Assembly: GCA_963843795.1 (NCBI GenBank)
Contig: CAWJLW010000006.1
Span: forward strand, 1,674,001-1,738,000
DNA length: 64,000 nucleotides
Direction: 5' to 3'
DNA from: an uncultured bacterium
Lineage (GTDB): Bacteria > Armatimonadota > Abditibacteriia > Abditibacteriales > Abditibacteriaceae
Shown: piece after piece, positions 1 through 64,000 of the stretch
Position numbering within the stretch: position 1 is the first letter of the stretch
How the letters are laid out: each line of letters begins with the position of its first letter
The notes under the pieces: model-generated
Databases searched by the model: none
What the model was told of the DNA's origin: nothing
The model's input: the letters and a program-made list of their open reading frames with translations, nothing else
Program-made: the position numbers and the translations under genes

Positions 1-1
1 T

Positions 2-2182
2 ATCAACTCGGGCAGACGGGCTTGGGATGAGCGAGTCGAAAAGGGTCGCCAGTTCCGGCCAACCGTGCGAATTCAGAAAAAGGGGAACGTTCGTGCCGAT
101 GGGCGGCGTGGCACCGCGCAAAATTCTCCAGGCAGCACCATTGACATATACCGCGCACGCGTTTTCGTCGGTAATAATAATGACGTCTTCAATATTTTCG
201 ATGGACGCCAACATCTTGATATTCTGCTCGCTCATTACCGAATACGCCAAAGCCAGCTCGCGGTCGGCGGCTTCGATACGGCCTTGCAATTGTTCATGAA
301 AAGCTACATTTTCCAAAGCCAGAGCGGTCTGTGCTGCCAAATTTTCCAGTAAAATCGCTTCTCGCGGGCCAAATATGCGACCATTGCGCTGTCCCAAAGC
401 TACAAAAACCTCGCCGCTCGCCACGTTTTGATTTTCACCTTCATCGGCTTGCATCAAAGGCGCTGCTACCAAAGTACGCGATAACGGGAGCGAGCCACGG
501 CTGCTGCGCATTTGCTGGAAAAGGTGCGCGCATATTTCATGCAAATCTGCGTGTTCGCTTATGACCTGGAATCCGTGGCGCTCAGAACTGCGCTCATGTT
601 TGTTTAGGTGCGTACGCTGAGGTTGAATCTGGCGCACGCGCTGCCACATCTCACTGGGACGTTCGTCGCTTTCGACAATGGCCGCGGGCCATAAAATCGC
701 GCGTTGCTCGCGCATAACGGCATTGGCTAATTCGGCGCGCAGGGTCTCATCCGTCGCCAACTTATCCGACACGGGTGGGGTGCAAGTACTTGCGGTTACG
801 ATCCACACATATTGAGCATCCAAGACTTCGCGCGCAGTCTGCAACGCGACCTGTCGCAAGCGCTGGCGGTCGTAACCAGCTGCGATAAGCGCGCCTCCCG
901 CCAGCGTGGTCATCGCGCTATCGGCACGCCAACTGGCTTCCCACGAACGTCGATAGTTATAAGACATCACCACCGCATAAGTGAGAATAACTCCAGCCAA
1001 CGGTTCCATTAGCGGCAAATAAGTATCAATAAATGTCAGCAGCAAAACCGCCGTTAACATCCAACTCGCGGCGAGCGCCAGTGCCCAAAGCGTCCCGCTG
1101 CGCGCCTGTCGCGGTGCCACCAGAGCTCCAGTTGCCAGGCACACCAAAACCAGCAAGGCTGGCGCGCTCCAATCGGGAGCGATGTGCAAAGGCCGATTTT
1201 GTAAAATATCGTTGGCGGCGTTGGCTTGAAGCTCGATAGCGGGTTGGGCTGACGAAAAAGGCGTAGAGCGAAATTCATACGCGCCCGCTGCCACAATGCC
1301 CACGAAAACCATGCGATTTTTCAGTTGCGCGCGCCCCACTCGACCATCCAAAACGTCCTGATAAGTAAAAGTCGGAAAAGTTCGGTAACTACCGGACCAG
1401 TTGATCCAACTTTCTCCTTCATTATCGATGGGAACACGCCGCACGCCGATGTCTATAAATTGATCATGCGCGCTAATTTCTTGCGGCGCAATGCCCAGCC
1501 AGTGCGCCGAGGCCGCCAAAGCCAACGAAGGAAAAACGCGGTCGCGATAACGAATCAGGTGCGGTATGCGCAGAAGCGAACCGTCGCTTTCGGGAAAAAT
1601 ATTAAGATGGCCAATGGAAGCAGCGCTCTGACTGAGTGCTGACCACGAAGAACTAACCCACACCGCGCTTTGAGCACGAACATTGTGTGAAGAAACCGCA
1701 AAACGATTGGGTAACGTAAACACATTGGCACGCGTGCTGGCCGGGACTTGCGCGGCAGAAATCGAGGGCACGATGAACGCTGCCGCTTGCACGACGTTAT
1801 TGGCACGGCGCGATAGCTTGGCCAGAAGTTCATCGTCGGCCAGAGAAGGCGATGGCTCGGAAAATAAAATGTCGAAAGCGACAGTTTTGGCGCCCTGCTC
1901 TACCAATCGTTGCAGAACACGAGCATGAAGCGAGCGCGGGAGAGGCCAACTTTTGGCGCGTGTCACGGTCGCATCATCGGCCACGATAATTACAATGTTA
2001 GGGTCGGGAAATCGTGGGCCACGCACACGAAACATCCAACCCAGCGTGCTCCGATTGGACTTATCCAACCAGCCCAATCCGCTAACCGTCTGCAAAAACA
2101 GCGCGCACAGAGCGCCCAATAAAGCGCCACGCCACACACGAGGTGTTGCCCACGACCAGCGCATTCGTCGCAAAAATCCCAT
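2..2182 (-). CDS. CHASE2-domain membrane sensor with downstream GAF/PAS-like regions, probably a sensor kinase; 3' end runs off the window
   Basis: Translated by hand; absent from the ORF track because no stop lies in the window. ATG 2182 MGFLRRMRW.., then FRVRGPRFPDPNIVIIVADD..WPLPRSLHARVLQRLVEQGAKTVAFDILFSEPS (CHASE2 signature). Near the window edge IENIEDVIIITDENACAVYVNGAA (PAS-like). Only parts of the ORF were translated. Confidence 0.8.
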   Translation of the reverse strand, partial: MGFLRRMRWSWATPRVWRGALLGALCALFLQTVSGLGWLDKSNRSTLGWMFRVRGPRFPDPNIVIIVADDATVTRAKSWPLPRSLHARVLQRLVEQGAKTVAFDILFSEPSPSLADDELLAKLSRRANNVVQAAAFIVPSISAAQVPASTRANVFTLPNRFAVSSHNVRAQSAVWVSSSWSALSQSAASIGHLNIFPESDGSLLRIPHLIRYRDRVFPSLALAASAHWLGIAPQEISAHDQFIDIGVRRVPIDNEGESWINWSGSYRTFPTFTYQDVLDGRVGRAQLKNRMVFVGIVAAGAYEFRSTPFSSAQPAIELQANAANDILQNRPLHIAPDWSAPALLVLVCLATGALVAPRQARSGTLWALALAASWMLTAVLLLTFIDTYLPLMEPLAGVILTYAVVMSYNYRRSWEASWRADSAMTTLAGGALIAAGYDRQRLRQVALQTAREVLDAQYVWIVTASTCTPPVSDKLATDETLRAELANAVMREQRAILWPAAIVESDERPSEMWQRVRQIQPQRTHLNKHERSSERHGFQVISEHADLHEICAHLFQQMRSSRGSLPLSRTLVAAPLMQADEGENQNVASGEVFVALGQRNGRIFGPREAILLENLAAQTALALENVAFHEQLQGRIEAADRELALAYSVMSEQNIKMLASIENIEDVIIITDENACAVYVNGAAWRILRGATPPIGTNVPLFLNSHGWPELATLFDSLIPSPSARVD

Positions 2183-2244
2183 GTGAAATCGGTATGTAGC
2201 GCTGCAAGTACTTGCAAAAGCTCTGATAGAGGTGCTTTCCGGCT

Positions 2245-3222
2245 TTAAAGCAGACCGCCCAGCAAACCACCCAAACCATTGAGCAAAGTGATTCCGCCAT
2301 CAAGCACACCACCTAAAATTGTCGCGTTTTGCCCTTGGATGGCGCGTCCTGTATCACGGGTTGTCGAGACATACAATTTGCTATTGCTGAGTAGATGCAC
2401 AGTAGCATCTCCGTTATTGACTACATTGATCCAGAACTCCGTGCCGCGCGCACCCACTGTAGCCGTCGGTGTTGAGACATCGAATTTGGAGCCGTGATGC
2501 ACATGATACCAGACTTCGCCCAAATTCTGGCGCACCAAAGAATACAACGGCGCGCTGCCGTTGCCTTCAAGAAACGATTGCAAAACCGTCAGATCGCTGC
2601 CTGGCTTGAGATTACAGACCGTACCGTCGGCAAAGGTGATAACAGCGCCGCCCTGAGTGCGCACTCGATCACCACCGTGAAGCTCCATGCCCTGTATGGC
2701 TTGCAATTCTTCACTGCCATCGGGATGAGTTACAAAAGTGGCATTAGCTCCGCTGAGCGTGGCGGGCGAAGTGGTGAACTGGCGTGTGTAACGCGCGTTG
2801 TAGGCCTGACTGCCACCGTTTATTTGTTCATGGTGCGGACACAAAACTAAGGGCACTTCGCCCATCGCTGTCGCTTCGCGCGGTGCGCGCAACACATAAC
2901 CATCTTGATAAGAACCATCTGCTCGCGTTTCTTCGGGACAACGCAGTGCAGACGCACTTTGCAAGTACTTGCGTGTCACTAATTCTGATAATCGAGTCGG
3001 ATAACGATGATTTTCCTGACGAAACGCATCTAAAGCCAGCGCAACATTTTTAAGTTTGGTGTCACACGAAGCATGGCGCGCCTGAGCGCGCATCCGACCG
3101 ATGTAGCCCATACTCAGCGCGGCAACCATGGAGATAATGGCGACAGCAATGACAACTTCAACCAAAGTAAACGCATTCAATTTGCTGTTTTGCCAAGGCT
3201 TGCGATTTTTTATTCGTCCCAT
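2245..3222 (-). CDS. Prepilin-type N-terminal (GspG-like) protein with a C-terminal FecR domain
   Basis: AFTLVEVVIAVAII class III signal; ALDAFRQENHRYPTRLSELV pseudopilin helix; GDRVRT..ITFADGT..FDVSTPTATVGARGTEFWI FecR motif. Confidence 0.75.
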   Translation of the reverse strand: MGRIKNRKPWQNSKLNAFTLVEVVIAVAIISMVAALSMGYIGRMRAQARHASCDTKLKNVALALDAFRQENHRYPTRLSELVTRKYLQSASALRCPEETRADGSYQDGYVLRAPREATAMGEVPLVLCPHHEQINGGSQAYNARYTRQFTTSPATLSGANATFVTHPDGSEELQAIQGMELHGGDRVRTQGGAVITFADGTVCNLKPGSDLTVLQSFLEGNGSAPLYSLVRQNLGEVWYHVHHGSKFDVSTPTATVGARGTEFWINVVNNGDATVHLLSNSKLYVSTTRDTGRAIQGQNATILGGVLDGGITLLNGLGGLLGGLL

Positions 3223-3402
3223 GAGTTACTCCGCCCGCAATGTTGCGATGTTTGACAAGGCCTTCTATCCTGAATTCCCTGCCACGATTAAAATGTCTTG
3301 ACAGTGACTGCTGAGCGCAAAGCGCAAACTAAGCGCTTATATCAAAGGTTAATGCAAATTAAATTGCGCATGACGGATAATAATAGATAACATTACGCTG
3401 CC

Positions 3403-4197
3403 ATGCTTCCATTTATGAACTCTTCTCATTCAGACAAAAGTCCGGCTCCCGATAAAAATCTAAAAAGTCCATCGCTTCCCAACAGTTCCACCGACGAAGC
3501 TTTGATCGAAGCGGGTATTGTCGAAGATCATGTTCCGGTGCCGTTGCCGCTCGGTTCGCGCATCAAGAACAGTTTAGCCTTCGGACTTTCAGCTGTCTTG
3601 TCCCCTTACTTGGTTTTACCCATTGGAACGACAGGGATTATCGGTTCGCTGACTTCGCAACGCCGCACGTTTTTGTTTTATACCGCAATTAGCATCTTCT
3701 TTTCTACAATTTTGCCCGCTTTGTATGTAGTGAACGAAGTGCGGCGCGGAAAAATTACCGATGTGCATATCATGGATCGCACGCAACGCGGCGGCCCGTT
3801 TCTCATCGCAATCGTTTCTTCGGCTCTAGGCGCGTGGTGTTTGTATGCCGTCGGCGCACCGTCGAGTGTATGGGGCATCAGTGCAGCACTGGCGCTCAAT
3901 GGAATTATTCTGACGTGGATCACCACGTTCTGGAAAATTTCGATGCACGTCGCAGTGTTGTCGGCGACAGTGTGCGCTGCGATGATTATGCTGCGCGACC
4001 TGACTGCTTGGCCGCTTTTGCTGACAATTCCCGCTCTCATCTGGGGCCGCGTGTCGCGCGGGCGCCACACACTCAGTCAGGGTTTAGCGGGTGCTTTTCT
4101 GGCTGCGGCCATCACTGGCGGCGCTCTTCTGGGCCTGAGTTACGCTTTCCACACTCAACCCTATCGCGATGTCACAGCCACGCTTGATAGAAAATGA
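3403..4197 (+). CDS. Integral membrane protein, PAP2/phosphoesterase-like
   Basis: Several TM segments; WKISMH and GRVSRGRHTLSQ resemble PAP2 motifs. Confidence 0.6.
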   Translation: MLPFMNSSHSDKSPAPDKNLKSPSLPNSSTDEALIEAGIVEDHVPVPLPLGSRIKNSLAFGLSAVLSPYLVLPIGTTGIIGSLTSQRRTFLFYTAISIFFSTILPALYVVNEVRRGKITDVHIMDRTQRGGPFLIAIVSSALGAWCLYAVGAPSSVWGISAALALNGIILTWITTFWKISMHVAVLSATVCAAMIMLRDLTAWPLLLTIPALIWGRVSRGRHTLSQGLAGAFLAAAITGGALLGLSYAFHTQPYRDVTATLDRK

Positions 4198-4209
4198 CGT
4201 TCAATGAAA

Positions 4210-4265
4210 CAAACCAAAAGCGCGCTGCAAGTACTGCGCAGTACTTGCAGCGCGCTTTTGGTTTG
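4210..4265. terminator. 56-bp perfect palindrome between convergent genes, built from two degenerate motif copies; likely bidirectional terminator
   Basis: CAAACCAAAAGCGCGCTGCAAGTACTGC|GCAGTACTTGCAGCGCGCTTTTGGTTTG. Confidence 0.8.
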
Positions 4266-4283
4266 CGGCCAGTCGGATTCAAT

Positions 4284-5066
4284 TCAGCCTCCGTGCGCGA
4301 AATCGGGATAATCGGTCATGCCGCCATCGACGAACACCGAAGTGCCGGTGACATAACCCGCCGCGTCGGAAACCAAAAACACCACCATGTTCGAGACATC
4401 GGAAGTTTCACCGATACGACCCAGAGGAATTTTTTCCAGCAAATCTTTGGCACCTGCGGGGTCTTGCCACACCGCTTGATTGATCGGCGTTTTAATCGCG
4501 CCCGGCGCTAAAGCCACCACGCGCACACCAAAAGGCGCAGCTTCTTGAGAAAGCGTGCGCGTTAGCATCGAAACGCCAGCTTTAGCCGCTGTGTAGGCAC
4601 TGTAGCCCGCCCACGGAATGGTTTCGTGAACCGAACTCAGATTCAAAATCACGCCACTTTTTTGCGGCACCATGCGCTTCAACGCGTGATGAGCGCAATA
4701 AAAAGTGCCCATTAAATTGATTTGAATCACCTTGTCCCATTGCCCCAGATCGGTTTCCCATGAAATTTGCCGTTCGCCATCCACGCCCGCATTATTGACC
4801 AGAATATCAATCCCGTGCCACTCTTTATCAAGTTGCTCAAACATCGACGCGACTTGTGCGGCATCGGAAACATCGGCTTGAATAGTTAAAGCGCGACTGC
4901 CGCTCGCCTCGATTTTTTGGGCGACGGAATCAGCATCTTCGGGTCGGCTGCGATAGTTAACGATGACATCGGCGCCTGCGGCGCCAAGCGCAATGGCGAT
5001 GGCTTCACCGATTCCCGAATTGGCACCGGTGACCAGAGCGCGCTTGCCCTTGAGTGAGATTTTCAT
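4284..5066 (-). CDS. SDR oxidoreductase, glucose 1-dehydrogenase-like
   Basis: TGANSGIG, NNAG, SSVHE, YTAAK motifs. Confidence 0.9.
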   Translation of the reverse strand: MKISLKGKRALVTGANSGIGEAIAIALGAAGADVIVNYRSRPEDADSVAQKIEASGSRALTIQADVSDAAQVASMFEQLDKEWHGIDILVNNAGVDGERQISWETDLGQWDKVIQINLMGTFYCAHHALKRMVPQKSGVILNLSSVHETIPWAGYSAYTAAKAGVSMLTRTLSQEAAPFGVRVVALAPGAIKTPINQAVWQDPAGAKDLLEKIPLGRIGETSDVSNMVVFLVSDAAGYVTGTSVFVDGGMTDYPDFAHGG

Positions 5067-5084
5067 AATTCGCTCATTTCCCGA

Positions 5085-5378
5085 TTAATCGGTTTCAAAA
5101 TCTATCGCAGTGACATCAATCCACAAATGCTTGAACTCGTCGATGAATTTTTGATGCACGGGATGCGGCCCGTAAGTTTCCAATCCGGCCTTGTCATCGA
5201 AACGCACGCGTAAACCGATTTCGTGACCTTTGCCACGCCCGCCAAAGTCAATACCGGTTTGCAAATCGCGAATGGTGTCAATTTGTGGGGGAAATGCACG
5301 CAAAGTTTCCATCAACGCGTTTTTCTGTTCTTCTGTTGTGTCGGGCTGCAAGCGAAAAAATACTAAATGTTCAACCAT
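5085..5378 (-). CDS. Dabb (stress-responsive A/B barrel) family protein
   Basis: MVEHLVFFRL..YGPHPVHQKF..IDF pattern, 97 aa. Confidence 0.8.
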   Translation of the reverse strand: MVEHLVFFRLQPDTTEEQKNALMETLRAFPPQIDTIRDLQTGIDFGGRGKGHEIGLRVRFDDKAGLETYGPHPVHQKFIDEFKHLWIDVTAIDFETD

Positions 5379-5411
5379 TGTGTCTCCTGAAATTGTAAAT
5401 TGAATGCTAAA

Positions 5412-6329
5412 TTAAATATCGCTGGCATCGACATCATTGGTGGCAGACGGGACTTCGAGCGATTGTTTGCCGCGCTGCAATGGTACGCTGCGGATCTGTA
5501 AATGCTCTGCAAGTACTTTCAGCGTGTTGGGCGCGGCTACCATGAGCGGAATACGTTCGGCGCGGCGCGTTCTTTCCGCAATCCACGCGCGCCCGTCCAG
5601 ATACTGTGCGATGCAACCGGCTTCTTGGCACAAACAAATGCCCGCTGCGACATCGTAAACCTGATGCCACATCGCCAGGCTGCTGCATACCACGCCGCGC
5701 GCCAGCAGCGTGAGATGATAAGCCAACGTGCCGAAATTGCGCAAACGGCATGGCACACCGACGAAATCAATCGCTTCTTCAACTGACGTATTGCACGCGA
5801 TAAGGTCTTCCTGAATCAGAACTTCCGGGTCGCGCGCGCGCAAGGGAATCGCTTCGCCCGCGCCCGCCTGCCAGAACGCACCTTTTCCAGCACTTGCCCA
5901 CAGCATTTCGTTTTGTGGCGGAACTGAAACCACACCCAAAATCGCGCGCCCTTGATGCACAAGTCCAATCGAAACACACCAAAGGGGCACGCCGCGCACA
6001 AAGTTCGTCGTCCCATCAATCGGATCGATGACCCAGCACGGCGCGTCTTCGCTGCCGCCTTCGGGAACGACCAGACCACCTTCTTCGCCCAGAAAATTGT
6101 ACGTCGGCGCCAAGTCTTTCAAACGCTGACGTAACAAGTTTTCAATCGCGACATCGGCTTCGGTCACAAGCGTATTATCAACTTTGATTTGCGCCGCACA
6201 ACGTCCGCTCCATTCCAGCGCCAATTGCGACGCTTCGCGGGCAATGACGACAACCTGTGCGACATCAAGCTGTTGTTCTGAATTTTGGGCTGCGGTTGAT
6301 ATTTCTTGCGGCGATCTCACATCGTTCAT
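5412..6329 (-). CDS. Inositol monophosphatase family protein
   Basis: VTEAD, GEE, WVIDPIDGTTNF, YDVAAG; ATG 6329 chosen because it follows TACACT-N6. Confidence 0.9.
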   Translation of the reverse strand: MNDVRSPQEISTAAQNSEQQLDVAQVVVIAREASQLALEWSGRCAAQIKVDNTLVTEADVAIENLLRQRLKDLAPTYNFLGEEGGLVVPEGGSEDAPCWVIDPIDGTTNFVRGVPLWCVSIGLVHQGRAILGVVSVPPQNEMLWASAGKGAFWQAGAGEAIPLRARDPEVLIQEDLIACNTSVEEAIDFVGVPCRLRNFGTLAYHLTLLARGVVCSSLAMWHQVYDVAAGICLCQEAGCIAQYLDGRAWIAERTRRAERIPLMVAAPNTLKVLAEHLQIRSVPLQRGKQSLEVPSATNDVDASDI

Positions 6330-6387
6330 AACTAAAGTGTACAAGTTCCGCGCGCCCGTTTTGCGACACTGTTAGCACGGCTCTCTT

Positions 6388-9036
6388 ATGTTTACTTTGC
6401 TGCGTCTGCTTTCATTTCGATACTGGCTGCGTCATCGCGGCGCGTTTGCGCTTTCAGCTCTGGGCGTAGCAATGGGCGTCGCAGTTTTCGTCGCCGTCCA
6501 AATCGCCAACTTCTCAGTTCTGTCAGCTTTCAACGCTTCACTCGAAGCGGTTTCGGGACGCGCCAATTTGCAAATCAGCGGCGGTGCGCGCGGTTTGCCC
6601 GAAAGCGTTTACAGCGAACTGATGACTAAGCCCGACGCGAGAATCCGTGCTGCTGCACCTTTGCTTGAACGCACACTTTTTTCGCCAACGCTCAAACTCA
6701 AACCCACTGATGAAGGCACCAGTTTGCTGGTACTGGGCATCGACCCATTCTCACAGGCCGCCTTTTTCGATCTCGATTTACGAAGCGCCGCTTCAATTTC
6801 TCAAAGTACTTCTGACGACAATCTTCAGCGCGGCGATAATGCCAATCCCGTTTGGGATTTTTTACTCGACCCGCACGCGATGGCGATTAGCCAAGAGTTA
6901 GCGCGGCGCTACAAGTTGCAAGTCGGCAGCCGCATCGAGTTGTTTGTGGGTGCACAGCGGAAAAATTTTCGCGTTGCGGCTATCGTCGGAAATCGCAGCC
7001 TGAATTCGGCTTTCGGCGGTGATTTTGTGCTTTTGGACATTGCGACCGCGCAAGAAGCGTTCGACGAATTGGGCCGGCTTTCGCAAATTGACTTGATTGT
7101 GCCAGAAAATCAGGTCGATGAAGTCGCGAACAGTTTGCGTGCGCGCATCGGAAAATCTTTGCCGCCCGATGCGCGCGTGGAACGACCGGCGCAGCGCTCG
7201 CAGCAAGTCGGCCAAATGCTTTCGGCGTTTCAACTCACGTTGTCGGCTTTGAGCTGCATCACACTTTTTGTGGGCGCGTTTCTGATCTACAACACGGTCG
7301 CAGTCGCAGTCGTGCGGCGCCGCGCCGAAGCGGGAATTTTGCGAGCAGTTGGTGTAGAACCTCAAAGATTAACGCGCTTGTTTTCCATAGAAGCGGCTTT
7401 GATCGGCGCATTCGGTTCGCTGTTGGGAATTGGACTGGGCTGGGTTTTGGCGCGCTACACACTGCACGAAGTCAGTCGCACGGTTTCCACGCTTTACGTC
7501 GCGGTTAAGGCACGCGAAATTGTGATGCCGAACTGGCTCCCGCCAACGGCTTTAATTGGCGGAACGATTTTATCGATTTTGGCTTCGCTGCCCGCCGCAT
7601 ATGAAGCCGGCCACGTGGCGCCGCGACAAGCTTTGAGCCGCACTTCGGTTCATCAAAGCACCGCACAGTTCGCGCGCCCGTTGGCAATTTATGGCCTTGT
7701 TATCGTAATTCTTGGTCTTGGCTTGTGCCATCCAATTATCAGCGCGCGTGCAGCATGGATCGGTTTTATCGCTACGACGTGCACGCTGGGCGGTTTCGCG
7801 ATGACTGCGCCGTTTCTGGTGCAAATCGGCGGGCGCGGGCTGCAAAACATGGGACACAATAGCGCGTTCGGGCCGCTTTGGTTGCTGGCCGGAGTTTATT
7901 TGCAGCGCGCGATTCATCGCAGTGGCTTGATAGTCGCTGCGTTGATGGTTTCGCTGGCGATGGCAGTTGGGCTGGGTGTGATGGTCGGTAGTTTTCGCGC
8001 AACAGTTGTGGATTGGGTCGACAACACGATTAGCGCCGATTTGTTTGTCGCTCCAGCACGCGGATTTTCGGGCGAAAGTGGGCCGGGATTGCCGCCGCAA
8101 GTACTTGCCTATGCCAAAAACCTGCCTAATTTGCGCGCTTTAGATACAATTCGCGGAGCACAAACCACAATCAGAAATCAGCCGGTGTTCATCGCCGCCA
8201 ACACCTTGCCGTCTTTGAAAATCGGCGAGCGCCGCATTCGATTCGTGCAAACGCGCAACGGCGTTCAAAACGCTTTGGACGATTTCGCCAATCAGCGCGC
8301 GATTTTAGTTTCCGAACGCTTCTCCAACCTGCTCGATATTCGCGCCGGTCAAAGCGTCCCATTGCTCACACCGCGCGGCCCGCGCTCGTATCCGGTCGCG
8401 GGCGTTTTTTACGATTACACGCCCAACCAAGCAGTCATTTATCTACCGCAGCCCTTGTATCAGCGCGACTGGAACGATTGGGGAACCGATGGCCTGGCAC
8501 TTTATTTCGCTTCGGGAACCGATATCGATGTAATTGAACGCGGCTTTGCGCAAAAATTTGGACGCGAATTTCAATTGACACTTTTGCCCAACCAGAAAAT
8601 TCGCCGTCAGGTTTTCCAAACTTTCGACGACACTTTTGCTGTAACCTACGCGCTGCAGCTCATTGCCGTCATCGTGGCTGCGGTCGGCATTTTCGACACA
8701 CTTCTCGCCTTGTTACTGGAACGCAAGCGCGAACTGGCGATGCTGCGCGCTGTCGGAGCTTCGCGCGCGCAAATTCAATTTCTCACGCTGCTCGAATTCG
8801 TCTCTATCGGCATTTTATCGTGGCTGCTTTCGCTGGTCGCGGGAACCGTGTTGGCATGGCAGCTAATTTTCGTCATCAATAAACAATTTTTCGGCTGGAG
8901 CATTCAACCTTCGCTTTCGCCCGTTATCTTTTTGCAGGCGCTGCTGTTGGCGTTGACCGCCGCTTTAGGCGCGGGCATTTTGCCTTCGCTGCGCGCTTCA
9001 CGCGCTGATATTTCCGGCGCACTGCAAACCGAATAA
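6388..9036 (+). CDS. ABC transporter permease, duplicated MacB/FtsX-like (AttFG-type)
   Basis: Two MacB periplasmic+FtsX repeats (RRRAEAGILRAVG; ERKRELAMLRAVGAS), 882 aa. Confidence 0.9.
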   Translation: MFTLLRLLSFRYWLRHRGAFALSALGVAMGVAVFVAVQIANFSVLSAFNASLEAVSGRANLQISGGARGLPESVYSELMTKPDARIRAAAPLLERTLFSPTLKLKPTDEGTSLLVLGIDPFSQAAFFDLDLRSAASISQSTSDDNLQRGDNANPVWDFLLDPHAMAISQELARRYKLQVGSRIELFVGAQRKNFRVAAIVGNRSLNSAFGGDFVLLDIATAQEAFDELGRLSQIDLIVPENQVDEVANSLRARIGKSLPPDARVERPAQRSQQVGQMLSAFQLTLSALSCITLFVGAFLIYNTVAVAVVRRRAEAGILRAVGVEPQRLTRLFSIEAALIGAFGSLLGIGLGWVLARYTLHEVSRTVSTLYVAVKAREIVMPNWLPPTALIGGTILSILASLPAAYEAGHVAPRQALSRTSVHQSTAQFARPLAIYGLVIVILGLGLCHPIISARAAWIGFIATTCTLGGFAMTAPFLVQIGGRGLQNMGHNSAFGPLWLLAGVYLQRAIHRSGLIVAALMVSLAMAVGLGVMVGSFRATVVDWVDNTISADLFVAPARGFSGESGPGLPPQVLAYAKNLPNLRALDTIRGAQTTIRNQPVFIAANTLPSLKIGERRIRFVQTRNGVQNALDDFANQRAILVSERFSNLLDIRAGQSVPLLTPRGPRSYPVAGVFYDYTPNQAVIYLPQPLYQRDWNDWGTDGLALYFASGTDIDVIERGFAQKFGREFQLTLLPNQKIRRQVFQTFDDTFAVTYALQLIAVIVAAVGIFDTLLALLLERKRELAMLRAVGASRAQIQFLTLLEFVSIGILSWLLSLVAGTVLAWQLIFVINKQFFGWSIQPSLSPVIFLQALLLALTAALGAGILPSLRASRADISGALQTE

Positions 9037-9128
9037 CTTTTCTTCATTCATCAACGGGCGCCGGCGGCCACTACTGTTGATGGTCAATTCCGTGTAACCT
9101 CTTCACAGTTAAGGAGGTGATACTCATT

Positions 9129-9341
9129 ATGCATACGCAAAACGCGAAGAAGGCTTACAGCACGCCCCAACTGATGATTCACGGCAACGTGGAAACTCTG
9201 ACATTGGGCGGAGGTAATGGCCATCAGGGGCGTCCTGTCGGTGGCGGAGGTGGAAATGGCTATGGTTACGGTCATTGTAAGCACGCCGGACAAAATCCCG
9301 GTCACATGGACGATCCGTTGGGTGGCTGCGGTCTTAGCTAA
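9129..9341 (+). CDS. RiPP-like precursor peptide 1 with lasso-type leader (70 aa)
   Basis: RBS AAGGAGGTGA; MHTQNAKKAYSTPQLMIHGNVETLTL-GGGNGHQGRPVGGGGGNGYGYGHCKHAGQNPGHMDDPLGGCGLS; YxxPxLxxxGxxxxxT. Confidence 0.8.
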   Translation: MHTQNAKKAYSTPQLMIHGNVETLTLGGGNGHQGRPVGGGGGNGYGYGHCKHAGQNPGHMDDPLGGCGLS

Positions 9342-9396
9342 GACCGAAACTCCGGTAACTCTTGCTTGAGAGCCATAATGAATTGTTCGCAATTCA

Positions 9397-9467
9397 CGAA
9401 AAGACGAAGCGCCGAAATGCGGTATTTCCGAGTACCCATCTCTCGAGCTTCGTCTTTTTCGTTTTCA
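9397..9467 (+). terminator. Long structured 3' element/terminator after precursor 1 (paralogous to 9793-9864)
   Basis: Outer stem CGAAAAGACGAAGC/GCTTCGTCTTTTTCG, inner GGTATT-TCCG-AGTACC, then T tract. Confidence 0.65.
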
Positions 9468-9585
9468 TGCAGCAATGGCCATCTGCAACTAAAATAAACA
9501 AATAAGTTCACAGAATTTTTAATAAATCAATCGAAATGGCTAATTCCATGTCAGTAGAATTTCTATCGAGGAGGTGAAATTTATC

Positions 9586-9756
9586 ATGGACATTCAAACC
9601 ACGAAAAAAGCGTACAGTGCGCCACAATTGGTCATTCACGGTGATGTAGAAACCGTTACCCAAAGCGGCAGTAAGAGCCGTTGCGCTCATGGCTACACAT
9701 CCGGCCGCTGCACAGCTCCGCGACCCTGCCCACCGCCCAGCGGAAATTTCAGCTAA
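9586..9756 (+). CDS. RiPP-like precursor peptide 2 with lasso-type leader (56 aa)
   Basis: RBS GAGGAGGTGA; MDIQTTKKAYSAPQLVIHGDVETVTQ-SGSKSRCAHGYTSGRCTAPRPCPPPSGNFS. Confidence 0.8.
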   Translation: MDIQTTKKAYSAPQLVIHGDVETVTQSGSKSRCAHGYTSGRCTAPRPCPPPSGNFS

Positions 9757-9792
9757 GCAATTGTGTAATTACAGCATTTTCATCACTATTTG

Positions 9793-9864
9793 CGAAAACG
9801 ACGAGGCGAGATAGAGCGGTATTGTCAAATACCTATCTTTCGCGCTTCGTCTTTTTCGTTTTCA
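9793..9864 (+). terminator. Long structured 3' element/terminator after precursor 2
   Basis: CGAAAACGACGAGGCG..GGTATT-GTCA-AATACC..CGCTTCGTCTTTTTCGTTTTCA. Confidence 0.65.
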
Positions 9865-9952
9865 GCCCAAGAAATTTACCGGGAGCGGAACGACAATTGC
9901 AGGACGCAGCTTGAAGGTAATTCTTCTTGCTCCTCAACGGTCAACCTCTGCT

Positions 9953-10321
9953 ATGCGAATTTTATTTGTCGATGATATGCCCGATACGCGCGATGTGTTC
10001 CGTTTGGCCTTTGGCATTAACGGTCATGAAACCCATGTGGCCGGAACTGGCTTCGATGCCATTGAAGCCTTACGCGCCGAAGCTTTTGATGCCGTCATTA
10101 TGGACGTGGAAATGCCCGGCATGAACGGTTGGGAAACCGTGAGCCAAATGCGCTCGCTACCCAACGGCGAAACAGTTCCTATTGTCATGTTCACCGCTTA
10201 TTCGGGCCACGAAGACAAAGAAAAAGCTCTCAAAGCCGGAGCCAACGACGTTTTTCAGAAGCCCATGCTGCCCGGTGAATTGCTGCGACGCCTAGAAGCA
10301 TTGCGCTCGGAAGAATCGTAA
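9953..10321 (+). CDS. Single-domain response regulator (receiver)
   Basis: MRILFVDD, IMDVEMPGMNG, MFTA, KP. Confidence 0.9.
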   Translation: MRILFVDDMPDTRDVFRLAFGINGHETHVAGTGFDAIEALRAEAFDAVIMDVEMPGMNGWETVSQMRSLPNGETVPIVMFTAYSGHEDKEKALKAGANDVFQKPMLPGELLRRLEALRSEES

Positions 10322-10354
10322 AAAGGACACTTTTCTTCGCAGTTAACGCCTTAC

Positions 10355-11563
10355 ATGTCCGCACTTCGAGCAATACCCACGGTTTTCATGACGCGCCTTC
10401 GCTCCATTTTTACCTGCTTCACAGTTGCCAGCGTAACTTCAGGTGCAAGGACTTGCAGCGCGCAAAATGCCAATATTACCTCGCCGCAAAGATTGCAGTT
10501 TCGTCTTGCCCTACCCGGCTACAAATTTCAGTTTCCGCGCGATCACGGTTCACACCCTGAATTTCGCACCGAATGGTGGTATTACACCGGACATCTGCGC
10601 GACAAAACTCAGCGTCGTTTCGGCTATCAGCTCACTTTTTTTCGCACTGCACTCGCCCCAGAAATTCTGAAGCGCAGTTCAAAATGGGCATCGCGTGACG
10701 TGATGTTCGCTCATTTCGCTCTCACTGATGAACGGGGCCAGCGATTCTTCACTGATGACCGTATCAGTCGTAAAGCTCTGGGTTTGGCCGGTGCCGAAAT
10801 TGCGACTTCAAAACCACCGCGCATCTGGCTTGGAGATTGGAATATACAGTTTACGGGCAAACGTGGACAAAGCCAAGCGATTCGGGCTCAAGGTCGCGCG
10901 CGCAACCAAAACGACGCGATTTTCGCGATTGATTTGAAGCACAGCGCAGTTCACGGTCCGATTGAACACGGACAAAATGGCGTTTCGCAAAAATCGTCGG
11001 GCGTTGGGCGCGCATCACATTACTACAGTTTCACGCGCTTAAATTCCGTGGGCAAAGTCACGATTGGCAACCAAAATTTTTCGGTTGAAGGCCAGAGCTG
11101 GTTCGACCACGAATTTGGCTCGAGCCAACTATCGAGCCAGCAAACCGGCTGGGATTGGTTCTCACTACAACTCAGCGATGGCCGCGATTTAATGCTGTAT
11201 CAACTGCGTTTGCAAGACGGTCAAACCGACCCATTTTCTTCTGGCACTATCATTTCCTCCGACGGCAAAGCGCGCCATCTGAAGCGCAGCGATTTTTCGA
11301 TTGGAGTTTTGAACAATTGGCGCAGTCCCCATACTAATGGCGTTTATCCCGCGCAGTGGCGCGTGAAGGTGCCACGCGAAAAAATCTCTCTGACAATCAC
11401 GCCTACTCTTCCCGATCAGGAATTAAATACCAGCCGATCGACTGGTATTTCCTACTGGGAAGGTTTGGTAAATGCGACAGGAAGTAGCCAAAAAGGTGCA
11501 GTTACTGCACTGGGCTACGTCGAACTAACCGGCTACGATAAGCGATTTAAAGGCACATTTTAA
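10355..11563 (+). CDS. AttH/CrtC-like lipocalin-domain protein (start may be 10388)
   Basis: FPRDHGSHPEFRTEWWYYTG, SWFDHEF, GWDWFSLQL, YWEG, GYVELTGY. Confidence 0.9.
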   Translation: MSALRAIPTVFMTRLRSIFTCFTVASVTSGARTCSAQNANITSPQRLQFRLALPGYKFQFPRDHGSHPEFRTEWWYYTGHLRDKTQRRFGYQLTFFRTALAPEILKRSSKWASRDVMFAHFALTDERGQRFFTDDRISRKALGLAGAEIATSKPPRIWLGDWNIQFTGKRGQSQAIRAQGRARNQNDAIFAIDLKHSAVHGPIEHGQNGVSQKSSGVGRASHYYSFTRLNSVGKVTIGNQNFSVEGQSWFDHEFGSSQLSSQQTGWDWFSLQLSDGRDLMLYQLRLQDGQTDPFSSGTIISSDGKARHLKRSDFSIGVLNNWRSPHTNGVYPAQWRVKVPREKISLTITPTLPDQELNTSRSTGISYWEGLVNATGSSQKGAVTALGYVELTGYDKRFKGTF

Positions 11564-11572
11564 GATTTCACT

Positions 11573-11610
11573 CAAAAAGCGTTTGGCAAGTACTTGCCAA
11601 ACGCTTTTTG
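11573..11610. terminator. 38-bp perfect palindromic terminator centred on GCAAGTACTTGC
   Basis: CAAAAAGCGTTTGGCAAGT|ACTTGCCAAACGCTTTTTG just after the stop at 11563. Confidence 0.8.
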
Positions 11611-11846
11611 GTCGCTCACAGCAACGGTTAGGAAAACCCCACTGCGGTCGGAGAAATCGCGGCCACACATAAAAATTTCCCACCAAATTCAAAACATAAA
11701 CATGCCATTTGAATTTTGTCGGGCGAATTAGATGAAGTGAAAAACTATCAAAATTCTTACGGTAGCGCACCATTAATCTTATCGATTTCTACAGTATTTT
11801 TCACCGGAAGATGAATTGTATTGTAGCGAGGTGTTGCGATAGTAAC

Positions 11847-11881
11847 AGAAACGTCCGCTTCAACTTGAAGCGGACGTTTCT
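11847..11881 (-). terminator. Hairpin terminator (motif-free) downstream of the stalk-domain gene
   Basis: AGAAACGTCCGCTTCAA-C-TTGAAGCGGACGTTTCT. Confidence 0.65.
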
Positions 11882-11908
11882 TATCGGGCTGCAAGTGCTT
11901 GCAAAGCT

Positions 11909-12976
11909 TTAATTGTTGACGTAGTTAATGCGCTCGTTGTAGTAGCCGGTTGTATCGTTGTAGGCCAACGGAGTGTTCAACCGCACGCCGAATTCCGAAT
12001 TAGCGGGCAGCATGGCTTCGCGCGCCTTGTCTTTGTTCTTCGACATATCGTACAGCAAGCCACCGACGCCACCGAGAATGGTGGGAAGAACTCCATCTTT
12101 CTTCAACACGCGACCCAGCAGAAAGCCTGCACCGGCACCGATGCCAATAACTTTCAAGCGGTCAGTGTTGCTACGCGCATTACTGCGTGCCATAATGCGT
12201 CCCTGCGTCGTGGAGGTAACCGAAGCGTTGTCCAAAGCAATCAGTTCGCCGCGCAACGGGTAACGCTTGCCATCGGGCAAAATTACGTTGCGGAAATCGA
12301 GGTCGAGTACGCCGGGATTGCCGCCATTTTTGGCCTGCGCTTCGGAAATCACGCCTTCGATTTTGCTACCGGCGGGAAATTCGGAATCGCCCAAGCGATC
12401 AGATTTTACAGTAGCGGTGAAAGTATCACCGACGCGAGCATTAGCCGAACTCAACTCTTTGTCCAGAGTGACTGGAACCACAACGCCAGCGGGAACGCTT
12501 ATGGTTCGATATCCCGCGACTTGCGAACCACCGTTCATCATTCCACCGCTTGTGCTGATCGAAACCAGTTGCGTGTTGCCGTTCCAGGCAACGTTAGCAC
12601 CCAACGCGTTCGACACAAAGCGCAGCGGCACGAAAGTCACACCATTGCGCACTAAAGGAGCTTGGTCGAGGTAATTATCGCGGCCATCGACTTGAGCAGT
12701 GCGATTACCAATTTGCAAGTTCACGTCGGTCGCGCCACGCTTGGCGGTGATACCGCGGGTGTAAGAGTTGTAATTGACGGTCGCACCGAGCGCTTCAAAA
12801 ATGTCGCGCATCGGGACAAGCGTGCGCCCGTTCATAATCATCGGACGCGACGAGGTTGCAAGCGGCTGTCCATTCAAACGAATCGAGGGAGCGGCGCTGG
12901 CGGTTCCGACGAGTCCAGTAGAAGCGGTGGCCAAAGTCAGCAGTGCGGCAGTTGTGAATTTCTTGTTGGTCTTCAT
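11909..12976 (-). CDS. Secreted copper amine oxidase N-terminal (stalk) domain protein with TrbI/VirB10-like beta region and glycine-zipper-like segment
   Basis: RBS CAGGAG; signal peptide MKTNKK..ASA; NGRTLVPMRDIFEALGATV and FVPLRFVSNALGANVAW; LSSANARVGDTFTATV. Confidence 0.8.
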   Translation of the reverse strand: MKTNKKFTTAALLTLATASTGLVGTASAAPSIRLNGQPLATSSRPMIMNGRTLVPMRDIFEALGATVNYNSYTRGITAKRGATDVNLQIGNRTAQVDGRDNYLDQAPLVRNGVTFVPLRFVSNALGANVAWNGNTQLVSISTSGGMMNGGSQVAGYRTISVPAGVVVPVTLDKELSSANARVGDTFTATVKSDRLGDSEFPAGSKIEGVISEAQAKNGGNPGVLDLDFRNVILPDGKRYPLRGELIALDNASVTSTTQGRIMARSNARSNTDRLKVIGIGAGAGFLLGRVLKKDGVLPTILGGVGGLLYDMSKNKDKAREAMLPANSEFGVRLNTPLAYNDTTGYYNERINYVNN

Positions 12977-13324
12977 AATATTTATCTCCTGTGCGATAAT
13001 TTTATTTTCACGACGTTGTTCCATACATTTGTTGTACAATGCAATGTTTTGCAATCGTGAGGTATTATCGCTCTCATGTTGAGTTTCGACGGTGGGTCTC
13101 GCAAATTGTTCGCCGGATTTATTTTTTCTTTGAAAATTGCCAGTTTTCAACGTCAAACGTTCTGCAAGTACTTGCGACGCGAATTTTCAAATTCAATTAG
13201 CCAATCCAATGTGAAGAAAGAATTGATTGCTACAACTCCTAATTGTTCGCACTATTCCACACCACAACCCCATTCGCGAATTGTTAATCTTTAATCATCC
13301 AACGCCTTGATTTGAATTTATTTT

Positions 13325-14062
13325 TTGCCCGTGACTTCTTCTGTGCCGCCTCAAAATTTGGAACTCGATAAATCGGGCGCAACTGTGCGCGCGATGTTCG
13401 ATGAGATTGCGCGAACTTACGACGCGCTCAATCATGGTTTATCGCTGAATCAAGACCGGCGCTGGCGACGGCGCGCGGTGCAACTGCTTTCGCTCAAAAG
13501 TGGCCAGCGCGTTCTGGACGTGTGCTGTGGAACCGGCGATTTGATGCTGGAAATGCAGCATCAGCAGGTGCACAGCGAAATCAGCGGACTCGACTTTTCG
13601 GTGCCGATGCTGCGCGGCGCTCAAAGCAAAAGCGCGCTCCCAATTCTGGCAGGCGACGCACTGCATTTACCGTTTTCCAATGAAACCTTCGATGTGGTAA
13701 CCGTCGCTTTTGGCGCGCGTAATTTTCAAGACACACAACGAGGGCTGGAAGAAATGACGCGGGTTTTGAAGCCACACGGCAAAATATTGGTGCTGGAATT
13801 TATGCGTCCACGCGCGCTTTTGCTACAACGATTTTTCAGCTTTTTCAATTTACTGCTGGCACCAATCGGCACCCGCGTTTCGGGTCACACCAGCGCTTAT
13901 AAGTACTTGCCGCAATCTATCGGTGGCTTTTACACAAGCGACGAATTCGCGAAATTACTGCGCTCGTGCGGGTTGAAAGATGTGCGCGCATTTGACTATT
14001 CGTTGGGCGTTGCGACCGCCTTTATCGCGCACAAAGCCGCAAAAAGTGACAGCGCATTATGA
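13325..14062 (+). CDS. ubiE: Ubiquinone/menaquinone biosynthesis C-methyltransferase (UbiE/MenG)
   Basis: MFDEIARTYDALN, VLDVCCGTGD, FGARN, AYKYLPQSI. Confidence 0.9.
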   Translation: MPVTSSVPPQNLELDKSGATVRAMFDEIARTYDALNHGLSLNQDRRWRRRAVQLLSLKSGQRVLDVCCGTGDLMLEMQHQQVHSEISGLDFSVPMLRGAQSKSALPILAGDALHLPFSNETFDVVTVAFGARNFQDTQRGLEEMTRVLKPHGKILVLEFMRPRALLLQRFFSFFNLLLAPIGTRVSGHTSAYKYLPQSIGGFYTSDEFAKLLRSCGLKDVRAFDYSLGVATAFIAHKAAKSDSAL

Positions 14063-14673
14063 AACATTTCATCGTCGCACTGACCGGCGCTTCGGGCCAT
14101 GGTTATGCTCTGCGCTTGTTGCACAAATTGTTGCGCACCGATTGCCAAATCGAAATTACAGTTTCCGAAGCCGGCTGCGTCGCACTAGGCGTCGAAACTG
14201 ACGTGAAGCTTAAAGCCAATGCGATTGATGTCGGGAAACTTATCGCTGCTGCGGGTTTAAACCCGACTCCGCAATTACTTAAGCGCGTCACAGTTTCCAG
14301 TCCGCGCGATATTGGTGCGCCAATGGCCTCAGGTTCTAACCGCCACGATGGTATGGTTGTCGTGCCGTGTTCGATGGGCACTTTGGCGCGAATTGCCAAT
14401 GGTTTGGCCAATGATTTAATTGCGCGCAGCGCCGATGTCGCGATCAAAGAACGCAGACGTTTGATTTTAGTGACGCGCGAAATGCCGCTTTCCCTGATCC
14501 ATCTGCGCAATATGCAGCAAGCGACCGAAGCGGGCGCGATTGTGATGCACGCCTGTCCGCACTTTTATCATCGCCCGCAAACCGTTGAAGAAGTTTTAGA
14601 TACCGTCGTTGACCGCGTTTTGGATCATCTCGAAGTTCCAGTCGATACGCGGCGCTGGAAAGAAGATAATTAA
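14059..14673 (+). CDS. ubiX: Flavin prenyltransferase UbiX
   Basis: ALTGASG, ASGS, PCSMGTLARIANG, REMPLS. Confidence 0.93.
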   Translation: MKHFIVALTGASGHGYALRLLHKLLRTDCQIEITVSEAGCVALGVETDVKLKANAIDVGKLIAAAGLNPTPQLLKRVTVSSPRDIGAPMASGSNRHDGMVVVPCSMGTLARIANGLANDLIARSADVAIKERRRLILVTREMPLSLIHLRNMQQATEAGAIVMHACPHFYHRPQTVEEVLDTVVDRVLDHLEVPVDTRRWKEDN

Positions 14674-14701
14674 TGCCCTGCAAGTACTTGCAGGGCATTA
14701 A
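14670..14701. repeat. 32-bp perfect palindrome centred on the motif, between ubiX and ubiA
   Basis: TTAATGCCCTGCAAGT|ACTTGCAGGGCATTAA, overlapping the ubiX stop. Confidence 0.9.
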
Positions 14702-14725
14702 ATTGTGGACAGTTTTCAATTGATT

Positions 14726-15619
14726 ATGAACACTTTGAATGCGACCTCGAAAACTACGACAAAAGTGCGCGATTATTTTGAATTGGTCAAGTTCAGTCAC
14801 ACGGTTTTCGCGCTGCCGTTTGCGCTGGGCGCGATGCTGATTGCTGCGCACGGTTTGCCCGCATGGTCGAAAATCGGCTGGATTTTATGCGCAATGATCG
14901 GTGCGCGCACGTCAGCGATGGGCTTTAATCGCATTGTTGACCGCGACATCGACGCGCGCAATCCACGCACGCAAAACCGTGAACTTCCGGCTGGCAAAAT
15001 CTCGCTTTCGGGCGCATGGATTTTAGTCGTGCTCAGCGCTCTGCTCTTCGTTTTCGCCGCTCATCAATTAAACCTACTGGCTTTCGTGCTATCGTTCCCC
15101 ACCCTTGCCTTGTTGTTCGCTTATTCGTGGTGCAAACGCTTCACTTCGCTGTCGCATTTCGTTTTGGGATTGTGTTTAGGAATTGCACCTGCCGGCGCTT
15201 GGGTCGCGGTGCGCGACTACAATAGCATTTTTCAAATCGAAGCTGCACCGATTGTTTTGTGCATCGCGGTCATGCTATGGGTCGCTGGATTTGACGTGAT
15301 TTACGCCACGATGGACGATGAATTCGACCGCGAGCAACAACTGCATTCTCTGGTGCAACGTTTGGGAGTTCCGCGCGCGCTATCCGCCGCGCGCTGGCTT
15401 CACGCGGGCTTCATCGGATTGTTGGGATTGTTTGGCGTTCTGGCGCAGTTGGGCGCGATTTTCGGGATTGGCGTGCTGTTAATTGCGAGCTTTCTGGTTT
15501 ACGAGCATTCGCTGGTCAACCCACGCGATCTCAGGCGCGTCAATGCGGCCTTTTTCACAGTCAATGGCGCAATTAGCGCGCTATTTCTGGGTTTGGTTGT
15601 ACTGGATCTGTGGCTCTAA
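14726..15619 (+). CDS. ubiA: UbiA-family polyprenyltransferase (MqnP-like, futalosine-pathway type)
   Basis: KFSHTVFALPF, AMGFNRIVDRDIDARNPRT, GFDVIYA, VNAAFF. Confidence 0.88.
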   Translation: MNTLNATSKTTTKVRDYFELVKFSHTVFALPFALGAMLIAAHGLPAWSKIGWILCAMIGARTSAMGFNRIVDRDIDARNPRTQNRELPAGKISLSGAWILVVLSALLFVFAAHQLNLLAFVLSFPTLALLFAYSWCKRFTSLSHFVLGLCLGIAPAGAWVAVRDYNSIFQIEAAPIVLCIAVMLWVAGFDVIYATMDDEFDREQQLHSLVQRLGVPRALSAARWLHAGFIGLLGLFGVLAQLGAIFGIGVLLIASFLVYEHSLVNPRDLRRVNAAFFTVNGAISALFLGLVVLDLWL

Positions 15620-15659
15620 AACGGTTGCAAGTACTTGCAGGTCAATTCATCGAAGATTT

Positions 15660-16100
15660 TCAGTCGGCTGCGCGGGCGAGGTCCTCAATGGTTTGAAACA
15701 GTGAATCGAAATCGACCGGTTTGGTGAGCTGTACATCGTATCCGGCGACCTGAGCGCGCTCTTGTTCTTCGTCGGCGTCGTAGCCGCTGAGGGCGATAGA
15801 TTTGAACGGATGGAGCGAATTCATTTTGCGCAACGCACTCATCAATTCATAGCCGTTCATGCCGGGCATTCCGATATCAGAAACGATGACGTTGGGAGCG
15901 AAATCGGAAGCGACTTCGAGCGCTTCTGGGCCAGATAAGGCTTTAGCCACGCTATAGGCGCGACGGCTCATCATGAGTTCCATCATATCCAGCATGTCTT
16001 GATGGTCATCGACTAAAAGCACACGGACAGCGGCTTGCGTGGCTGTATCTACTGTTGCATCCATACGATTGTTGGCAGCGCCATTTGATGCAGAAATCAT
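15660..16100 (-). CDS. Single-domain response regulator
   Basis: VLLVDDH, SDIGMPGMNGY, IALSGY, TKP. Confidence 0.9.
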   Translation of the reverse strand: MISASNGAANNRMDATVDTATQAAVRVLLVDDHQDMLDMMELMMSRRAYSVAKALSGPEALEVASDFAPNVIVSDIGMPGMNGYELMSALRKMNSLHPFKSIALSGYDADEEQERAQVAGYDVQLTKPVDFDSLFQTIEDLARAAD

Positions 16101-16260
16101 GACTTTCCTCGCAAAACCGTTGTGTCAGACAAAAATTTGTGGAGAACAAACCACAGCAGTGAAAGGGTTAGCTTTAGTCTAACCGAAATGCTATATACCA
16201 CGCGAAGATCGAGCTTTGAGTATTTCAATTGCTTTCGCCGATTTTGGCACTTTTTCGGTT

Positions 16261-17133
16261 TTATCGCACAACTTCGTCGCCACGCAGCAATCGCAAAAGC
16301 GTATTTTCGAGCGAAATATCGGTGGCCACCAAACTATATCTCATGCCGTAACGAAGGCAGAACGTGCGCAAGCCGCCACAATGCTCGTCCAAATTTTGCT
16401 GATAGATTTTTAGCAGCGCACCTGACATCGATACTTCGCGTGTGGTTCCGTTTTCTACGTCCGTCAATTTCCAGTCGCCTGTCATTTGCGGTTCGAGTTC
16501 TTCGCGGTCGAGAATTTGAAGTGCGATAATTTCAAAGCCGCGCGCCGCTAAAATTTTCAAGCCATCTTCATAGCCTTCGGGCATCAGAAAATCAGATAAG
16601 ACAATTGCCAAACCGGGCCGTTGTGCGCGCAACGCGACGTTTTTGGCCACGCGAGTCCAATCGGTACTGCCATGGGAATTCAAATTTTCCATCCAGCGCA
16701 GTAAGCCCGGCACCGCGCTACGACTGCGACACGGCGGCAACGATTGCAAAATTTTCTCGTTGAAACTATGAGCGCTGATGCGGTCGTAATGCGTTAATCC
16801 GATGTAGCCCAACGCGCCGGCGATTTCGCGCGCGCGCTGCCATTTGGTGCCCTGATCGAAGCTCATCGAAGCCGAAGCATCGAGCAGCAGCGTGATGTCC
16901 AAATCTTCTTCTTCCATGAACATTTTGAGATACAATTTCTCAAATCGTCCATACGCGTTCCAATCGACGCGGCGCAAATCGTCGCCAAAATTATAGGCGC
17001 GAAAATCGGCGAACTCGACTGAAGAACCGCGTTTGGTCGAACGCTTTTCCCCTTTGGACGTGCCGGTAAAAGCGCGCCGCGCGTGCAAAGAAAGCGCATC
17101 GAGTTGGCGCAAAAGAGTGGGCGAAAGCAACAT
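16261..17133 (-). CDS. DUF58 domain protein (MoxR-associated, VWA-like)
   Basis: SVEFADFRAYNFGDDLRRVDW, LLDASASM, LSDFL. Confidence 0.9.
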   Translation of the reverse strand: MLLSPTLLRQLDALSLHARRAFTGTSKGEKRSTKRGSSVEFADFRAYNFGDDLRRVDWNAYGRFEKLYLKMFMEEEDLDITLLLDASASMSFDQGTKWQRAREIAGALGYIGLTHYDRISAHSFNEKILQSLPPCRSRSAVPGLLRWMENLNSHGSTDWTRVAKNVALRAQRPGLAIVLSDFLMPEGYEDGLKILAARGFEIIALQILDREELEPQMTGDWKLTDVENGTTREVSMSGALLKIYQQNLDEHCGGLRTFCLRYGMRYSLVATDISLENTLLRLLRGDEVVR

Positions 17134-17316
17134 AAGGAAAAGCGTCCTGCAAGTACTTGCGATGCCTGAAAGAAGGGTTCAGTTTATCGCACGCCACACA
17201 ATTCGCGAAAACTTGTCTTGCAGCGAGCCGCAAGTACTTGCAGTCAACGGCAGCACACAACAAATCCACACTTCTTTTGTCCGAAAAGCTGCTGTCAATA
17301 ATTGCACTCAACACTC

Positions 17317-19899
17317 ATGAAAAACTCAGTTGCTTTTCTTCTAACCTGCGCGGTTGCGACTTCGATTTCAACTCACACCACAGCAACGCCTGTCGAGCCA
17401 TCCTTGGAAAATACCGCAGCGAAAAATACCACAGCGCGTATCGGTCAGCCGATTTTGGATAAGCAACAACAGCTTGATCGTTGGAATTGGCGCGACAACC
17501 ACGACGACAATTGGTTTAAGCAGAACATTCCTTTTTGGGAGTCGCCCGATGAAGATATTGACCGCACCTATTATTATCGCTGGGAATTGGTCACCAAACA
17601 CATGATTTACGGTTCGCCAAACAGTGGTTACACATTCAGCGAATTCGTTGATCGGCCCGGCTGGTCGGGCGCGTATGGCGCGATTTCTTGTCCGCTGGGT
17701 TTGCAAATGGAAGAAGTGCGCTGGCTGCGCGACCCGACATTTGCCAAAGATTTTGCGCGCTACTGGTTCAATACGCCGGGCGCGCAACCGCGCAGCTATT
17801 CCAACTGGTTCGGTGATGCGGCTTGGAATACTTTTCTGGTCAATGGCGACCGAGATTTCATTCTGCACTTGCTGCCAGCAATGGAAAAGCAGTATCAAGG
17901 TTGGATAGGCGAGCGCTGGGACGAAGAGCATCAGATGTTTCACTGGAGCAGCATGCACGACGGTATGGAATTCACTATCGCTAGCCGTCAGACCCAAGAC
18001 GAATTCGCCGGAGCCGACAGCTATCGCCCGACTTTGAACTCCTACGTTTATGGCGATTTAATTGCGCTGGCCAAAACCGCAGAATTAGCTGGAAATAAAG
18101 TGAAAGCGCGCGATTATCGCACCAAATCTGAAGCACTAAAAAACCGTGTCCAAGATGAATTATGGGACGATAAGCGCGAATTTTTTATTGGTCAGTTCGC
18201 CCACGACGAAGAAAAAAACGGTCACAAAATTAAAGCGAAAACTTTGATTTATGAAGATGGCCAGTTTCAGGGCGATTCGCACGGGCGCGAACTGAGCGGT
18301 TTTGTGCCCTGGCAGTTCAACTTGCCCGACAAAAATCGAGGTTACGAAAGGGCATGGAAAAACGTTGTCGATACAAAAAAATTTCTAGCGTCTTATGGTT
18401 TATATTTCACCGAGAAAAACGATCCGTTGTTTTTGATGACGCAACGCAGTTGCGTGTGGAGCGGCAATAACTGGCCTTTCGCCAACGCGCAAGTACTTGC
18501 AGCGATGGCGAACGTGCTCAATAATTATTCGCAAAAAGTCATCAACAAAAACGATTATTTCAAAGTTCTGAAAGCCTACACAAAAGGATGCGTGAAAGAG
18601 GGCAAGCCTTATCTGGCCGAAACTTCCGACCCGATTACCGGTAAATGGACGGAAGACACATTCAACCACAGCGAGCATTATTTTCATTCGTCTTATAACG
18701 ATCTGATTATTAGAGGTTTGGCCGGTTTGCGTCCGCGTCAGGATAATATTGTAGAAGTGAATCCCTTGATACCAGACAGTTGGAATTATTTCGTCCTCGA
18801 CGAAATCAATTATCACGGTCATCGCCTGAGCATCGTGTGGGACAAAGAGGGCACGCGCTATAAGCGCGGACGCGGCTTGATGATTTTCGCTGATGGAAAG
18901 CGCATCGCCTCAGCATCCAAAATTGGTAAGTTACAAGCGTCTTTGCCTGATATCACACCTCAAACTACAGAAACCGTGCGCATGGTGAATTTCGCGGTCA
19001 ACAACGATAGCACGTATTACCCGCGCGTGCGCGCTTCTGCGTATGGCGAACGCGGAGTGGGAGATGTAAACGATGGCAATTTCTTCTATCACGCAGATCG
19101 CCCGCTCAATCGCTGGACGACACAAGGCTCGACCAAATCACAAGAGTGGCTGGAAGTTGATTTCGGCACCAAACGTCCGCTCGAAATGGTGAAATTGTAT
19201 ATTTTGGATGATGGCGCGAATCAAAAAGTTCGCGCACCGCAATCGTTTAGCGTTCAATATTGGGATGGCGACAATTGGAGTCTTGTGCCCAATACGCAGC
19301 GTTCGCCTTTAAAGCCAAGAGGTCATTTGCCCAACATCGTGCAATTTCCGCAGGTCGCCAGTTCGCGCCTGCGTATCACATTCACACCGCAAGCTGGTGC
19401 TGCAGTAGGTTTGAGCGAAATCGAAGTGTGGGGAAAATCGCAATTGCCCTTAAGCGCGCCGAATGTGCGAGACAATCTGGCGCGGGGTGCCAAAGCCAGC
19501 GCGTCATTCACCAGCAAGTTCGACACAATTGGGGAAGTTAATGACGGACAAATCGTGATGAGCGGCGGGCGCAATCGTTGGACGGCGTTTGAATCGCCCA
19601 ACAAAAGCGATTGGGTGCAGCTCGATTTTGATAAATCGGTCACAATTGCGCGTATCGAACTCGCGCTTTGGGCCGACGGCGGCGGTGTGCGCACACCGAA
19701 AAGCTACTCGTTTCAATATTGGGACGGGCAAAATTGGCAGGACGTAAAAGAAACGAAACGGGCACCCGAAAAGCCAACGCTACGCGTCCCCAACGAAATC
19801 CAAATCGAGCCAGTGCAGACCAATAAATTGCGCGTAAATTTTGAACACAGCGCGCCCGGCTTCAGCGGTCTGAGCGAATGGCTGGTGTGGGGCCAGTGA
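17317..19899 (+). CDS. Secreted six-hairpin (MGH1/GH63-like) glycoside hydrolase with two C-terminal discoidin (F5/8C) domains
   Basis: Signal peptide; YYYRW, HDGME, RPTLNSY, WSGNNWP, HSEHYFHSSYND; two WLEVDFG/WVQLDF..QYWDG repeats. Confidence 0.8.
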   Translation: MKNSVAFLLTCAVATSISTHTTATPVEPSLENTAAKNTTARIGQPILDKQQQLDRWNWRDNHDDNWFKQNIPFWESPDEDIDRTYYYRWELVTKHMIYGSPNSGYTFSEFVDRPGWSGAYGAISCPLGLQMEEVRWLRDPTFAKDFARYWFNTPGAQPRSYSNWFGDAAWNTFLVNGDRDFILHLLPAMEKQYQGWIGERWDEEHQMFHWSSMHDGMEFTIASRQTQDEFAGADSYRPTLNSYVYGDLIALAKTAELAGNKVKARDYRTKSEALKNRVQDELWDDKREFFIGQFAHDEEKNGHKIKAKTLIYEDGQFQGDSHGRELSGFVPWQFNLPDKNRGYERAWKNVVDTKKFLASYGLYFTEKNDPLFLMTQRSCVWSGNNWPFANAQVLAAMANVLNNYSQKVINKNDYFKVLKAYTKGCVKEGKPYLAETSDPITGKWTEDTFNHSEHYFHSSYNDLIIRGLAGLRPRQDNIVEVNPLIPDSWNYFVLDEINYHGHRLSIVWDKEGTRYKRGRGLMIFADGKRIASASKIGKLQASLPDITPQTTETVRMVNFAVNNDSTYYPRVRASAYGERGVGDVNDGNFFYHADRPLNRWTTQGSTKSQEWLEVDFGTKRPLEMVKLYILDDGANQKVRAPQSFSVQYWDGDNWSLVPNTQRSPLKPRGHLPNIVQFPQVASSRLRITFTPQAGAAVGLSEIEVWGKSQLPLSAPNVRDNLARGAKASASFTSKFDTIGEVNDGQIVMSGGRNRWTAFESPNKSDWVQLDFDKSVTIARIELALWADGGGVRTPKSYSFQYWDGQNWQDVKETKRAPEKPTLRVPNEIQIEPVQTNKLRVNFEHSAPGFSGLSEWLVWGQ

Positions 19900-20053
19900 G
19901 TTGTTCCTCAGCCAAAAGCGGCATTCATTATTTTCAAGCAAAAATTGGCTCGCAAGTACTTGCGGTGGCTTCTACGGTTCCAAATCAACGGAAAATTCAT
20001 TATCTTTCCTTGCCTTTACGTAATTACATTTATTTTGATAACCTGAAGGGACC

Positions 20054-22231
20054 ATGAAACTACCCTTTTTAGTCGCCACCTGCTTCTTCATGTCCACTCA
20101 CGCCCACGCGCAAACACAACGAGAACAATCCGAACGACGCAGTGAGGAACGTTTGTCGTTTCAATCGTTTGATGCGTGGGAGCCGCGCACCAATCTCAAC
20201 GCTGATGTCGCGATGGTTTATGGAATTGATGAAACCCTGCCCGCGCGCATCAAAAGCTGGAAAGACAAAGGGTATGTGATTCATGTAATGACTGGCGTTG
20301 CGTGGGGCGAATATCAAGATTATTTGTTCGGCAAATACGACGGCAAAAATCACGAGGACGAATCGCAGACCAACAGAAAAGGCGAAGTCATCGGGCACGG
20401 AGTGAACGTGCCGTATATGTCGCCGGGCATCGAATATGGCAAATATCTTTCGCAAGGCGTCAAGCGCGCGATTGATGCCGGAGCCGATGCGGTGCATCTG
20501 GAAGAACCGGAATTTTGGGCGCGCGCCGGTTGGGGCGCGGGCTTCAAGCGCGAATGGAAAGAGTTTTACGGCGAAGAATGGCAGTCGCCCGATTCTTCGC
20601 CCGACGCTCAGTATCGTGCTTCCAAATTGAAATATTTTCTTTATCGTCGCGCGCTCTCGCAGGTTTTCGATTTCGTGAAAAGCTATAGCAAACAAATCGG
20701 GCGCGACATCAAATGTTATGTGCCGACGCATTCGCTGATTAACTACGCGAAATGGGGCATTGTCAGCCCGCAATCGTCGCTGTTGGATGTCGGCTGCGAC
20801 GGCTATATTGCGCAGGTTTGGACGGGCACAGCGCGTTCGTCGAATGTATATCGCGGACGTGAAAAAGAGCGCACGTTTGAGACCGCGTTTTTGGAATACG
20901 GTGCAATGCAGAACCTTGTGCGCGCTTCAGGGCGGCGCATGTGGTATCTCAACGATCCGATTGAAGACGACGCCAACCATTCGTGGGACGATTATCGCAG
21001 CAACTGGGAAAGTACTTTGACGGCGTCGCTGCTTCAGCCCGAAATCTGGCGTTATGAAATCATGCCGTGGCCACATCGTATCTTCACCAAAAATTATCCG
21101 GTGAAAGAAGCTTCGCAGCGCAAAGCTGGCGAACCGGTCGAGAAAATTCCGATTCCCAAAGCTTACGAAACCGAATTGCAAAGCGTGATTCACGCACTTG
21201 GCAACATGAAGCAGCCGCTCAAAGATGTGAAATGGGAGAAAAGCGGCACGCGCGGAATTGGCATTCTGATTTCCGATACGCTAATGTTTCAGCGCGAACA
21301 ACCAGTGCCGTCCGATCCGTGGCTGGGTTCGTTTTACGGATTGGCGCTGCCTTTATTGTCGCGCGGCGTGCCGGTCGAACCGGTGCAAATCGAGAGCGCG
21401 GGCGGCAAAGGTTTTCTCAATTCTTACAAAGTTCTAGTCTTAACTTACGAAGGTCAGAAGCCGCCAAAACCAGAGTTTCACAGCGCTGTGCGTGATTGGG
21501 TACGCCAGGGCGGCGCTCTAGTCGTGATTGATAACGATAGTGATCCGTATAACAAAGTACAAGATTGGTGGAACAAAGCGCCAATGAACTACGCCACGCC
21601 GCGCGAGCATTTATTTGAAACCCTGGGCTTGCCCAAAGATGGTGTGGGAATGGCGCGCGTAGGCAAAGGTTGGGTAATTCGCGAGAATTTGTCGCCTGCG
21701 GCATTGAGCCATCAAACCGATGGCGATGAACGGGTGCGCAGTAGCATCCAGCGCGCAGCCGATACCATCAAATTGCCTTTGAATGAAACGAACGCTCTGG
21801 TGCTACGACGCGGGCCTTACATTGTAGCGGCAGGTTTGGACGAGTCGATTCCCAATGCGCCGAGCACGACGATGCGCGGTCGATTTTTGGATTTGTTCGA
21901 CGCCGATTTGCCAGTAAAAACCCGCGTTGAACTGGAGCCGGGCAAGCGCGAACTCTTGTTTGATGTTGATTTCGGTCGCGAGAAAAAAGCACACGTTTTG
22001 GCTGCCGCGTGTCGTGTAGATAACGAAAGTGCGACCGGTCGCACTTTGAGTTTCGATGCCAGCGGCATCGCCGAAACTAATGCTGTGGTGTGCGCGATGT
22101 TGCCACGCGCGCCCAAAACCGTGCGCATCGGCGATCAAACCCAAACCGTCAATTTCGATTTTCAGGACGGCATTCTGCGTTTGCGCTTTGCGAATTCGGT
22201 GAAGCCGATTCCAATTACAATCGGTTGGTAA
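20054..22231 (+). CDS. Secreted conserved hypothetical protein, probable glycoside-hydrolase-like barrel plus class I GATase-like domain
   Basis: Signal peptide; HLEEPEFW; DWVRQGGALV resembles a trimerisation-type domain. Confidence 0.5.
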   Translation: MKLPFLVATCFFMSTHAHAQTQREQSERRSEERLSFQSFDAWEPRTNLNADVAMVYGIDETLPARIKSWKDKGYVIHVMTGVAWGEYQDYLFGKYDGKNHEDESQTNRKGEVIGHGVNVPYMSPGIEYGKYLSQGVKRAIDAGADAVHLEEPEFWARAGWGAGFKREWKEFYGEEWQSPDSSPDAQYRASKLKYFLYRRALSQVFDFVKSYSKQIGRDIKCYVPTHSLINYAKWGIVSPQSSLLDVGCDGYIAQVWTGTARSSNVYRGREKERTFETAFLEYGAMQNLVRASGRRMWYLNDPIEDDANHSWDDYRSNWESTLTASLLQPEIWRYEIMPWPHRIFTKNYPVKEASQRKAGEPVEKIPIPKAYETELQSVIHALGNMKQPLKDVKWEKSGTRGIGILISDTLMFQREQPVPSDPWLGSFYGLALPLLSRGVPVEPVQIESAGGKGFLNSYKVLVLTYEGQKPPKPEFHSAVRDWVRQGGALVVIDNDSDPYNKVQDWWNKAPMNYATPREHLFETLGLPKDGVGMARVGKGWVIRENLSPAALSHQTDGDERVRSSIQRAADTIKLPLNETNALVLRRGPYIVAAGLDESIPNAPSTTMRGRFLDLFDADLPVKTRVELEPGKRELLFDVDFGREKKAHVLAAACRVDNESATGRTLSFDASGIAETNAVVCAMLPRAPKTVRIGDQTQTVNFDFQDGILRLRFANSVKPIPITIGW

Positions 22232-22242
22232 ACATTCAACTC

Positions 22243-22283
22243 CAACAACCACGAGCGAACTTTCATTCCGCTCGTGGTTGTTG
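22243..22283 (+). terminator. Hairpin downstream of 20054-22231
   Basis: CAACAACCACGAGCG..CGCTCGTGGTTGTTG. Confidence 0.55.
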
Positions 22284-22428
22284 ATTTTGCGCTGGCCGGT
22301 TCGCAACTGAATGCGTCGGTCACAGTCTCAAATACGGTTCAAAAACTAACGTTATCGGGCATGAGAGATCAGCGAGTTGCAGGCTTAATTGCACGCTGCA
22401 AGTACTTGCAGTTATAAATGGGAGAAAC

Positions 22429-23868
22429 ATGACAAAAGTAACGCGACGGGAATTGATGAAGCGTACCGCGATTGGTGCGGGCGCATTGGCAGGCGCAAGT
22501 TTGACGGGAAGCAAATTCGGCATTCCCTATATCATGGCCGCCGATGAAAAACGCGGCAAATTGCGCACGGCTGTCATCGGCTGCGGCGGTCAGGGTCGCA
22601 GTTCGCACATTCCTGCGGCTGCCGATGAGCGTTTAGTGGCGGTTGTGGATGTTGACAGCAATAATCTAAACGAAGCGCTGAAGCGCGCCAAAGACACGCG
22701 GCCCAACACCGACATCGACGCGGTGCAGAAATTCACCGATTATCGCACGTTTTTTGACAAGATGAAGGGCGAAGTGGATGCGGTTTTTGTGGTTACGCCC
22801 AATCACCATCATGCGTTGCCATCGTTGATGGCGATGGAGCGCGGCATCGGTGTTTATACCGAAAAGCCGCTTTGCTACGATTTGCACGAAGCCAAATTGA
22901 TGGCCGAATACGCTAACAAATATAAAGTCGCCACGCAGATGGGCAATCAGGGTCATTCGGGCGAAGGTTATCGTCGCTTGTGCGAATATATCTGGGCAGG
23001 TGCAATTGGCAATGTGACCGAAGTTTATAGTTGGACAGATCGCGCTAATGGCGGCGTGGGTCGTCGTCCGCCAGCTTTGCCGGTGCCAGCGAATTTGAAC
23101 TGGGACAACTGGATTGGCCCCGCGCCGTATCGTGAATATCACAAAGATTTGCATCCGCATGAATGGCACAATTGGCACGACTTCGGAAACGGCTCGCTGG
23201 GGAACATGGGCTGTCACGTTTTGGACGGCGCAATGTGGGCGCTGAAACTGGAACAGCCGACCGCGATTGAAGTCGAATATATGCTGGGTGGCAACGCCGA
23301 ACAGTATCCAATCGGCACTCGCATTCGATGGGACTATCCCGCTCGCGGCGAAATGCCGCCGGTGAAAGTCTGGTGGTATGACGGTAAAAAGCCGGGTGCG
23401 CTCAAGACCGGCACACCGGGTGATTACGGCGACAGCGTGGGCAAAGGCGAGCAGAACTGGCCGCCAATTGTCGAGGAATTGAAGAAGAAATACGAACGTC
23501 CTTTCGATAGCAATGGCACGGTGTATATTGGCGATAAAGGCATCATGTATACCGGAACTTATGGAGGTGGTGTGCGCATTATTCCCGAAGAACAACACAA
23601 AGCGACACCGATTCCCGATAAAGTTTTGCCGCGCATTGTCGGCACGCATCAGCAGAATTTCCTACAGGGTGTGCGTGGCGAAGGCGAAACTTCTTCGCCT
23701 TTTCCCGTCGGCGCGCATCTCACTTCCATGATTATTTTGGGCGACCTGGCAATCAAAGCAGGCGAAGGTCAGAAATTGGAATGGGACGGCGAAAAAATGG
23801 AATGTACCAACAAGCCCGAAATGAATCGCTTTCTCAAGCGTGAGTATCGCGACGGCTGGAAAGTTTAG
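22429..23868 (+). CDS. Gfo/Idh/MocA oxidoreductase with Tat signal
   Basis: TRRELMK; IGCGGQG; TPNHHH; YTEKP; GNMGCH. Confidence 0.92.
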   Translation: MTKVTRRELMKRTAIGAGALAGASLTGSKFGIPYIMAADEKRGKLRTAVIGCGGQGRSSHIPAAADERLVAVVDVDSNNLNEALKRAKDTRPNTDIDAVQKFTDYRTFFDKMKGEVDAVFVVTPNHHHALPSLMAMERGIGVYTEKPLCYDLHEAKLMAEYANKYKVATQMGNQGHSGEGYRRLCEYIWAGAIGNVTEVYSWTDRANGGVGRRPPALPVPANLNWDNWIGPAPYREYHKDLHPHEWHNWHDFGNGSLGNMGCHVLDGAMWALKLEQPTAIEVEYMLGGNAEQYPIGTRIRWDYPARGEMPPVKVWWYDGKKPGALKTGTPGDYGDSVGKGEQNWPPIVEELKKKYERPFDSNGTVYIGDKGIMYTGTYGGGVRIIPEEQHKATPIPDKVLPRIVGTHQQNFLQGVRGEGETSSPFPVGAHLTSMIILGDLAIKAGEGQKLEWDGEKMECTNKPEMNRFLKREYRDGWKV

Positions 23869-23908
23869 TTTCTCAATGTTGTAAGAAAATACCACGATGC
23901 AGATAATT

Positions 23909-23952
23909 AAGGCCAGTGGCGTGTGCAAGTACTTGCATACGCCACTGGCCTT
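23909..23952. terminator. Motif-centred hairpin terminator between convergent genes
   Basis: AAGGCCAGTGGCGTGTGCAAGT|ACTTGCATACGCCACTGGCCTT (one G-T pair), followed by T-rich sequence. Confidence 0.8.
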
Positions 23953-24040
23953 TTCTTTTATCTATTTCTTTTAAAACGAATTGCGCCCAAAAACTTTTAT
24001 ATTCTATTTTGCAGTCTATTTTACGAGCATTCTATTGAAC

Positions 24041-25879
24041 TTAGAAGTTTAATTTTTGAGGTTTTTGTTTGGGTTGCAAACGATAGAAAGTGTTGGTTTT
24101 GAGCGCGCCAAACTTTTCAGTTTTTCCATCGGGCCAACGCACGCTTAGCGAAGTGACAGAACTGGTTTTTCCCAGACCAAAACTGATGCGTGGATCGGAG
24201 CGCGAGCAGTAGCTGGAGCCGCTGCGCACTGCTTGAGTCTGGCGCACGCCACCACTTTCGATGGTAATTTTGGCACCGATGGGACTGCGGTTACCAACGC
24301 CCCGGACATCGAAGGTAATCCATTGATTAACGTTGCCACCATCGTTGCGAAAGAGTTTGAGCGGAGTATTATGAGCTACCATCGCGACATCGGGATCGCC
24401 GTCGTTGTCGTAATCGGCAATAGCTATGCCGCGCGTAACTTGCGGCTTGATTAGGTCGCCCAGAGAGCGCCAATCGTCTGCGAAAGTGCCATCGCTTTGG
24501 TTGTGCAACAGTTGCTGGCTTTGAGCATAAGTCGAACCATTGCTTTGCTCGTCGGTGCGGTCGAGAACGTGACCATTGCCAACGATCAAATCTTTGTGGC
24601 CGTCCAAATCGTAGTCGCAGGCTTCGAAACCAAAACCGATGAGTTGCAAGTTGGTACTGGCCACGTTAGAGGCGTAAGCGTTGTTTTCAAAAAGCCCGCC
24701 ACCCAGATTACGAAAGATCGATTTGGGTTCGCTGGCATAATTGACTACAAAAATATCTTCGCGTCCGTCGTTATCGTAATCGCCAATGCCTACGCCCATG
24801 CCTGACATGGCCGTGCCATCGGAACCCAGAGCCACACCGGCCAGAGTCGCGCGCTCTTCAAACGAGCCATCGCCCTGATTATGCAAAAGCCAGTTGGGAG
24901 AAGTGTCGTTGGAAACGAACAAATCGAGCCGCCCATCTTCATCGTAATCGAACCACGCGGCACTCATGCTTTTTCCCGTTAAGCCGGCGATTTTCGATTG
25001 CTGAGAAAAATCCTGAAAAGTGCCGTCGCCATTATTGCGGTAAAAGCGACAATGCGTGGACTGATAAACCTGAGGGCGACAGTAAAGCAGCTGACCTTTG
25101 TCGCCGGGACAATTTTTATCCAGAGCGGCCGACCAGCGTGCGTAATGCGCCACGAACAAATCCAAATCGCCATCGCCATCGTAGTCGCCCCAGGCCGAAC
25201 TGAGCGGCCAGGGCACTTCACCTTTGACTTCGGTTACGCTCTGGGTATCTTCGAGACCAGCTTTTTTAGTCACATCCTGAAACTTTCCACCACCCACATT
25301 GCGAAAAAGATGGTTGCCACCATAAGCCGTGATATAAAGATCGGTGCGCCCATCGTTATCGAAATCTGCTGCCGAAACTCCCTGTCCGTAGCCGGTCGGC
25401 ACATCCAGACCCGAACCAGCCAAAGCATCGCTGAAAGTTCCATTACGGTTATTATGGTAAAGCGCGTTGCGTTGCGAGAATTTCTTTTCCGTGCCTTTGG
25501 CGTCCGGCACCGGCCCACCCTGCGGCGCGAAAAGATCAAGCCAGCCATCGTTATCATAATCGAACCAAGCCACGCCGCCGCCCGAAGCCTCCACAAATAA
25601 ATGACGTCCGGTCGCACCATTGTTGTAGGTCCAATTCAAACCGGCGTTGGCGGTAACATCTTGAAAGCGCAACGATTGTTTGGTCAATTGCGGGCTGTTC
25701 GCCGCCTGTTGGGGATCGACGATGCTGGCGATGGGGAAAAGCTCGTGCAACGAAGGCTTTTCGGGTACCGGTGACGATTGTTTCAGTAAATTGCAACCCG
25801 AAATCGCAGGGAGTGCACAACAAAGAATTCCGAAAAAACGTGTGAAAGGCGAGGCAAAAGGCGAACGGCGTGGATTCAT
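24041..25879 (-). CDS. CRTAC1 / ASPIC-UnbV family lipoprotein with FG-GAP repeats
   Basis: Lipobox ISGC; repeated DYDNDGxxD; C-terminal GSSYCSRSD..FGLG..VRWPDG. Confidence 0.9.
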   Translation of the reverse strand: MNPRRSPFASPFTRFFGILCCALPAISGCNLLKQSSPVPEKPSLHELFPIASIVDPQQAANSPQLTKQSLRFQDVTANAGLNWTYNNGATGRHLFVEASGGGVAWFDYDNDGWLDLFAPQGGPVPDAKGTEKKFSQRNALYHNNRNGTFSDALAGSGLDVPTGYGQGVSAADFDNDGRTDLYITAYGGNHLFRNVGGGKFQDVTKKAGLEDTQSVTEVKGEVPWPLSSAWGDYDGDGDLDLFVAHYARWSAALDKNCPGDKGQLLYCRPQVYQSTHCRFYRNNGDGTFQDFSQQSKIAGLTGKSMSAAWFDYDEDGRLDLFVSNDTSPNWLLHNQGDGSFEERATLAGVALGSDGTAMSGMGVGIGDYDNDGREDIFVVNYASEPKSIFRNLGGGLFENNAYASNVASTNLQLIGFGFEACDYDLDGHKDLIVGNGHVLDRTDEQSNGSTYAQSQQLLHNQSDGTFADDWRSLGDLIKPQVTRGIAIADYDNDGDPDVAMVAHNTPLKLFRNDGGNVNQWITFDVRGVGNRSPIGAKITIESGGVRQTQAVRSGSSYCSRSDPRISFGLGKTSSVTSLSVRWPDGKTEKFGALKTNTFYRLQPKQKPQKLNF

Positions 25880-25908
25880 AAAAAGGAAGTCTGACGAAAT
25901 TTCGTTCG

Positions 25909-27177
25909 TCAATTGATAGCTGCGGGTTTGGGAGTCGCCGGGCGCGCAGTGTCGGCCTTCGATCCTTGTTTTGCGAGTTTTTCGAGAACCTGAGCGTTGT
26001 GCGATTTGGCAATGCGATTATAAAACGCCTTGACTTGTTTTTGAACGCGCGGGTCGCGCGGGCCAGCTTTCAAAGCCAGTTCGTAAGCACCGCGCGCGCT
26101 TTGCAGGCTGCCTTCTTCCTCGTATAACAGCGCCAGTTCCAAAGCGACAGGAATGTCGCGTTTATTAAAACCCAGAGCATGTTTCAAGAATTCCATACGG
26201 TCTTCTCGAACCGTCAAACGCCGGATTGTAGCCGCGACTTCCGCTTGCTTTTTCGGATTGCCCAAACGGATGTAACATTGCGACAATCCATTGTAAAAAG
26301 GCAACATAATTGGCCAGTAGGAAACCGCCTCCGAATAAACTTGCAGCGCCTTTTCCGGCTGATTGCTATCCAGATACAATTGCCCCAGCAGCAGATAAGT
26401 GCGAACTTCGCGCTTACTATTCGATACCGAACGTTGCACGTACTTGAGTGCCGCCGCCAAATTTTCTCTGGTGCGCGGCTTCTGGTTGTAAATAACCGCC
26501 ATGTAATAGTTGGCTTCGGCGTGATTCGGCTGGCGCTCCAGCAACGGCTGCAAATGTTGCTCGGCAAGTTGCCAGTTCGAGGCGTCCAACTCTAACAGCA
26601 CCAGCGCAATCAGATAATGTTCGTTATCGGGAGCCAGAGCGTGCGCCTTACGCAGAGCTTCTGCGGCGGCCACGCGATTTTTGAAGTGAGCCGCGTAAAC
26701 TCCGTATTCTCCGACCGCTTCACCATTTTCAGGCAGCAACTTCGCCGCCTGTTTGGCCGCGACATACGCTTTGTCTATATCACCCAAATTTTGTTGGGTT
26801 CTCATTTGCTTGAGAAAAATTTCACCATCATCGGGCGCCAGCTTTCCCGCAGAATCGTAGAAGCGTGCCGCCTTATCATATTGTCGGACAACCGCATAAA
26901 GATCGCCCAAACTTTCGTAGCATTCGACCGACTTGGGGTCTTCTTGCACGCCCTGCAACCATTCCTTTTCAGCTTGAACATATTGCTTCGACGAAGCTAA
27001 CTCCATTCCTCTCAGATAATGACGCGTGCCAGGACGCGTCCATTGACGCCAGCTTTGAACTCCGTAAAACACAGCGACTACAGCAGCCATCAACAGCGCA
27101 CAAACGAAGAAGCGAGGCCAAATTGTGCGGCGTGCCGCCACTGCGATAGCCGGGTTAGGAGTTGATACCGTGTTCAT
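25909..27177 (-). CDS. Membrane-anchored tetratricopeptide repeat protein
   Basis: N-terminal TM; multiple TPR-like helical repeats. Confidence 0.85.
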   Translation of the reverse strand: MNTVSTPNPAIAVAARRTIWPRFFVCALLMAAVVAVFYGVQSWRQWTRPGTRHYLRGMELASSKQYVQAEKEWLQGVQEDPKSVECYESLGDLYAVVRQYDKAARFYDSAGKLAPDDGEIFLKQMRTQQNLGDIDKAYVAAKQAAKLLPENGEAVGEYGVYAAHFKNRVAAAEALRKAHALAPDNEHYLIALVLLELDASNWQLAEQHLQPLLERQPNHAEANYYMAVIYNQKPRTRENLAAALKYVQRSVSNSKREVRTYLLLGQLYLDSNQPEKALQVYSEAVSYWPIMLPFYNGLSQCYIRLGNPKKQAEVAATIRRLTVREDRMEFLKHALGFNKRDIPVALELALLYEEEGSLQSARGAYELALKAGPRDPRVQKQVKAFYNRIAKSHNAQVLEKLAKQGSKADTARPATPKPAAIN

Positions 27178-27287
27178 CTGAGAGAAATAGGGGTTTTGAT
27201 AACAGAAAAATTACTATGAACTGTGCACAGCGCAGCTGATAATCGATAAAGCCAGTAATTGGCCAAGCTGATATTCGATTCGAACAA

Positions 27288-27317
27288 AATGCTCCTGCAA
27301 GTACTTGCAGGAGCATT
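27288..27317. repeat. 30-bp perfect palindrome centred on the motif, downstream of the DUF1559 gene
   Basis: AATGCTCCTGCAAGT|ACTTGCAGGAGCATT. Confidence 0.85.
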
Positions 27318-27349
27318 GGTTTGAATTTCTGCCTGCTTTACCGGCTGTT

Positions 27350-28039
27350 TTACCAGGTTTTTTCGTTGATGCCTGTGTCAATGGTGGGCGCATACTGCGG
27401 AGCTTTGGAGTATTTGACGTGACCATCAACGTACGCCATATTGCGTTCGCCGTTGGTTTTGTTGCCCTGCCCATCATAGTTTCCGCACTCGTTGTTAGAC
27501 TGGCCTTCGTGCCAGCACTGTTGATCGAAGAACAAGCCTTTTGTCACAACGTTTTGAACCGCTGCCAGCGAAACCGAACCTGTGGGAGTGTTGCCATTAT
27601 CGGCACCAGTCGATAACGATGCGTTCACGCCTGGTTTAGCGGTTCCGTCGCGGCCACGGTTGTCCCAGTAGTGGTTGTTGTACCAAGTATCGAACGTGGA
27701 ACCATATGAGTTACCACCATGATTGCCATTCTTTGCCCAACCGGTGTCACTGGGACAAATAAATACCTGTTCACTTTTGATGTAAGGCATGATTTGCAGC
27801 TTCGTGCCAATCGGGTCGGTAATCGGCTTCCAATTCTGGCCGATGGGAAATTTCTCGTCGTAGTCTTGGGTGTACTGAATAACCGCCAATCCCAATTGTT
27901 TCAAGTTACTGGCACAACTCGATTTGCGCGCCTGTTCGCGTGCCCGAGCAAAAACGGGAAACAAGATGGCAGCGAGGATCGCTATGATCGCTATCACGAC
28001 CAAAAGTTCGATCAAGGTGAAACCTTTTTTTGTTTTCAT
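27350..28039 (-). CDS. DUF1559 prepilin-type protein with C-terminal H-X9-DG-type processing motif
   Basis: [62 protein letters not shown]. Confidence 0.92.
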
Positions 28040-28083
28040 CAGAAACTCTCCTCTGCTTTTTCATAGCTGATTTATCGATTTAT

Positions 28084-28239
28084 CTACTCAGCTGCTTCTT
28101 TTGTAGCTTTGCTACGCTGGGCATCAGCTGGAGGCATATCGCCCGAACCACCTGAACCACCCGAACCACAACCCACCAGAACCGACATCAAAGTCGTTGC
28201 GATCAGCGTCATCACAACCATCGCGCGCATTTTTTTCAC
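28084..28239 (-). CDS. Small lipoprotein (51 aa), below the ORF-track cutoff
   Basis: GGGGGTG RBS, GTG start; MKKMRAMVVMTLIATTLMSVLVG-CGSGGSGGSGDMPPADAQRSKATKEAAE; lipobox LVGC. Confidence 0.7.
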   Translation of the reverse strand: MKKMRAMVVMTLIATTLMSVLVGCGSGGSGGSGDMPPADAQRSKATKEAAE

Positions 28240-28437
28240 ACAATCACCCCCTGCTAGCCAACCAGGCCAGAAATGTTAAGAACTTTTAATATATAACCAA
28301 AAGCTTCGTTTCTCTAACATTTATTGCCTTTGTTTCACGGCATGGGAAACCGATTTCAAGATGTTGATTTCATATCAAAAGACTGTGAAAACTTCTCAGC
28401 CTCAACTTGCAAGTACTTGTAGATGTGCACTGGACAA

Positions 28438-28473
28438 GCGAAAGCGCCCGCACGTACGTGCGGGCGCTTTCGC
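28438..28473. terminator. 36-bp perfect palindrome with variant core GCACGTACGTGC
   Basis: GCGAAAGCGCCCGCACGT|ACGTGCGGGCGCTTTCGC, followed by T-rich sequence. Confidence 0.65.
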
Positions 28474-28610
28474 CTATTTTTTGTCTTCTTTCAATCAGCG
28501 CTCACAATAAATGGGTTCGACACCAACCGTGATTTTTTGGTCGCGAAATGACCTTCAGATGTCTGCAAGGACTTGCAGAGCCTGTGGCAAACGCGCCTAA
28601 CTGTGAGCGT

Positions 28611-29180
28611 ATGAGTTACTTTGCTGCCGGTTTGTGGCATTGCGCGGCGGCGCTGGCGTTCGCGGCAACTTTTGGAATTTTCGCTTCTGACGACCCCTTT
28701 TTCCTGTTGGACAACCCGTTTTTCACAGTGCCTTTGGTATTGGGTTCGAGCGCTTTATTTTTTGTGCCTGACGCGTGGTCAAAAAAAGGGCCGTTGAAAT
28801 TTCTACATTATCCTCTGCCCGACTGGGATGTTTTGTTGCTTGGCCCGGCCTCGCATCGCAACTGGCTTACGCATTCAGCGCTTTTGCCGATTTTATTATG
28901 CGTCGGCAATTATTATTTTCCCGAATGGTGGATAAGCTGGCCGCAGTTGAACTTTTTGAGTGCGGGTTTGTGTATCGGGATTGCCAGCCATCTATTCTGG
29001 GATTGCGTCGGGTCGCGTTCGCACAAAATCATTGTTGTGCCTTACTGGTTTCATCTGCGCGAAGCGATGTCGCGCGTTTATTTGCTAAGCGGCACAGCCA
29101 TCGCGCTGGGCTGCTCGGTAGCATTCATACGCCCGCAAAACGGGCTGTTGCAATGGCTGCAAAAAACTTTGGCAGGATGA
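28611..29180 (+). CDS. Membrane protein, metal-dependent hydrolase-like (YdjM-type motifs)
   Basis: LPDWD, HRNWLTHS, SHLFWD; several TM segments. Confidence 0.6.
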   Translation: MSYFAAGLWHCAAALAFAATFGIFASDDPFFLLDNPFFTVPLVLGSSALFFVPDAWSKKGPLKFLHYPLPDWDVLLLGPASHRNWLTHSALLPILLCVGNYYFPEWWISWPQLNFLSAGLCIGIASHLFWDCVGSRSHKIIVVPYWFHLREAMSRVYLLSGTAIALGCSVAFIRPQNGLLQWLQKTLAG

Positions 29181-29208
29181 TTTTTCCGGTGCCAAAGTCG
29201 CGTCAAGT

Positions 29209-29237
29209 TTGACCTGACGGGCACAAATGGCTATAAT
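29209..29237 (+). promoter_or_regulatory. Sigma70-type promoter upstream of secD
   Basis: TTGACC-N17-TATAAT. Confidence 0.7.
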
Positions 29238-29340
29238 TTGTGCGTTTACCCACACGCATTCCTCCTGTCGCAGCGAGTGTTCGAGACGTGTTGGCTGTAA
29301 CTATTGTTGTATATTTTCGTTCATCGAGTGTGAGAATTGT

Positions 29341-31474
29341 ATGCTGAGTCGTCGTCCCGTTCAATATGTCGGATTGGCCCTGCTGGTTTTGGCTTCTCTC
29401 GTCGTCATCTTTTTTCCCATCGGCCCGCGCCCGCAAGAGCAGCCCTACACGCTGGAACTGGTAGCGCCCAAGTCTTTTGACGAGTTGGCCAAAGCTCGCC
29501 AAAAAGCCTGCTGCCGATAAAGCAAAGCCCGCTGCGCTCAGTGATAACACGCCGGTGGCTTTGGCCGATGCAGCTTTGAACTCGGAATTTAAAACCGAAA
29601 AGTTGCCCGGTGCCTTGGAACTCGGCGCGCAAGAAACATCCGACGCTGCCTCGGCGACATCGGCTGCGGGCGCGCGCACGGCGACTCTCACCGACCGCGC
29701 AACGACTCAGGCCGAAGCACAGGCGCGCACGCAGCGCATTCTCAAAGCCCTGAGCGGCCCATTTCCCGGCATCAAGCTGGCTTCAGACACCGCCACGCGC
29801 GCTGAACTGCCCGCCAAACCATTGTTCGCGCTGGGCGACACGGCGATTTTTTCGCCAAAAACCCAAAATGGAGTTCCGGTGCCCGCTGTTAAACTCGGTC
29901 TCGATTTGCAGGGCGGCGTCAACCTGGTGCTGCAAGTGCGACGCGCTTTATATTCGTATCGCGTTGATGATAAAACCGCTGCCACGCTTAAAACCGCCGA
30001 AGCGCGCGACGCTTTCGCTTCGCGCGTTCGCGATGCGCTGGCTGGTGCACCGCGCGATTTGTTGCTTAACGAAGCCGACGTTTCCCTCAATGCCAGCGCG
30101 CCTGGCGTAATTGAGGTGCGCACGCAGGCCGCCGACCGCAACGTTTTTAAAGCCCAGCAAACCGCCATCGAAAACGCGCTCAAAAGCGGTTTGCAAGGCG
30201 TCACGCTCACCCCTGCCCGCGAAGCGCAATTCTTCGATCCCGCTGAAAATGCTGGCGGCGGTCAAACCGGCCAGAAAGTCGATCAAGGTCAAGTTTTGGA
30301 TCGCGCTGTTGAAATTTTGCGTTCGCGCGTCGATAGCTTGGGTGTGAGCGAACCGCAAATTCAAAAACAGTTACCCGACCGCATTATTGTGCAGCTCCCC
30401 GGCGTCAATGACCCTCAAAAAGCGGTCGATGTCATTGGCCAAACCGCACAGATGCAGATTCGCTTATTGCCTCAGAACCTTGATGCCTCGCCCGATCCCA
30501 ACGATCAAGGCAACACGATTTTTCGCGACAAAACCACAGGGAACATTGTTCCGCCCAGCGTGGTGAAAGAGCAATCTCAACTGATTGTAGACGGTCAGGA
30601 TGTTAAACCAACTTCGACTGTGGGCTACGATCAAGGCCAGCAACCGGCAGTTTCGTTCGAACTACAGGGCGAAGGCGCGACGCGTTTTGGACAAATTACG
30701 GCGGCCAACATCGGTCGTCAAATGCCGATTTTTCTGGACGAACGCGCAATATCGGCTCCTGTAATTCGTTCGGCTATTACTGGCGGCAGCGGACAGATTT
30801 CGGGGGGTTTCAAAAATCTGGACGAAGCGCGCAATTTGGCTTTGTTGTTGAATTCGGGCGCATTGCCCGCGCCGATTGATGTGGTCGAAAATCGCACGGT
30901 TTCGGCGACCTTAGGCGCTGATTCGCTGACCAAGAGTTTGCGCGCCGGTTTAATTGGCATTCTCGCCGTTGTTGTCTTCATGATTTTGTATTACCGCTTA
31001 CCGGGAGTGCTGGCGAACTGCGCTCTGGTGGTTTATTGCATATTGAACTTAGCGGTTTTCGTGCTCATTGGTGGCACCTTGACCTTGCCCGGCATCGCGG
31101 GCTTTTTGCTGGCGATAGCGATGTCGTTGGACACCAACATTTTGGTGTTCGAGCGATTGCGCGAAGAGATGGGGATTCAGCCGACATTTGCCGGAGCGTT
31201 GCGCGCGGCATTTTCGCGCGCATGGACAGCAATTTTAGATTCGCACGTTACGACACTTATCGCTTCGGTTGTGCTGTTCAACTTGGGCACCGGCCCGGTC
31301 AAAGGCTTTGCTTTAACGCTTGGCATCGGTGTTTTGCTGAGCTTGTTCTCGGCCATCAGCGTGACGCGCTTGTTCATGTGGAGCGTGGCCGGTTTGGGCG
31401 AAAAGAATCGTTCGTTGTTTGGCAAGCCCGTCCCACGTCGCGAAACACCGACTTCAACGGTTACGGCACGCTGA
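29341..31474 (+). CDS. secD: Protein translocase subunit SecD (one apparent frameshift near 29491)
   Basis: N-terminal TM (MLSRRPVQYVGLALL..) is in a different frame from KLGLDLQGG, GVSEPQIQ, SGALP, DTNILVFERLREE, GPVKGFA. Confidence 0.92.
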
Positions 31475-31565
31475 ATTTGTTGTAGAAAAAGCCACTGCAA
31501 GTACTTGCAGGGCATAATTGAGATTTAATTAGGCGCGGAGTGCAAGCGCCATACGGATAGAAACG

Positions 31566-32855
31566 ATGGATTTTCGCGGTAAAAACATTGATCTGGTCGG
31601 CAAATTGTGGTTATGGTTCGGCATTTCGCTGGCCGTCATCGTGATTGGTGTCGGCTCGTGGATGGCGTTCGGCCTTAATCTGGGCATCGACTTCAAGGGC
31701 GGCGGCCAATTGCAATATCGCATCCCGGTCGCTCAGCGCCCGGCAGCTGGTCAGGATGTCGCGCTCTTGAACAGCGTCCGCACGCAACTGGAAAGCAAGG
31801 GCGTTCGCAATCCGGGTCTGCAAATCGCGGGTGGCGATACCCTTGTCGTGCAGACTGATGCGCGCGGCGATAACGAGTTAAGTGCCCAAGAACGCAATAT
31901 CACTCAAGCTCTGGCCGCGCAGTGGAAAGTCGATACAACTGCCAATCCCGATGCCTTGAAGCCGCTGAGCCGCGAACTGGTCGGTCCGGTTATTGGCAAG
32001 GAACTGCGTAATAACGCCATCAAAGGCGTGGTGTTAGGCGTATTGCTCATCGCGTGCTGGATTTACATTCGCTATAACTTCGCGGGCGATGGTTTGCGCT
32101 ACGCGGTCGCGGGCATCGTTGCCCTCCTGCACGACGTTCTGGTGCTATTGGGCTTGTTCGCGCTGATTGGAAGAATCGACCCGCGCGTGGAAATTGACGG
32201 TGCGTTTATCGCGGCCTTGCTCACGGTCGTCGGTTATTCGATCAATGACAGCGTGGTTATTTTCGACCGCTTGCGTGAAAACCTGCGCGTGCGCCGCAAA
32301 GAAGAATTCAACACGGTGGTCAATGATTCGCTGCTCGAAACCATGAGCCGCTCGATTAACACCGGTTTGACGGTGATTATAATGCTGGTCGCGCTGCTTT
32401 TGTTGGGCGGCGAAAGCATTTATAACTTCGTGCTGGCGATGCTGGTCGGTATCGTTTCCGGCTTATATTCTTCCATTTTCAACGCTTCGATGGTTCTTGT
32501 GGCGTGGCACAACTGGGAAGAAAAAAAGCGCTTGCAGTCGCGCAGCGGCGGTCGCAGTGTGGCCACAGCGGGCGCGACTCGTTCGGGTGCAACTCGTTCG
32601 ACTGCGACGCGTTCGGGCAACAGCAGCGTGGCCGCTGGGGCGGCGCGCACGGGAGCAGCGCGCACGGGTGCTGCTCGTTCACTCACCACCAACGGCGTGG
32701 TTTCATCGGTCACAGATACAGCGTCGAATACGGAGGATGTCCCCGATACTCAAAGCGAAATCGCTTCCGAGGAAAATTCAACTACGCGCGCCGAAGGCGC
32801 GATACCCAATCGAGTTGATCCACCGCGCAAAGCCCGCGCGAAACGTAGATTTTAA
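31566..32855 (+). CDS. secF: Protein translocase subunit SecF with long low-complexity C-terminal tail
   Basis: LGIDFKGG, VGPVIG, HDV, GYSINDSVVIFDRLREN. Confidence 0.95.
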   Translation: MDFRGKNIDLVGKLWLWFGISLAVIVIGVGSWMAFGLNLGIDFKGGGQLQYRIPVAQRPAAGQDVALLNSVRTQLESKGVRNPGLQIAGGDTLVVQTDARGDNELSAQERNITQALAAQWKVDTTANPDALKPLSRELVGPVIGKELRNNAIKGVVLGVLLIACWIYIRYNFAGDGLRYAVAGIVALLHDVLVLLGLFALIGRIDPRVEIDGAFIAALLTVVGYSINDSVVIFDRLRENLRVRRKEEFNTVVNDSLLETMSRSINTGLTVIIMLVALLLLGGESIYNFVLAMLVGIVSGLYSSIFNASMVLVAWHNWEEKKRLQSRSGGRSVATAGATRSGATRSTATRSGNSSVAAGAARTGAARTGAARSLTTNGVVSSVTDTASNTEDVPDTQSEIASEENSTTRAEGAIPNRVDPPRKARAKRRF

Positions 32856-32969
32856 GCTTCGATAGGGTTTAGATTTAAAAACCGTTTGATTCAATAGGAT
32901 GGATTTAACGTCTCGCAAGTACTTGCATCAGCCTTGTGCCCTGCAAGCACTTGCGGCGCGTTTGCGTTT

Positions 32970-33530
32970 ATGGATGCACTGCGACCGTACACATTAGAAA
33001 TTGTTCTAGTTTTGGCTTTCATCGTTTTAGTGCAGTGGATCGCACTTTCGATGAGCAATGCGCGTCTCAAAACTATGAGCCGCACCGTTCGCCAATTATT
33101 GACTGGCCCCGAAGGTGCCGATCTGGAAACGATGCTGCAAGGCCATCTGGCTTCTGTCGATGCAATGGGCGCGCGCACCGAGGAACTGGGCAGTCAATTG
33201 AGCGAGCTGTCCATTAAAATGCGCAACTGCGTGCAAAGCGTTGGTATGGTGCGCTTCGATGCTTTCGGTGATGTTTCGGGCGGCCAGTCGTTTTCGGTCG
33301 CGCTTTTGGACGGCCTGAAAAATGGCGTTGTTATCACCGGTTTGTATGGCCGTAGCGACAGCCGTTGTTTTGGCAAACTCATCTCAAACGGCCAAAGCGA
33401 ACAATTGCTGTCCGAAGAAGAAAGCAGTGCGCTGGAAATCGCGCTACAAGGCGGCGGCTCACAGTTCGATCCGACACAAAATTCGCCCGCTCGCGGACGC
33501 GCTCGGCGCAAAGCGCGCAATAATGATTAA
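32970..33530 (+). CDS. DUF4446 family protein
   Basis: N-terminal TM, coiled coil, [34 protein letters not shown]. Confidence 0.8.
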
Positions 33531-33543
33531 GCCCAGAATTTTC

Positions 33544-33990
33544 ATGTCAGAACCTCACACTCTCGCCGTTGAAATTCAACGTCTCGACCCTGAAATCGAA
33601 CTGCCGCGTTATCAAACGTTGGGCGCAGCAGGCATGGACGTGCGCGCGTCTCACCCTTGCACTTTGCAAAGCGGCGAAACGCAACTGGTAGCGACCGGCT
33701 TTTCGATTGCCGTGCCTATGGGCTATGAAGCGCAGTTGCGTCCTCGTTCGGGCCTGGCATTGAAAAATGGTCTCACGCTGTTGAATTCTCCCGGCACAAT
33801 CGACAGCGATTATCGCGGAGAAGTCAAGGTCATCTTGACCAATCTGGGCAGCGAAACTTTTGAGGTCAAACGCGGCGACCGCATCGCGCAATTGGTCATT
33901 GCCCCGGTCGAGCGCGTGCACTGGCAGGAAGTTGAAACTTTGAGCGAAACCGTGCGCAGCGATGGCGGTTTCGGTCACTCGGGCTTATGA
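33544..33990 (+). CDS. dut: dUTP diphosphatase (start may be 33523)
   Basis: [33 protein letters not shown]. Confidence 0.96.
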
Positions 33991-34078
33991 GTTTGAAGAA
34001 ATAAACCCTGCACGTACTGGCCACCCAGACTTGCGCTCAGTGTTGCATTGGTGTTGCAAATGATGAAAAATGAAATAT

Positions 34079-34166
34079 GGAGGGATGGCAGAGTGGTCGA
34101 TTGCGACGGTCTTGAAAACCGTTGAGGCGAAAGTCTCCGGGGGTTCGAATCCCTCTCCCTCCGCCA
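34079..34166 (+). tRNA. tRNA-Ser(TGA)
   Basis: Acceptor GGAGGGA/TCCCTCC, anticodon arm ACGGT-CTTGAAA-ACCGT, long variable arm, GGTTCGAATCC, encoded CCA. Confidence 0.96.
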
Positions 34167-34171
34167 AAACA

Positions 34172-34202
34172 AAAACCGCGCTTCATAATGAAGCGCGGTT
34201 TT
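34172..34202. terminator. Bidirectional hairpin terminator after tRNA-Ser
   Basis: AAAACCGCGCTTCAT-A-ATGAAGCGCGGTTTT. Confidence 0.8.
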
Positions 34203-34226
34203 CGGTTTTCCGGTCGGATGTTTAAA

Positions 34227-34745
34227 TTAGTAGCCCGATTCGCGTCCGGCAGGAGCATTGGCGGGTGGCGCGTTGCCAGCAGCTCTGCCAGCATCGGCAC
34301 CAGCGCTTTCGCTTGGAGCGGGAGACGCGTCGTTGGCTGGAGCCGAATTCGGCGGCGGCACGTTGACTGTCACGTTAGTGTTGGTCGATGAACGACCTGC
34401 TGCTCCACTGGGCGCGCCCGCATTGGGAACCGGAGTCGCCACAACTGTGCGGTTGGTCGTAGTATTCGTTGTGGTGTTGCGCTCAATCACGCGATCTGGT
34501 GGCTGCACCACAACGGTTGGCGGCGCAGAGGTAGGCGCGTCGACGACAACGGGCACTTGCTCAACAACTGTGTTGGTTACTGTACTGGGGGCGCTCGATG
34601 GTTGCGTCACAACGACTGTATTATCAACAACTTCACTGGGACGTGTGGCAAAATAAGCGACTGCTGCGATGATTAGTATCAACGCGGCTACTCCGGCAAT
34701 TAGGGCGGTGTTACTGTCTTTGCGGGCCTCAGGATCGTAAGCCAT
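34227..34745 (-). CDS. Hypothetical membrane-anchored Pro/Thr/Ala-rich protein
   Basis: RBS GAGG; single N-terminal TM, then low-complexity tail. Confidence 0.7.
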   Translation of the reverse strand: MAYDPEARKDSNTALIAGVAALILIIAAVAYFATRPSEVVDNTVVVTQPSSAPSTVTNTVVEQVPVVVDAPTSAPPTVVVQPPDRVIERNTTTNTTTNRTVVATPVPNAGAPSGAAGRSSTNTNVTVNVPPPNSAPANDASPAPSESAGADAGRAAGNAPPANAPAGRESGY

Positions 34746-34835
34746 AATGTTTCCTCTCTAAACAATTATTTTGCGACGGTGCATTTATTCTGCGTAAATG
34801 CATTGTGAAGCGAGACGGGAAGCGACACGAACGGT

Positions 34836-34994
34836 TCAAAAGATGTTGTTGGTAATCAACAACCACGACGCGAACGCACCGGCGACGAAAGAAATCAAAA
34901 GCGCCAGTTTGGACGTGCCGCTGGACGTGACAGTGGGGCGGTTGACGACGGGTTCAGGCTGGTTGGGCGTGACAGGGGACTGATTTTCGGCCAT
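34836..34994 (-). CDS. Small membrane protein (52 aa)
   Basis: RBS GAGGTG; MAENQSPVTPNQPEP..KLALLISFVAGAFASWLLITNNIF. Confidence 0.55.
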   Translation of the reverse strand: MAENQSPVTPNQPEPVVNRPTVTSSGTSKLALLISFVAGAFASWLLITNNIF

Positions 34995-35128
34995 AATGCA
35001 CCTCGCTGTAAATTTTGCAACTTCCAATTTTGGATTGCCTTAACTATACCGCATCTGCGGACCATTATTCCATCGGTGCGCGCCTCAATGCAATTTGCGC
35101 GCCATTTTCACTATTTTACACTTCCATT

Positions 35129-36004
35129 ATGAAAGGTATCGTTCTCGCCGGCGGCAGCGGCACTCGCCTCTACCCACTCACACAAGTCGTCTCCAAACAA
35201 TTGTTGCCCGTTTATGACAAGCCAATGATTTATTACCCGCTGTCAGCGCTTCTGCTGTCGGGAATGCGCGACATTTTATTGATTTCTACACCGCAGGATT
35301 TACCATTATTCGAGCGTTTACTTGGCGATGGTTCACAACTCGGCGTCAATTTTCAATATGCGGTGCAACCCGCGCCAGAAGGATTGGCGCAGGCATTTCA
35401 CATTGGACGCGATTTCGTTGATGGTGGGCCGGCGTGCCTGATTCTCGGCGACAACATCTTCTATGGTCAAGGTTTGCCCGACGACTTAACCGCCGCCGCT
35501 CAACGCGCGCAAACGCAAAGCGGGGCGACAGTTTTCGGCTACTGGGTCAAAGACCCGCAGCGTTATGGCGTGCTTGGTTTTGACGACAATAATCTGGTGA
35601 CTTCAATTGAAGAAAAGCCGGAGAAACCGCAATCGCATTATGCCGTTGTTGGACTATATTTTTATGATCGCGATATTACCGAAATCGCCGCCAACATCGC
35701 ACCCAGTGCGCGCGGCGAATTTGAGATTACCGATGTCAACCGCAAGTACTTGCAGCGCGGCGATTTGCAGGCGCAAATCATGGGACGCGGCACGGCGTGG
35801 CTCGACACCGGCACGCACGAATCGCTGATGGAAGCCGGTAATTTCATCGAAACCATTGAAAAACGTCAGGGCTTAAAAGTCGCGTGTCTGGAAGAAATCG
35901 CGTGGGAAATGGGCTACATTGACGCCGAACAAGTGCTGCGCTTGGCCGCAGGGCTGGGCAAAACTGAATACGCGCAATATTTGCGCGACCGCGTCAACGA
36001 ATAA
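35129..36004 (+). CDS. rfbA: Glucose-1-phosphate thymidylyltransferase
   Basis: [44 protein letters not shown]. Confidence 0.97.
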
Positions 36005-36071
36005 ATTCACACCGGGCTGCAAGTACTTGCAGCACTCACTTTGATTGCAGCACTCAATTCAGATTTATTTT

Positions 36072-36647
36072 ATGCAAATAATTGAAACCGTTTTACCCGA
36101 AGTCAAAATTATCGAACCGCGCGTATTTCCCGATGCGCGCGGCTTTTTTCTGGAGACTTTTCACGCCGAGAAGTACTTGCAGGCTGGCATTGAGACCACG
36201 TTTGTGCAGGATAACCATTCGCGTTCGTGTCGCGGCACGTTGCGCGGCTTGCATTTTCAATTGCATCAGCCACAGGGTAAATTGTGTCGCGTGGCGAGTG
36301 GGCGCGTGTGGGATGTCGCGGTCGATATTCGTCATGGCTCGCCGCGTTTCGGGCAATGGGTCGGTGTTGAATTGTCCGATGAAAATCAGCGCCAAATCTG
36401 GGTGCCGCGCGGTTTTGCTCACGGCTTCCTCGTGCTATCCGAGTTCGCCGATTTTTTGTATAAATGCGACGATTTTTATGATGGCAACGATGATTGCGGT
36501 GTGGCGTGGGACGATGACGAAATCGGCGTCGCGTGGCCCATTGGGCAGATGAAAGACGAATTGATTTTATCTCCCAAAGACAAAATTCGACCGCGCTTAA
36601 GCGAATTATCTGCCGAGCAATTGCCGGATTACAACACGCTGCGCTGA
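36072..36647 (+). CDS. rfbC: dTDP-4-dehydrorhamnose 3,5-epimerase
   Basis: DARGFFLE, FVQDNHSRS, LRGLHFQ, GFAHGF. Confidence 0.96.
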   Translation: MQIIETVLPEVKIIEPRVFPDARGFFLETFHAEKYLQAGIETTFVQDNHSRSCRGTLRGLHFQLHQPQGKLCRVASGRVWDVAVDIRHGSPRFGQWVGVELSDENQRQIWVPRGFAHGFLVLSEFADFLYKCDDFYDGNDDCGVAWDDDEIGVAWPIGQMKDELILSPKDKIRPRLSELSAEQLPDYNTLR

Positions 36648-36684
36648 CACTTACGCCCTGCAAGTACTTGCAGGGCGTTAGTGT
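36647..36684. terminator. Motif-centred hairpin after rfbC
   Basis: ACACTTACGCCCTGCAAGT|ACTTGCAGGGCGTTAGTGT (one mismatch), then TTT. Confidence 0.75.
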
Positions 36685-36807
36685 TTTCTAAGGGCACTTA
36701 TTATCAATTACTTGAAGCGGCGATAAGTCGGAACGGTCTTATGTTCACGCCCCCATCAGTTAAATTAGGATGCGTCCTTTTCCCGTTTTTTCTTCTGGAG
36801 TGATATT

Positions 36808-37629
36808 ATGGCCAGCTCTCCCGCAACTTCCGCCACACGTCCCAAGCGTAATCTATTCACGACTGCCAATGGCAAGAAATTGGTCATGGCCATCACCGGT
36901 TTGGCGCTGTGCGGCTTTCTGTTTTTTCACCTCGCTGGCAACCTGTTATTGTTGCAAGGCGGCGGCTGGTTCAACAATTACGCATCGTTTCTGAACGCGA
37001 TTCCGTTTTTGCTCATCATCGAGTTAGGCTTAGCCGCCATTGTTTTTCTGCACGCGTGGGAAGGTTACACGGTGTGGAAGGGCAATAAAGCGGCGCGCGG
37101 CGATCAGCAATATCATTACAAAGAATGGACCAAGCAGAAAAAAAGCGATAAAAGCCGCAAAAGCGTCGCTTCGACCACAATGATGGCGACCGGCATTATT
37201 CTTTTGCTGTTCATGCTGATGCATGTCTGGCACTTCAAATATCATCATTCTATCGGCCCAGCCAATCCGATTGCCGCCGAACATTCTGGTGAAACCGCGC
37301 CCGCAATTGGCGTTATCAATGCTGGAGCTGCCGCATCCGAAAGCCAGACCAAAGCCGAAACTAAAGTCGAAACCATGCAGTTGGCGCAGCACGTGATTTA
37401 CGAGTTGCAAAAACCGTATGTTTTAGTGCTGTATTTACTGTGCATGGCTGCGGTCGGTATGCATTTGTATCACGCGGTCGGTTCAAGTTTGCAAACCTTG
37501 GGCGCGGGCAGCAGCCGTTTCGGACAGGCGATCTGGTATTTTGGGCGCGCCTTTGCCGCGATTATTGGTGGCGCATTTTTCCTTTTACCGATTTGGATCG
37601 CGTTTTTTGCCAAGATGCCGAACTTGTAA
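36808..37629 (+). CDS. sdhC: Succinate dehydrogenase cytochrome b subunit
   Basis: GKKLVMAITG, HLAGN, HLYHA..SSLQTLG; position before sdhA. Confidence 0.88.
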   Translation: MASSPATSATRPKRNLFTTANGKKLVMAITGLALCGFLFFHLAGNLLLLQGGGWFNNYASFLNAIPFLLIIELGLAAIVFLHAWEGYTVWKGNKAARGDQQYHYKEWTKQKKSDKSRKSVASTTMMATGIILLLFMLMHVWHFKYHHSIGPANPIAAEHSGETAPAIGVINAGAAASESQTKAETKVETMQLAQHVIYELQKPYVLVLYLLCMAAVGMHLYHAVGSSLQTLGAGSSRFGQAIWYFGRAFAAIIGGAFFLLPIWIAFFAKMPNL

Positions 37630-37736
37630 TTCTGAATTGAAACGTCCGTAATGCCACAGCGACGCGGCAAGTACTTGCAGCCCAAACCAGAGACAAAGCT
37701 CGCGCGTTGGGCGCGAGATTCCCCAAAGATTGCGCC

Positions 37737-39661
37737 ATGAAATTAGATTCTAAAATCCCCTCCGGGCCACTTGATGCGAAGTGGGACAACCATCGCTTCG
37801 ATCTGAAATTGGTCAATCCGGCCAACAAGCGCAAGTTCACCATCATCTGCGTCGGCACCGGGTTTGGCTGGCGCTTCGGCGTCGGCGTCGCTTTCGCGAA
37901 TTGGGCTACAACGTGCTCAACTTTCACCTATCACGACAGCCCGCGCCGCGCGCACTCTATCGCCGCGCAAGGCGGCATCAACGCCGCCAAAAACTACGCC
38001 AACGATGGCGACAGCGTTTATCGTTTGTTCTACGACACCATCAAAGGCGGCGACTATCGTTCGCGCGAAGCCAACGTTTATCGCTTGGCGCAAGTCGCCA
38101 ACCACATCATCGACCAATGCGTCGCGCAAGGCGTGCCCTTCGCGCGCGAATATGGCGGGCTTCTCGACAATCGTTCGTTCGGTGGCGCGCAGCTTTCGCG
38201 CACTTTTTATGCGCGCGGCCAAACCGGACAGCAGCTTTTGCTGGGCGCTTATTCGGCGCTGATGAAGCAGGTCGATGCGGGCGGCGTGACGGTTTACAAT
38301 CGTCGCGAAATGCTCGATGTTGTTGTCGTCGACGGACAGGCGCGCGGCATCACGGTGCGCAACTTGCTGACTGGCGAAATCGAAACTTACGCGGCCGATG
38401 CGGTGATGCTGTGCACCGGCGGCTATTCCAACGTTTATTTTCTTTCGACCAACGCCATCAACTGCAACGTGACCGCAGCGTGGCGCGCGCACAAAAAAGG
38501 CGCGTTGTTCGCCAATCCGTGCTACACGCAGATTCACCCGACCTGTATTCCGGTTTCGGGCGACGCACCAATCGAAACTGACTTTGATGTCGGAAAGTTT
38601 GCGCAACGATGGCCGCGTTTGGGTTCCGAAAAAAGAGGGTGACAAGCGTCCCGCAACACAAATTCCCGAAGCCGAGCGCGATTATTATCTCGAACGCCGT
38701 TATCCGAGCTTTGGCAACCTCGTGCCGCGCGACGTGGCGAGCCGCGCCGCCAAAGCGGTCTGCGATGAAGGTCGCGGCGTCGGGCGAGCGGATTGGCGGT
38801 TTATCTCGATTTCGCCGATGCCATCAAGCGTTCGGGCGAAGACACGATTCGCGCGCGCTACGGCAACTTGTTCCAGATGTACGAAAAAATCACCGATGAC
38901 AATCCGTATCAAACGCCGATGCGCATTTATCCCGCCGTGCATTACACGATGGGCGGTTTGTGGGTCGATTACAACCTGATGACGACCGTTCCCGGCCTGT
39001 ATGCGCTGGGCGAAGCCAACTTCTCCGATCACGGCGCCAACCGTTTGGGCGCGAGCGCGTTGATGCAAGGTTTGGCCGATGGCTATTTCGTGATTCCTTA
39101 CACCATCGGCGATTATCTCGCAGGCACGCCACGCGAGCCGAGTCACGACCGATCATCCGGCGTTCAAAGAATCGGCGCACGAAGTTTCGCAGCGTATCAA
39201 CAAACTGCTCAGCATTCAAGGGTGAACGCACGGTGATCGATTTCCATCGCGAACTGGGCCAAATCGTGTGGGACAAAATCGGCATGGCGCGCACCAAAGA
39301 AGGTTTGCAAGAAGCCATCAAGGAAATTGCCGCTTTGCGCAACGAGTTCTGGCAAAACGTCAAGATTCCGGGCGACGCCAATTACCTCAACCAGAATCTG
39401 GAGCGCGCCGGTCGCGTGGCCGATTTTATGGAATTCGCCGAATTGATGGCGCGCGATGCTTTGAACCGCAACGAATCGTGCGGCGGCCATTTCCGCGAAG
39501 AATATCAAACGCCCGATGGCGAGGCGTTGCGCGACGACGACAATTATTCTTACGTTTCGGCGTGGGAATGGAATGGTTTGGACAAAGAACCGATTTTGAA
39601 CAAAGAGCCGCTGGATTACGAGTTTATCCATCGCATCGCTCTACAACGCAGCTATAAGTAG
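37737..39661 (+). CDS. sdhA: Succinate dehydrogenase/fumarate reductase flavoprotein; several apparent frameshifts
   Basis: [51 protein letters not shown] spread over three frames. Confidence 0.92.
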
Positions 39662-39678
39662 CGGCAGAAGGAGTCTTT

Positions 39679-40481
39679 ATGCCCGCCGATTTCGCTAATA
39701 ATCCGATAGAAGAACTGCATGCGACGCAAGACGAAATGACACTCAAGCTCATCGTGTGGCGTCAGCCCAACCCGCAACAGCAAAGGCGGCATGGTCGAAT
39801 ACACCGTCAACGATATTTCGCCCGATATGTCGTTTCTGGAAATGCTCGATGTCTTGAACGAAGAATTAATTTTGAAGGGCGACGATCCGATTACCTTCGA
39901 GCACGATTGTCGCGAAGGCATTTGCGGCAGTTGCGGTTTCATGGTCAATGGCATCGCGCACGGCCCCGACGAGGGCACGACGGTTTGCCAACTTCACATG
40001 CGCCGTTTCAAAAATCACGACACGATTTATCTCGAACCGTGGCGCGCGCAAAGCGTTTCCGGTCATCAAAGATTTGATGGTTGACCGCGCTGCTTTCGAC
40101 CGCATCATCGGCGCGGGCGGCTATATTTCGGTGAAAACCGGAGCCGCACCCGATGCCAACGCAACGCCCGTCCCCAAAGCCCACGCCGACGCCGCTTTCG
40201 ACGCCGCCGCGTGCATCGGCTGCGGCGCGTGCGTCGCGCAGTGCAAAAACGCCAGCGCCGCTTTGTTCACCAGCGCCAAAATTGCGCAACTCAGCTTGCT
40301 GCCGCAAGGCCAGCCCGAAGCGCCGCGCCGCGTGCAGCGCATGGTGATTCAAATGGACGAAGAAGGTTTCGGCAACTGCTCGAACGAAGGCGAATGCGAA
40401 GCCGTGTGCCCGAAAGGAATTTCGATGACCAACATCGCGCGCATGAACCGCGAATACGAAAAATCGTTCTTCAAGAAATAA
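39679..40481 (+). CDS. sdhB: Succinate dehydrogenase iron-sulfur subunit; two apparent frameshifts (about 39785 and 40050)
   Basis: [34 protein letters not shown]. Confidence 0.92.
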
Positions 40482-40503
40482 ACTGTCATTTCAGATACAA
40501 AAC

Positions 40504-40529
40504 GCGCGCTGCAAGTACTTGCAGCGCGC
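40504..40529. terminator. Motif-centred hairpin after sdhB
   Basis: GCGCGCTGCAAGT|ACTTGCAGCGCGC, then TCTTTT. Confidence 0.75.
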
Positions 40530-40582
40530 TCTTTTCGTATTATCAGCGATAGAAATCCATCCAATCTGGGAATAGATGAATC

Positions 40583-41656
40583 ATGCCCAGATACCGCTAC
40601 AAACCACCGCGCCAACCCAAAACTATCAAATCCCACAAAAGTGTTTTGTGGAGAGTTTTGTCGGTGGTTTCCGTTGTCTGGAGTCTGCATATCGTCATTC
40701 AGCGCGTTCAAAGCGTACGGAAAGTGGAAGCCCTGCTGCAAAGCGAATCAAGTTGCCCAGGTGTGCCTAAACCTCCAAGCTACGATCCCATTAAACAAGC
40801 GGAACGCACAGAGCACGCTCGCGCACTTTATGAGCTTTGGAAAGCGCGCGATCAGCGCGATGTGACGGCAGAAGTCGCGCCATTTCTCCAAGATGGAAAT
40901 CAAAATTTGCGTGAGAGCGCAATGCGTATACTGGCGCGTTTGAACACGCCAGCAGCCGAAACCGCGCTAATAAATTCCTTTGGAGTAATGGAAGATGACG
41001 ATATCTCTTCCGATGTCTTTCCAATCAGTTGGCGCATGACATTAAAACGCGCTCAAACCCGTAATTTGAAAGGCTGGGCGAAAGTCAACGCCGTTGCAGG
41101 CAGCGCCGGACTGAGTTTCAATGAAGTCGTGTTGCTTTCTGAAAAAATCAACGATAAGGCAAAATCGAGAAGGTCGGGGACGCAAGGTTACATTGTTATG
41201 TGCGAGATAATTGACCTACTCGATTCAATGGCCAGAAAAGGCGAGAATATCGAACCTTTTGCCAATCAACTCACACTTAATTCAGCGCAGAAAGTCAAAT
41301 TGCAAGGTGTAGCCTTGCCGAGAGATCAAGAACTCAAGCTCATCATAGATCATGTGCTAAGCCAGAATAAAGTTGGCATTAATGAAGAGGAACTCGGTAC
41401 CAATTATCTTCTCAGCTTAGGGCAACCCGCTACAGAAGCAATCCTTACATCTCTGCAAGCAGTGCAACAGCAACAGAAAAATTTTAAGAGTGCAGGTCTT
41501 GTTACTCTTATGCGCGCTGCTGCGTTAACCGAAGATTCCCGATCACTTTCGTTGTTGAAATCATTTGAAAACAATCCCGATCCCAAAATTCGCTACTATG
41601 CGATGCAATCGCGCGAGGCGATAGAGAGACAACTTTGGTATCCGCCCTTGCCATAG
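40583..41656 (+). CDS. Hypothetical membrane-anchored HEAT-repeat-like protein
   Basis: N-terminal TM; PFLQDGNQNLRESAMRILARL and NPDPKIRYYAMQS are HEAT-like. Confidence 0.6.
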   Translation: MPRYRYKPPRQPKTIKSHKSVLWRVLSVVSVVWSLHIVIQRVQSVRKVEALLQSESSCPGVPKPPSYDPIKQAERTEHARALYELWKARDQRDVTAEVAPFLQDGNQNLRESAMRILARLNTPAAETALINSFGVMEDDDISSDVFPISWRMTLKRAQTRNLKGWAKVNAVAGSAGLSFNEVVLLSEKINDKAKSRRSGTQGYIVMCEIIDLLDSMARKGENIEPFANQLTLNSAQKVKLQGVALPRDQELKLIIDHVLSQNKVGINEEELGTNYLLSLGQPATEAILTSLQAVQQQQKNFKSAGLVTLMRAAALTEDSRSLSLLKSFENNPDPKIRYYAMQSREAIERQLWYPPLP

Positions 41657-41682
41657 CATATCCAAACACCGAATGTCAAAAT

Positions 41683-43774
41683 TCACGAAATCAATTCGCG
41701 CAACGTCAGCAATTCATCGCGCAATTGCGCGGCGCGCTCGAAGTCGAGAGCGGCGGCGGCGGCTTTCATTTCGGTTTCCAATTCTTCCAGCATCCCGGGC
41801 AAATCTTCCGGTTTGGGTTTGGCTTTGCCAATGCTGCTCGGCATCAGTTCGGCGCGCGCATCGGCCAGAAGTTCGGCAATCAAATCGTCGCGAATCGCTT
41901 TTTGAATGCCTTGCGGCGTGATGCCGTTTTGCTCGTTGTATGCCAACTGCAATGCGCGGCGGCGCTTGGTTTCGTCAATCGCGCGCTGCATCGAGCCGGT
42001 GATGCGGTCGGCATACATAATGACTTGGCCTTCGACGTGGCGCGCGGCGCGTCCGATGGTTTGAATGAGCGAGGTATCGCGAGCGCAGAAAACCTTCTTT
42101 GTCGGCGTCCAAAATCGCGACGAGCGAAACTTCGGGCAAATCCAAACCTTCGCGCAGCAAGTTAATTCCGACGACGACATCGTATTTGCCCTGCCGCAAT
42201 TCGCGCAGAATCTGGCTGCGCTCCATCGTCACCACATCGGAGTGCAGATAGTTGACTTTGACATTGATTTCTTTGAGATAATCGGTCAAATCTTCCGCCA
42301 TGCGTTTGGTCAACGTCGTCACCAAAACGCGCTGGCCTTTGAGCGGTGCGCGCGCGAATTTCGCCCAGCAAATCGTCGATTTGGCCGCGCGACTGGGACG
42401 CACGAAAATTTCGGGGTCGATCAAGACCGGTCGGACGAATAATTTGCTGCACCAAATTGCCGGTGATATCATCGGCTCCGGCGACCATTGTTTGCGTGAT
42501 TGGCTTACCTTTTTTATCGGTCTCCGAAATCTTCCATGCTCATAGCCGATATGCTCCATTTCATACGGCCCGGGCGTCGCGGAAACGTAGATGTCGTCTG
42601 GCCGACGCCGCTCTCGAAATTCCTCGAACTTCAGAGGGCGATTATCGAACGCGGCGGGCAAACGAAAGCCGTAGTCGATCAGAACTTCTTTGCGCGCGCG
42701 GTCGCCGTTATACATGCGCGCGAATTTGCGGCAGCGTTTGATGGCTTTCATCGATGATCAGCAAGATAATCTTTGGGAAAATAATCCAACAAGCGTGAAC
42801 GGCGGGTCGCCCGGCGCGCGGCCATCGAGATAGCGCGAATAGTTTTCGATGCCGTTGCAATAACCCACTTCGCGCATCATTTCCATGTCGTAGCGCACGC
42901 GCTGCTTGATGCGCTGCGCTTCAATCAACTTGCCCTGACTTTCAAAAAGCGCGACTTGCTCGTTCATATCGCGCTCGATTTGCATCAAGAGCGCCTTCCA
43001 TGCGATCTTCGTCGGCGATAAAGTGAGTCGCGGGAAAAACCGTGGTGAATTTGCGATTTTCCAGAATTTCGCCCGTAAACCGGATTGCACGATTTGAATC
43101 GCTTCGATTTCATCGCCAAAAGTATCGACGCGCACGATATGATCGGCATCGCGCGGATGAATTTCCAGCACATCGCCGCGCACGCGAAACGTGCCGCGCA
43201 CCAAGTTCACATCGTTGCGCGCGAACTGCATCGTGATGAGCTTTTCCAGAATGCCGCGCCGGTCGATTTCGGTTCCCACGCGCAATTCCAGCACGTTTTT
43301 CTGATACAGTTCCGGCGTTCCCAAACCGTAAATGCAACTGACACGCTGGCGACGATAATCACATCGCGGCGACTGGAAATAGATTGCGTGGCCGAGTGGC
43401 GCAAACGGTCGATTTCATCGTTGCGCGAAGATTCCTTTTCGATAAAAGTATCGGTGTGCGGCACATACGCTTCGGGCTGATAATAATCGTAGTAAGAAAC
43501 AAAATATTCGACCGCGTTATCGGGGAAAAACTCGCGAATTTCCTGGCACAACTGCGCCGCCAGAGTTTTGTTGTGCGCGACAACCAGAGCCGGACGCTGC
43601 AAGCGTTCGATCACCGAAGAAGCTGTAAAAGTTTTGCCGGTTCCGGTGGCTCCCAACAAGTACTTGATGCATCAATCCATCGCGCGCGCCCTGCACCAGT
43701 TCGTCGATCGCTTTGGGCTGATCGCCGGTGGGCGCAAAAGGCGCTTTCATCACAAATTTTCCGTTTTTAGACAT
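41683..43774 (-). CDS. uvrB: Excinuclease ABC subunit B; many apparent frameshifts
   Basis: [59 protein letters not shown]-terminal UVR domain. Confidence 0.95.
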
Positions 43775-43889
43775 AGTTTCAGTGTATGATTTTGGGCGCT
43801 TTCCCACACGGAAATTTCGAAAGAGTGCGCTGCAAGTACTTGCGCGAAAAACTTATACTGCTCGAACCAATTACAAAAGGAAACAGAAT

Positions 43890-44927
43890 ATGAAAGGCGT
43901 TGTTTTACCCGGCAATCGACAGCTCGAAATGCGCGACTTCGACAAACCCACTCCGCAGCACGGACAGGTTTTGATTCAAATGAAAGCTTCTTCGTTGTGC
44001 GGAAGCGATTTGCGCGCGATTTATCGTCCGACCCAGCAGGGAACTGGCCCCGAAGCTTATCAGGGCGTCATTGCCGGGCACGAGCCGTGCGGCATTATCG
44101 AAAGCGTGGGCGAAGGCGTCGAGCATTTCAAAGTGGGCGACCGCGTGGTCGTTTATCATATCGCCGGTTGCGGCGTGTGCCACGATTGCCGCGAAGGTTG
44201 GATGATTTCCTGCACTAATCCCGAGCGCGGCGCGTATGGTTGGCAGCACGATGGCGGGCACGCCGATTACATGGTCGCCGATCAAAGCGTTTTGGTGAAA
44301 TTGCCCGACGAGCTAACTTATGTCGATGGTGCGATGGTCGCGTGCGGTTTCGGAACCGCGTATGCCGCGTGTTTACGCGCCAAAGTTTCGGGCGGCGACC
44401 GCGTTTTAATCACCGGACTTGGGCCGGTCGGTTTGGGCATGGCGATGATTTGTCGCGCGCTGGGCGCGCAAGTTTGGGGCGTTGAAATGACACCGGAACG
44501 CGCGCAAATGGCGATGGATTTGGGCGTCGAAAAAGTCGTCGCGCCCAGCGACAATGCGCTGGATGAACTGATGAAAATCAGCGACGATCACGGTTTTGAA
44601 GTCTGCATCGACTGTTCCGGCGTTGGCGCGGCGCGCAAATTATGTTTGGAAGCGGCGCGGCATTGGGGCCGCGTGGTTTATGTCGGCGAAGGAGGGACAG
44701 TTGAATTCGAGCCAAGCCCGCTGTTGTTGCATAAGCAGCTGACTTTGCATGGTTCGTGGGTTTGCTCCATTGGTCAGATGGAAGATTTGGTCGAAAATTT
44801 GGTGCGCTGGAACATTCATCCCGAAGACATCGTGACCGACCGCTTTTCGCTCGACCAAGCGCGCGAAGCCTACGAACTGTTCGATAGCGGCAAAAGCGGT
44901 AAAGTCGTGATTACGTGGGACGATTGA
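43890..44927 (+). CDS. Zinc-binding (MDR family) dehydrogenase
   Basis: CGSD, GHEPCG, CGVCHDC..C, GLGPVG. Confidence 0.92.
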   Translation: MKGVVLPGNRQLEMRDFDKPTPQHGQVLIQMKASSLCGSDLRAIYRPTQQGTGPEAYQGVIAGHEPCGIIESVGEGVEHFKVGDRVVVYHIAGCGVCHDCREGWMISCTNPERGAYGWQHDGGHADYMVADQSVLVKLPDELTYVDGAMVACGFGTAYAACLRAKVSGGDRVLITGLGPVGLGMAMICRALGAQVWGVEMTPERAQMAMDLGVEKVVAPSDNALDELMKISDDHGFEVCIDCSGVGAARKLCLEAARHWGRVVYVGEGGTVEFEPSPLLLHKQLTLHGSWVCSIGQMEDLVENLVRWNIHPEDIVTDRFSLDQAREAYELFDSGKSGKVVITWDD

Positions 44928-44974
44928 AAAGCGTGCTGCAAGTACTTGCTTGTTTAGGAAACGCAAAACCGAGG

Positions 44975-46135
44975 TTATGGGACGGAGAAAACAACGAACT
45001 GACGGTCCTTGGAGGTAGCGAGCAACTTTCCATTTTTCAAGAAAGTCTGCGGCCCAGTCGCATCAATTTGGCGCATCAACTTGCCATGGTTTATCTGCCA
45101 GACATTAACCTGACCGTAGTTGCTGGCAGCAGCGATAAACTGACTATCTGGCGAAAAAGTAAGATCGCCACCGCCAAACATATTTCTAATTGTGCGCCTT
45201 CCATTCTCAATGACAACATGCTCAGGATGAATCCAAATATCGTATAATTGGCCATCTTTGACTTTCCAGATTGCGATGCCGGCACCATGACATCCAGTTG
45301 CCAGCAATTTGCCATCCGGCGAAAATTGTAGCGACGAGATGACTGGCGGCCATCCAGCAGAGGAAGATGGCCAGTTTGCTGGTTGATTAGCAGGAAATTC
45401 CAAGTTGCGCACTATGGCACCAGTTTTCACATCTCGCAATTCGATAGAACCAGAGTAATATTGATATTTATAGATGCCAGCCGACTGAGAAAAATCGGCA
45501 CGACCTGCCATCGCCAGTAGTAAACCGTCGGGAGAAAAAGTCAGTGTTTGCGGAATGGATACCGATTTATTACGGCCATTGACAGTGAAATCTCCGATTT
45601 TCTTCCAACTTTTCATCAATTGTGCAGTCGTCGCATCCCAGAAACACAAATCGCCTTGAGAATTGAAGGCGGCTACAGTATTGTCAACAGGTGACGCGGC
45701 CAGAGCTGGACCGGCGACTTGGTTAGCTGCCACAATTTTGAAGTTCTTCGGATTGTGCAAATCGTAAATGGCAATGGAAGTTTGAAGTTGGTACTCAAAC
45801 TGTGCTCCGGTTCCGGCAATTCGATGTGAATCGGCCAGAACGGCCATCGAATGGGTTCCGATTCCGGGTGTGTAGGCTGGCGGACTCAGAGAATTTTTTC
45901 TCTGGTGCGTCAAATCATAGGACAAAAGCTGGCCCATCATTCCGGTATCGCCCTGCACCAGAAAGCGACCGTCCGGCGTGACACTCAAATTTAGACCTTC
46001 TTGTGCCACGCCAATCAAAGTCGGTAAGTGCGATTTTTGTCGCATTAAAACGACGAATAACAGAAGCGGTAAGGCACAAGCAACCACAACAGCAATAAGC
46101 TTTTTGTCTTTCATCATGCTCTCCAAACGAGACAA
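44975..46135 (-). CDS. Membrane-anchored WD40-repeat protein
   Basis: FSPDG repeats, FWD, IWK; N-terminal TM. Confidence 0.8.
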   Translation of the reverse strand: MSRLESMMKDKKLIAVVVACALPLLLFVVLMRQKSHLPTLIGVAQEGLNLSVTPDGRFLVQGDTGMMGQLLSYDLTHQRKNSLSPPAYTPGIGTHSMAVLADSHRIAGTGAQFEYQLQTSIAIYDLHNPKNFKIVAANQVAGPALAASPVDNTVAAFNSQGDLCFWDATTAQLMKSWKKIGDFTVNGRNKSVSIPQTLTFSPDGLLLAMAGRADFSQSAGIYKYQYYSGSIELRDVKTGAIVRNLEFPANQPANWPSSSAGWPPVISSLQFSPDGKLLATGCHGAGIAIWKVKDGQLYDIWIHPEHVVIENGRRTIRNMFGGGDLTFSPDSQFIAAASNYGQVNVWQINHGKLMRQIDATGPQTFLKNGKLLATSKDRQFVVFSVP

Positions 46136-46215
46136 ACAGATTCTTTTTGGGCTTTGTGCCTATTGTAACTGAATTATGCTGAATCATGGGAAACATTCCA
46201 TTAAATTTCACGATT

Positions 46216-46512
46216 ATGAAATCTGACAAGACATTAAAACTGCGCACAGCGGTCACCGGAGCCAGCGCGACGGGTGCAAGTACTTGCGGCGCGCATGCGA
46301 CTGGCGCCGCAGCGTTGGGCGCGGTGGCTATCGGCGCTTTTGCTTTGGGCGCGATGTCGATTGGTGCGCTGGCGATTGGCGCGCTGGCAATCGGCAAGCT
46401 GAGCATCAAAAAAGCGCGTGTGAAAGATTTGCAAGTCGGCACGCTGGAAATTGATACGCTGCGCGTGCGTCATCTGGAAATCGAAAAATCGCCCGCAACT
46501 GCTAATAACTAA
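46216..46512 (+). CDS. Small Gly/Ala pentapeptide-periodic hypothetical protein
   Basis: GASAT-GASTC-GAHAT-GAAAL-GAVAI-GAFAL-GAMSI-GALAI-GALAI-GKLSI. Confidence 0.7.
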   Translation: MKSDKTLKLRTAVTGASATGASTCGAHATGAAALGAVAIGAFALGAMSIGALAIGALAIGKLSIKKARVKDLQVGTLEIDTLRVRHLEIEKSPATANN

Positions 46513-46515
46513 CAG

Positions 46516-46553
46516 CAAAAAGCGCGTTGCAAGTACTTGCAACGCGCTTTTTG
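46516..46553. terminator. 38-bp perfect palindromic bidirectional terminator centred on the motif
   Basis: CAAAAAGCGCGTTGCAAGT|ACTTGCAACGCGCTTTTTG, filling nearly the whole gap between convergent stops. Confidence 0.85.
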
Positions 46554-46556
46554 GCA

Positions 46557-49094
46557 TTATTTCACCAAATAAATTGGCTCGATTCCCACATTAACAACCT
46601 TTTCGCGCGTGAGGGTGTTGCCCCAAACATCTAACGCCCTCAAACCACGAGCCATAGACAATTGATGCGTGGCAGCATCGTATGCCCACAGCACGCGCAC
46701 ACCATTGGGAAATGTATACATATCGACGCCATTTTTTGGTTCGCTGCGAATCGGAACTCCGCTACCATCGACCAGACTTTGCAGCACCACACGCGCGGCC
46801 AAAGCGGGTTTTAGCGAGTTATCCCATTCGTTCACGCGCCATTCGATGTCGCCCATCGCTGGGTCAGAGTGAATCGCGTATAAAAAGAACGCGCGCGTGC
46901 CGGTTGCCATGTAAGATACGTTAAAGCGCACCGCTTGCGCGGCCTGACCCGCAAGCGGCAAGCCGCCCGCTTGCGGTGTGTAAAACGAAGCCGGTGAAGA
47001 TGTGCCACCTTCGGTATTGACAATCGGCTTTATAGTCCCAAACTCATGCTGCGCCATGCGCTGTTCTTGAGTCAAGATAAAAGCGCGATTGCTTGCGGGT
47101 GGACCACCATACAGCGCATCGTTGTAATCGTGGAATGAGAAAATATCGTAATTTTCGGTGCCTGCGGCTTTCAAAACCGGTCGCGTCCATTTATCCAAAA
47201 ATCCTTCGGTCGTATCGACGCCAAAAATTTGCGCTCGTGGGTTGGCGCGATGCGCTTCTTCATCTGCCGCCTGCATAAATTTGGCATACAGTTCCGGTGT
47301 GGCGTTGGGATTGCCAGACGAAAGCCACCATTTGCCCCAAGGCTCGTTCCACACTTCCCAACGGTCGATGCGTCCCGCGTAATGCTTGGCGACAGTGCGA
47401 ACGTAATTGCGCCACTGCACCATGGCTTCAGGCTTATCGGGAATGTTCCAGGTATTGAAATACGGCTCGGTACGCGGCATAGTTGTCGTCCATGGCGGCG
47501 CGCCGTCGAGCATACCTAAAATAGCGAAACCGTTCTGGCGCGCTAAATTCACTGCGTTATCATAAAACTCAAACTTGCTGATCTCAGTTTCAGTAAACGG
47601 CCATTTGGCGATCATCGAAGTGTCGTGCAAGCGCAATTGATGCGCGCCTGCCGCTTTGGCAATGGCGAAATAGCGCGCGTTAAATGGAACGTGCAATCCG
47701 AAAAACGAGTTTTCGGCAGCTACCATTTTGCGACGTGGCAAACGCATCCACACCAATTCGACCGGAGCGGATAATTTTTTGTTGTTGGCATCAACGACTT
47801 GCGCGCGCAATTTCCAGACGCCGCTGCGATTATTCATCGCAGGCAGCGGCATTTTCGTCGCGGACAGTTTGAAATCTGGCAAAGCGCGCTCTCGTCCATC
47901 AACTTCCACTACATGAAGTTTCAATTTTGCACCTTGTGGCAATATCCCGATGGTCTGCACATCGAGCGCGCTTTTATCGTTGGGGTGAACAACGTGAGCG
48001 GGAGCAGACAGAAAAAGGCCCAGTTCAACCGGCGCAGAGAGTACAAATTCGGTCGAGGCGTGCTCGCTTTCTTCGAGCATAATGCCATCAATCCACGCAT
48101 GGCGATTGGGCTGAGATTTATTGAAATTGATGTTCAAACGGTACAGCGATTCGGTAATCAGCGGCGGAGTAAACGTCCAGGTGTAACGTTTCCATTCGGT
48201 CGTCAAAGTGAAGCCATGTCCTAGCGAAGTGTTCGGCAAACCGATGTAACCGCCGACATCCGGCCCATCGGCGCGCATCCACAATGAAAGAGTATGCGGT
48301 CGATTGAAATTGAGATTAAAAACTGGCGCTTGTAAGCTCACATTGTTTTCTACGTTCAATTTCCACGAGGCGCGGCCCTGCGCGGGATTGGTAAAATCCT
48401 GTTCCGGCTGCGGGTCGCGAAATTCGACCGCAGGCGAACCATTGACGCGCGTGTTCCAGCCGAATGGATGCTGCAATTCAAAGCTACCGCCCGCCAGAAT
48501 GTTACCCTTTTGTGGCGAAGCATCGGAAACCATGGTGGAAGCATTGCCAAATTCAGCATCATCGACCCAGTAAGTCATTGGTTCCGCCGCGCGCAGCATC
48601 ATAAAGGCATCGGTATCTTCGTTTAAGTTGGCCACGACTCGAAACTGCTTCCACTCGGGCGTCAACACGGCGACAGCTTGCCCGTAGGTCGTGTAAGGGT
48701 CTCCTGCCTTGCGCAGCCATACCGAAACGATTTTGCCTGGGGCGCCGCGCAACCACACGCTGAACAGATAGGAGTGATCTTTTTCCAATTTCACCGGCTG
48801 CACAAACTGTTGAGCGCCGCTGGCCACGCGCATCACTTCGATGCGCTGACACGCCGCGCCGCCGTGCGGATTCTGCGTTTCGCGCGTATACCGAATGTCC
48901 ACATCAGCCCACGCCGAATTATCTTCCCAACTTTTGGCAATCGCGCCGCTAATTTGCGCGCCTTTGTTTTGCGTGTCGCCGGTCGGCGCAACGTTAATGT
49001 AATCGCCCTCGAAACCGGAATTTTGCATCTCTTGCGCATGGGCGAAAGAGGAAAAGATGCAGAGAAAAGCGAAAGCGATAAGGGTTAATTTCAT
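46557..49094 (-). CDS. Secreted clan GH-A glycoside hydrolase (GH39/GH5-like) with two N-terminal CBM4/9-like domains
   Basis: Signal peptide; NSGFE..LTPEWKQF and GGSFE..LTTEWKRY; WEVWNEP, SFHDY, VNTEGG. Confidence 0.8.
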   Translation of the reverse strand: MKLTLIAFAFLCIFSSFAHAQEMQNSGFEGDYINVAPTGDTQNKGAQISGAIAKSWEDNSAWADVDIRYTRETQNPHGGAACQRIEVMRVASGAQQFVQPVKLEKDHSYLFSVWLRGAPGKIVSVWLRKAGDPYTTYGQAVAVLTPEWKQFRVVANLNEDTDAFMMLRAAEPMTYWVDDAEFGNASTMVSDASPQKGNILAGGSFELQHPFGWNTRVNGSPAVEFRDPQPEQDFTNPAQGRASWKLNVENNVSLQAPVFNLNFNRPHTLSLWMRADGPDVGGYIGLPNTSLGHGFTLTTEWKRYTWTFTPPLITESLYRLNINFNKSQPNRHAWIDGIMLEESEHASTEFVLSAPVELGLFLSAPAHVVHPNDKSALDVQTIGILPQGAKLKLHVVEVDGRERALPDFKLSATKMPLPAMNNRSGVWKLRAQVVDANNKKLSAPVELVWMRLPRRKMVAAENSFFGLHVPFNARYFAIAKAAGAHQLRLHDTSMIAKWPFTETEISKFEFYDNAVNLARQNGFAILGMLDGAPPWTTTMPRTEPYFNTWNIPDKPEAMVQWRNYVRTVAKHYAGRIDRWEVWNEPWGKWWLSSGNPNATPELYAKFMQAADEEAHRANPRAQIFGVDTTEGFLDKWTRPVLKAAGTENYDIFSFHDYNDALYGGPPASNRAFILTQEQRMAQHEFGTIKPIVNTEGGTSSPASFYTPQAGGLPLAGQAAQAVRFNVSYMATGTRAFFLYAIHSDPAMGDIEWRVNEWDNSLKPALAARVVLQSLVDGSGVPIRSEPKNGVDMYTFPNGVRVLWAYDAATHQLSMARGLRALDVWGNTLTREKVVNVGIEPIYLVK

Positions 49095-49166
49095 AAATTT
49101 ACAGCTTCGTTTTGCGCCTGTGCTGAGCGCGCGAAAAGGTCAGGAGCCGACGATTTGCAATACGCG

Positions 49167-49213
49167 CAAAGCGTCCTGCAAGTACTTGCGCAAGTAACTT
49201 GCGGGACGCTTTG
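49167..49213. repeat. Hairpin containing a tandem doublet of the motif
   Basis: CAAAGCGTCCT-GCAAGTACTTGC-GCAAGTAACTTGC-GGGACGCTTTG. Confidence 0.85.
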
Positions 49214-49227
49214 AATGGGAAACCCGA

Positions 49228-49635
49228 TTAATGGATCCAGACTTTCAGATAAAAATTTCCTGCACTGCCGTTAGTCGCCATTTGATTAATTGCGACGCGA
49301 ATTTGATAATCGCCAGCTTCGGTTTTGGGTGTGTCGAACCGATAGATTTTATCGGTAGTGGTTTGACCTGAAGGCGTTGTGACGAAAATTATTGGCACCA
49401 CACCTTCATCAATTTTGTGCGACGGCGTGCTGACTTTAATGCTCATCTTTTGTCCCTTTCGCACTGTGACGCGATAGAACCGCTCCGATTGATTTCGGCT
49501 CAGATATCCGCGCACCGTTTTGCTGCATGCGCCGCGTGCGAATTCGATGGGCTGCGGCGCAGGTTTCGCTTGCCCTGTACCCTTGGCTAATAGAAGCGCC
49601 CACACAGCGACCGAACCTTTACAATTCCACATCAT
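49228..49635 (-). CDS. Secreted hypothetical protein, PPC-like beta-sandwich
   Basis: Signal-like N-terminus; IEFARG..VRGYL..YRVTVRKGQKMSI..GDYQIRV. Confidence 0.55.
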   Translation of the reverse strand: MMWNCKGSVAVWALLLAKGTGQAKPAPQPIEFARGACSKTVRGYLSRNQSERFYRVTVRKGQKMSIKVSTPSHKIDEGVVPIIFVTTPSGQTTTDKIYRFDTPKTEAGDYQIRVAINQMATNGSAGNFYLKVWIH

Positions 49636-51157
49636 TCACCACCAGAGAATAAATCGTGTTCGCCGTCGCTTCGATGGCAATTTTCTTATTCTGCACAATT
49701 ATCGGCGAAGTGTGAAAAACTTTGTAAATGCCATCGCCGTTCGCAGAAACATTTTTCCCGTCGCCACTCAAGATCGACGCTGTGTTGGTCACGGTAATTT
49801 CGCCCCGATGGCCAGCGGATTTTAAATCCGATAAATCGTATTCGATAGGCTGCGCGTTGCCGTAATTCAAGGTAAGGATTGTCAATAAACGTTTGTTTTT
49901 GTCGTAGGCCACGATGCTGTTGTGATCGTTGCTACCAATGAGTTCCATACCGGGACGCAAAAAGCGCGACAATTGCGCCATGACGTAATATTTCGTGTAA
50001 ACCCATTTTGGCTTGCCGGTTTCAGGGTCGTTGGCATCTTTGCCAAATTCGGCATTTACCAAACCCCACGGGGAAGCCGGTTCAAGCGGCTGCCAGTAAA
50101 CCCACGCTGTGGGGCGCAGGAAATTGATGTCTTCAAAAATGGTTTGCGCCATCTTCATGCCGCCACCTTCGTTATCGCCGACTTCACTCATCCACAAGGT
50201 TTTGTCACCGACGTAATCTCGCAATTTTTCGCGCCATTTGTTGTCGCGCCATGGCTCCAAACCAGAATAAGCGTGAACATTGACTTGATCGACAAATTTC
50301 GCCGTGTCATGCTCTTTGAAGTACTTGAGTGTGTCGTAGGCAGCATTCATTGAATTTTCGTCCGAAGCGGCGATTTTCACGTCTTGCAAACCGCGCTTGT
50401 TCAGTTCAGCGCGCAAAAGGGGCAAAATTTCGTTCTGCTGTTCGCGCTTGACGTTGGCGCCTTCCTGATTTTTCGGATAATTCCACCAGCCCGCCGAAGG
50501 TTCGTTAAAGGGTTCGATGGTGTCAATGGGAATTTTCCATTCATCGCGCGCATGTTTGGCAACGGTCGCCAGATACAACGCGAAATCGCCGTTGTTCCAA
50601 CTTTGTAGGTTGCCACCCGCCGAACTTTTGCTGTCCATCATCCACCACATCGGCGCATTAGAAAACATCTCGACATGATTGACGCCGCGCTTCAAAGCCG
50701 CTTGCAGCAGCGAGCGCTGCGCCGAATCGCGCTTCCAATCCCAACTTTTCGAGTCGGGATTTTTATCATTCCAATGGAGCCAAAAACCATTGATATCGCG
50801 GTGCCACGGCATTTGAGGTGACATCACTTCTTGCGTGTCACCAATTGCGTCGCCATATCCGCCGCCGCCCAGATTGTAGCGTACGATATTAAAACCCAGT
50901 CCGGGTAATTTTTGGTCAAGATAAGAAACGTTTTTGCGTGTGAAAAACAGATCGGCATACAAATTCTGATAATTTTTTCCACCAACCGCGTGCGCCCACC
51001 ACGCCAGCGAGCAGCCCCAACCTTGCCAGATGCCACGATTATCGGTTTTGTCAACTTTCATGGTGTATTGTGCTTGGGCCGGTCTAACCAGCGCGCTCGT
51101 TAAAGTCAGCGCCGCTAAACAGCCAGAAACCAGATAACGCTTGGGTAAGTATTTCAT
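49619..51157 (-). CDS. GH30 glycoside hydrolase, endo-beta-1,6-galactanase-like
   Basis: WQGWGCSLAWWA, NIVRYNLGG, FSNAPMWWM, EPFNEP, LWMSE. Confidence 0.85.
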   Translation of the reverse strand: MKYLPKRYLVSGCLAALTLTSALVRPAQAQYTMKVDKTDNRGIWQGWGCSLAWWAHAVGGKNYQNLYADLFFTRKNVSYLDQKLPGLGFNIVRYNLGGGGYGDAIGDTQEVMSPQMPWHRDINGFWLHWNDKNPDSKSWDWKRDSAQRSLLQAALKRGVNHVEMFSNAPMWWMMDSKSSAGGNLQSWNNGDFALYLATVAKHARDEWKIPIDTIEPFNEPSAGWWNYPKNQEGANVKREQQNEILPLLRAELNKRGLQDVKIAASDENSMNAAYDTLKYFKEHDTAKFVDQVNVHAYSGLEPWRDNKWREKLRDYVGDKTLWMSEVGDNEGGGMKMAQTIFEDINFLRPTAWVYWQPLEPASPWGLVNAEFGKDANDPETGKPKWVYTKYYVMAQLSRFLRPGMELIGSNDHNSIVAYDKNKRLLTILTLNYGNAQPIEYDLSDLKSAGHRGEITVTNTASILSGDGKNVSANGDGIYKVFHTSPIIVQNKKIAIEATANTIYSLVVNDVEL

Positions 51158-51183
51158 GTGAAATACGACATTATGAACGTGCG

Positions 51184-51213
51184 AAAGTCGCTGTAAGTAC
51201 TTGCAGCGACTTT
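51184..51213. terminator. Hairpin centred on a one-mismatch motif copy
   Basis: AAAGTCGCTGTAAGT|ACTTGCAGCGACTTT. Confidence 0.7.
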
Positions 51214-51234
51214 TCTCACCAATGAAATGGAGTT

Positions 51235-54200
51235 TTACCACTGAGGATTACTGACGAGAAGTTGGAAAAATTCCTCAGCGGGCAGCGGCTTAGAGAAGAA
51301 ATAGCCTTGTCCGGCGTCGCAACCCAAAGCACGCAATTGTTGCAAAAGCGAAGCGGTTTCAATGCCTTCGGCGACGACTTTCATACCCACGGCCTGAGAA
51401 AGATCGTGCACGGCGCGCACAATGGCGGAATCGCGTTCGTTTTCCAGAGCACGCTGCACGAAAGATTTATCTATTTTCACGGTATCCAGAGGAAATCTCA
51501 GCAGGTAGCTAAGGGAAGAATAACCGGTTCCGAAATCATCGATGGCCAGCATCACGCCCAAATCTTTCAACGCTTGCAGACTTTTCTGATGCGTTCCATC
51601 GCCTTCGATCATCACGCTTTCAGTAATTTCCAGGTTCAAACGATGCGCTTCGATACCGCTGAAATTAATCGCTTTGGCGACCTGAGCGACCATATCGGAC
51701 TGCTGAAATTGGCGCGCCGATAAATTGACGCTAATGGCAAATGTGTCGTTGGGAGATAAATCGCGCGTCCAGATGCGAGTTTGCTCGCAGGCTTTTTGCA
51801 AAACCCAACTTCCCAGCGCGAAAATCAGGTCGCTTTCTTCGGCTAGTCCGATGAAATTGTCGGGGAAAATCAGGCCTTTTTCGGGGTGCTGCCAGCGCAC
51901 CAGGGCTTCCGCGCCGATGATGCGCCCGCTGCCCAAATTGACAATGGGTTGAAAATGCAAGCACAACTGATCGCGTTTGATGCCCTGCCGCAGATCGACT
52001 TCGGTTTTCAAGCGTTCAAAGGCGCGGGCGCTCATGGCGGCATCGAAAATTTCGTAGCGCGCGCGCCCCTTGCTTTTAGCGCGATACATCGCTACATCGG
52101 CATCGCGCAGCAAATCTTCGGCGCGATCGCCGCCCTTTTCCGACATCACAATGCCAACGCTGGCCGTTGTCATCACTTCGTGACCGCCCAGTTCAAAGGG
52201 TTTTGACAAGGCCATTGCGATGCGCTCGGCCACGCGCGTAGCTAGTTCCGGCTGCTCGACGCCTTCGAGCAAAACCGTGAATTCATCGCCACCAAAACGC
52301 GCCGCCAAGTCGCCAGGACGCAAACAATCGCGCAAACGCTCGGCGGCTTCAATCAAAAGCTGATCGCCTGTTTCGTGTCCCAGACTATCGTTAACCACTT
52401 TGAAGCGATCCAGATCGAGAAATAAGACTGCAACCGTTTGCAACGAGCGTTGCGCGCGTGCCAGAGCACGCGCGAGGTTTTGCATGAAAAGCGCGCGATT
52501 GGGCAGGCTCGTTAAAGGGTCGTGAAAGGCTTGATGTTCCAAGCGTTGCTGCGCTAATTTACGTTCAGTAATGTCGGAAAAGTTCCACACGCGTCCGTAA
52601 GCGCAGCCATCGCTTCCGATGGCTGGCGCGGAAAAGCGCGCCAGCGTACGCCCGTCCTTTAACATGACTTCATCGCGTGTCGAAGCGTCAGGATGTTCGA
52701 ACAGGTAATTGATGGTGTCCAGAAACTCGTTCGGTTCTAGCAACAACGCCAAAAAGTGAGCAAATAATTGTTGCTGGCCATGTAATTTCTCGATTTGGGC
52801 AGGCGAAATGCGCCACAAGTCGGAGAAGCGCTGATTATAAGAAACGATGGTACCTTGCTCGTCAATCAAACACATACCATCGGACGAGGCTTCTTGCGTG
52901 GCCATCAAAATCGCGTTGCTTTGGCGCATTTCTTCCGCGCTGCGTTGTGTTTGTTCAATCAAAATCGCCTGATTGACTGCGATAGTAACTTCCTGTCCAA
53001 TCAACTGTGCCAGACGAACGTGTTCATCGGTGTAAACATGAGGTCGCTGAGAATCAATATGTAAAACACCCATCAATTGACCGTTCGAAATCAAGGGCAC
53101 ATTGATGTAAGCGTGTATGGGACCAAACTCATCGTTGCTGTACTCAATAGCCGGATGATAGGAGTTCCAATCGTTATCGGAAATTGTTTCACCGCGCTGC
53201 AACGCTTGCCAAAATTCAAAACCATGTGCCTCCCAGGCTTGCAAACTCCACGAACGCTGATTAGCTTTGGGATGTTGCGGCGGATCAATCGCTAAAATTG
53301 TCGCGGCCTCATTATGCCATTGTGACACGAACAACACATCGCAAGGCATCAAATTTTGCAGTTGCTTTCGAAGTTCGTGCACCAGCGATTTCAGATCGCT
53401 TTGGGCGTTGATGGCGTGTGCCAGTTGTGCCAGTAACCTGCTGGCTTCTTCATGCCTTTTGCGCTCGGTAATATCGAGCATCACGCCATGCAAACGTAAA
53501 AGTTCGCTTTCGCGGAACTGCACCGTCACCTTTTCCTGCACCCATACCTGCCTGCCGTCGGCAGCCAGCAAACGGAACTCCTGCGTCATCGTCTGGCCAG
53601 GCGCAATAAACTGCGGCTCGTTCTGGGCTAGATGCGCGCGATCTTCGGGATGCACGAAACGCTCAACATTGACTGAAACTTGATTAATCCATTCGCTCGC
53701 AGGATAACCCAGCCATTGTTCAATGCGCGGCGAAACAAAAGTGTAGCGATGGGTAAACGGATCAATTTCCCACACGACAGCATCAATTTGTCCGATCAAT
53801 TCGCTCAAGCGCTCGTGGGAAGCGCGGGCTTGTTCCAATAATTGCATTTGCCGCACTGCGCCCGCGAGATGAGATGCTACGGATTCCGCCAGTCGCAAAT
53901 GCTCGTCGTGAAAAACGTGTGGCCTGTAAGAATCCAGATGTAATAAGCCGATAGCTTGTCCCTCGATTTGCAAGGGCACATTGATAAAGGCACGCGTGCG
54001 CGTATTGTTGTGAACCTCCGTTACAATTTTCGAATTCGTATCCGCGTCAGGGTTCTCCTTTTCATCAGCTTCTCCATAGGAATTGCAAAGCCAGCTTTCC
54101 TGTTTGGCGACCAGCGTTCGCGCCATCTCAATATCGCCTTCAGGCCCGAAGACGATGCTTTCAGCTTCATCGGTCGAAGCATCGGAAGCAATGACCTTCA

Positions 54201-54822
54201 TTTTGCCGTCTTGGAATTGCGAAATAAACAGCAGGTCAAAAGGAATAAGTCGCTGCAGTTGTGCCGAAAGTGCGTGCGCCATCGCGTTCAAATCGAACTG
54301 CTCGCTCATCATCGTCGCTAAATTGTCCAGCACCAAACGCTCTTGCTCTAAGCGTTGTAAATGCGTGTCTTCGCCGGGCAAATTATCGTGCAAAAGCGCG
54401 GTGTAAATCGGGGCTTTCGATGCGGTGTTGCTCTGCCATAAAACGCCTTCGACCTGAAAAATCTGGCCGTCGGGACTTACGATGTTCCAGTGAACTCCGT
54501 TGCGCGATTCGTGCTGGGCAAGATGCAGGTCGTGGGAAGTAATCGCTGTGTTGTTCTGTGTGAGAAGCCAATCGGATTTTGTCAATAAAGCCTGTCGAGT
54601 GCGACCGGCAACCAGTTCAAAACGAGGACTGAGATAACGAATAGTGCCCTGATCGTCGAATTCAACAATCAAATTTGGCACATGATTCAGAAGAGATTGA
54701 TAACGAGCATCGCCATCGCTCAACGCCGCTGCGGAATAGGCAAACGAAGCATTCGGGGCAGAGGGAGTTTTGTCTTGATTCGGTTCGAGAGCAGTTTCCA
54801 ACATAGTCGAGGCAGGCCGCAT
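51235..54822 (-). CDS. PAS/GAF-containing diguanylate cyclase/phosphodiesterase (GGDEF-EAL)
   Basis: PAS-GAF-PAS-GAF-PAS, then HDPLTSLPNR, GGDEF, EALVRW, DDFGTGYSSL. Confidence 0.95.
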   Translation of the reverse strand: MRPASTMLETALEPNQDKTPSAPNASFAYSAAALSDGDARYQSLLNHVPNLIVEFDDQGTIRYLSPRFELVAGRTRQALLTKSDWLLTQNNTAITSHDLHLAQHESRNGVHWNIVSPDGQIFQVEGVLWQSNTASKAPIYTALLHDNLPGEDTHLQRLEQERLVLDNLATMMSEQFDLNAMAHALSAQLQRLIPFDLLFISQFQDGKMKVIASDASTDEAESIVFGPEGDIEMARTLVAKQESWLCNSYGEADEKENPDADTNSKIVTEVHNNTRTRAFINVPLQIEGQAIGLLHLDSYRPHVFHDEHLRLAESVASHLAGAVRQMQLLEQARASHERLSELIGQIDAVVWEIDPFTHRYTFVSPRIEQWLGYPASEWINQVSVNVERFVHPEDRAHLAQNEPQFIAPGQTMTQEFRLLAADGRQVWVQEKVTVQFRESELLRLHGVMLDITERKRHEEASRLLAQLAHAINAQSDLKSLVHELRKQLQNLMPCDVLFVSQWHNEAATILAIDPPQHPKANQRSWSLQAWEAHGFEFWQALQRGETISDNDWNSYHPAIEYSNDEFGPIHAYINVPLISNGQLMGVLHIDSQRPHVYTDEHVRLAQLIGQEVTIAVNQAILIEQTQRSAEEMRQSNAILMATQEASSDGMCLIDEQGTIVSYNQRFSDLWRISPAQIEKLHGQQQLFAHFLALLLEPNEFLDTINYLFEHPDASTRDEVMLKDGRTLARFSAPAIGSDGCAYGRVWNFSDITERKLAQQRLEHQAFHDPLTSLPNRALFMQNLARALARAQRSLQTVAVLFLDLDRFKVVNDSLGHETGDQLLIEAAERLRDCLRPGDLAARFGGDEFTVLLEGVEQPELATRVAERIAMALSKPFELGGHEVMTTASVGIVMSEKGGDRAEDLLRDADVAMYRAKSKGRARYEIFDAAMSARAFERLKTEVDLRQGIKRDQLCLHFQPIVNLGSGRIIGAEALVRWQHPEKGLIFPDNFIGLAEESDLIFALGSWVLQKACEQTRIWTRDLSPNDTFAISVNLSARQFQQSDMVAQVAKAINFSGIEAHRLNLEITESVMIEGDGTHQKSLQALKDLGVMLAIDDFGTGYSSLSYLLRFPLDTVKIDKSFVQRALENERDSAIVRAVHDLSQAVGMKVVAEGIETASLLQQLRALGCDAGQGYFFSKPLPAEEFFQLLVSNPQW

Positions 54823-54918
54823 CCAGCACAGATTTTTCGTTCGATGGCAAACTACCTACGAAACAAAACACGAGCAATCAAATTCAAGTATACCTTGCAT
54901 TTGACCCGTTTTAATCAC

Positions 54919-54952
54919 AAAAGCGCCCTGCAAGTACTTGCAGGGCGCTTTT
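54919..54952. terminator. 34-bp perfect palindromic terminator centred on the motif
   Basis: AAAAGCGCCCTGCAAGT|ACTTGCAGGGCGCTTTT. Confidence 0.8.
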
Positions 54953-54972
54953 CTAACCACTTGATGACAGAT

Positions 54973-55752
54973 TTAAAACGGATGGTCGTGCGGACTAACT
55001 TGCAAACCATGCTCGGTGAACTTCAAGCGATGCACATTGGTGTCATGCCGCGTGCCACGCATTTTACGCACTTCGAGCGCGCGATAAGTGTGCGCCAAAT
55101 GCAACACAATCATGCCTTGCGTGACAAATTGCGACAGTCCAAAACGCATTGTCGCTTCGCCGCGATCGGGCATTTCGGAAATCATCAGCGCCGTGCAGCC
55201 CAATTCGCGCAGCAATGAACACAAACGCAACACATCGCGCCGCAAATTGGTGGTTTCCGTGTAACAAAAGCCCAGCGCCGAAAGCGAATCGAACACCAAG
55301 CGTTTAGCATTCACCTGCGTCACGGCTTCATGAATTTTATCGAGCAAGGTATCAATTACCAGAGGCGAATTGACTTGCGTAGGAATGTGACTTTTCACCA
55401 GCGCCATTCGATTACTTTTCAAATGAGCTTCGATGTCCCAGCCAAAGCGCGCCATATCTTGACACACGTCAGCGATCTCATCTTCCAATGTGACATAAAC
55501 GCCGCCCTCTTCGTGCGAGGTAATGCCCTGCTGCAAAAACTGAAAGCCCAAAGTGCTTTTGCCGCTGCCGGTTGCTCCGGTCAACCCAATAATACGGCCT
55601 TGCGGCAAACCGCCTTCGATTAATTCGTCCAAACCCGCAACGCCCGTCGGCAAGCGTTTAATCGCCCCCGACGCGCCGATGAGCGAACGCAAACGCCCGT
55701 CGTTGACATCGTTTTGCGTGAGCGTGTAGCCGACAGATAATTTGGTATTCAT
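54973..55752 (-). CDS. Single-domain KaiC/RAD55-family ATPase
   Basis: TGVAGLDELIEGGLP, GATGSGKS, RLVFDS, LEVRKMRGT. Confidence 0.9.
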   Translation of the reverse strand: MNTKLSVGYTLTQNDVNDGRLRSLIGASGAIKRLPTGVAGLDELIEGGLPQGRIIGLTGATGSGKSTLGFQFLQQGITSHEEGGVYVTLEDEIADVCQDMARFGWDIEAHLKSNRMALVKSHIPTQVNSPLVIDTLLDKIHEAVTQVNAKRLVFDSLSALGFCYTETTNLRRDVLRLCSLLRELGCTALMISEMPDRGEATMRFGLSQFVTQGMIVLHLAHTYRALEVRKMRGTRHDTNVHRLKFTEHGLQVSPHDHPF

Positions 55753-55873
55753 AATCTTTAGTAGATAGAATTTGGCGGTAGAATGTGAACGTTGAAATTT
55801 GAGAGTTCGTTACGCCTTGCAAGTACTTGCAGCGCAAATTTTCTACCTTCCAGTCCCAAAAGTTATCTCCCGC

Positions 55874-57208
55874 TTAAGCATCACTGGTCAACGCATAGCG
55901 TTTGGGCAAATCGAGCGTAGATAAAAGCAAACCGCTTTCTTCGAGTTCTTCCAGGGCGCGATGCGTGCGCGAAAACGGCAAAGTGGTTTTCACGGCCAAA
56001 TCGCGCGCCGTCATTTCGCCAAAGGTTTGCAGCAAAGTGCAAATCGCGCCCTGATCGGCGGGCAAATTCCCCAACCTCGATGGCATCATACCATCGCGTT
56101 GCAAGGCGGCCAACTTATCGGGATGTGGCGCGACCAAGCCTTCGACAATTGTGCCCGCGGGAATTTCGACCATTGGCCCGACGCGCGAATGACTGGCGAC
56201 CTGAACTTGCGCGCCCACACGACAATCTTCACCTACCACGGCCAGCGGCTCAATGGAAACATCGTTATCCAGGCGCGAATGGCGCGCGATGACGCAATCG
56301 GTGAGTTGCACATCGGTGCCAAGCGTTACTTCGTCGAACAAAACACTGCCGGTAATGCGCGCGTTGTTGCCTAAAATGCAATCGCGTCCAATCGCCACAT
56401 TCGGCCCGATGCGACAACTTTCGCCAATTTGCACGCCGCTTTCGATGCGAAAGGGCGGCAATAAATTCGTCGTCGCGGGCACCAAAACATCCGGCGCGAT
56501 TTCGGCGCGGCCCTGCAAACGATGACGATTGCCATCGAGATAATTATTGACGCGCCCGATGTCGATCCAATACGAATTCATTTCCCACGCGTAAAAGCGC
56601 GCGCCCTGTTCCATCAAACGAGGAAATAACTGGCGCGAAAAATCGTATTCTTCGTCGCGCGGCACTTCGTCAAAAATCTGCTTTTTCAAGACGTAAAAAC
56701 CCGCGTTTGCCAAGTCGGAAAACGCTTCTTCGGGGCGCGGCTTTTCCTGAAAACGCGTGATGCGGTGTTCGGCATCGACCGCAACAATGCCAAATTCGCG
56801 TGTGTCCTGCACGCGCATGACCGAAAGCGACACGTCGGCGTTGTGCGCGCGATGAAATTCGAGAAATTGTGCGTAGTCGATGTCGGCAACGGCATCGCCT
56901 TGAATCACCAAAAATTCATCGTCCAAATTATCAATGACGTTTTTGATGCAGCCCGCCGTGCCCATCGCGCGCGCTTCTTTGATGCAGCGCACGGGAATCG
57001 GCGGCTGATACCTTTCGATGCCCTCGGTAACGGTTTCAGCCAGATAATTGGTGGTGACAATGACTTCTTTGAAACCAGCCTGAGCTAAAGAACGCACCGT
57101 GTGCATGAGTGCCGGTTCGCCCGCGATGGGCAGCATCGGTTTGGGCACCGTGTAAGTCAGGGGCCGCAGTCGCGTTCCCATGCCGCCTGCGAGAATAATT
57201 GCTTGCAT
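55874..57208 (-). CDS. NDP-sugar synthase (mannose-1-phosphate guanylyltransferase-like) with LbH repeats and C-terminal TrmB-like winged HTH
   Basis: MQAIILAGGMGTRLRPLT..PKPM, EKP, YWIDIG; hexapeptide repeats; LLQTFGEMTARDLAVKTTLPFSRTHRALEELEESGLL..PKRY. Confidence 0.85.
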   Translation of the reverse strand: MQAIILAGGMGTRLRPLTYTVPKPMLPIAGEPALMHTVRSLAQAGFKEVIVTTNYLAETVTEGIERYQPPIPVRCIKEARAMGTAGCIKNVIDNLDDEFLVIQGDAVADIDYAQFLEFHRAHNADVSLSVMRVQDTREFGIVAVDAEHRITRFQEKPRPEEAFSDLANAGFYVLKKQIFDEVPRDEEYDFSRQLFPRLMEQGARFYAWEMNSYWIDIGRVNNYLDGNRHRLQGRAEIAPDVLVPATTNLLPPFRIESGVQIGESCRIGPNVAIGRDCILGNNARITGSVLFDEVTLGTDVQLTDCVIARHSRLDNDVSIEPLAVVGEDCRVGAQVQVASHSRVGPMVEIPAGTIVEGLVAPHPDKLAALQRDGMMPSRLGNLPADQGAICTLLQTFGEMTARDLAVKTTLPFSRTHRALEELEESGLLLSTLDLPKRYALTSDA

Positions 57209-57250
57209 AATTTTCTTGAATCTTTGCTGCAAGTACTTGCAGCGCCGATT

Positions 57251-57853
57251 TCACCAGCGAAACCACAGCGCGCGTCCGAACATAATTTCCAGCACCAGCG
57301 CAATGGCAAAGCCCAAACACAAACCAACGCCCCACGGCACGAATTTCTTGGTCACAACCGGCGCCGGAGCATCGGGCGCCGAACGCGTCATTGCGGCCAT
57401 TTTTGCGTAACCACCGATGTTGCGCCCCACTTCGGCCAAATCGCCGCGCATCGCCAGCCATGGCAAAATCAAAAGCGCAAACGCCAGCGCGCCATACAAA
57501 AATCCAAATGCGCAAAACGCCCAACCTTTGAGTGCGCCGACTGCGGCCAACAATTTTACATCTCCCGCTTTGGCCACGCCCAACATATACGGCACCCATT
57601 GAATGCCCATGCCGACCGCCCATCCCGCCAATGCCCACACCAAACCGTTTACGCCACCAAAAATTGTGTTCACGCCGATGCCAAGCAGCATCGCCGGAAA
57701 AGTGACTTTGTTGTAAATCTTCGCGCGCGTGCCATCGGTATAAGCGCAAATCAACAATACGATGACCAGAATCGCATTGAGAATGAAAGTGCCCGCTCCG
57801 GCCAAACCGGACGCAGCTTCGACGCCGCTCCAATGGGAGAAAAATTCGCTCAT
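57251..57853 (-). CDS. A24-family prepilin peptidase (CpaA/TadV-like)
   Basis: YTD..KIYN, AGDVKLLAAVGA, VPWG. Confidence 0.85.
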   Translation of the reverse strand: MSEFFSHWSGVEAASGLAGAGTFILNAILVIVLLICAYTDGTRAKIYNKVTFPAMLLGIGVNTIFGGVNGLVWALAGWAVGMGIQWVPYMLGVAKAGDVKLLAAVGALKGWAFCAFGFLYGALAFALLILPWLAMRGDLAEVGRNIGGYAKMAAMTRSAPDAPAPVVTKKFVPWGVGLCLGFAIALVLEIMFGRALWFRW

Positions 57854-57901
57854 CGTTCTGTTAAATGATCGCAGCAAGTACTTGCAGCATTCGTTCGGCG
57901 C

Positions 57902-59263
57902 TTAAAATTTCTCTGCAAGTACTTGCGGCGCGCGTTGTGCGGTTTGAATTACGAACTCGCCGAACAACGTGTTCGCCCACGCGAACCACGAGCGCGTAAA
58001 ATTGCTCGCGTCGTTGATATGAAACGTTTCGTGCATGAAACCCGTGCCCGCGTGCGTGGCGCGCAAAGTCGTGAGGCGCGCTCTGATTTCTTCGGGATCG
58101 TCGCTGGTCAGTCCGCTCATCGTCAGGCTCATCGGCCAAATCATTTCCGGGCCGAGATGCGGGCCGCCGATTCCGGCATATTTGCCCGCGAAATACCACG
58201 GATTCGACTCGCTCCACACGAAGCGCCGCGTGTTCTGATAAATCGCATCGTTGGCTTCCACCGCGCCCAAATACGGCAAACTCAACAAGCTCGGCACATT
58301 GGCGTCGTCCATCAATAAGACGCCGCCCAAACCGTCGATTTCGTACGCGTAGATTGTCCCAAATTCCGGATGTTGCTGCGTCGCGTGCTGTTGCAACGCG
58401 CTTTCGACTTCATCGGCCAACGCCGTGGCTTGCGCGGCCAACTGCGAATTGTCGCGCAATTTGTCGAGCAAAATCGCCATCTGCCGCAACGAAACTACGG
58501 CGAAGAAGTTGGAAGGAATCAAAAACTGATAAGTCGTTTCATCATCCGAAGGACGAAAACGCGAACAAATCAGGCCAATCGGTTTGACCGGCGCGCCATA
58601 AAGCTCGGGCGCGTTGGGAGCGGGCCGCGCGCCGCCGCGCTTGAATTCATAAGGGCCGAGATTGTCTTTGCGCTGCTGTTCGCGAAAGGTGCGAATCACG
58701 ATTTCCATCGCCGCTTCCCATTCAGCGTCAAAGGGCGAACTGTCGCCGGTTTGCTGCCAGTAAGCGAACGCCAGACGAATCGGATAACACAGCGAATCAA
58801 TTTCCCATTTGCGCTCGTGAATGCCCGGCTTCATCGCGGTGAAATCGCTTTCCCATTGCGTGTGCTGGCTTTCGTCTTTGAAAAACGCATTGGCATACGG
58901 ATCGAGATGAATGCAGTATGTCTGGCGACGAATCACGCCTTCAATCAGGCGCGCCAATTGTGGGTCGCCCTGCATCAAGGGCAAATAAGGCCACACCTGC
59001 GCCGAAGAATCGCGCAGCCACATCGCGTCAATGTCGCCCGTAATTACGTAAGTATCCGGCTTGCCAGCGCGCTCGCCGAAAAATACCGTCGTATCGAGCG
59101 TGTTGGGATAGCAATTTTCAAACAACCACCTCAATTCGGGATCGGCAATTTTTTCCTTGATTGTTTGAATAGTTTCTTCGACCGCAGTCGAAGAAAAGTT
59201 GCGCTCGGCGAGCGCTGGACGTTGTGAAACAAATTCTCTTGTATCTGAAGTATTGTCTTTCAT
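57902..59263 (-). CDS. GH125 exo-alpha-1,6-mannosidase family protein
   Basis: PNTLDTT, ITGDIDAMWLRDS, ERKWEIDS, FRPSDD, MDDANVPSLL, FTRSWFAWANTLF. Confidence 0.93.
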   Translation of the reverse strand: MKDNTSDTREFVSQRPALAERNFSSTAVEETIQTIKEKIADPELRWLFENCYPNTLDTTVFFGERAGKPDTYVITGDIDAMWLRDSSAQVWPYLPLMQGDPQLARLIEGVIRRQTYCIHLDPYANAFFKDESQHTQWESDFTAMKPGIHERKWEIDSLCYPIRLAFAYWQQTGDSSPFDAEWEAAMEIVIRTFREQQRKDNLGPYEFKRGGARPAPNAPELYGAPVKPIGLICSRFRPSDDETTYQFLIPSNFFAVVSLRQMAILLDKLRDNSQLAAQATALADEVESALQQHATQQHPEFGTIYAYEIDGLGGVLLMDDANVPSLLSLPYLGAVEANDAIYQNTRRFVWSESNPWYFAGKYAGIGGPHLGPEMIWPMSLTMSGLTSDDPEEIRARLTTLRATHAGTGFMHETFHINDASNFTRSWFAWANTLFGEFVIQTAQRAPQVLAEKF

Positions 59264-59288
59264 TGATAATTGATAAAAGTCTTGATGA

Positions 59289-60383
59289 TTAATTTTGTGG
59301 ACGCGGCAGGACAAAAGCATCTTCGCTGGCACAACGCACCATGACGGTTTCGCCATCATGATGCGCGCGAGGGCCGGGATTGAACAACGCCACTTTCAAA
59401 GGCGCGTTTTCGCCATCGCGGCGCGATTCCAGTTGCAACGCCAACTGTTCGCTGCTGCCGCCATAAACCGCACCACGCACGATGCCCGACAACAGGTTTT
59501 CGCTTGCACCATTTTCGCCGCAGGGAGTTTGCAGCGCGAAACTTTCGGGTCGCGCCGCCCACCAAACATCCGCTCCAACAGCGCTACTGCCACGCGCAGA
59601 AAGCACGCCGCTTTCGGTTTCGACACGACAAATTTCGCCATCGCGCTCGACGACTTTACCAGAGAGAAAATTGCTTTCGCCCAGAAATTCCGCCACGAAA
59701 CGCGATTGTGGCGCGCGATACAATTCGCGTGGCGTGCCGACTTGCGCTAATTGTCCGTCTTGCAAAACCGCGATGCGGTCGGCAATCGACAAAGCTTCTT
59801 CCTGATCGTGCGTGACATAAATCGCGGTCGTCTGCGTTTGTTCGTGCAAGCGCTTGATTTCGCCGCGCATTTCCAAACGCAAACGCGCGTCCAAATTCGA
59901 CAGTGGCTCGTCCAATAACAACGCATCGGGACGAATCACGAGTGCGCGCGCCAGGGCCACACGCTGCTGCTGACCGCCGGATAGTTCCGAGGGATAACGT
60001 GCGCCCAGCTTGCCCAAGCGCACCATTTCTAGCGCGTCTTGCACTTGTTTTTGGCGCTGCGCACGCTCGATTTTGCGTACCTTTAATCCGTATTCGACAT
60101 TCTGCGCGACTGTCATGTGCGGCCACAGCGCGTAGTTTTGAAACACCATGCCGGTGTTGCGCTTGTGCGGTGGCACGTTGTCGATGACGCGTTCACCAAA
60201 TTTAATGTGACCTTTATCGGGCGTGAGAAATCCGGCGATCATGCGCAAACAGGTCGTTTTGCCACAACCCGATGGGCCGAGGAGAAAAAACAGTTCACCT
60301 GCTTTTATCTGCAACGACAAATCGTTGACGGCCAACGCGTCGCCGAATTTTTTGCTGAGGTTTTCCAATGAAACCGAAATCAT
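59289..60383 (-). CDS. ABC transporter ATP-binding protein (Fe3+/polyamine type, TOBE domain)
   Basis: GPSGCGKT, LSGGQQQR, LLDEP, VTHDQEEA. Confidence 0.93.
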   Translation of the reverse strand: MISVSLENLSKKFGDALAVNDLSLQIKAGELFFLLGPSGCGKTTCLRMIAGFLTPDKGHIKFGERVIDNVPPHKRNTGMVFQNYALWPHMTVAQNVEYGLKVRKIERAQRQKQVQDALEMVRLGKLGARYPSELSGGQQQRVALARALVIRPDALLLDEPLSNLDARLRLEMRGEIKRLHEQTQTTAIYVTHDQEEALSIADRIAVLQDGQLAQVGTPRELYRAPQSRFVAEFLGESNFLSGKVVERDGEICRVETESGVLSARGSSAVGADVWWAARPESFALQTPCGENGASENLLSGIVRGAVYGGSSEQLALQLESRRDGENAPLKVALFNPGPRAHHDGETVMVRCASEDAFVLPRPQN

Positions 60384-60429
60384 ATTTCCAGTGTATCTAC
60401 TAAGCGCTGCAAGTACTTGCCCTGCTCTT

Positions 60430-61734
60430 TCAGCCGAAATACTTCCGCGCCGCTGCGCCCCACGCTGCTGTGGTCTGAGCGCGAAAACTGGCATCGTCCC
60501 ATTTGGCTGCCGCTGCATCCAATTCGCTTTCGCTCAGCGGCACATAGCCCAAATTCGGATTGGCTTTCAATTTCTGCGCGATAAGTTCGCGATTATCAAT
60601 TAAAACCGCGCCGATTAAATCATCCAGCGCACGGCGACGTTTGGCGGCTTTATCGGCGTTGTATTGGCGCGCGTTTTGGGTACCATACGGATTTACCGCC
60701 TGCAAATCTGCTGGCAAATCCTTGTACACCGCTGGAAGTGCCGCTTGACGAAACAAAGTATTTTTCTGTGGACCGCCTGCGCTGCCTTTGGGCAGCATCC
60801 ACAACTTCTGGCCTTCGGGCGACATCACGAACGCCACCCACTTTTTCGCCAGTTCCGCGTTCGGAGCGCCGCGTAAAATGCCAATGGGATCGGGCGTCAC
60901 GACGCTTTGGCCTTGCGGCACGATATAGCCCAACTTATCTTTACCCGCGCGTTCAATCGCCGCGCGCGCGTAAAAATCAATCGCCGGAGCCATCGCCGCT
61001 TCGCCGCTTGAAACCGCTTGCGGCAAATCCGACGAACTGCGCGCGAACGAGCGCGTGTTGGCCGTCATACGCGTTAAGATATTCCAGCCCTCGCTCCAGC
61101 CATTGGTTTGTAGCAAAATTTCATAGGCCGCGTGCGCCGAACCCGAATGGCGCGGATCGGCCAACGCGATACGATTGCGCAATTTCGCGTCGCCAAGGCC
61201 AGCCCAGTTCTGCGGCACGGGCAAATTATCGCGTTGGATGACTGCCGTGTTCATCAAAATACCAAAGCCCGACAGAGCTGCGCCTACCCAATGGTTCTCT
61301 TTGCCGCGCAGTGGCACGCCATTAAGCGCAGCGGGAATCCCGTAATCTTCCGGCAAAGCCTGCAAATCGCCGTCGCTGTCCAGTTCCAGAAAAGTTTCCG
61401 CCCCGCCGCCGAAAAAGCAGTCGATACCGATGCCCTGCTCGCCAATTTTGCCCTTGAATTGCGATTGTACAAAGCGCAAATCGTCTGATGTGGCGCCCTT
61501 ATCAATCCATTTAATAATTACTTTCGGATTTTTGGCTTTAAAAACGCGCTCGAATTCGTTCTTAATTTCCAAGCCATGTGGCGAAATAATCACCAATTGC
61601 TCTGACGCACCACCACTCTGCGCGCTTTTCTGTGCGTCGCCACCACAACCCGCCAGAGTCGCAACCGTCATCATTGACGCACCCAAGAATACGCGCCGCG
61701 ACACCCGCCCATGACACTTTATAAATCGTTTCAT
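60430..61734 (-). CDS. ABC transporter substrate-binding lipoprotein (Fe3+/AfuA-like), Tat-type signal
   Basis: SRRVFL, LAGC lipobox, ADPRHSGSA, PDPIGIL, SPEGQ. Confidence 0.85.
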   Translation of the reverse strand: MKRFIKCHGRVSRRVFLGASMMTVATLAGCGGDAQKSAQSGGASEQLVIISPHGLEIKNEFERVFKAKNPKVIIKWIDKGATSDDLRFVQSQFKGKIGEQGIGIDCFFGGGAETFLELDSDGDLQALPEDYGIPAALNGVPLRGKENHWVGAALSGFGILMNTAVIQRDNLPVPQNWAGLGDAKLRNRIALADPRHSGSAHAAYEILLQTNGWSEGWNILTRMTANTRSFARSSSDLPQAVSSGEAAMAPAIDFYARAAIERAGKDKLGYIVPQGQSVVTPDPIGILRGAPNAELAKKWVAFVMSPEGQKLWMLPKGSAGGPQKNTLFRQAALPAVYKDLPADLQAVNPYGTQNARQYNADKAAKRRRALDDLIGAVLIDNRELIAQKLKANPNLGYVPLSESELDAAAAKWDDASFRAQTTAAWGAAARKYFG

Positions 61735-61906
61735 TTTAATTCTCATCTCAAGCTCTATTTAATTTCTAATCGAGTTCTATTGTGGAGCGGTTTAACACTC
61801 GGCACGCACGACCGCAATAACGAAAATTTAACATCATTAAAATCAACACAAAAGTGCATATCATCATTCGATTTTTCTTCGACTTTTCCCTTGAAATTCT
61901 TTCGAT

Positions 61907-61939
61907 TTCATTGATTTCAATGAATAGATAATGTATACT
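61907..61939 (+). promoter_or_regulatory. Sigma70-type promoter with an inverted repeat over the -35 box, upstream of the SRAP gene
   Basis: TTGATT(61911)-N17-TATACT(61934); TTCATTGA-TT-TCAATGAA at 61907-61924. Confidence 0.55.
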
Positions 61940-61974
61940 TTAAGCATACGATTTGAACTATGAGGTGACCAAAG

Positions 61975-62994
61975 ATGAGCGGACGAATTGAGCAGGATTT
62001 TACGAGTGAGGACATGGCGTGGCTGTGGAATGCACGCGTGAATGGTGGCGGCAGTGCGCCACGTTCCAACGTGCGTTCGGGCACGATTCTACGCGCGATT
62101 TGTGCGCGTTACGATGAGAATCGAGAAGAAGCTCAGCGCGTTTTGACCGGTTTGCGTTGGGGTTTAATTCCGCGTACAACGAGCGCAGACGATGTGCGCG
62201 CGGGCCATCGATTGGTATGGGCGCGGCGTGAAACCTTAACGCAGCGCGCCTCGTTTCGCAATTCGTTGCGCGCGCGACGTTGCGTGGTTCCGGTCAATGG
62301 CTGGTTCGCTCGTGTGCGCGAAAATTTTTCGGATGACGCTGCCATCGAGCATCATTTATGGCTGCGTCCGCGCGATGGGCGAATGTGGTCGCTGGCCGGT
62401 TTGTGGGACGAATGGACGGACGAAAACGAACGCGTCCGACGCACCTGTGCTCTGGTTTCGACTGCGCCCAATGCGCGCCTGGAGCGTTTAGGCGTGCGGA
62501 TGCCCGCGATTTTGGACGAAAACGCGGCGCGCGTCTGGTTAGACGGACGCGAACACGGCGGCAAGTACTTGCAGACCTTAGCAAGCACCATTTCTTCGCG
62601 CGAATTAGACATTTCGGTGGTCGCGTCTCCGCGCTGGCGCGAGCAGGACGACGAAAGTTTGCTGGAAGCCGTGCCCGATTCGGACGAAATTATTCAACGT
62701 TTGGGCTTGGCACGCGAGCGCAAAGTTCCCCAGATGAGGCGACAATTGCGGCGCGATTGGCATTCGCCAGATGGTCAGGTTTTCTTCAAAATGCGCTCTT
62801 TAACGCGCGATGACGATACGCGCTGGCATCCGGTGGTTGACACCGGTGACGGCCGCGTGTTCTGCGATTGCCCCGATTTTCATTATCGCCACGCGCGCTT
62901 TCGACCCGATGTGTGGATGCCGCAGCATTGGTGCAAACACGTCGAGCGCGCGGTCAATAATTGTGTAAAACACGGCGATTTGATTGCAGCTTAA
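61975..62994 (+). CDS. SRAP (YedK/HMCES)-family domain lacking catalytic residues, fused to a SWIM-type zinc finger
   Basis: MSGR.., LRWGLIP, ARRETL..FR..RRCVVP, LAGLWDEW, RMPAIL; C-terminal CDCPDF..CKH; RBS GAGGTG. Confidence 0.82.
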   Translation: MSGRIEQDFTSEDMAWLWNARVNGGGSAPRSNVRSGTILRAICARYDENREEAQRVLTGLRWGLIPRTTSADDVRAGHRLVWARRETLTQRASFRNSLRARRCVVPVNGWFARVRENFSDDAAIEHHLWLRPRDGRMWSLAGLWDEWTDENERVRRTCALVSTAPNARLERLGVRMPAILDENAARVWLDGREHGGKYLQTLASTISSRELDISVVASPRWREQDDESLLEAVPDSDEIIQRLGLARERKVPQMRRQLRRDWHSPDGQVFFKMRSLTRDDDTRWHPVVDTGDGRVFCDCPDFHYRHARFRPDVWMPQHWCKHVERAVNNCVKHGDLIAA

Positions 62995-62998
62995 GGCG

Positions 62999-63034
62999 AA
63001 AAAGCATTGTGCAAGTACTTGCACAATGCTTTTT
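62999..63034. terminator. 36-bp perfect palindromic bidirectional terminator centred on the motif
   Basis: AAAAAGCATTGTGCAAGT|ACTTGCACAATGCTTTTT between convergent genes. Confidence 0.85.
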
Positions 63035-63121
63035 GACAGGCTGAATCGCTTAGCCATATCAAAATAGAGTTAAAGTCCACAAAACGTTTTCGAAGAAATA
63101 GTGCTAAGCAGCGTGAAATGA

Positions 63122-64000
63122 TCACGCATTTGTACTGTTCTCATCGCTTTCAATGGCTAAAATCGCCACGCCATACGCGGGCATGGCGATCTGGTTTTCA
63201 TATTCTAGTCCACCAATCAAATCAGTGAATTTCGCTTGTGGCAGCGAAACTGTCACCGCAGCGGCATTGTGATTCAACAGATAAAACAAACTTTGGCCAT
63301 CAGACGAAACGCGTTCGGTGATTTCCAGATTGGCAATTGGCGCGATTTGCAGCGGCGGCGCGATATTTTTCTCCGCGCACAGTTGTGCCAAAATTCCTGA
63401 TAAAGCCGCGCTTTCAGGAACTGTCGCCAGATAATACGCGCGCCCTTTGCCGAAATCGTTTACCGTCAGCGCCGCCTCACCTACGTAGAAATTTTCACCA
63501 TAAGTCGCCAAAACCTGCGCACCTTCTGTATGAATGCGGTCGCACAACGTGCCGCAATGATAAGAACCGTTCAGTTCGCCAAATGCCTTATCGAAAACCA
63601 GATGGTTGCTTTCGGCGGGTGAAAGCACATCAAGTTCTTCCGACCAAATTCCCAATAATTTTCGTAGAGGGCCGGGATAGCCACCCAGAAACGCCAGATC
63701 GTTTTCATCGACGATACCGCTGAAATACGTCGTCAAAAACGTGCCGCCGTTAGAAACGAACGCTTCCAGTTTTTCCGCAATGCCCGGCTTGACCATGCAC
63801 AGAACCGGCGCCACCACTAAATCGTAACCGCTTAAATCTGCATCGGGTGAAACCACGTCGGCGCCGATGCCATTTTGGTGCAGTGCGCCGTAGAATTGCA
63901 GGCACTGTGGCACATATTTCATATCGACCGAAGGTCCGGACGCGTTTTCAATCGCCCACCAATTTTCCCAATCAAATAGAAGTGCCACGCGCGATTGAAC
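63122..64000 (-). CDS. GH42 beta-galactosidase, C-terminal part (5' end outside the window)
   Basis: VALLFDWENWWA, FVSNGG, SGIVDEND..GGYPGPLRKLLGI, FYLLNH (trimerisation and C-terminal domains). Confidence 0.88.
   Translation of the reverse strand, partial: VQSRVALLFDWENWWAIENASGPSVDMKYVPQCLQFYGALHQNGIGADVVSPDADLSGYDLVVAPVLCMVKPGIAEKLEAFVSNGGTFLTTYFSGIVDENDLAFLGGYPGPLRKLLGIWSEELDVLSPAESNHLVFDKAFGELNGSYHCGTLCDRIHTEGAQVLATYGENFYVGEAALTVNDFGKGRAYYLATVPESAALSGILAQLCAEKNIAPPLQIAPIANLEITERVSSDGQSLFYLLNHNAAAVTVSLPQAKFTDLIGGLEYENQIAMPAYGVAILAIESDENSTNA

Follow-up and report, generated by a model that had tools for sequence, protein, structure and literature searches.

A 12-bp palindrome iterated throughout an Abditibacteriaceae genome as a candidate DNA-uptake-type signal

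The question raised by this locus is what kind of signal is represented by a 12-bp palindrome that recurs along the whole window, i.e. the entire 64-kb stretch of DNA analysed here. A scripted search found 42 sites at one mismatch or less, comprising 35 exact and 7 one-mismatch copies (Table 1), which confirmed a previous count by eye of 35 and at least 7; the shuffled window gave a mean of 0.21 matches and a maximum of 2 at the same threshold. According to script gene calls, 27 of the 35 exact copies are intergenic, at convergent (6), divergent (4) and tandem (17) junctions, and the other 8 lie within genes, in agreement with the roughly 27 intergenic copies, at junctions of all types, given by the sequence-only reading. 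The excess holds genome-wide: with 2,567 exact copies in 4.30 Mb (0.60/kb), the palindrome is the top-count 12-mer in the genome of this soil bacterium, the runner-up among palindromic 12-mers having only 33 copies, and an order-4 Markov model with the motif masked in training expects 0.45 copies. Without masking, models of order 6-10 predict 1,933-2,541 copies, figures that are circular because the motif itself trains those models.

Table 1. Copies of the 12-bp palindrome in the 64-kb window, from the first at 782 to the last at 63011-63022
Feature	Position	Strand	Basis
exact copy, within gene	782..793	.	motif search, gene calls
exact copy, tandem junction	2204..2215	.	motif search, gene calls
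exact copy, within pilin-FecR gene	2961..2972	.	motif search, gene calls
one-mismatch copy	5509..5520	.	motif search
exact copy, within gene	8097..8108	.	motif search, gene calls
one-mismatch copy	10445..10456	.	motif search
perfect 38-bp palindrome with A/T tails, exact copy central (11586-11597), convergent junction; predicted two-way terminator, z -7.6	11573..11610	.	
one-mismatch copy	11891..11902	.	motif search
exact copy, divergent junction	13164..13175	.	motif search, gene calls
perfect 32-bp palindrome with exact copy (14680-14691), tandem junction	14670..14701	.	
exact copy, convergent junction, without long arms	15627..15638	.	motif search, gene calls
exact copy, divergent junction	17149..17160	.	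motif search, gene calls
exact copy, divergent junction	17230..17241	.	motif search, gene calls
exact copy, within gene; contigs from two public runs (one study) cross the site with zero differences	18489..18500	.	
exact copy, tandem junction	19952..19963	.	motif search, gene calls
exact copy, tandem junction	22398..22409	.	motif search, gene calls
exact copy, convergent junction	23925..23936	.	motif search, gene calls
perfect 30-bp palindrome with exact copy (27297-27308), tandem junction	27288..27317	.	
one-mismatch copy	28409..28420	.	motif search
one-mismatch copy	28565..28576	.	motif search
exact copy, tandem junction	31497..31508	.	motif search, gene calls
exact copy, tandem junction	32915..32926	.	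motif search, gene calls
one-mismatch copy	32943..32954	.	motif search
exact copy, within gene	35742..35753	.	motif search, gene calls
exact copy, tandem junction	36019..36030	.	motif search, gene calls
exact copy, tandem junction, arms +7 pairs	36660..36671	.	motif search, gene calls
exact copy, tandem junction	37667..37678	.	motif search, gene calls
exact copy, tandem junction, arms +7 pairs	40511..40522	.	motif search, gene calls
exact copy, divergent junction	43832..43843	.	motif search, gene calls
exact copy, convergent junction	44938..44949	.	motif search, gene calls
exact copy, within short gene	46276..46287	.	motif search, gene calls
perfect 38-bp palindrome with exact copy (46529-46540), convergent junction; predicted terminator, z -6.1	46516..46553	.	
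exact copy, tandem junction	49178..49189	.	motif search, gene calls
one-mismatch copy	51193..51204	.	motif search
perfect 34-bp palindrome with exact copy (54930-54941), tandem junction; predicted terminator, z -7.9	54919..54952	.	
exact copy, tandem junction	55819..55830	.	motif search, gene calls
exact copy, tandem junction / gene start	57229..57240	.	motif search, gene calls
exact copy, tandem junction	57874..57885	.	motif search, gene calls
exact copy, within gene close to 3' end	57915..57926	.	motif search, gene calls
exact copy, tandem junction	60409..60420	.	motif search, gene calls
exact copy, within gene	62561..62572	.	motif search, gene calls
perfect 36-bp palindrome with exact copy (63011-63022), convergent junction; predicted terminator, z -5.3	62999..63034	.	

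In the genome about 70% of the copies are intergenic and 29% lie in genes, where the 752 internal copies use all three frames. Their spacing is more regular than the null (70 gaps above 4 kb versus 148 +/- 8), which speaks for an uptake-type signal, and their density is flat, with 240, 263, 251 and 266 copies per 400 kb at the terminus, mid-arms and origin side. A regional chromosome organiser of the matS/SBS type, one of the parallels first considered, does not fit this flatness; organisers of the matS, SBS and parS type are confined to a chromosomal region. Mapping against horizontally acquired islands revealed that the copies are missing from mobile ones: the motif-free gaps contain, as far as gene content read by eye indicates, IS elements, a type I RM gene, a VirB-like block, a tail-like locus and plasmid-like genes.

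Within genes, the word prevails over codon choice: the exact motif is used at 732 of 825 peptide-compatible in-frame sites versus 4.6 expected, and at the tripeptide level ASTC is in excess (128 versus 3.7 for permutations). In orthologue alignments 117 of 131 copies are gap-free within 3 nt, and amino-acid identity at motif sites is 0.22-0.48 versus a background of 0.61-0.65; thus, copies arise by substitution at permissive, poorly conserved codons and mostly not by insertion. The site usage, the tripeptide excess and the gap-free placement all argue for the uptake reading. Once in place, copies are retained over long divergence: their positions are kept in relatives at about 65% protein identity, two metagenomic relatives having AGTACT at the corresponding place at 19 of 34 sites in one and 16 of 31 in the other, where chance predicts a fraction of 0.02-0.03, and third-position identity is 0.75-0.77 in the motif versus 0.46-0.49, a conservation of position resembling that of HIP1.

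A survey of the order detected GTAC-core dialects in 6 of 27 relatives, making seven GTAC-core genomes with the source genome, while three further relatives carry an unrelated word without GTAC, CAGCCACG, and no motif was detected in 18 genomes of the 28-genome set. The earlier view of a lineage-specific, dispersed signal acting at DNA level is supported, the signal being a double-stranded word whose dialects vary by species while GTAC stays at the core. In the window the word is a perfect palindrome, and the only non-palindromic words are CAGCCACG and the dialect of relative G006, RAGTACGGTCGAA; since the latter retains the same GTAC core, the dimeric reader protein initially envisaged is not required. 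The G006 dialect is found 1,473 times on the forward and 1,508 times on the reverse strand, and head-to-head pairs, like the inverted pairs of Neisseria DUS, take 288 of 417 copies; unpaired copies are split 72 versus 57 by strand in one replichore (p 0.22; 420 kb of uniformly negative skew). Relative to genes, the dialect is found 47 times in sense and 40 times in antisense orientation.

Flanks had been described as differing between copies, and so they do (2,060 distinct 24-mers among 2,563 copies), but they are not featureless, showing a soft consensus, extended palindromes and phased A/T. Perfect palindromes extended by at least 9 extra pairs are present at 477 of the 2,563 copies versus 3 after arm shuffling. 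Genome-wide there are 620 perfect palindromes whose arms reach at least 12, of which 565 have the motif at their centre, and 181 of 292 convergent copies bear long arms. The word serves secondarily as the centre of terminator-like hairpins, in about one fifth of the genome's copies, the other four fifths being without long arms; the window hairpins have predicted folds with U tails. In addition, A/T content in the flanks oscillates in locked phase with a period of 10.35-10.5 bp, symmetrically about the dyad; the amplitude at 12-60 bp is 0.05-0.06, compared with 0.003-0.017 at control anchors. A general A-tract periodicity of the genome (amplitude 0.007-0.012) accounts for some of the long-range signal.

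By analogy, and with a probability slightly better than even, the 12-mer would be a DNA-uptake-type signal like Neisseria DUS or Pasteurellaceae USS, belonging to an uptake-sequence system outside Proteobacteria; its uptake function is suggested by genomic behaviour, and every property described above would also be expected from any other process of retention with a sequence bias, a point against this reading. The word would be bound by a competence factor at the surface or in the periplasm, most probably a minor pilin or tip pilin, so that fragments bearing it, with bendable A/T-phased flanks, would be taken up and recombined more often; the resulting biased gene conversion would write the word wherever the chromosome tolerates it and then maintain the copies, and dialect shifts would follow changes in the reader. 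Density and gene share are similar to those of USS/DUS (0.80-0.89/kb, 34.5-65% in genes; PMC2817400), and both systems have above-random evenness, both orientations, no strand or replichore bias (here in the G006 dialect), inverted pairs or hairpins in terminators (here in the window), raised tripeptides, placement at poorly conserved residues, foreign DNA free of the word, dialects on a constant core, a type IV pilus with Com genes and, as in USS, AT-rich, helically phased flanks (PMC12616744; for DUS/USS see also PMC3630211 and 10.1101/2025.10.24.684340). Phylum and sequence are different, and a second unrelated word exists within the same family. Known uptake sequences are non-palindromic, whereas the window's word and most dialects, G006 excepted, are palindromes, which counts against the uptake reading; a single copy therefore replaces an inverted pair. 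Against it are also the flank phasing, two-sided and extending past 60 bp, longer than the about 30 bp of USS, and its weakness or absence in G012 and the metagenomic relatives.

The genome encodes ComEC, ComEA, PilT and secretins (profile searches) as well as PilB/C/D/MNO, DprA, ComF and RecA (by motif and by eye). However, matches to ComEA occur in 26 of the 28 genomes and matches to PilT and to ComEC in all 28, and the minor-pilin operon is present at every one of the 20 loci retrieved, at one of them incompletely; being also found in motif-free genomes, these genes do not track the motif, which weighs against uptake. The proposed search for genes sharing the phyletic pattern of the motif thus returned no reader among the competence genes and orphan methyltransferase, and none was found among the genes examined in the genome and its relatives, a further point against. 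DUS/USS systems use a sequence-specific receptor pilin, ComP or the predicted ComN/PpdA. Searches here gave no tip pilin match, and the ComP-type pilin profile PF16732 matched 0 of 5 genomes and no control, so that this difference from DUS lacks a positive control. The literature searched held no description of the motif system and, counting against uptake, no report of natural transformation in Abditibacteriaceae.

A broader proposal is made tentatively, its probability being somewhat below even: Abditibacteriaceae may possess a system for the specific uptake of self DNA that evolved independently, as the third of its kind and the first outside Proteobacteria and Cyanobacteria. Its reader could shift its specificity between palindromic and non-palindromic words, may have been exchanged altogether in the CAGCCACG clade, and would select, beyond the word itself, a bendable segment of 100-200 bp centred on it. 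The family allows asking whether HIP-type palindromes and non-palindromic DUS-type signals share a single mechanism; at least five GTAC-core dialects, one of them non-palindromic, a second unrelated word and sister genomes in which no word was detected make the reader findable by comparative genomics. In practice, the word would serve in binning as a barcode of the species, and genetic work in the lineage may require it.

The GTAC core, kept by all seven dialects of the two related genera, is also what would be expected if a methyltransferase marked it and methylation-dependent repair or transformation built and maintained the palindrome, as for HIP1 (GCGATCGC). Like HIP1 and the alternate HIPs (PMC4390886, PMC13756078, 10.1101/2024.09.10.611283), the word is a highly iterated, indel-free palindrome of conserved position, with alternate forms in relatives and a lineage orphan methyltransferase, here a single-copy beta-class DPPY enzyme found in 7 of 7 GTAC-core genomes. 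This explanation overlaps the uptake reading, because HIP1 is reported to boost transformation in a methylation-dependent way (10.1101/2024.09.10.611283). The enzyme, however, is the sole N4/N6 methyltransferase of the genome, in which no C5 or Dam-type methyltransferase was found, and occurs in 12 of 18 genomes without detected motif; it does not track the motif, and the suggested methylation system as reader is left unsupported. Moreover, one-mismatch copies do not spare the core (140 over 4 central versus 366 over 8 outer positions, 35 versus 46 each), whereas an outer-position bias is reported for HIP1; the G006 dialect is non-palindromic and the CAGCCACG clade is without GTAC. Differences extend to size and composition (12 bp and 50% GC; 6-8 bp and GC-rich in HIP1), the 70% intergenic share and terminator use, and the explanation is considered unlikely.

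The helical phasing symmetric about the dyad, together with the even spacing, would fit a site bound by a protein that shapes the chromosome by wrapping or bending DNA around it (gyrase, a nucleoid protein or an SMC loader), with selection keeping about one site per gene, and this we judge rather improbable. Gyrase has a motif with two periodic arms of 47 bp (PMC13284261), and the resemblance lies in a dyad with flanks periodic at about one helical turn and in two of three central determinants: if the 4-nt overhang is placed at GTAC, the motif agrees with -4G/+8C and -2A/+6T among the type IIA determinants (PMC10117906). On the other hand, -1T/+5A is opposed by the motif, -4G is lost in dialects, and the strict 12-bp consensus varies by species. 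After hairpin removal there is no enrichment downstream of convergent genes (non-hairpin copies per kb: convergent 1.56, divergent 1.71, tandem 2.32), the general A-tract periodicity accounts for part of the long-range signal, and a search with PF00808 found no histone fold. Selection alone would have to account for the fast turnover of dialects and for altered amino acids across hundreds of genes.

It is quite doubtful that the word tags self DNA inside the cell, for recombination or for protection from nucleases, in the manner of Chi or through a defence system that reads it, even if it is dispersed, absent from foreign DNA and independent of gene orientation. Chi and KOPS are oriented with replication, Chi being polarised, whereas the non-palindromic G006 dialect is without replichore polarity; a tag of this kind has no need of phased double-stranded flanks or of inverted pairs, and a search for a single-domain GIY-YIG gene of the SsnA type found none, its two matches being long proteins. 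A Chi-like action has been suggested for HIP1.

Finally, a mobile or REP-like repeat, or a mere terminator signature, is very improbable: it would fit the motif-centred long-armed palindromes and the long-armed convergent copies, and the word is, like REP/RAYT and SsnA/NTS repeats (PMC11893778), palindromic, often intergenic and hairpin-forming in a subset, but it is largely refuted by the codon and orthologue data, by the conserved positions in relatives and by the few hairpin copies in two of them (4 of 295 and 3 of 330). Copies are dispersed singly with differing flanks, and are not clustered long near-identical repeats adjoining a cognate transposase or SsnA; their gene share, 29%, compares with 2% for NTS (PMC11893778). 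The word is neither a MITE/REP element nor an artefact, in line with the earlier exclusion of a MITE/IS, and the sole RAYT-like gene has its own unrelated GTAG repeats on its flanks.

The 12-bp palindrome GCAAGTACTTGC, with AGTACT at its centre and a GTAC core, is present in the window in 35 exact and seven one-mismatch copies, as counted in the sequence-only reading, against a mean of 0.21 in shuffled sequence. The enrichment over a Markov null proposed there is found genome-wide: the 4.30-Mb genome holding the window (G000) contains 2,567 exact and 506 one-mismatch copies, where an order-4 Markov model with the motif masked predicts 0.45 and about 10, respectively; 2,567 of the 3,241 AGTACT sites of this genome belong to the word. 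The exact copies are distributed as 752 genic, 1,802 intergenic and 13 at the edge of a gene or the end of a contig, class counts that are approximate, since gene coordinates were obtained with our own script on a frameshift-bearing assembly. Along the main contig the density stays level, at 240-266 copies per 400 kb, and spacing is more even than under two nulls, with 70 gaps longer than 4 kb (218 and 148 under the nulls) and 18 longer than 6 kb (76 and 37). Five of the longest motif-free gaps, inspected by eye, hold IS clusters, plasmid-like genes, a tail-like locus, a VirB-like block of high GC and a gene for type I RM; no dense cluster of the word pointing to a cognate gene was found. Genic density drops from 0.31-0.33 to 0.11 per kb toward the genes with the most typical codon use, and codon typicality is therefore no test of foreignness. 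Features with coordinates or locus identifiers are collected in the table.

Features located in G000 and in other genomes of the order (G numbers, genomes; C numbers, contigs of G000; L numbers, loci)
Feature	Location	Remarks
Pilin-FecR fusion	window 2245-3222 (-)	type IV pilin-like protein with FecR domain; adjoins a CHASE2-sensor-like gene (by eye); paralogue elsewhere in G000
Tip pilins, about 1,300 residues	L130:10270-14298 and 15290-19243	gene tandemly duplicated in G012, G017, G007, G016; lacking in the G006 operon
Orphan beta-class DPPY DNA methyltransferase	L042:1483-2253 (-)	single copy; 56-75% identity; neighbourhoods vary
REP hairpins beside the RAYT-like gene	C6:751600-752500	outside the window
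Contractile-tail-like locus	C3:1-32000	motif-free
VirB-like block, 63% GC	C6:3590000-3623414	motif-free; possibly foreign or mis-binned
Second word, CAGCCACG	L012, L090, L142, L089, L143, L147	hyper-abundant, non-palindromic; on either strand, within genes and as inverted pairs
Clustered intergenic inverted arrays	L015, L113, L028, L108, L010, L087, L138	CACAGAG units (G013, G026), AACTCAA units (G005)

Genic copies fall unequally in the three frames (491/145/116), and the exact word is carried by 111 of 128, 141 of 155 and 480 of 542 peptide-compatible sites, where 0.24, 3.4 and 0.9 are expected; the encoded peptides exceed their own permutations, ASTC 35-fold and QVLA 13-fold. Alignments with seven sets of relatives place a gap within 3 nt at 14 of 131 copies; residues encoded by the motif reach an amino-acid identity of 0.22-0.48, against a background of 0.61-0.65. 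Two metagenomic relatives, with 64-66% protein identity to G000 and 63-67% GC, carry a looser form of the word (1.1-1.2 AGTACT per kb); of the aligned sites, 19 of 34 and 16 of 31 keep AGTACT in position (0.02-0.03 by chance), and silent-position identity is 0.75-0.77 inside the motif versus 0.46-0.49 outside. An assembly or adapter artefact, which had been named as a possible refutation, is rejected, since copies are in frame with codons and the word is present in independent assemblies. The copy at 18489 is spanned unchanged by contigs of runs X1 and X2, both from one study, which is possibly the source.

The dialects that the earlier reading proposed to look for do exist. The looser 8-mer RAGTACTY reaches 2,695-4,371 copies in six of 28 genomes of the order (G000, G001, G009, G012, G015 and G019) and 0-117 in the remaining 22, its forms being CAAAGTACTTTG in G001, TCGAGTACTCGA in G009, G015 and G019, and GAGTACTC in G012; exact GCAAGTACTTGC occurs 0-3 times per genome in 60 genomes of relatives, and RAGTACTY does not exceed 354 copies in the 137 genomes of other families in the phylum sample. 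In genera g2 and g5 it is nearly missing (0-45 per genome, far under the control word). The dialect of G006, the seventh GTAC-core genome, is the non-palindromic RAGTACGGTCGAA, with 1,473 and 1,508 copies on the two strands, found mainly in pairs that face each other head to head across a 4-nt spacer and carry A/T tails, and with neither strand bias nor gene-orientation bias. A second word, CAGCCACG, bears no sequence relation to the GTAC family and counts 2,676-3,503 copies in G007, G016 and G018 versus about 300 for a control word; the G016 version is longer and arranged in inverted pairs. In the other 18 genomes of the order no dispersed word was detected, a weak negative as 4-147 kb of each was sampled; candidates in G013, G026, G005, G024, G025 and G022 were rejected, their repeats being clustered REP-like or tandem. 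Scans of genome contigs with an 18-mer and of viral contigs with a 16-mer gave, respectively, at least seven single matches, in unrelated genomes, and six single matches. In a FastTree phylogeny built on seven pilus genes and covering 20 genomes, G017, where no word was found, falls within the clade of G006, G009, G012 and G015 (support 0.997), G000 joins this clade weakly (0.61), and the genomes with CAGCCACG group in a clade of their own.

GCAAGTACTTGC is absent from the literature searched, five dialect strings match, among the papers listed, only four unrelated ones, and topic searches, covering mostly sources other than subscription papers and bioRxiv supplements as did the search for the word, returned no published description of such a word for this lineage; identity with an already described repeat, another foreseen refutation, was not found. 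Sources name the homologues of one G000 protein Abditibacterium utsteinense or Abditibacteriaceae.

Sequence-biased DNA uptake is ranked first, with a probability slightly above even, because the word matches one by one the properties listed for DUS/USS in the available parts of PMC2817400, PMC3630211, PMC12616744 and 10.1101/2025.10.24.684340, and because RAGTACGGTCGAA in G006 acts like a textbook DUS. The latter shows that symmetry is not essential; however, most dialects here are palindromic, differently from DUS/USS, and the receptor is only hypothetical. The word may thus work in the manner of an uptake sequence, without being assigned to either DUS/USS or HIP1.

Profiles identified ComEC, ComEA, two PilT and secretins in G000 (eight secretin-family matches), and motifs plus inspection by eye added PilB/C/D/MNO, minor pilins, DprA, ComF and RecA. 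The earlier suggestion that a gene might track the motif did not hold for the genes compared: competence and pilus genes and the methyltransferase likewise occur in genomes without a detected word, and ComEA, PilT and ComEC, like the minor-pilin operon, show no tracking of it across the order sample. G017 and G014, neither of which has a detected word, carry a frameshift in comEC, possibly a sequencing error. The tip pilin has no PDB or Pfam match; its structure model is poor (pLDDT 52.9) and gave no Foldseek match at E 0.001, and VIA-align matched just an 80-residue beta-barrel of it to unrelated proteins (Z up to 9.5). Profiles PF16732 (ComP), PF00808 (histone fold), PF00145 (C5 methyltransferase) and PF02086 (Dam-type) had no match in the 92%-complete G000, the PF16732 search matching no control either. 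No reader was identified among the candidates examined in G000 and the order genomes.

HIP1-type methylation, as described in the available parts of PMC4390886, PMC13756078 and 10.1101/2024.09.10.611283, is an unlikely explanation. The sole N4/N6 methyltransferase occurs as an orphan enzyme in 21 of the 28 genomes, comprising all seven with GTAC-core dialects, two of three with CAGCCACG and 12 of the 18 others. Somewhat less likely is recognition by a DNA-wrapping protein such as gyrase (PMC10117906, PMC13284261, in part), on which flank phasing bears. A/T peaks lie about 15, 26, 36 and 47 bp either side of the dyad in copies without long arms, genic ones included, with a period of 10.35-10.5 and an amplitude of 0.05-0.06 at 12-60 bp, versus only 0.003-0.017 for eight control anchor sets. 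At 60-110 bp the amplitude is 0.015, about twice the background set by an A-tract periodicity that runs through the genome far from motifs (0.007-0.012). G001 and G009 show phasing of moderate strength; in G012 and the two metagenomic relatives it is weak or absent. A strong AA/TT periodicity of about 11.1 bp was also observed across the whole of G000, and likewise in G009 and the G007 clade. That the word is an intracellular tag is improbable, and REP/SsnA-type repeats (PMC11893778, in part) are a very remote prospect, the RAYT-like Y1 transposase gene of G000 being flanked by its own repeats, four GTAG-type REP hairpins.

Arm length of the palindrome is bimodal, with at least nine extra perfect pairs in 477 of 2,563 copies versus three after shuffling, and long-arm copies are most frequent at convergent junctions (181 of 292). 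Four hairpin copies of the window are predicted to form U-tailed stems, with z from -5.3 to -7.9; the values for two genic control copies are -3.6 and +0.2.
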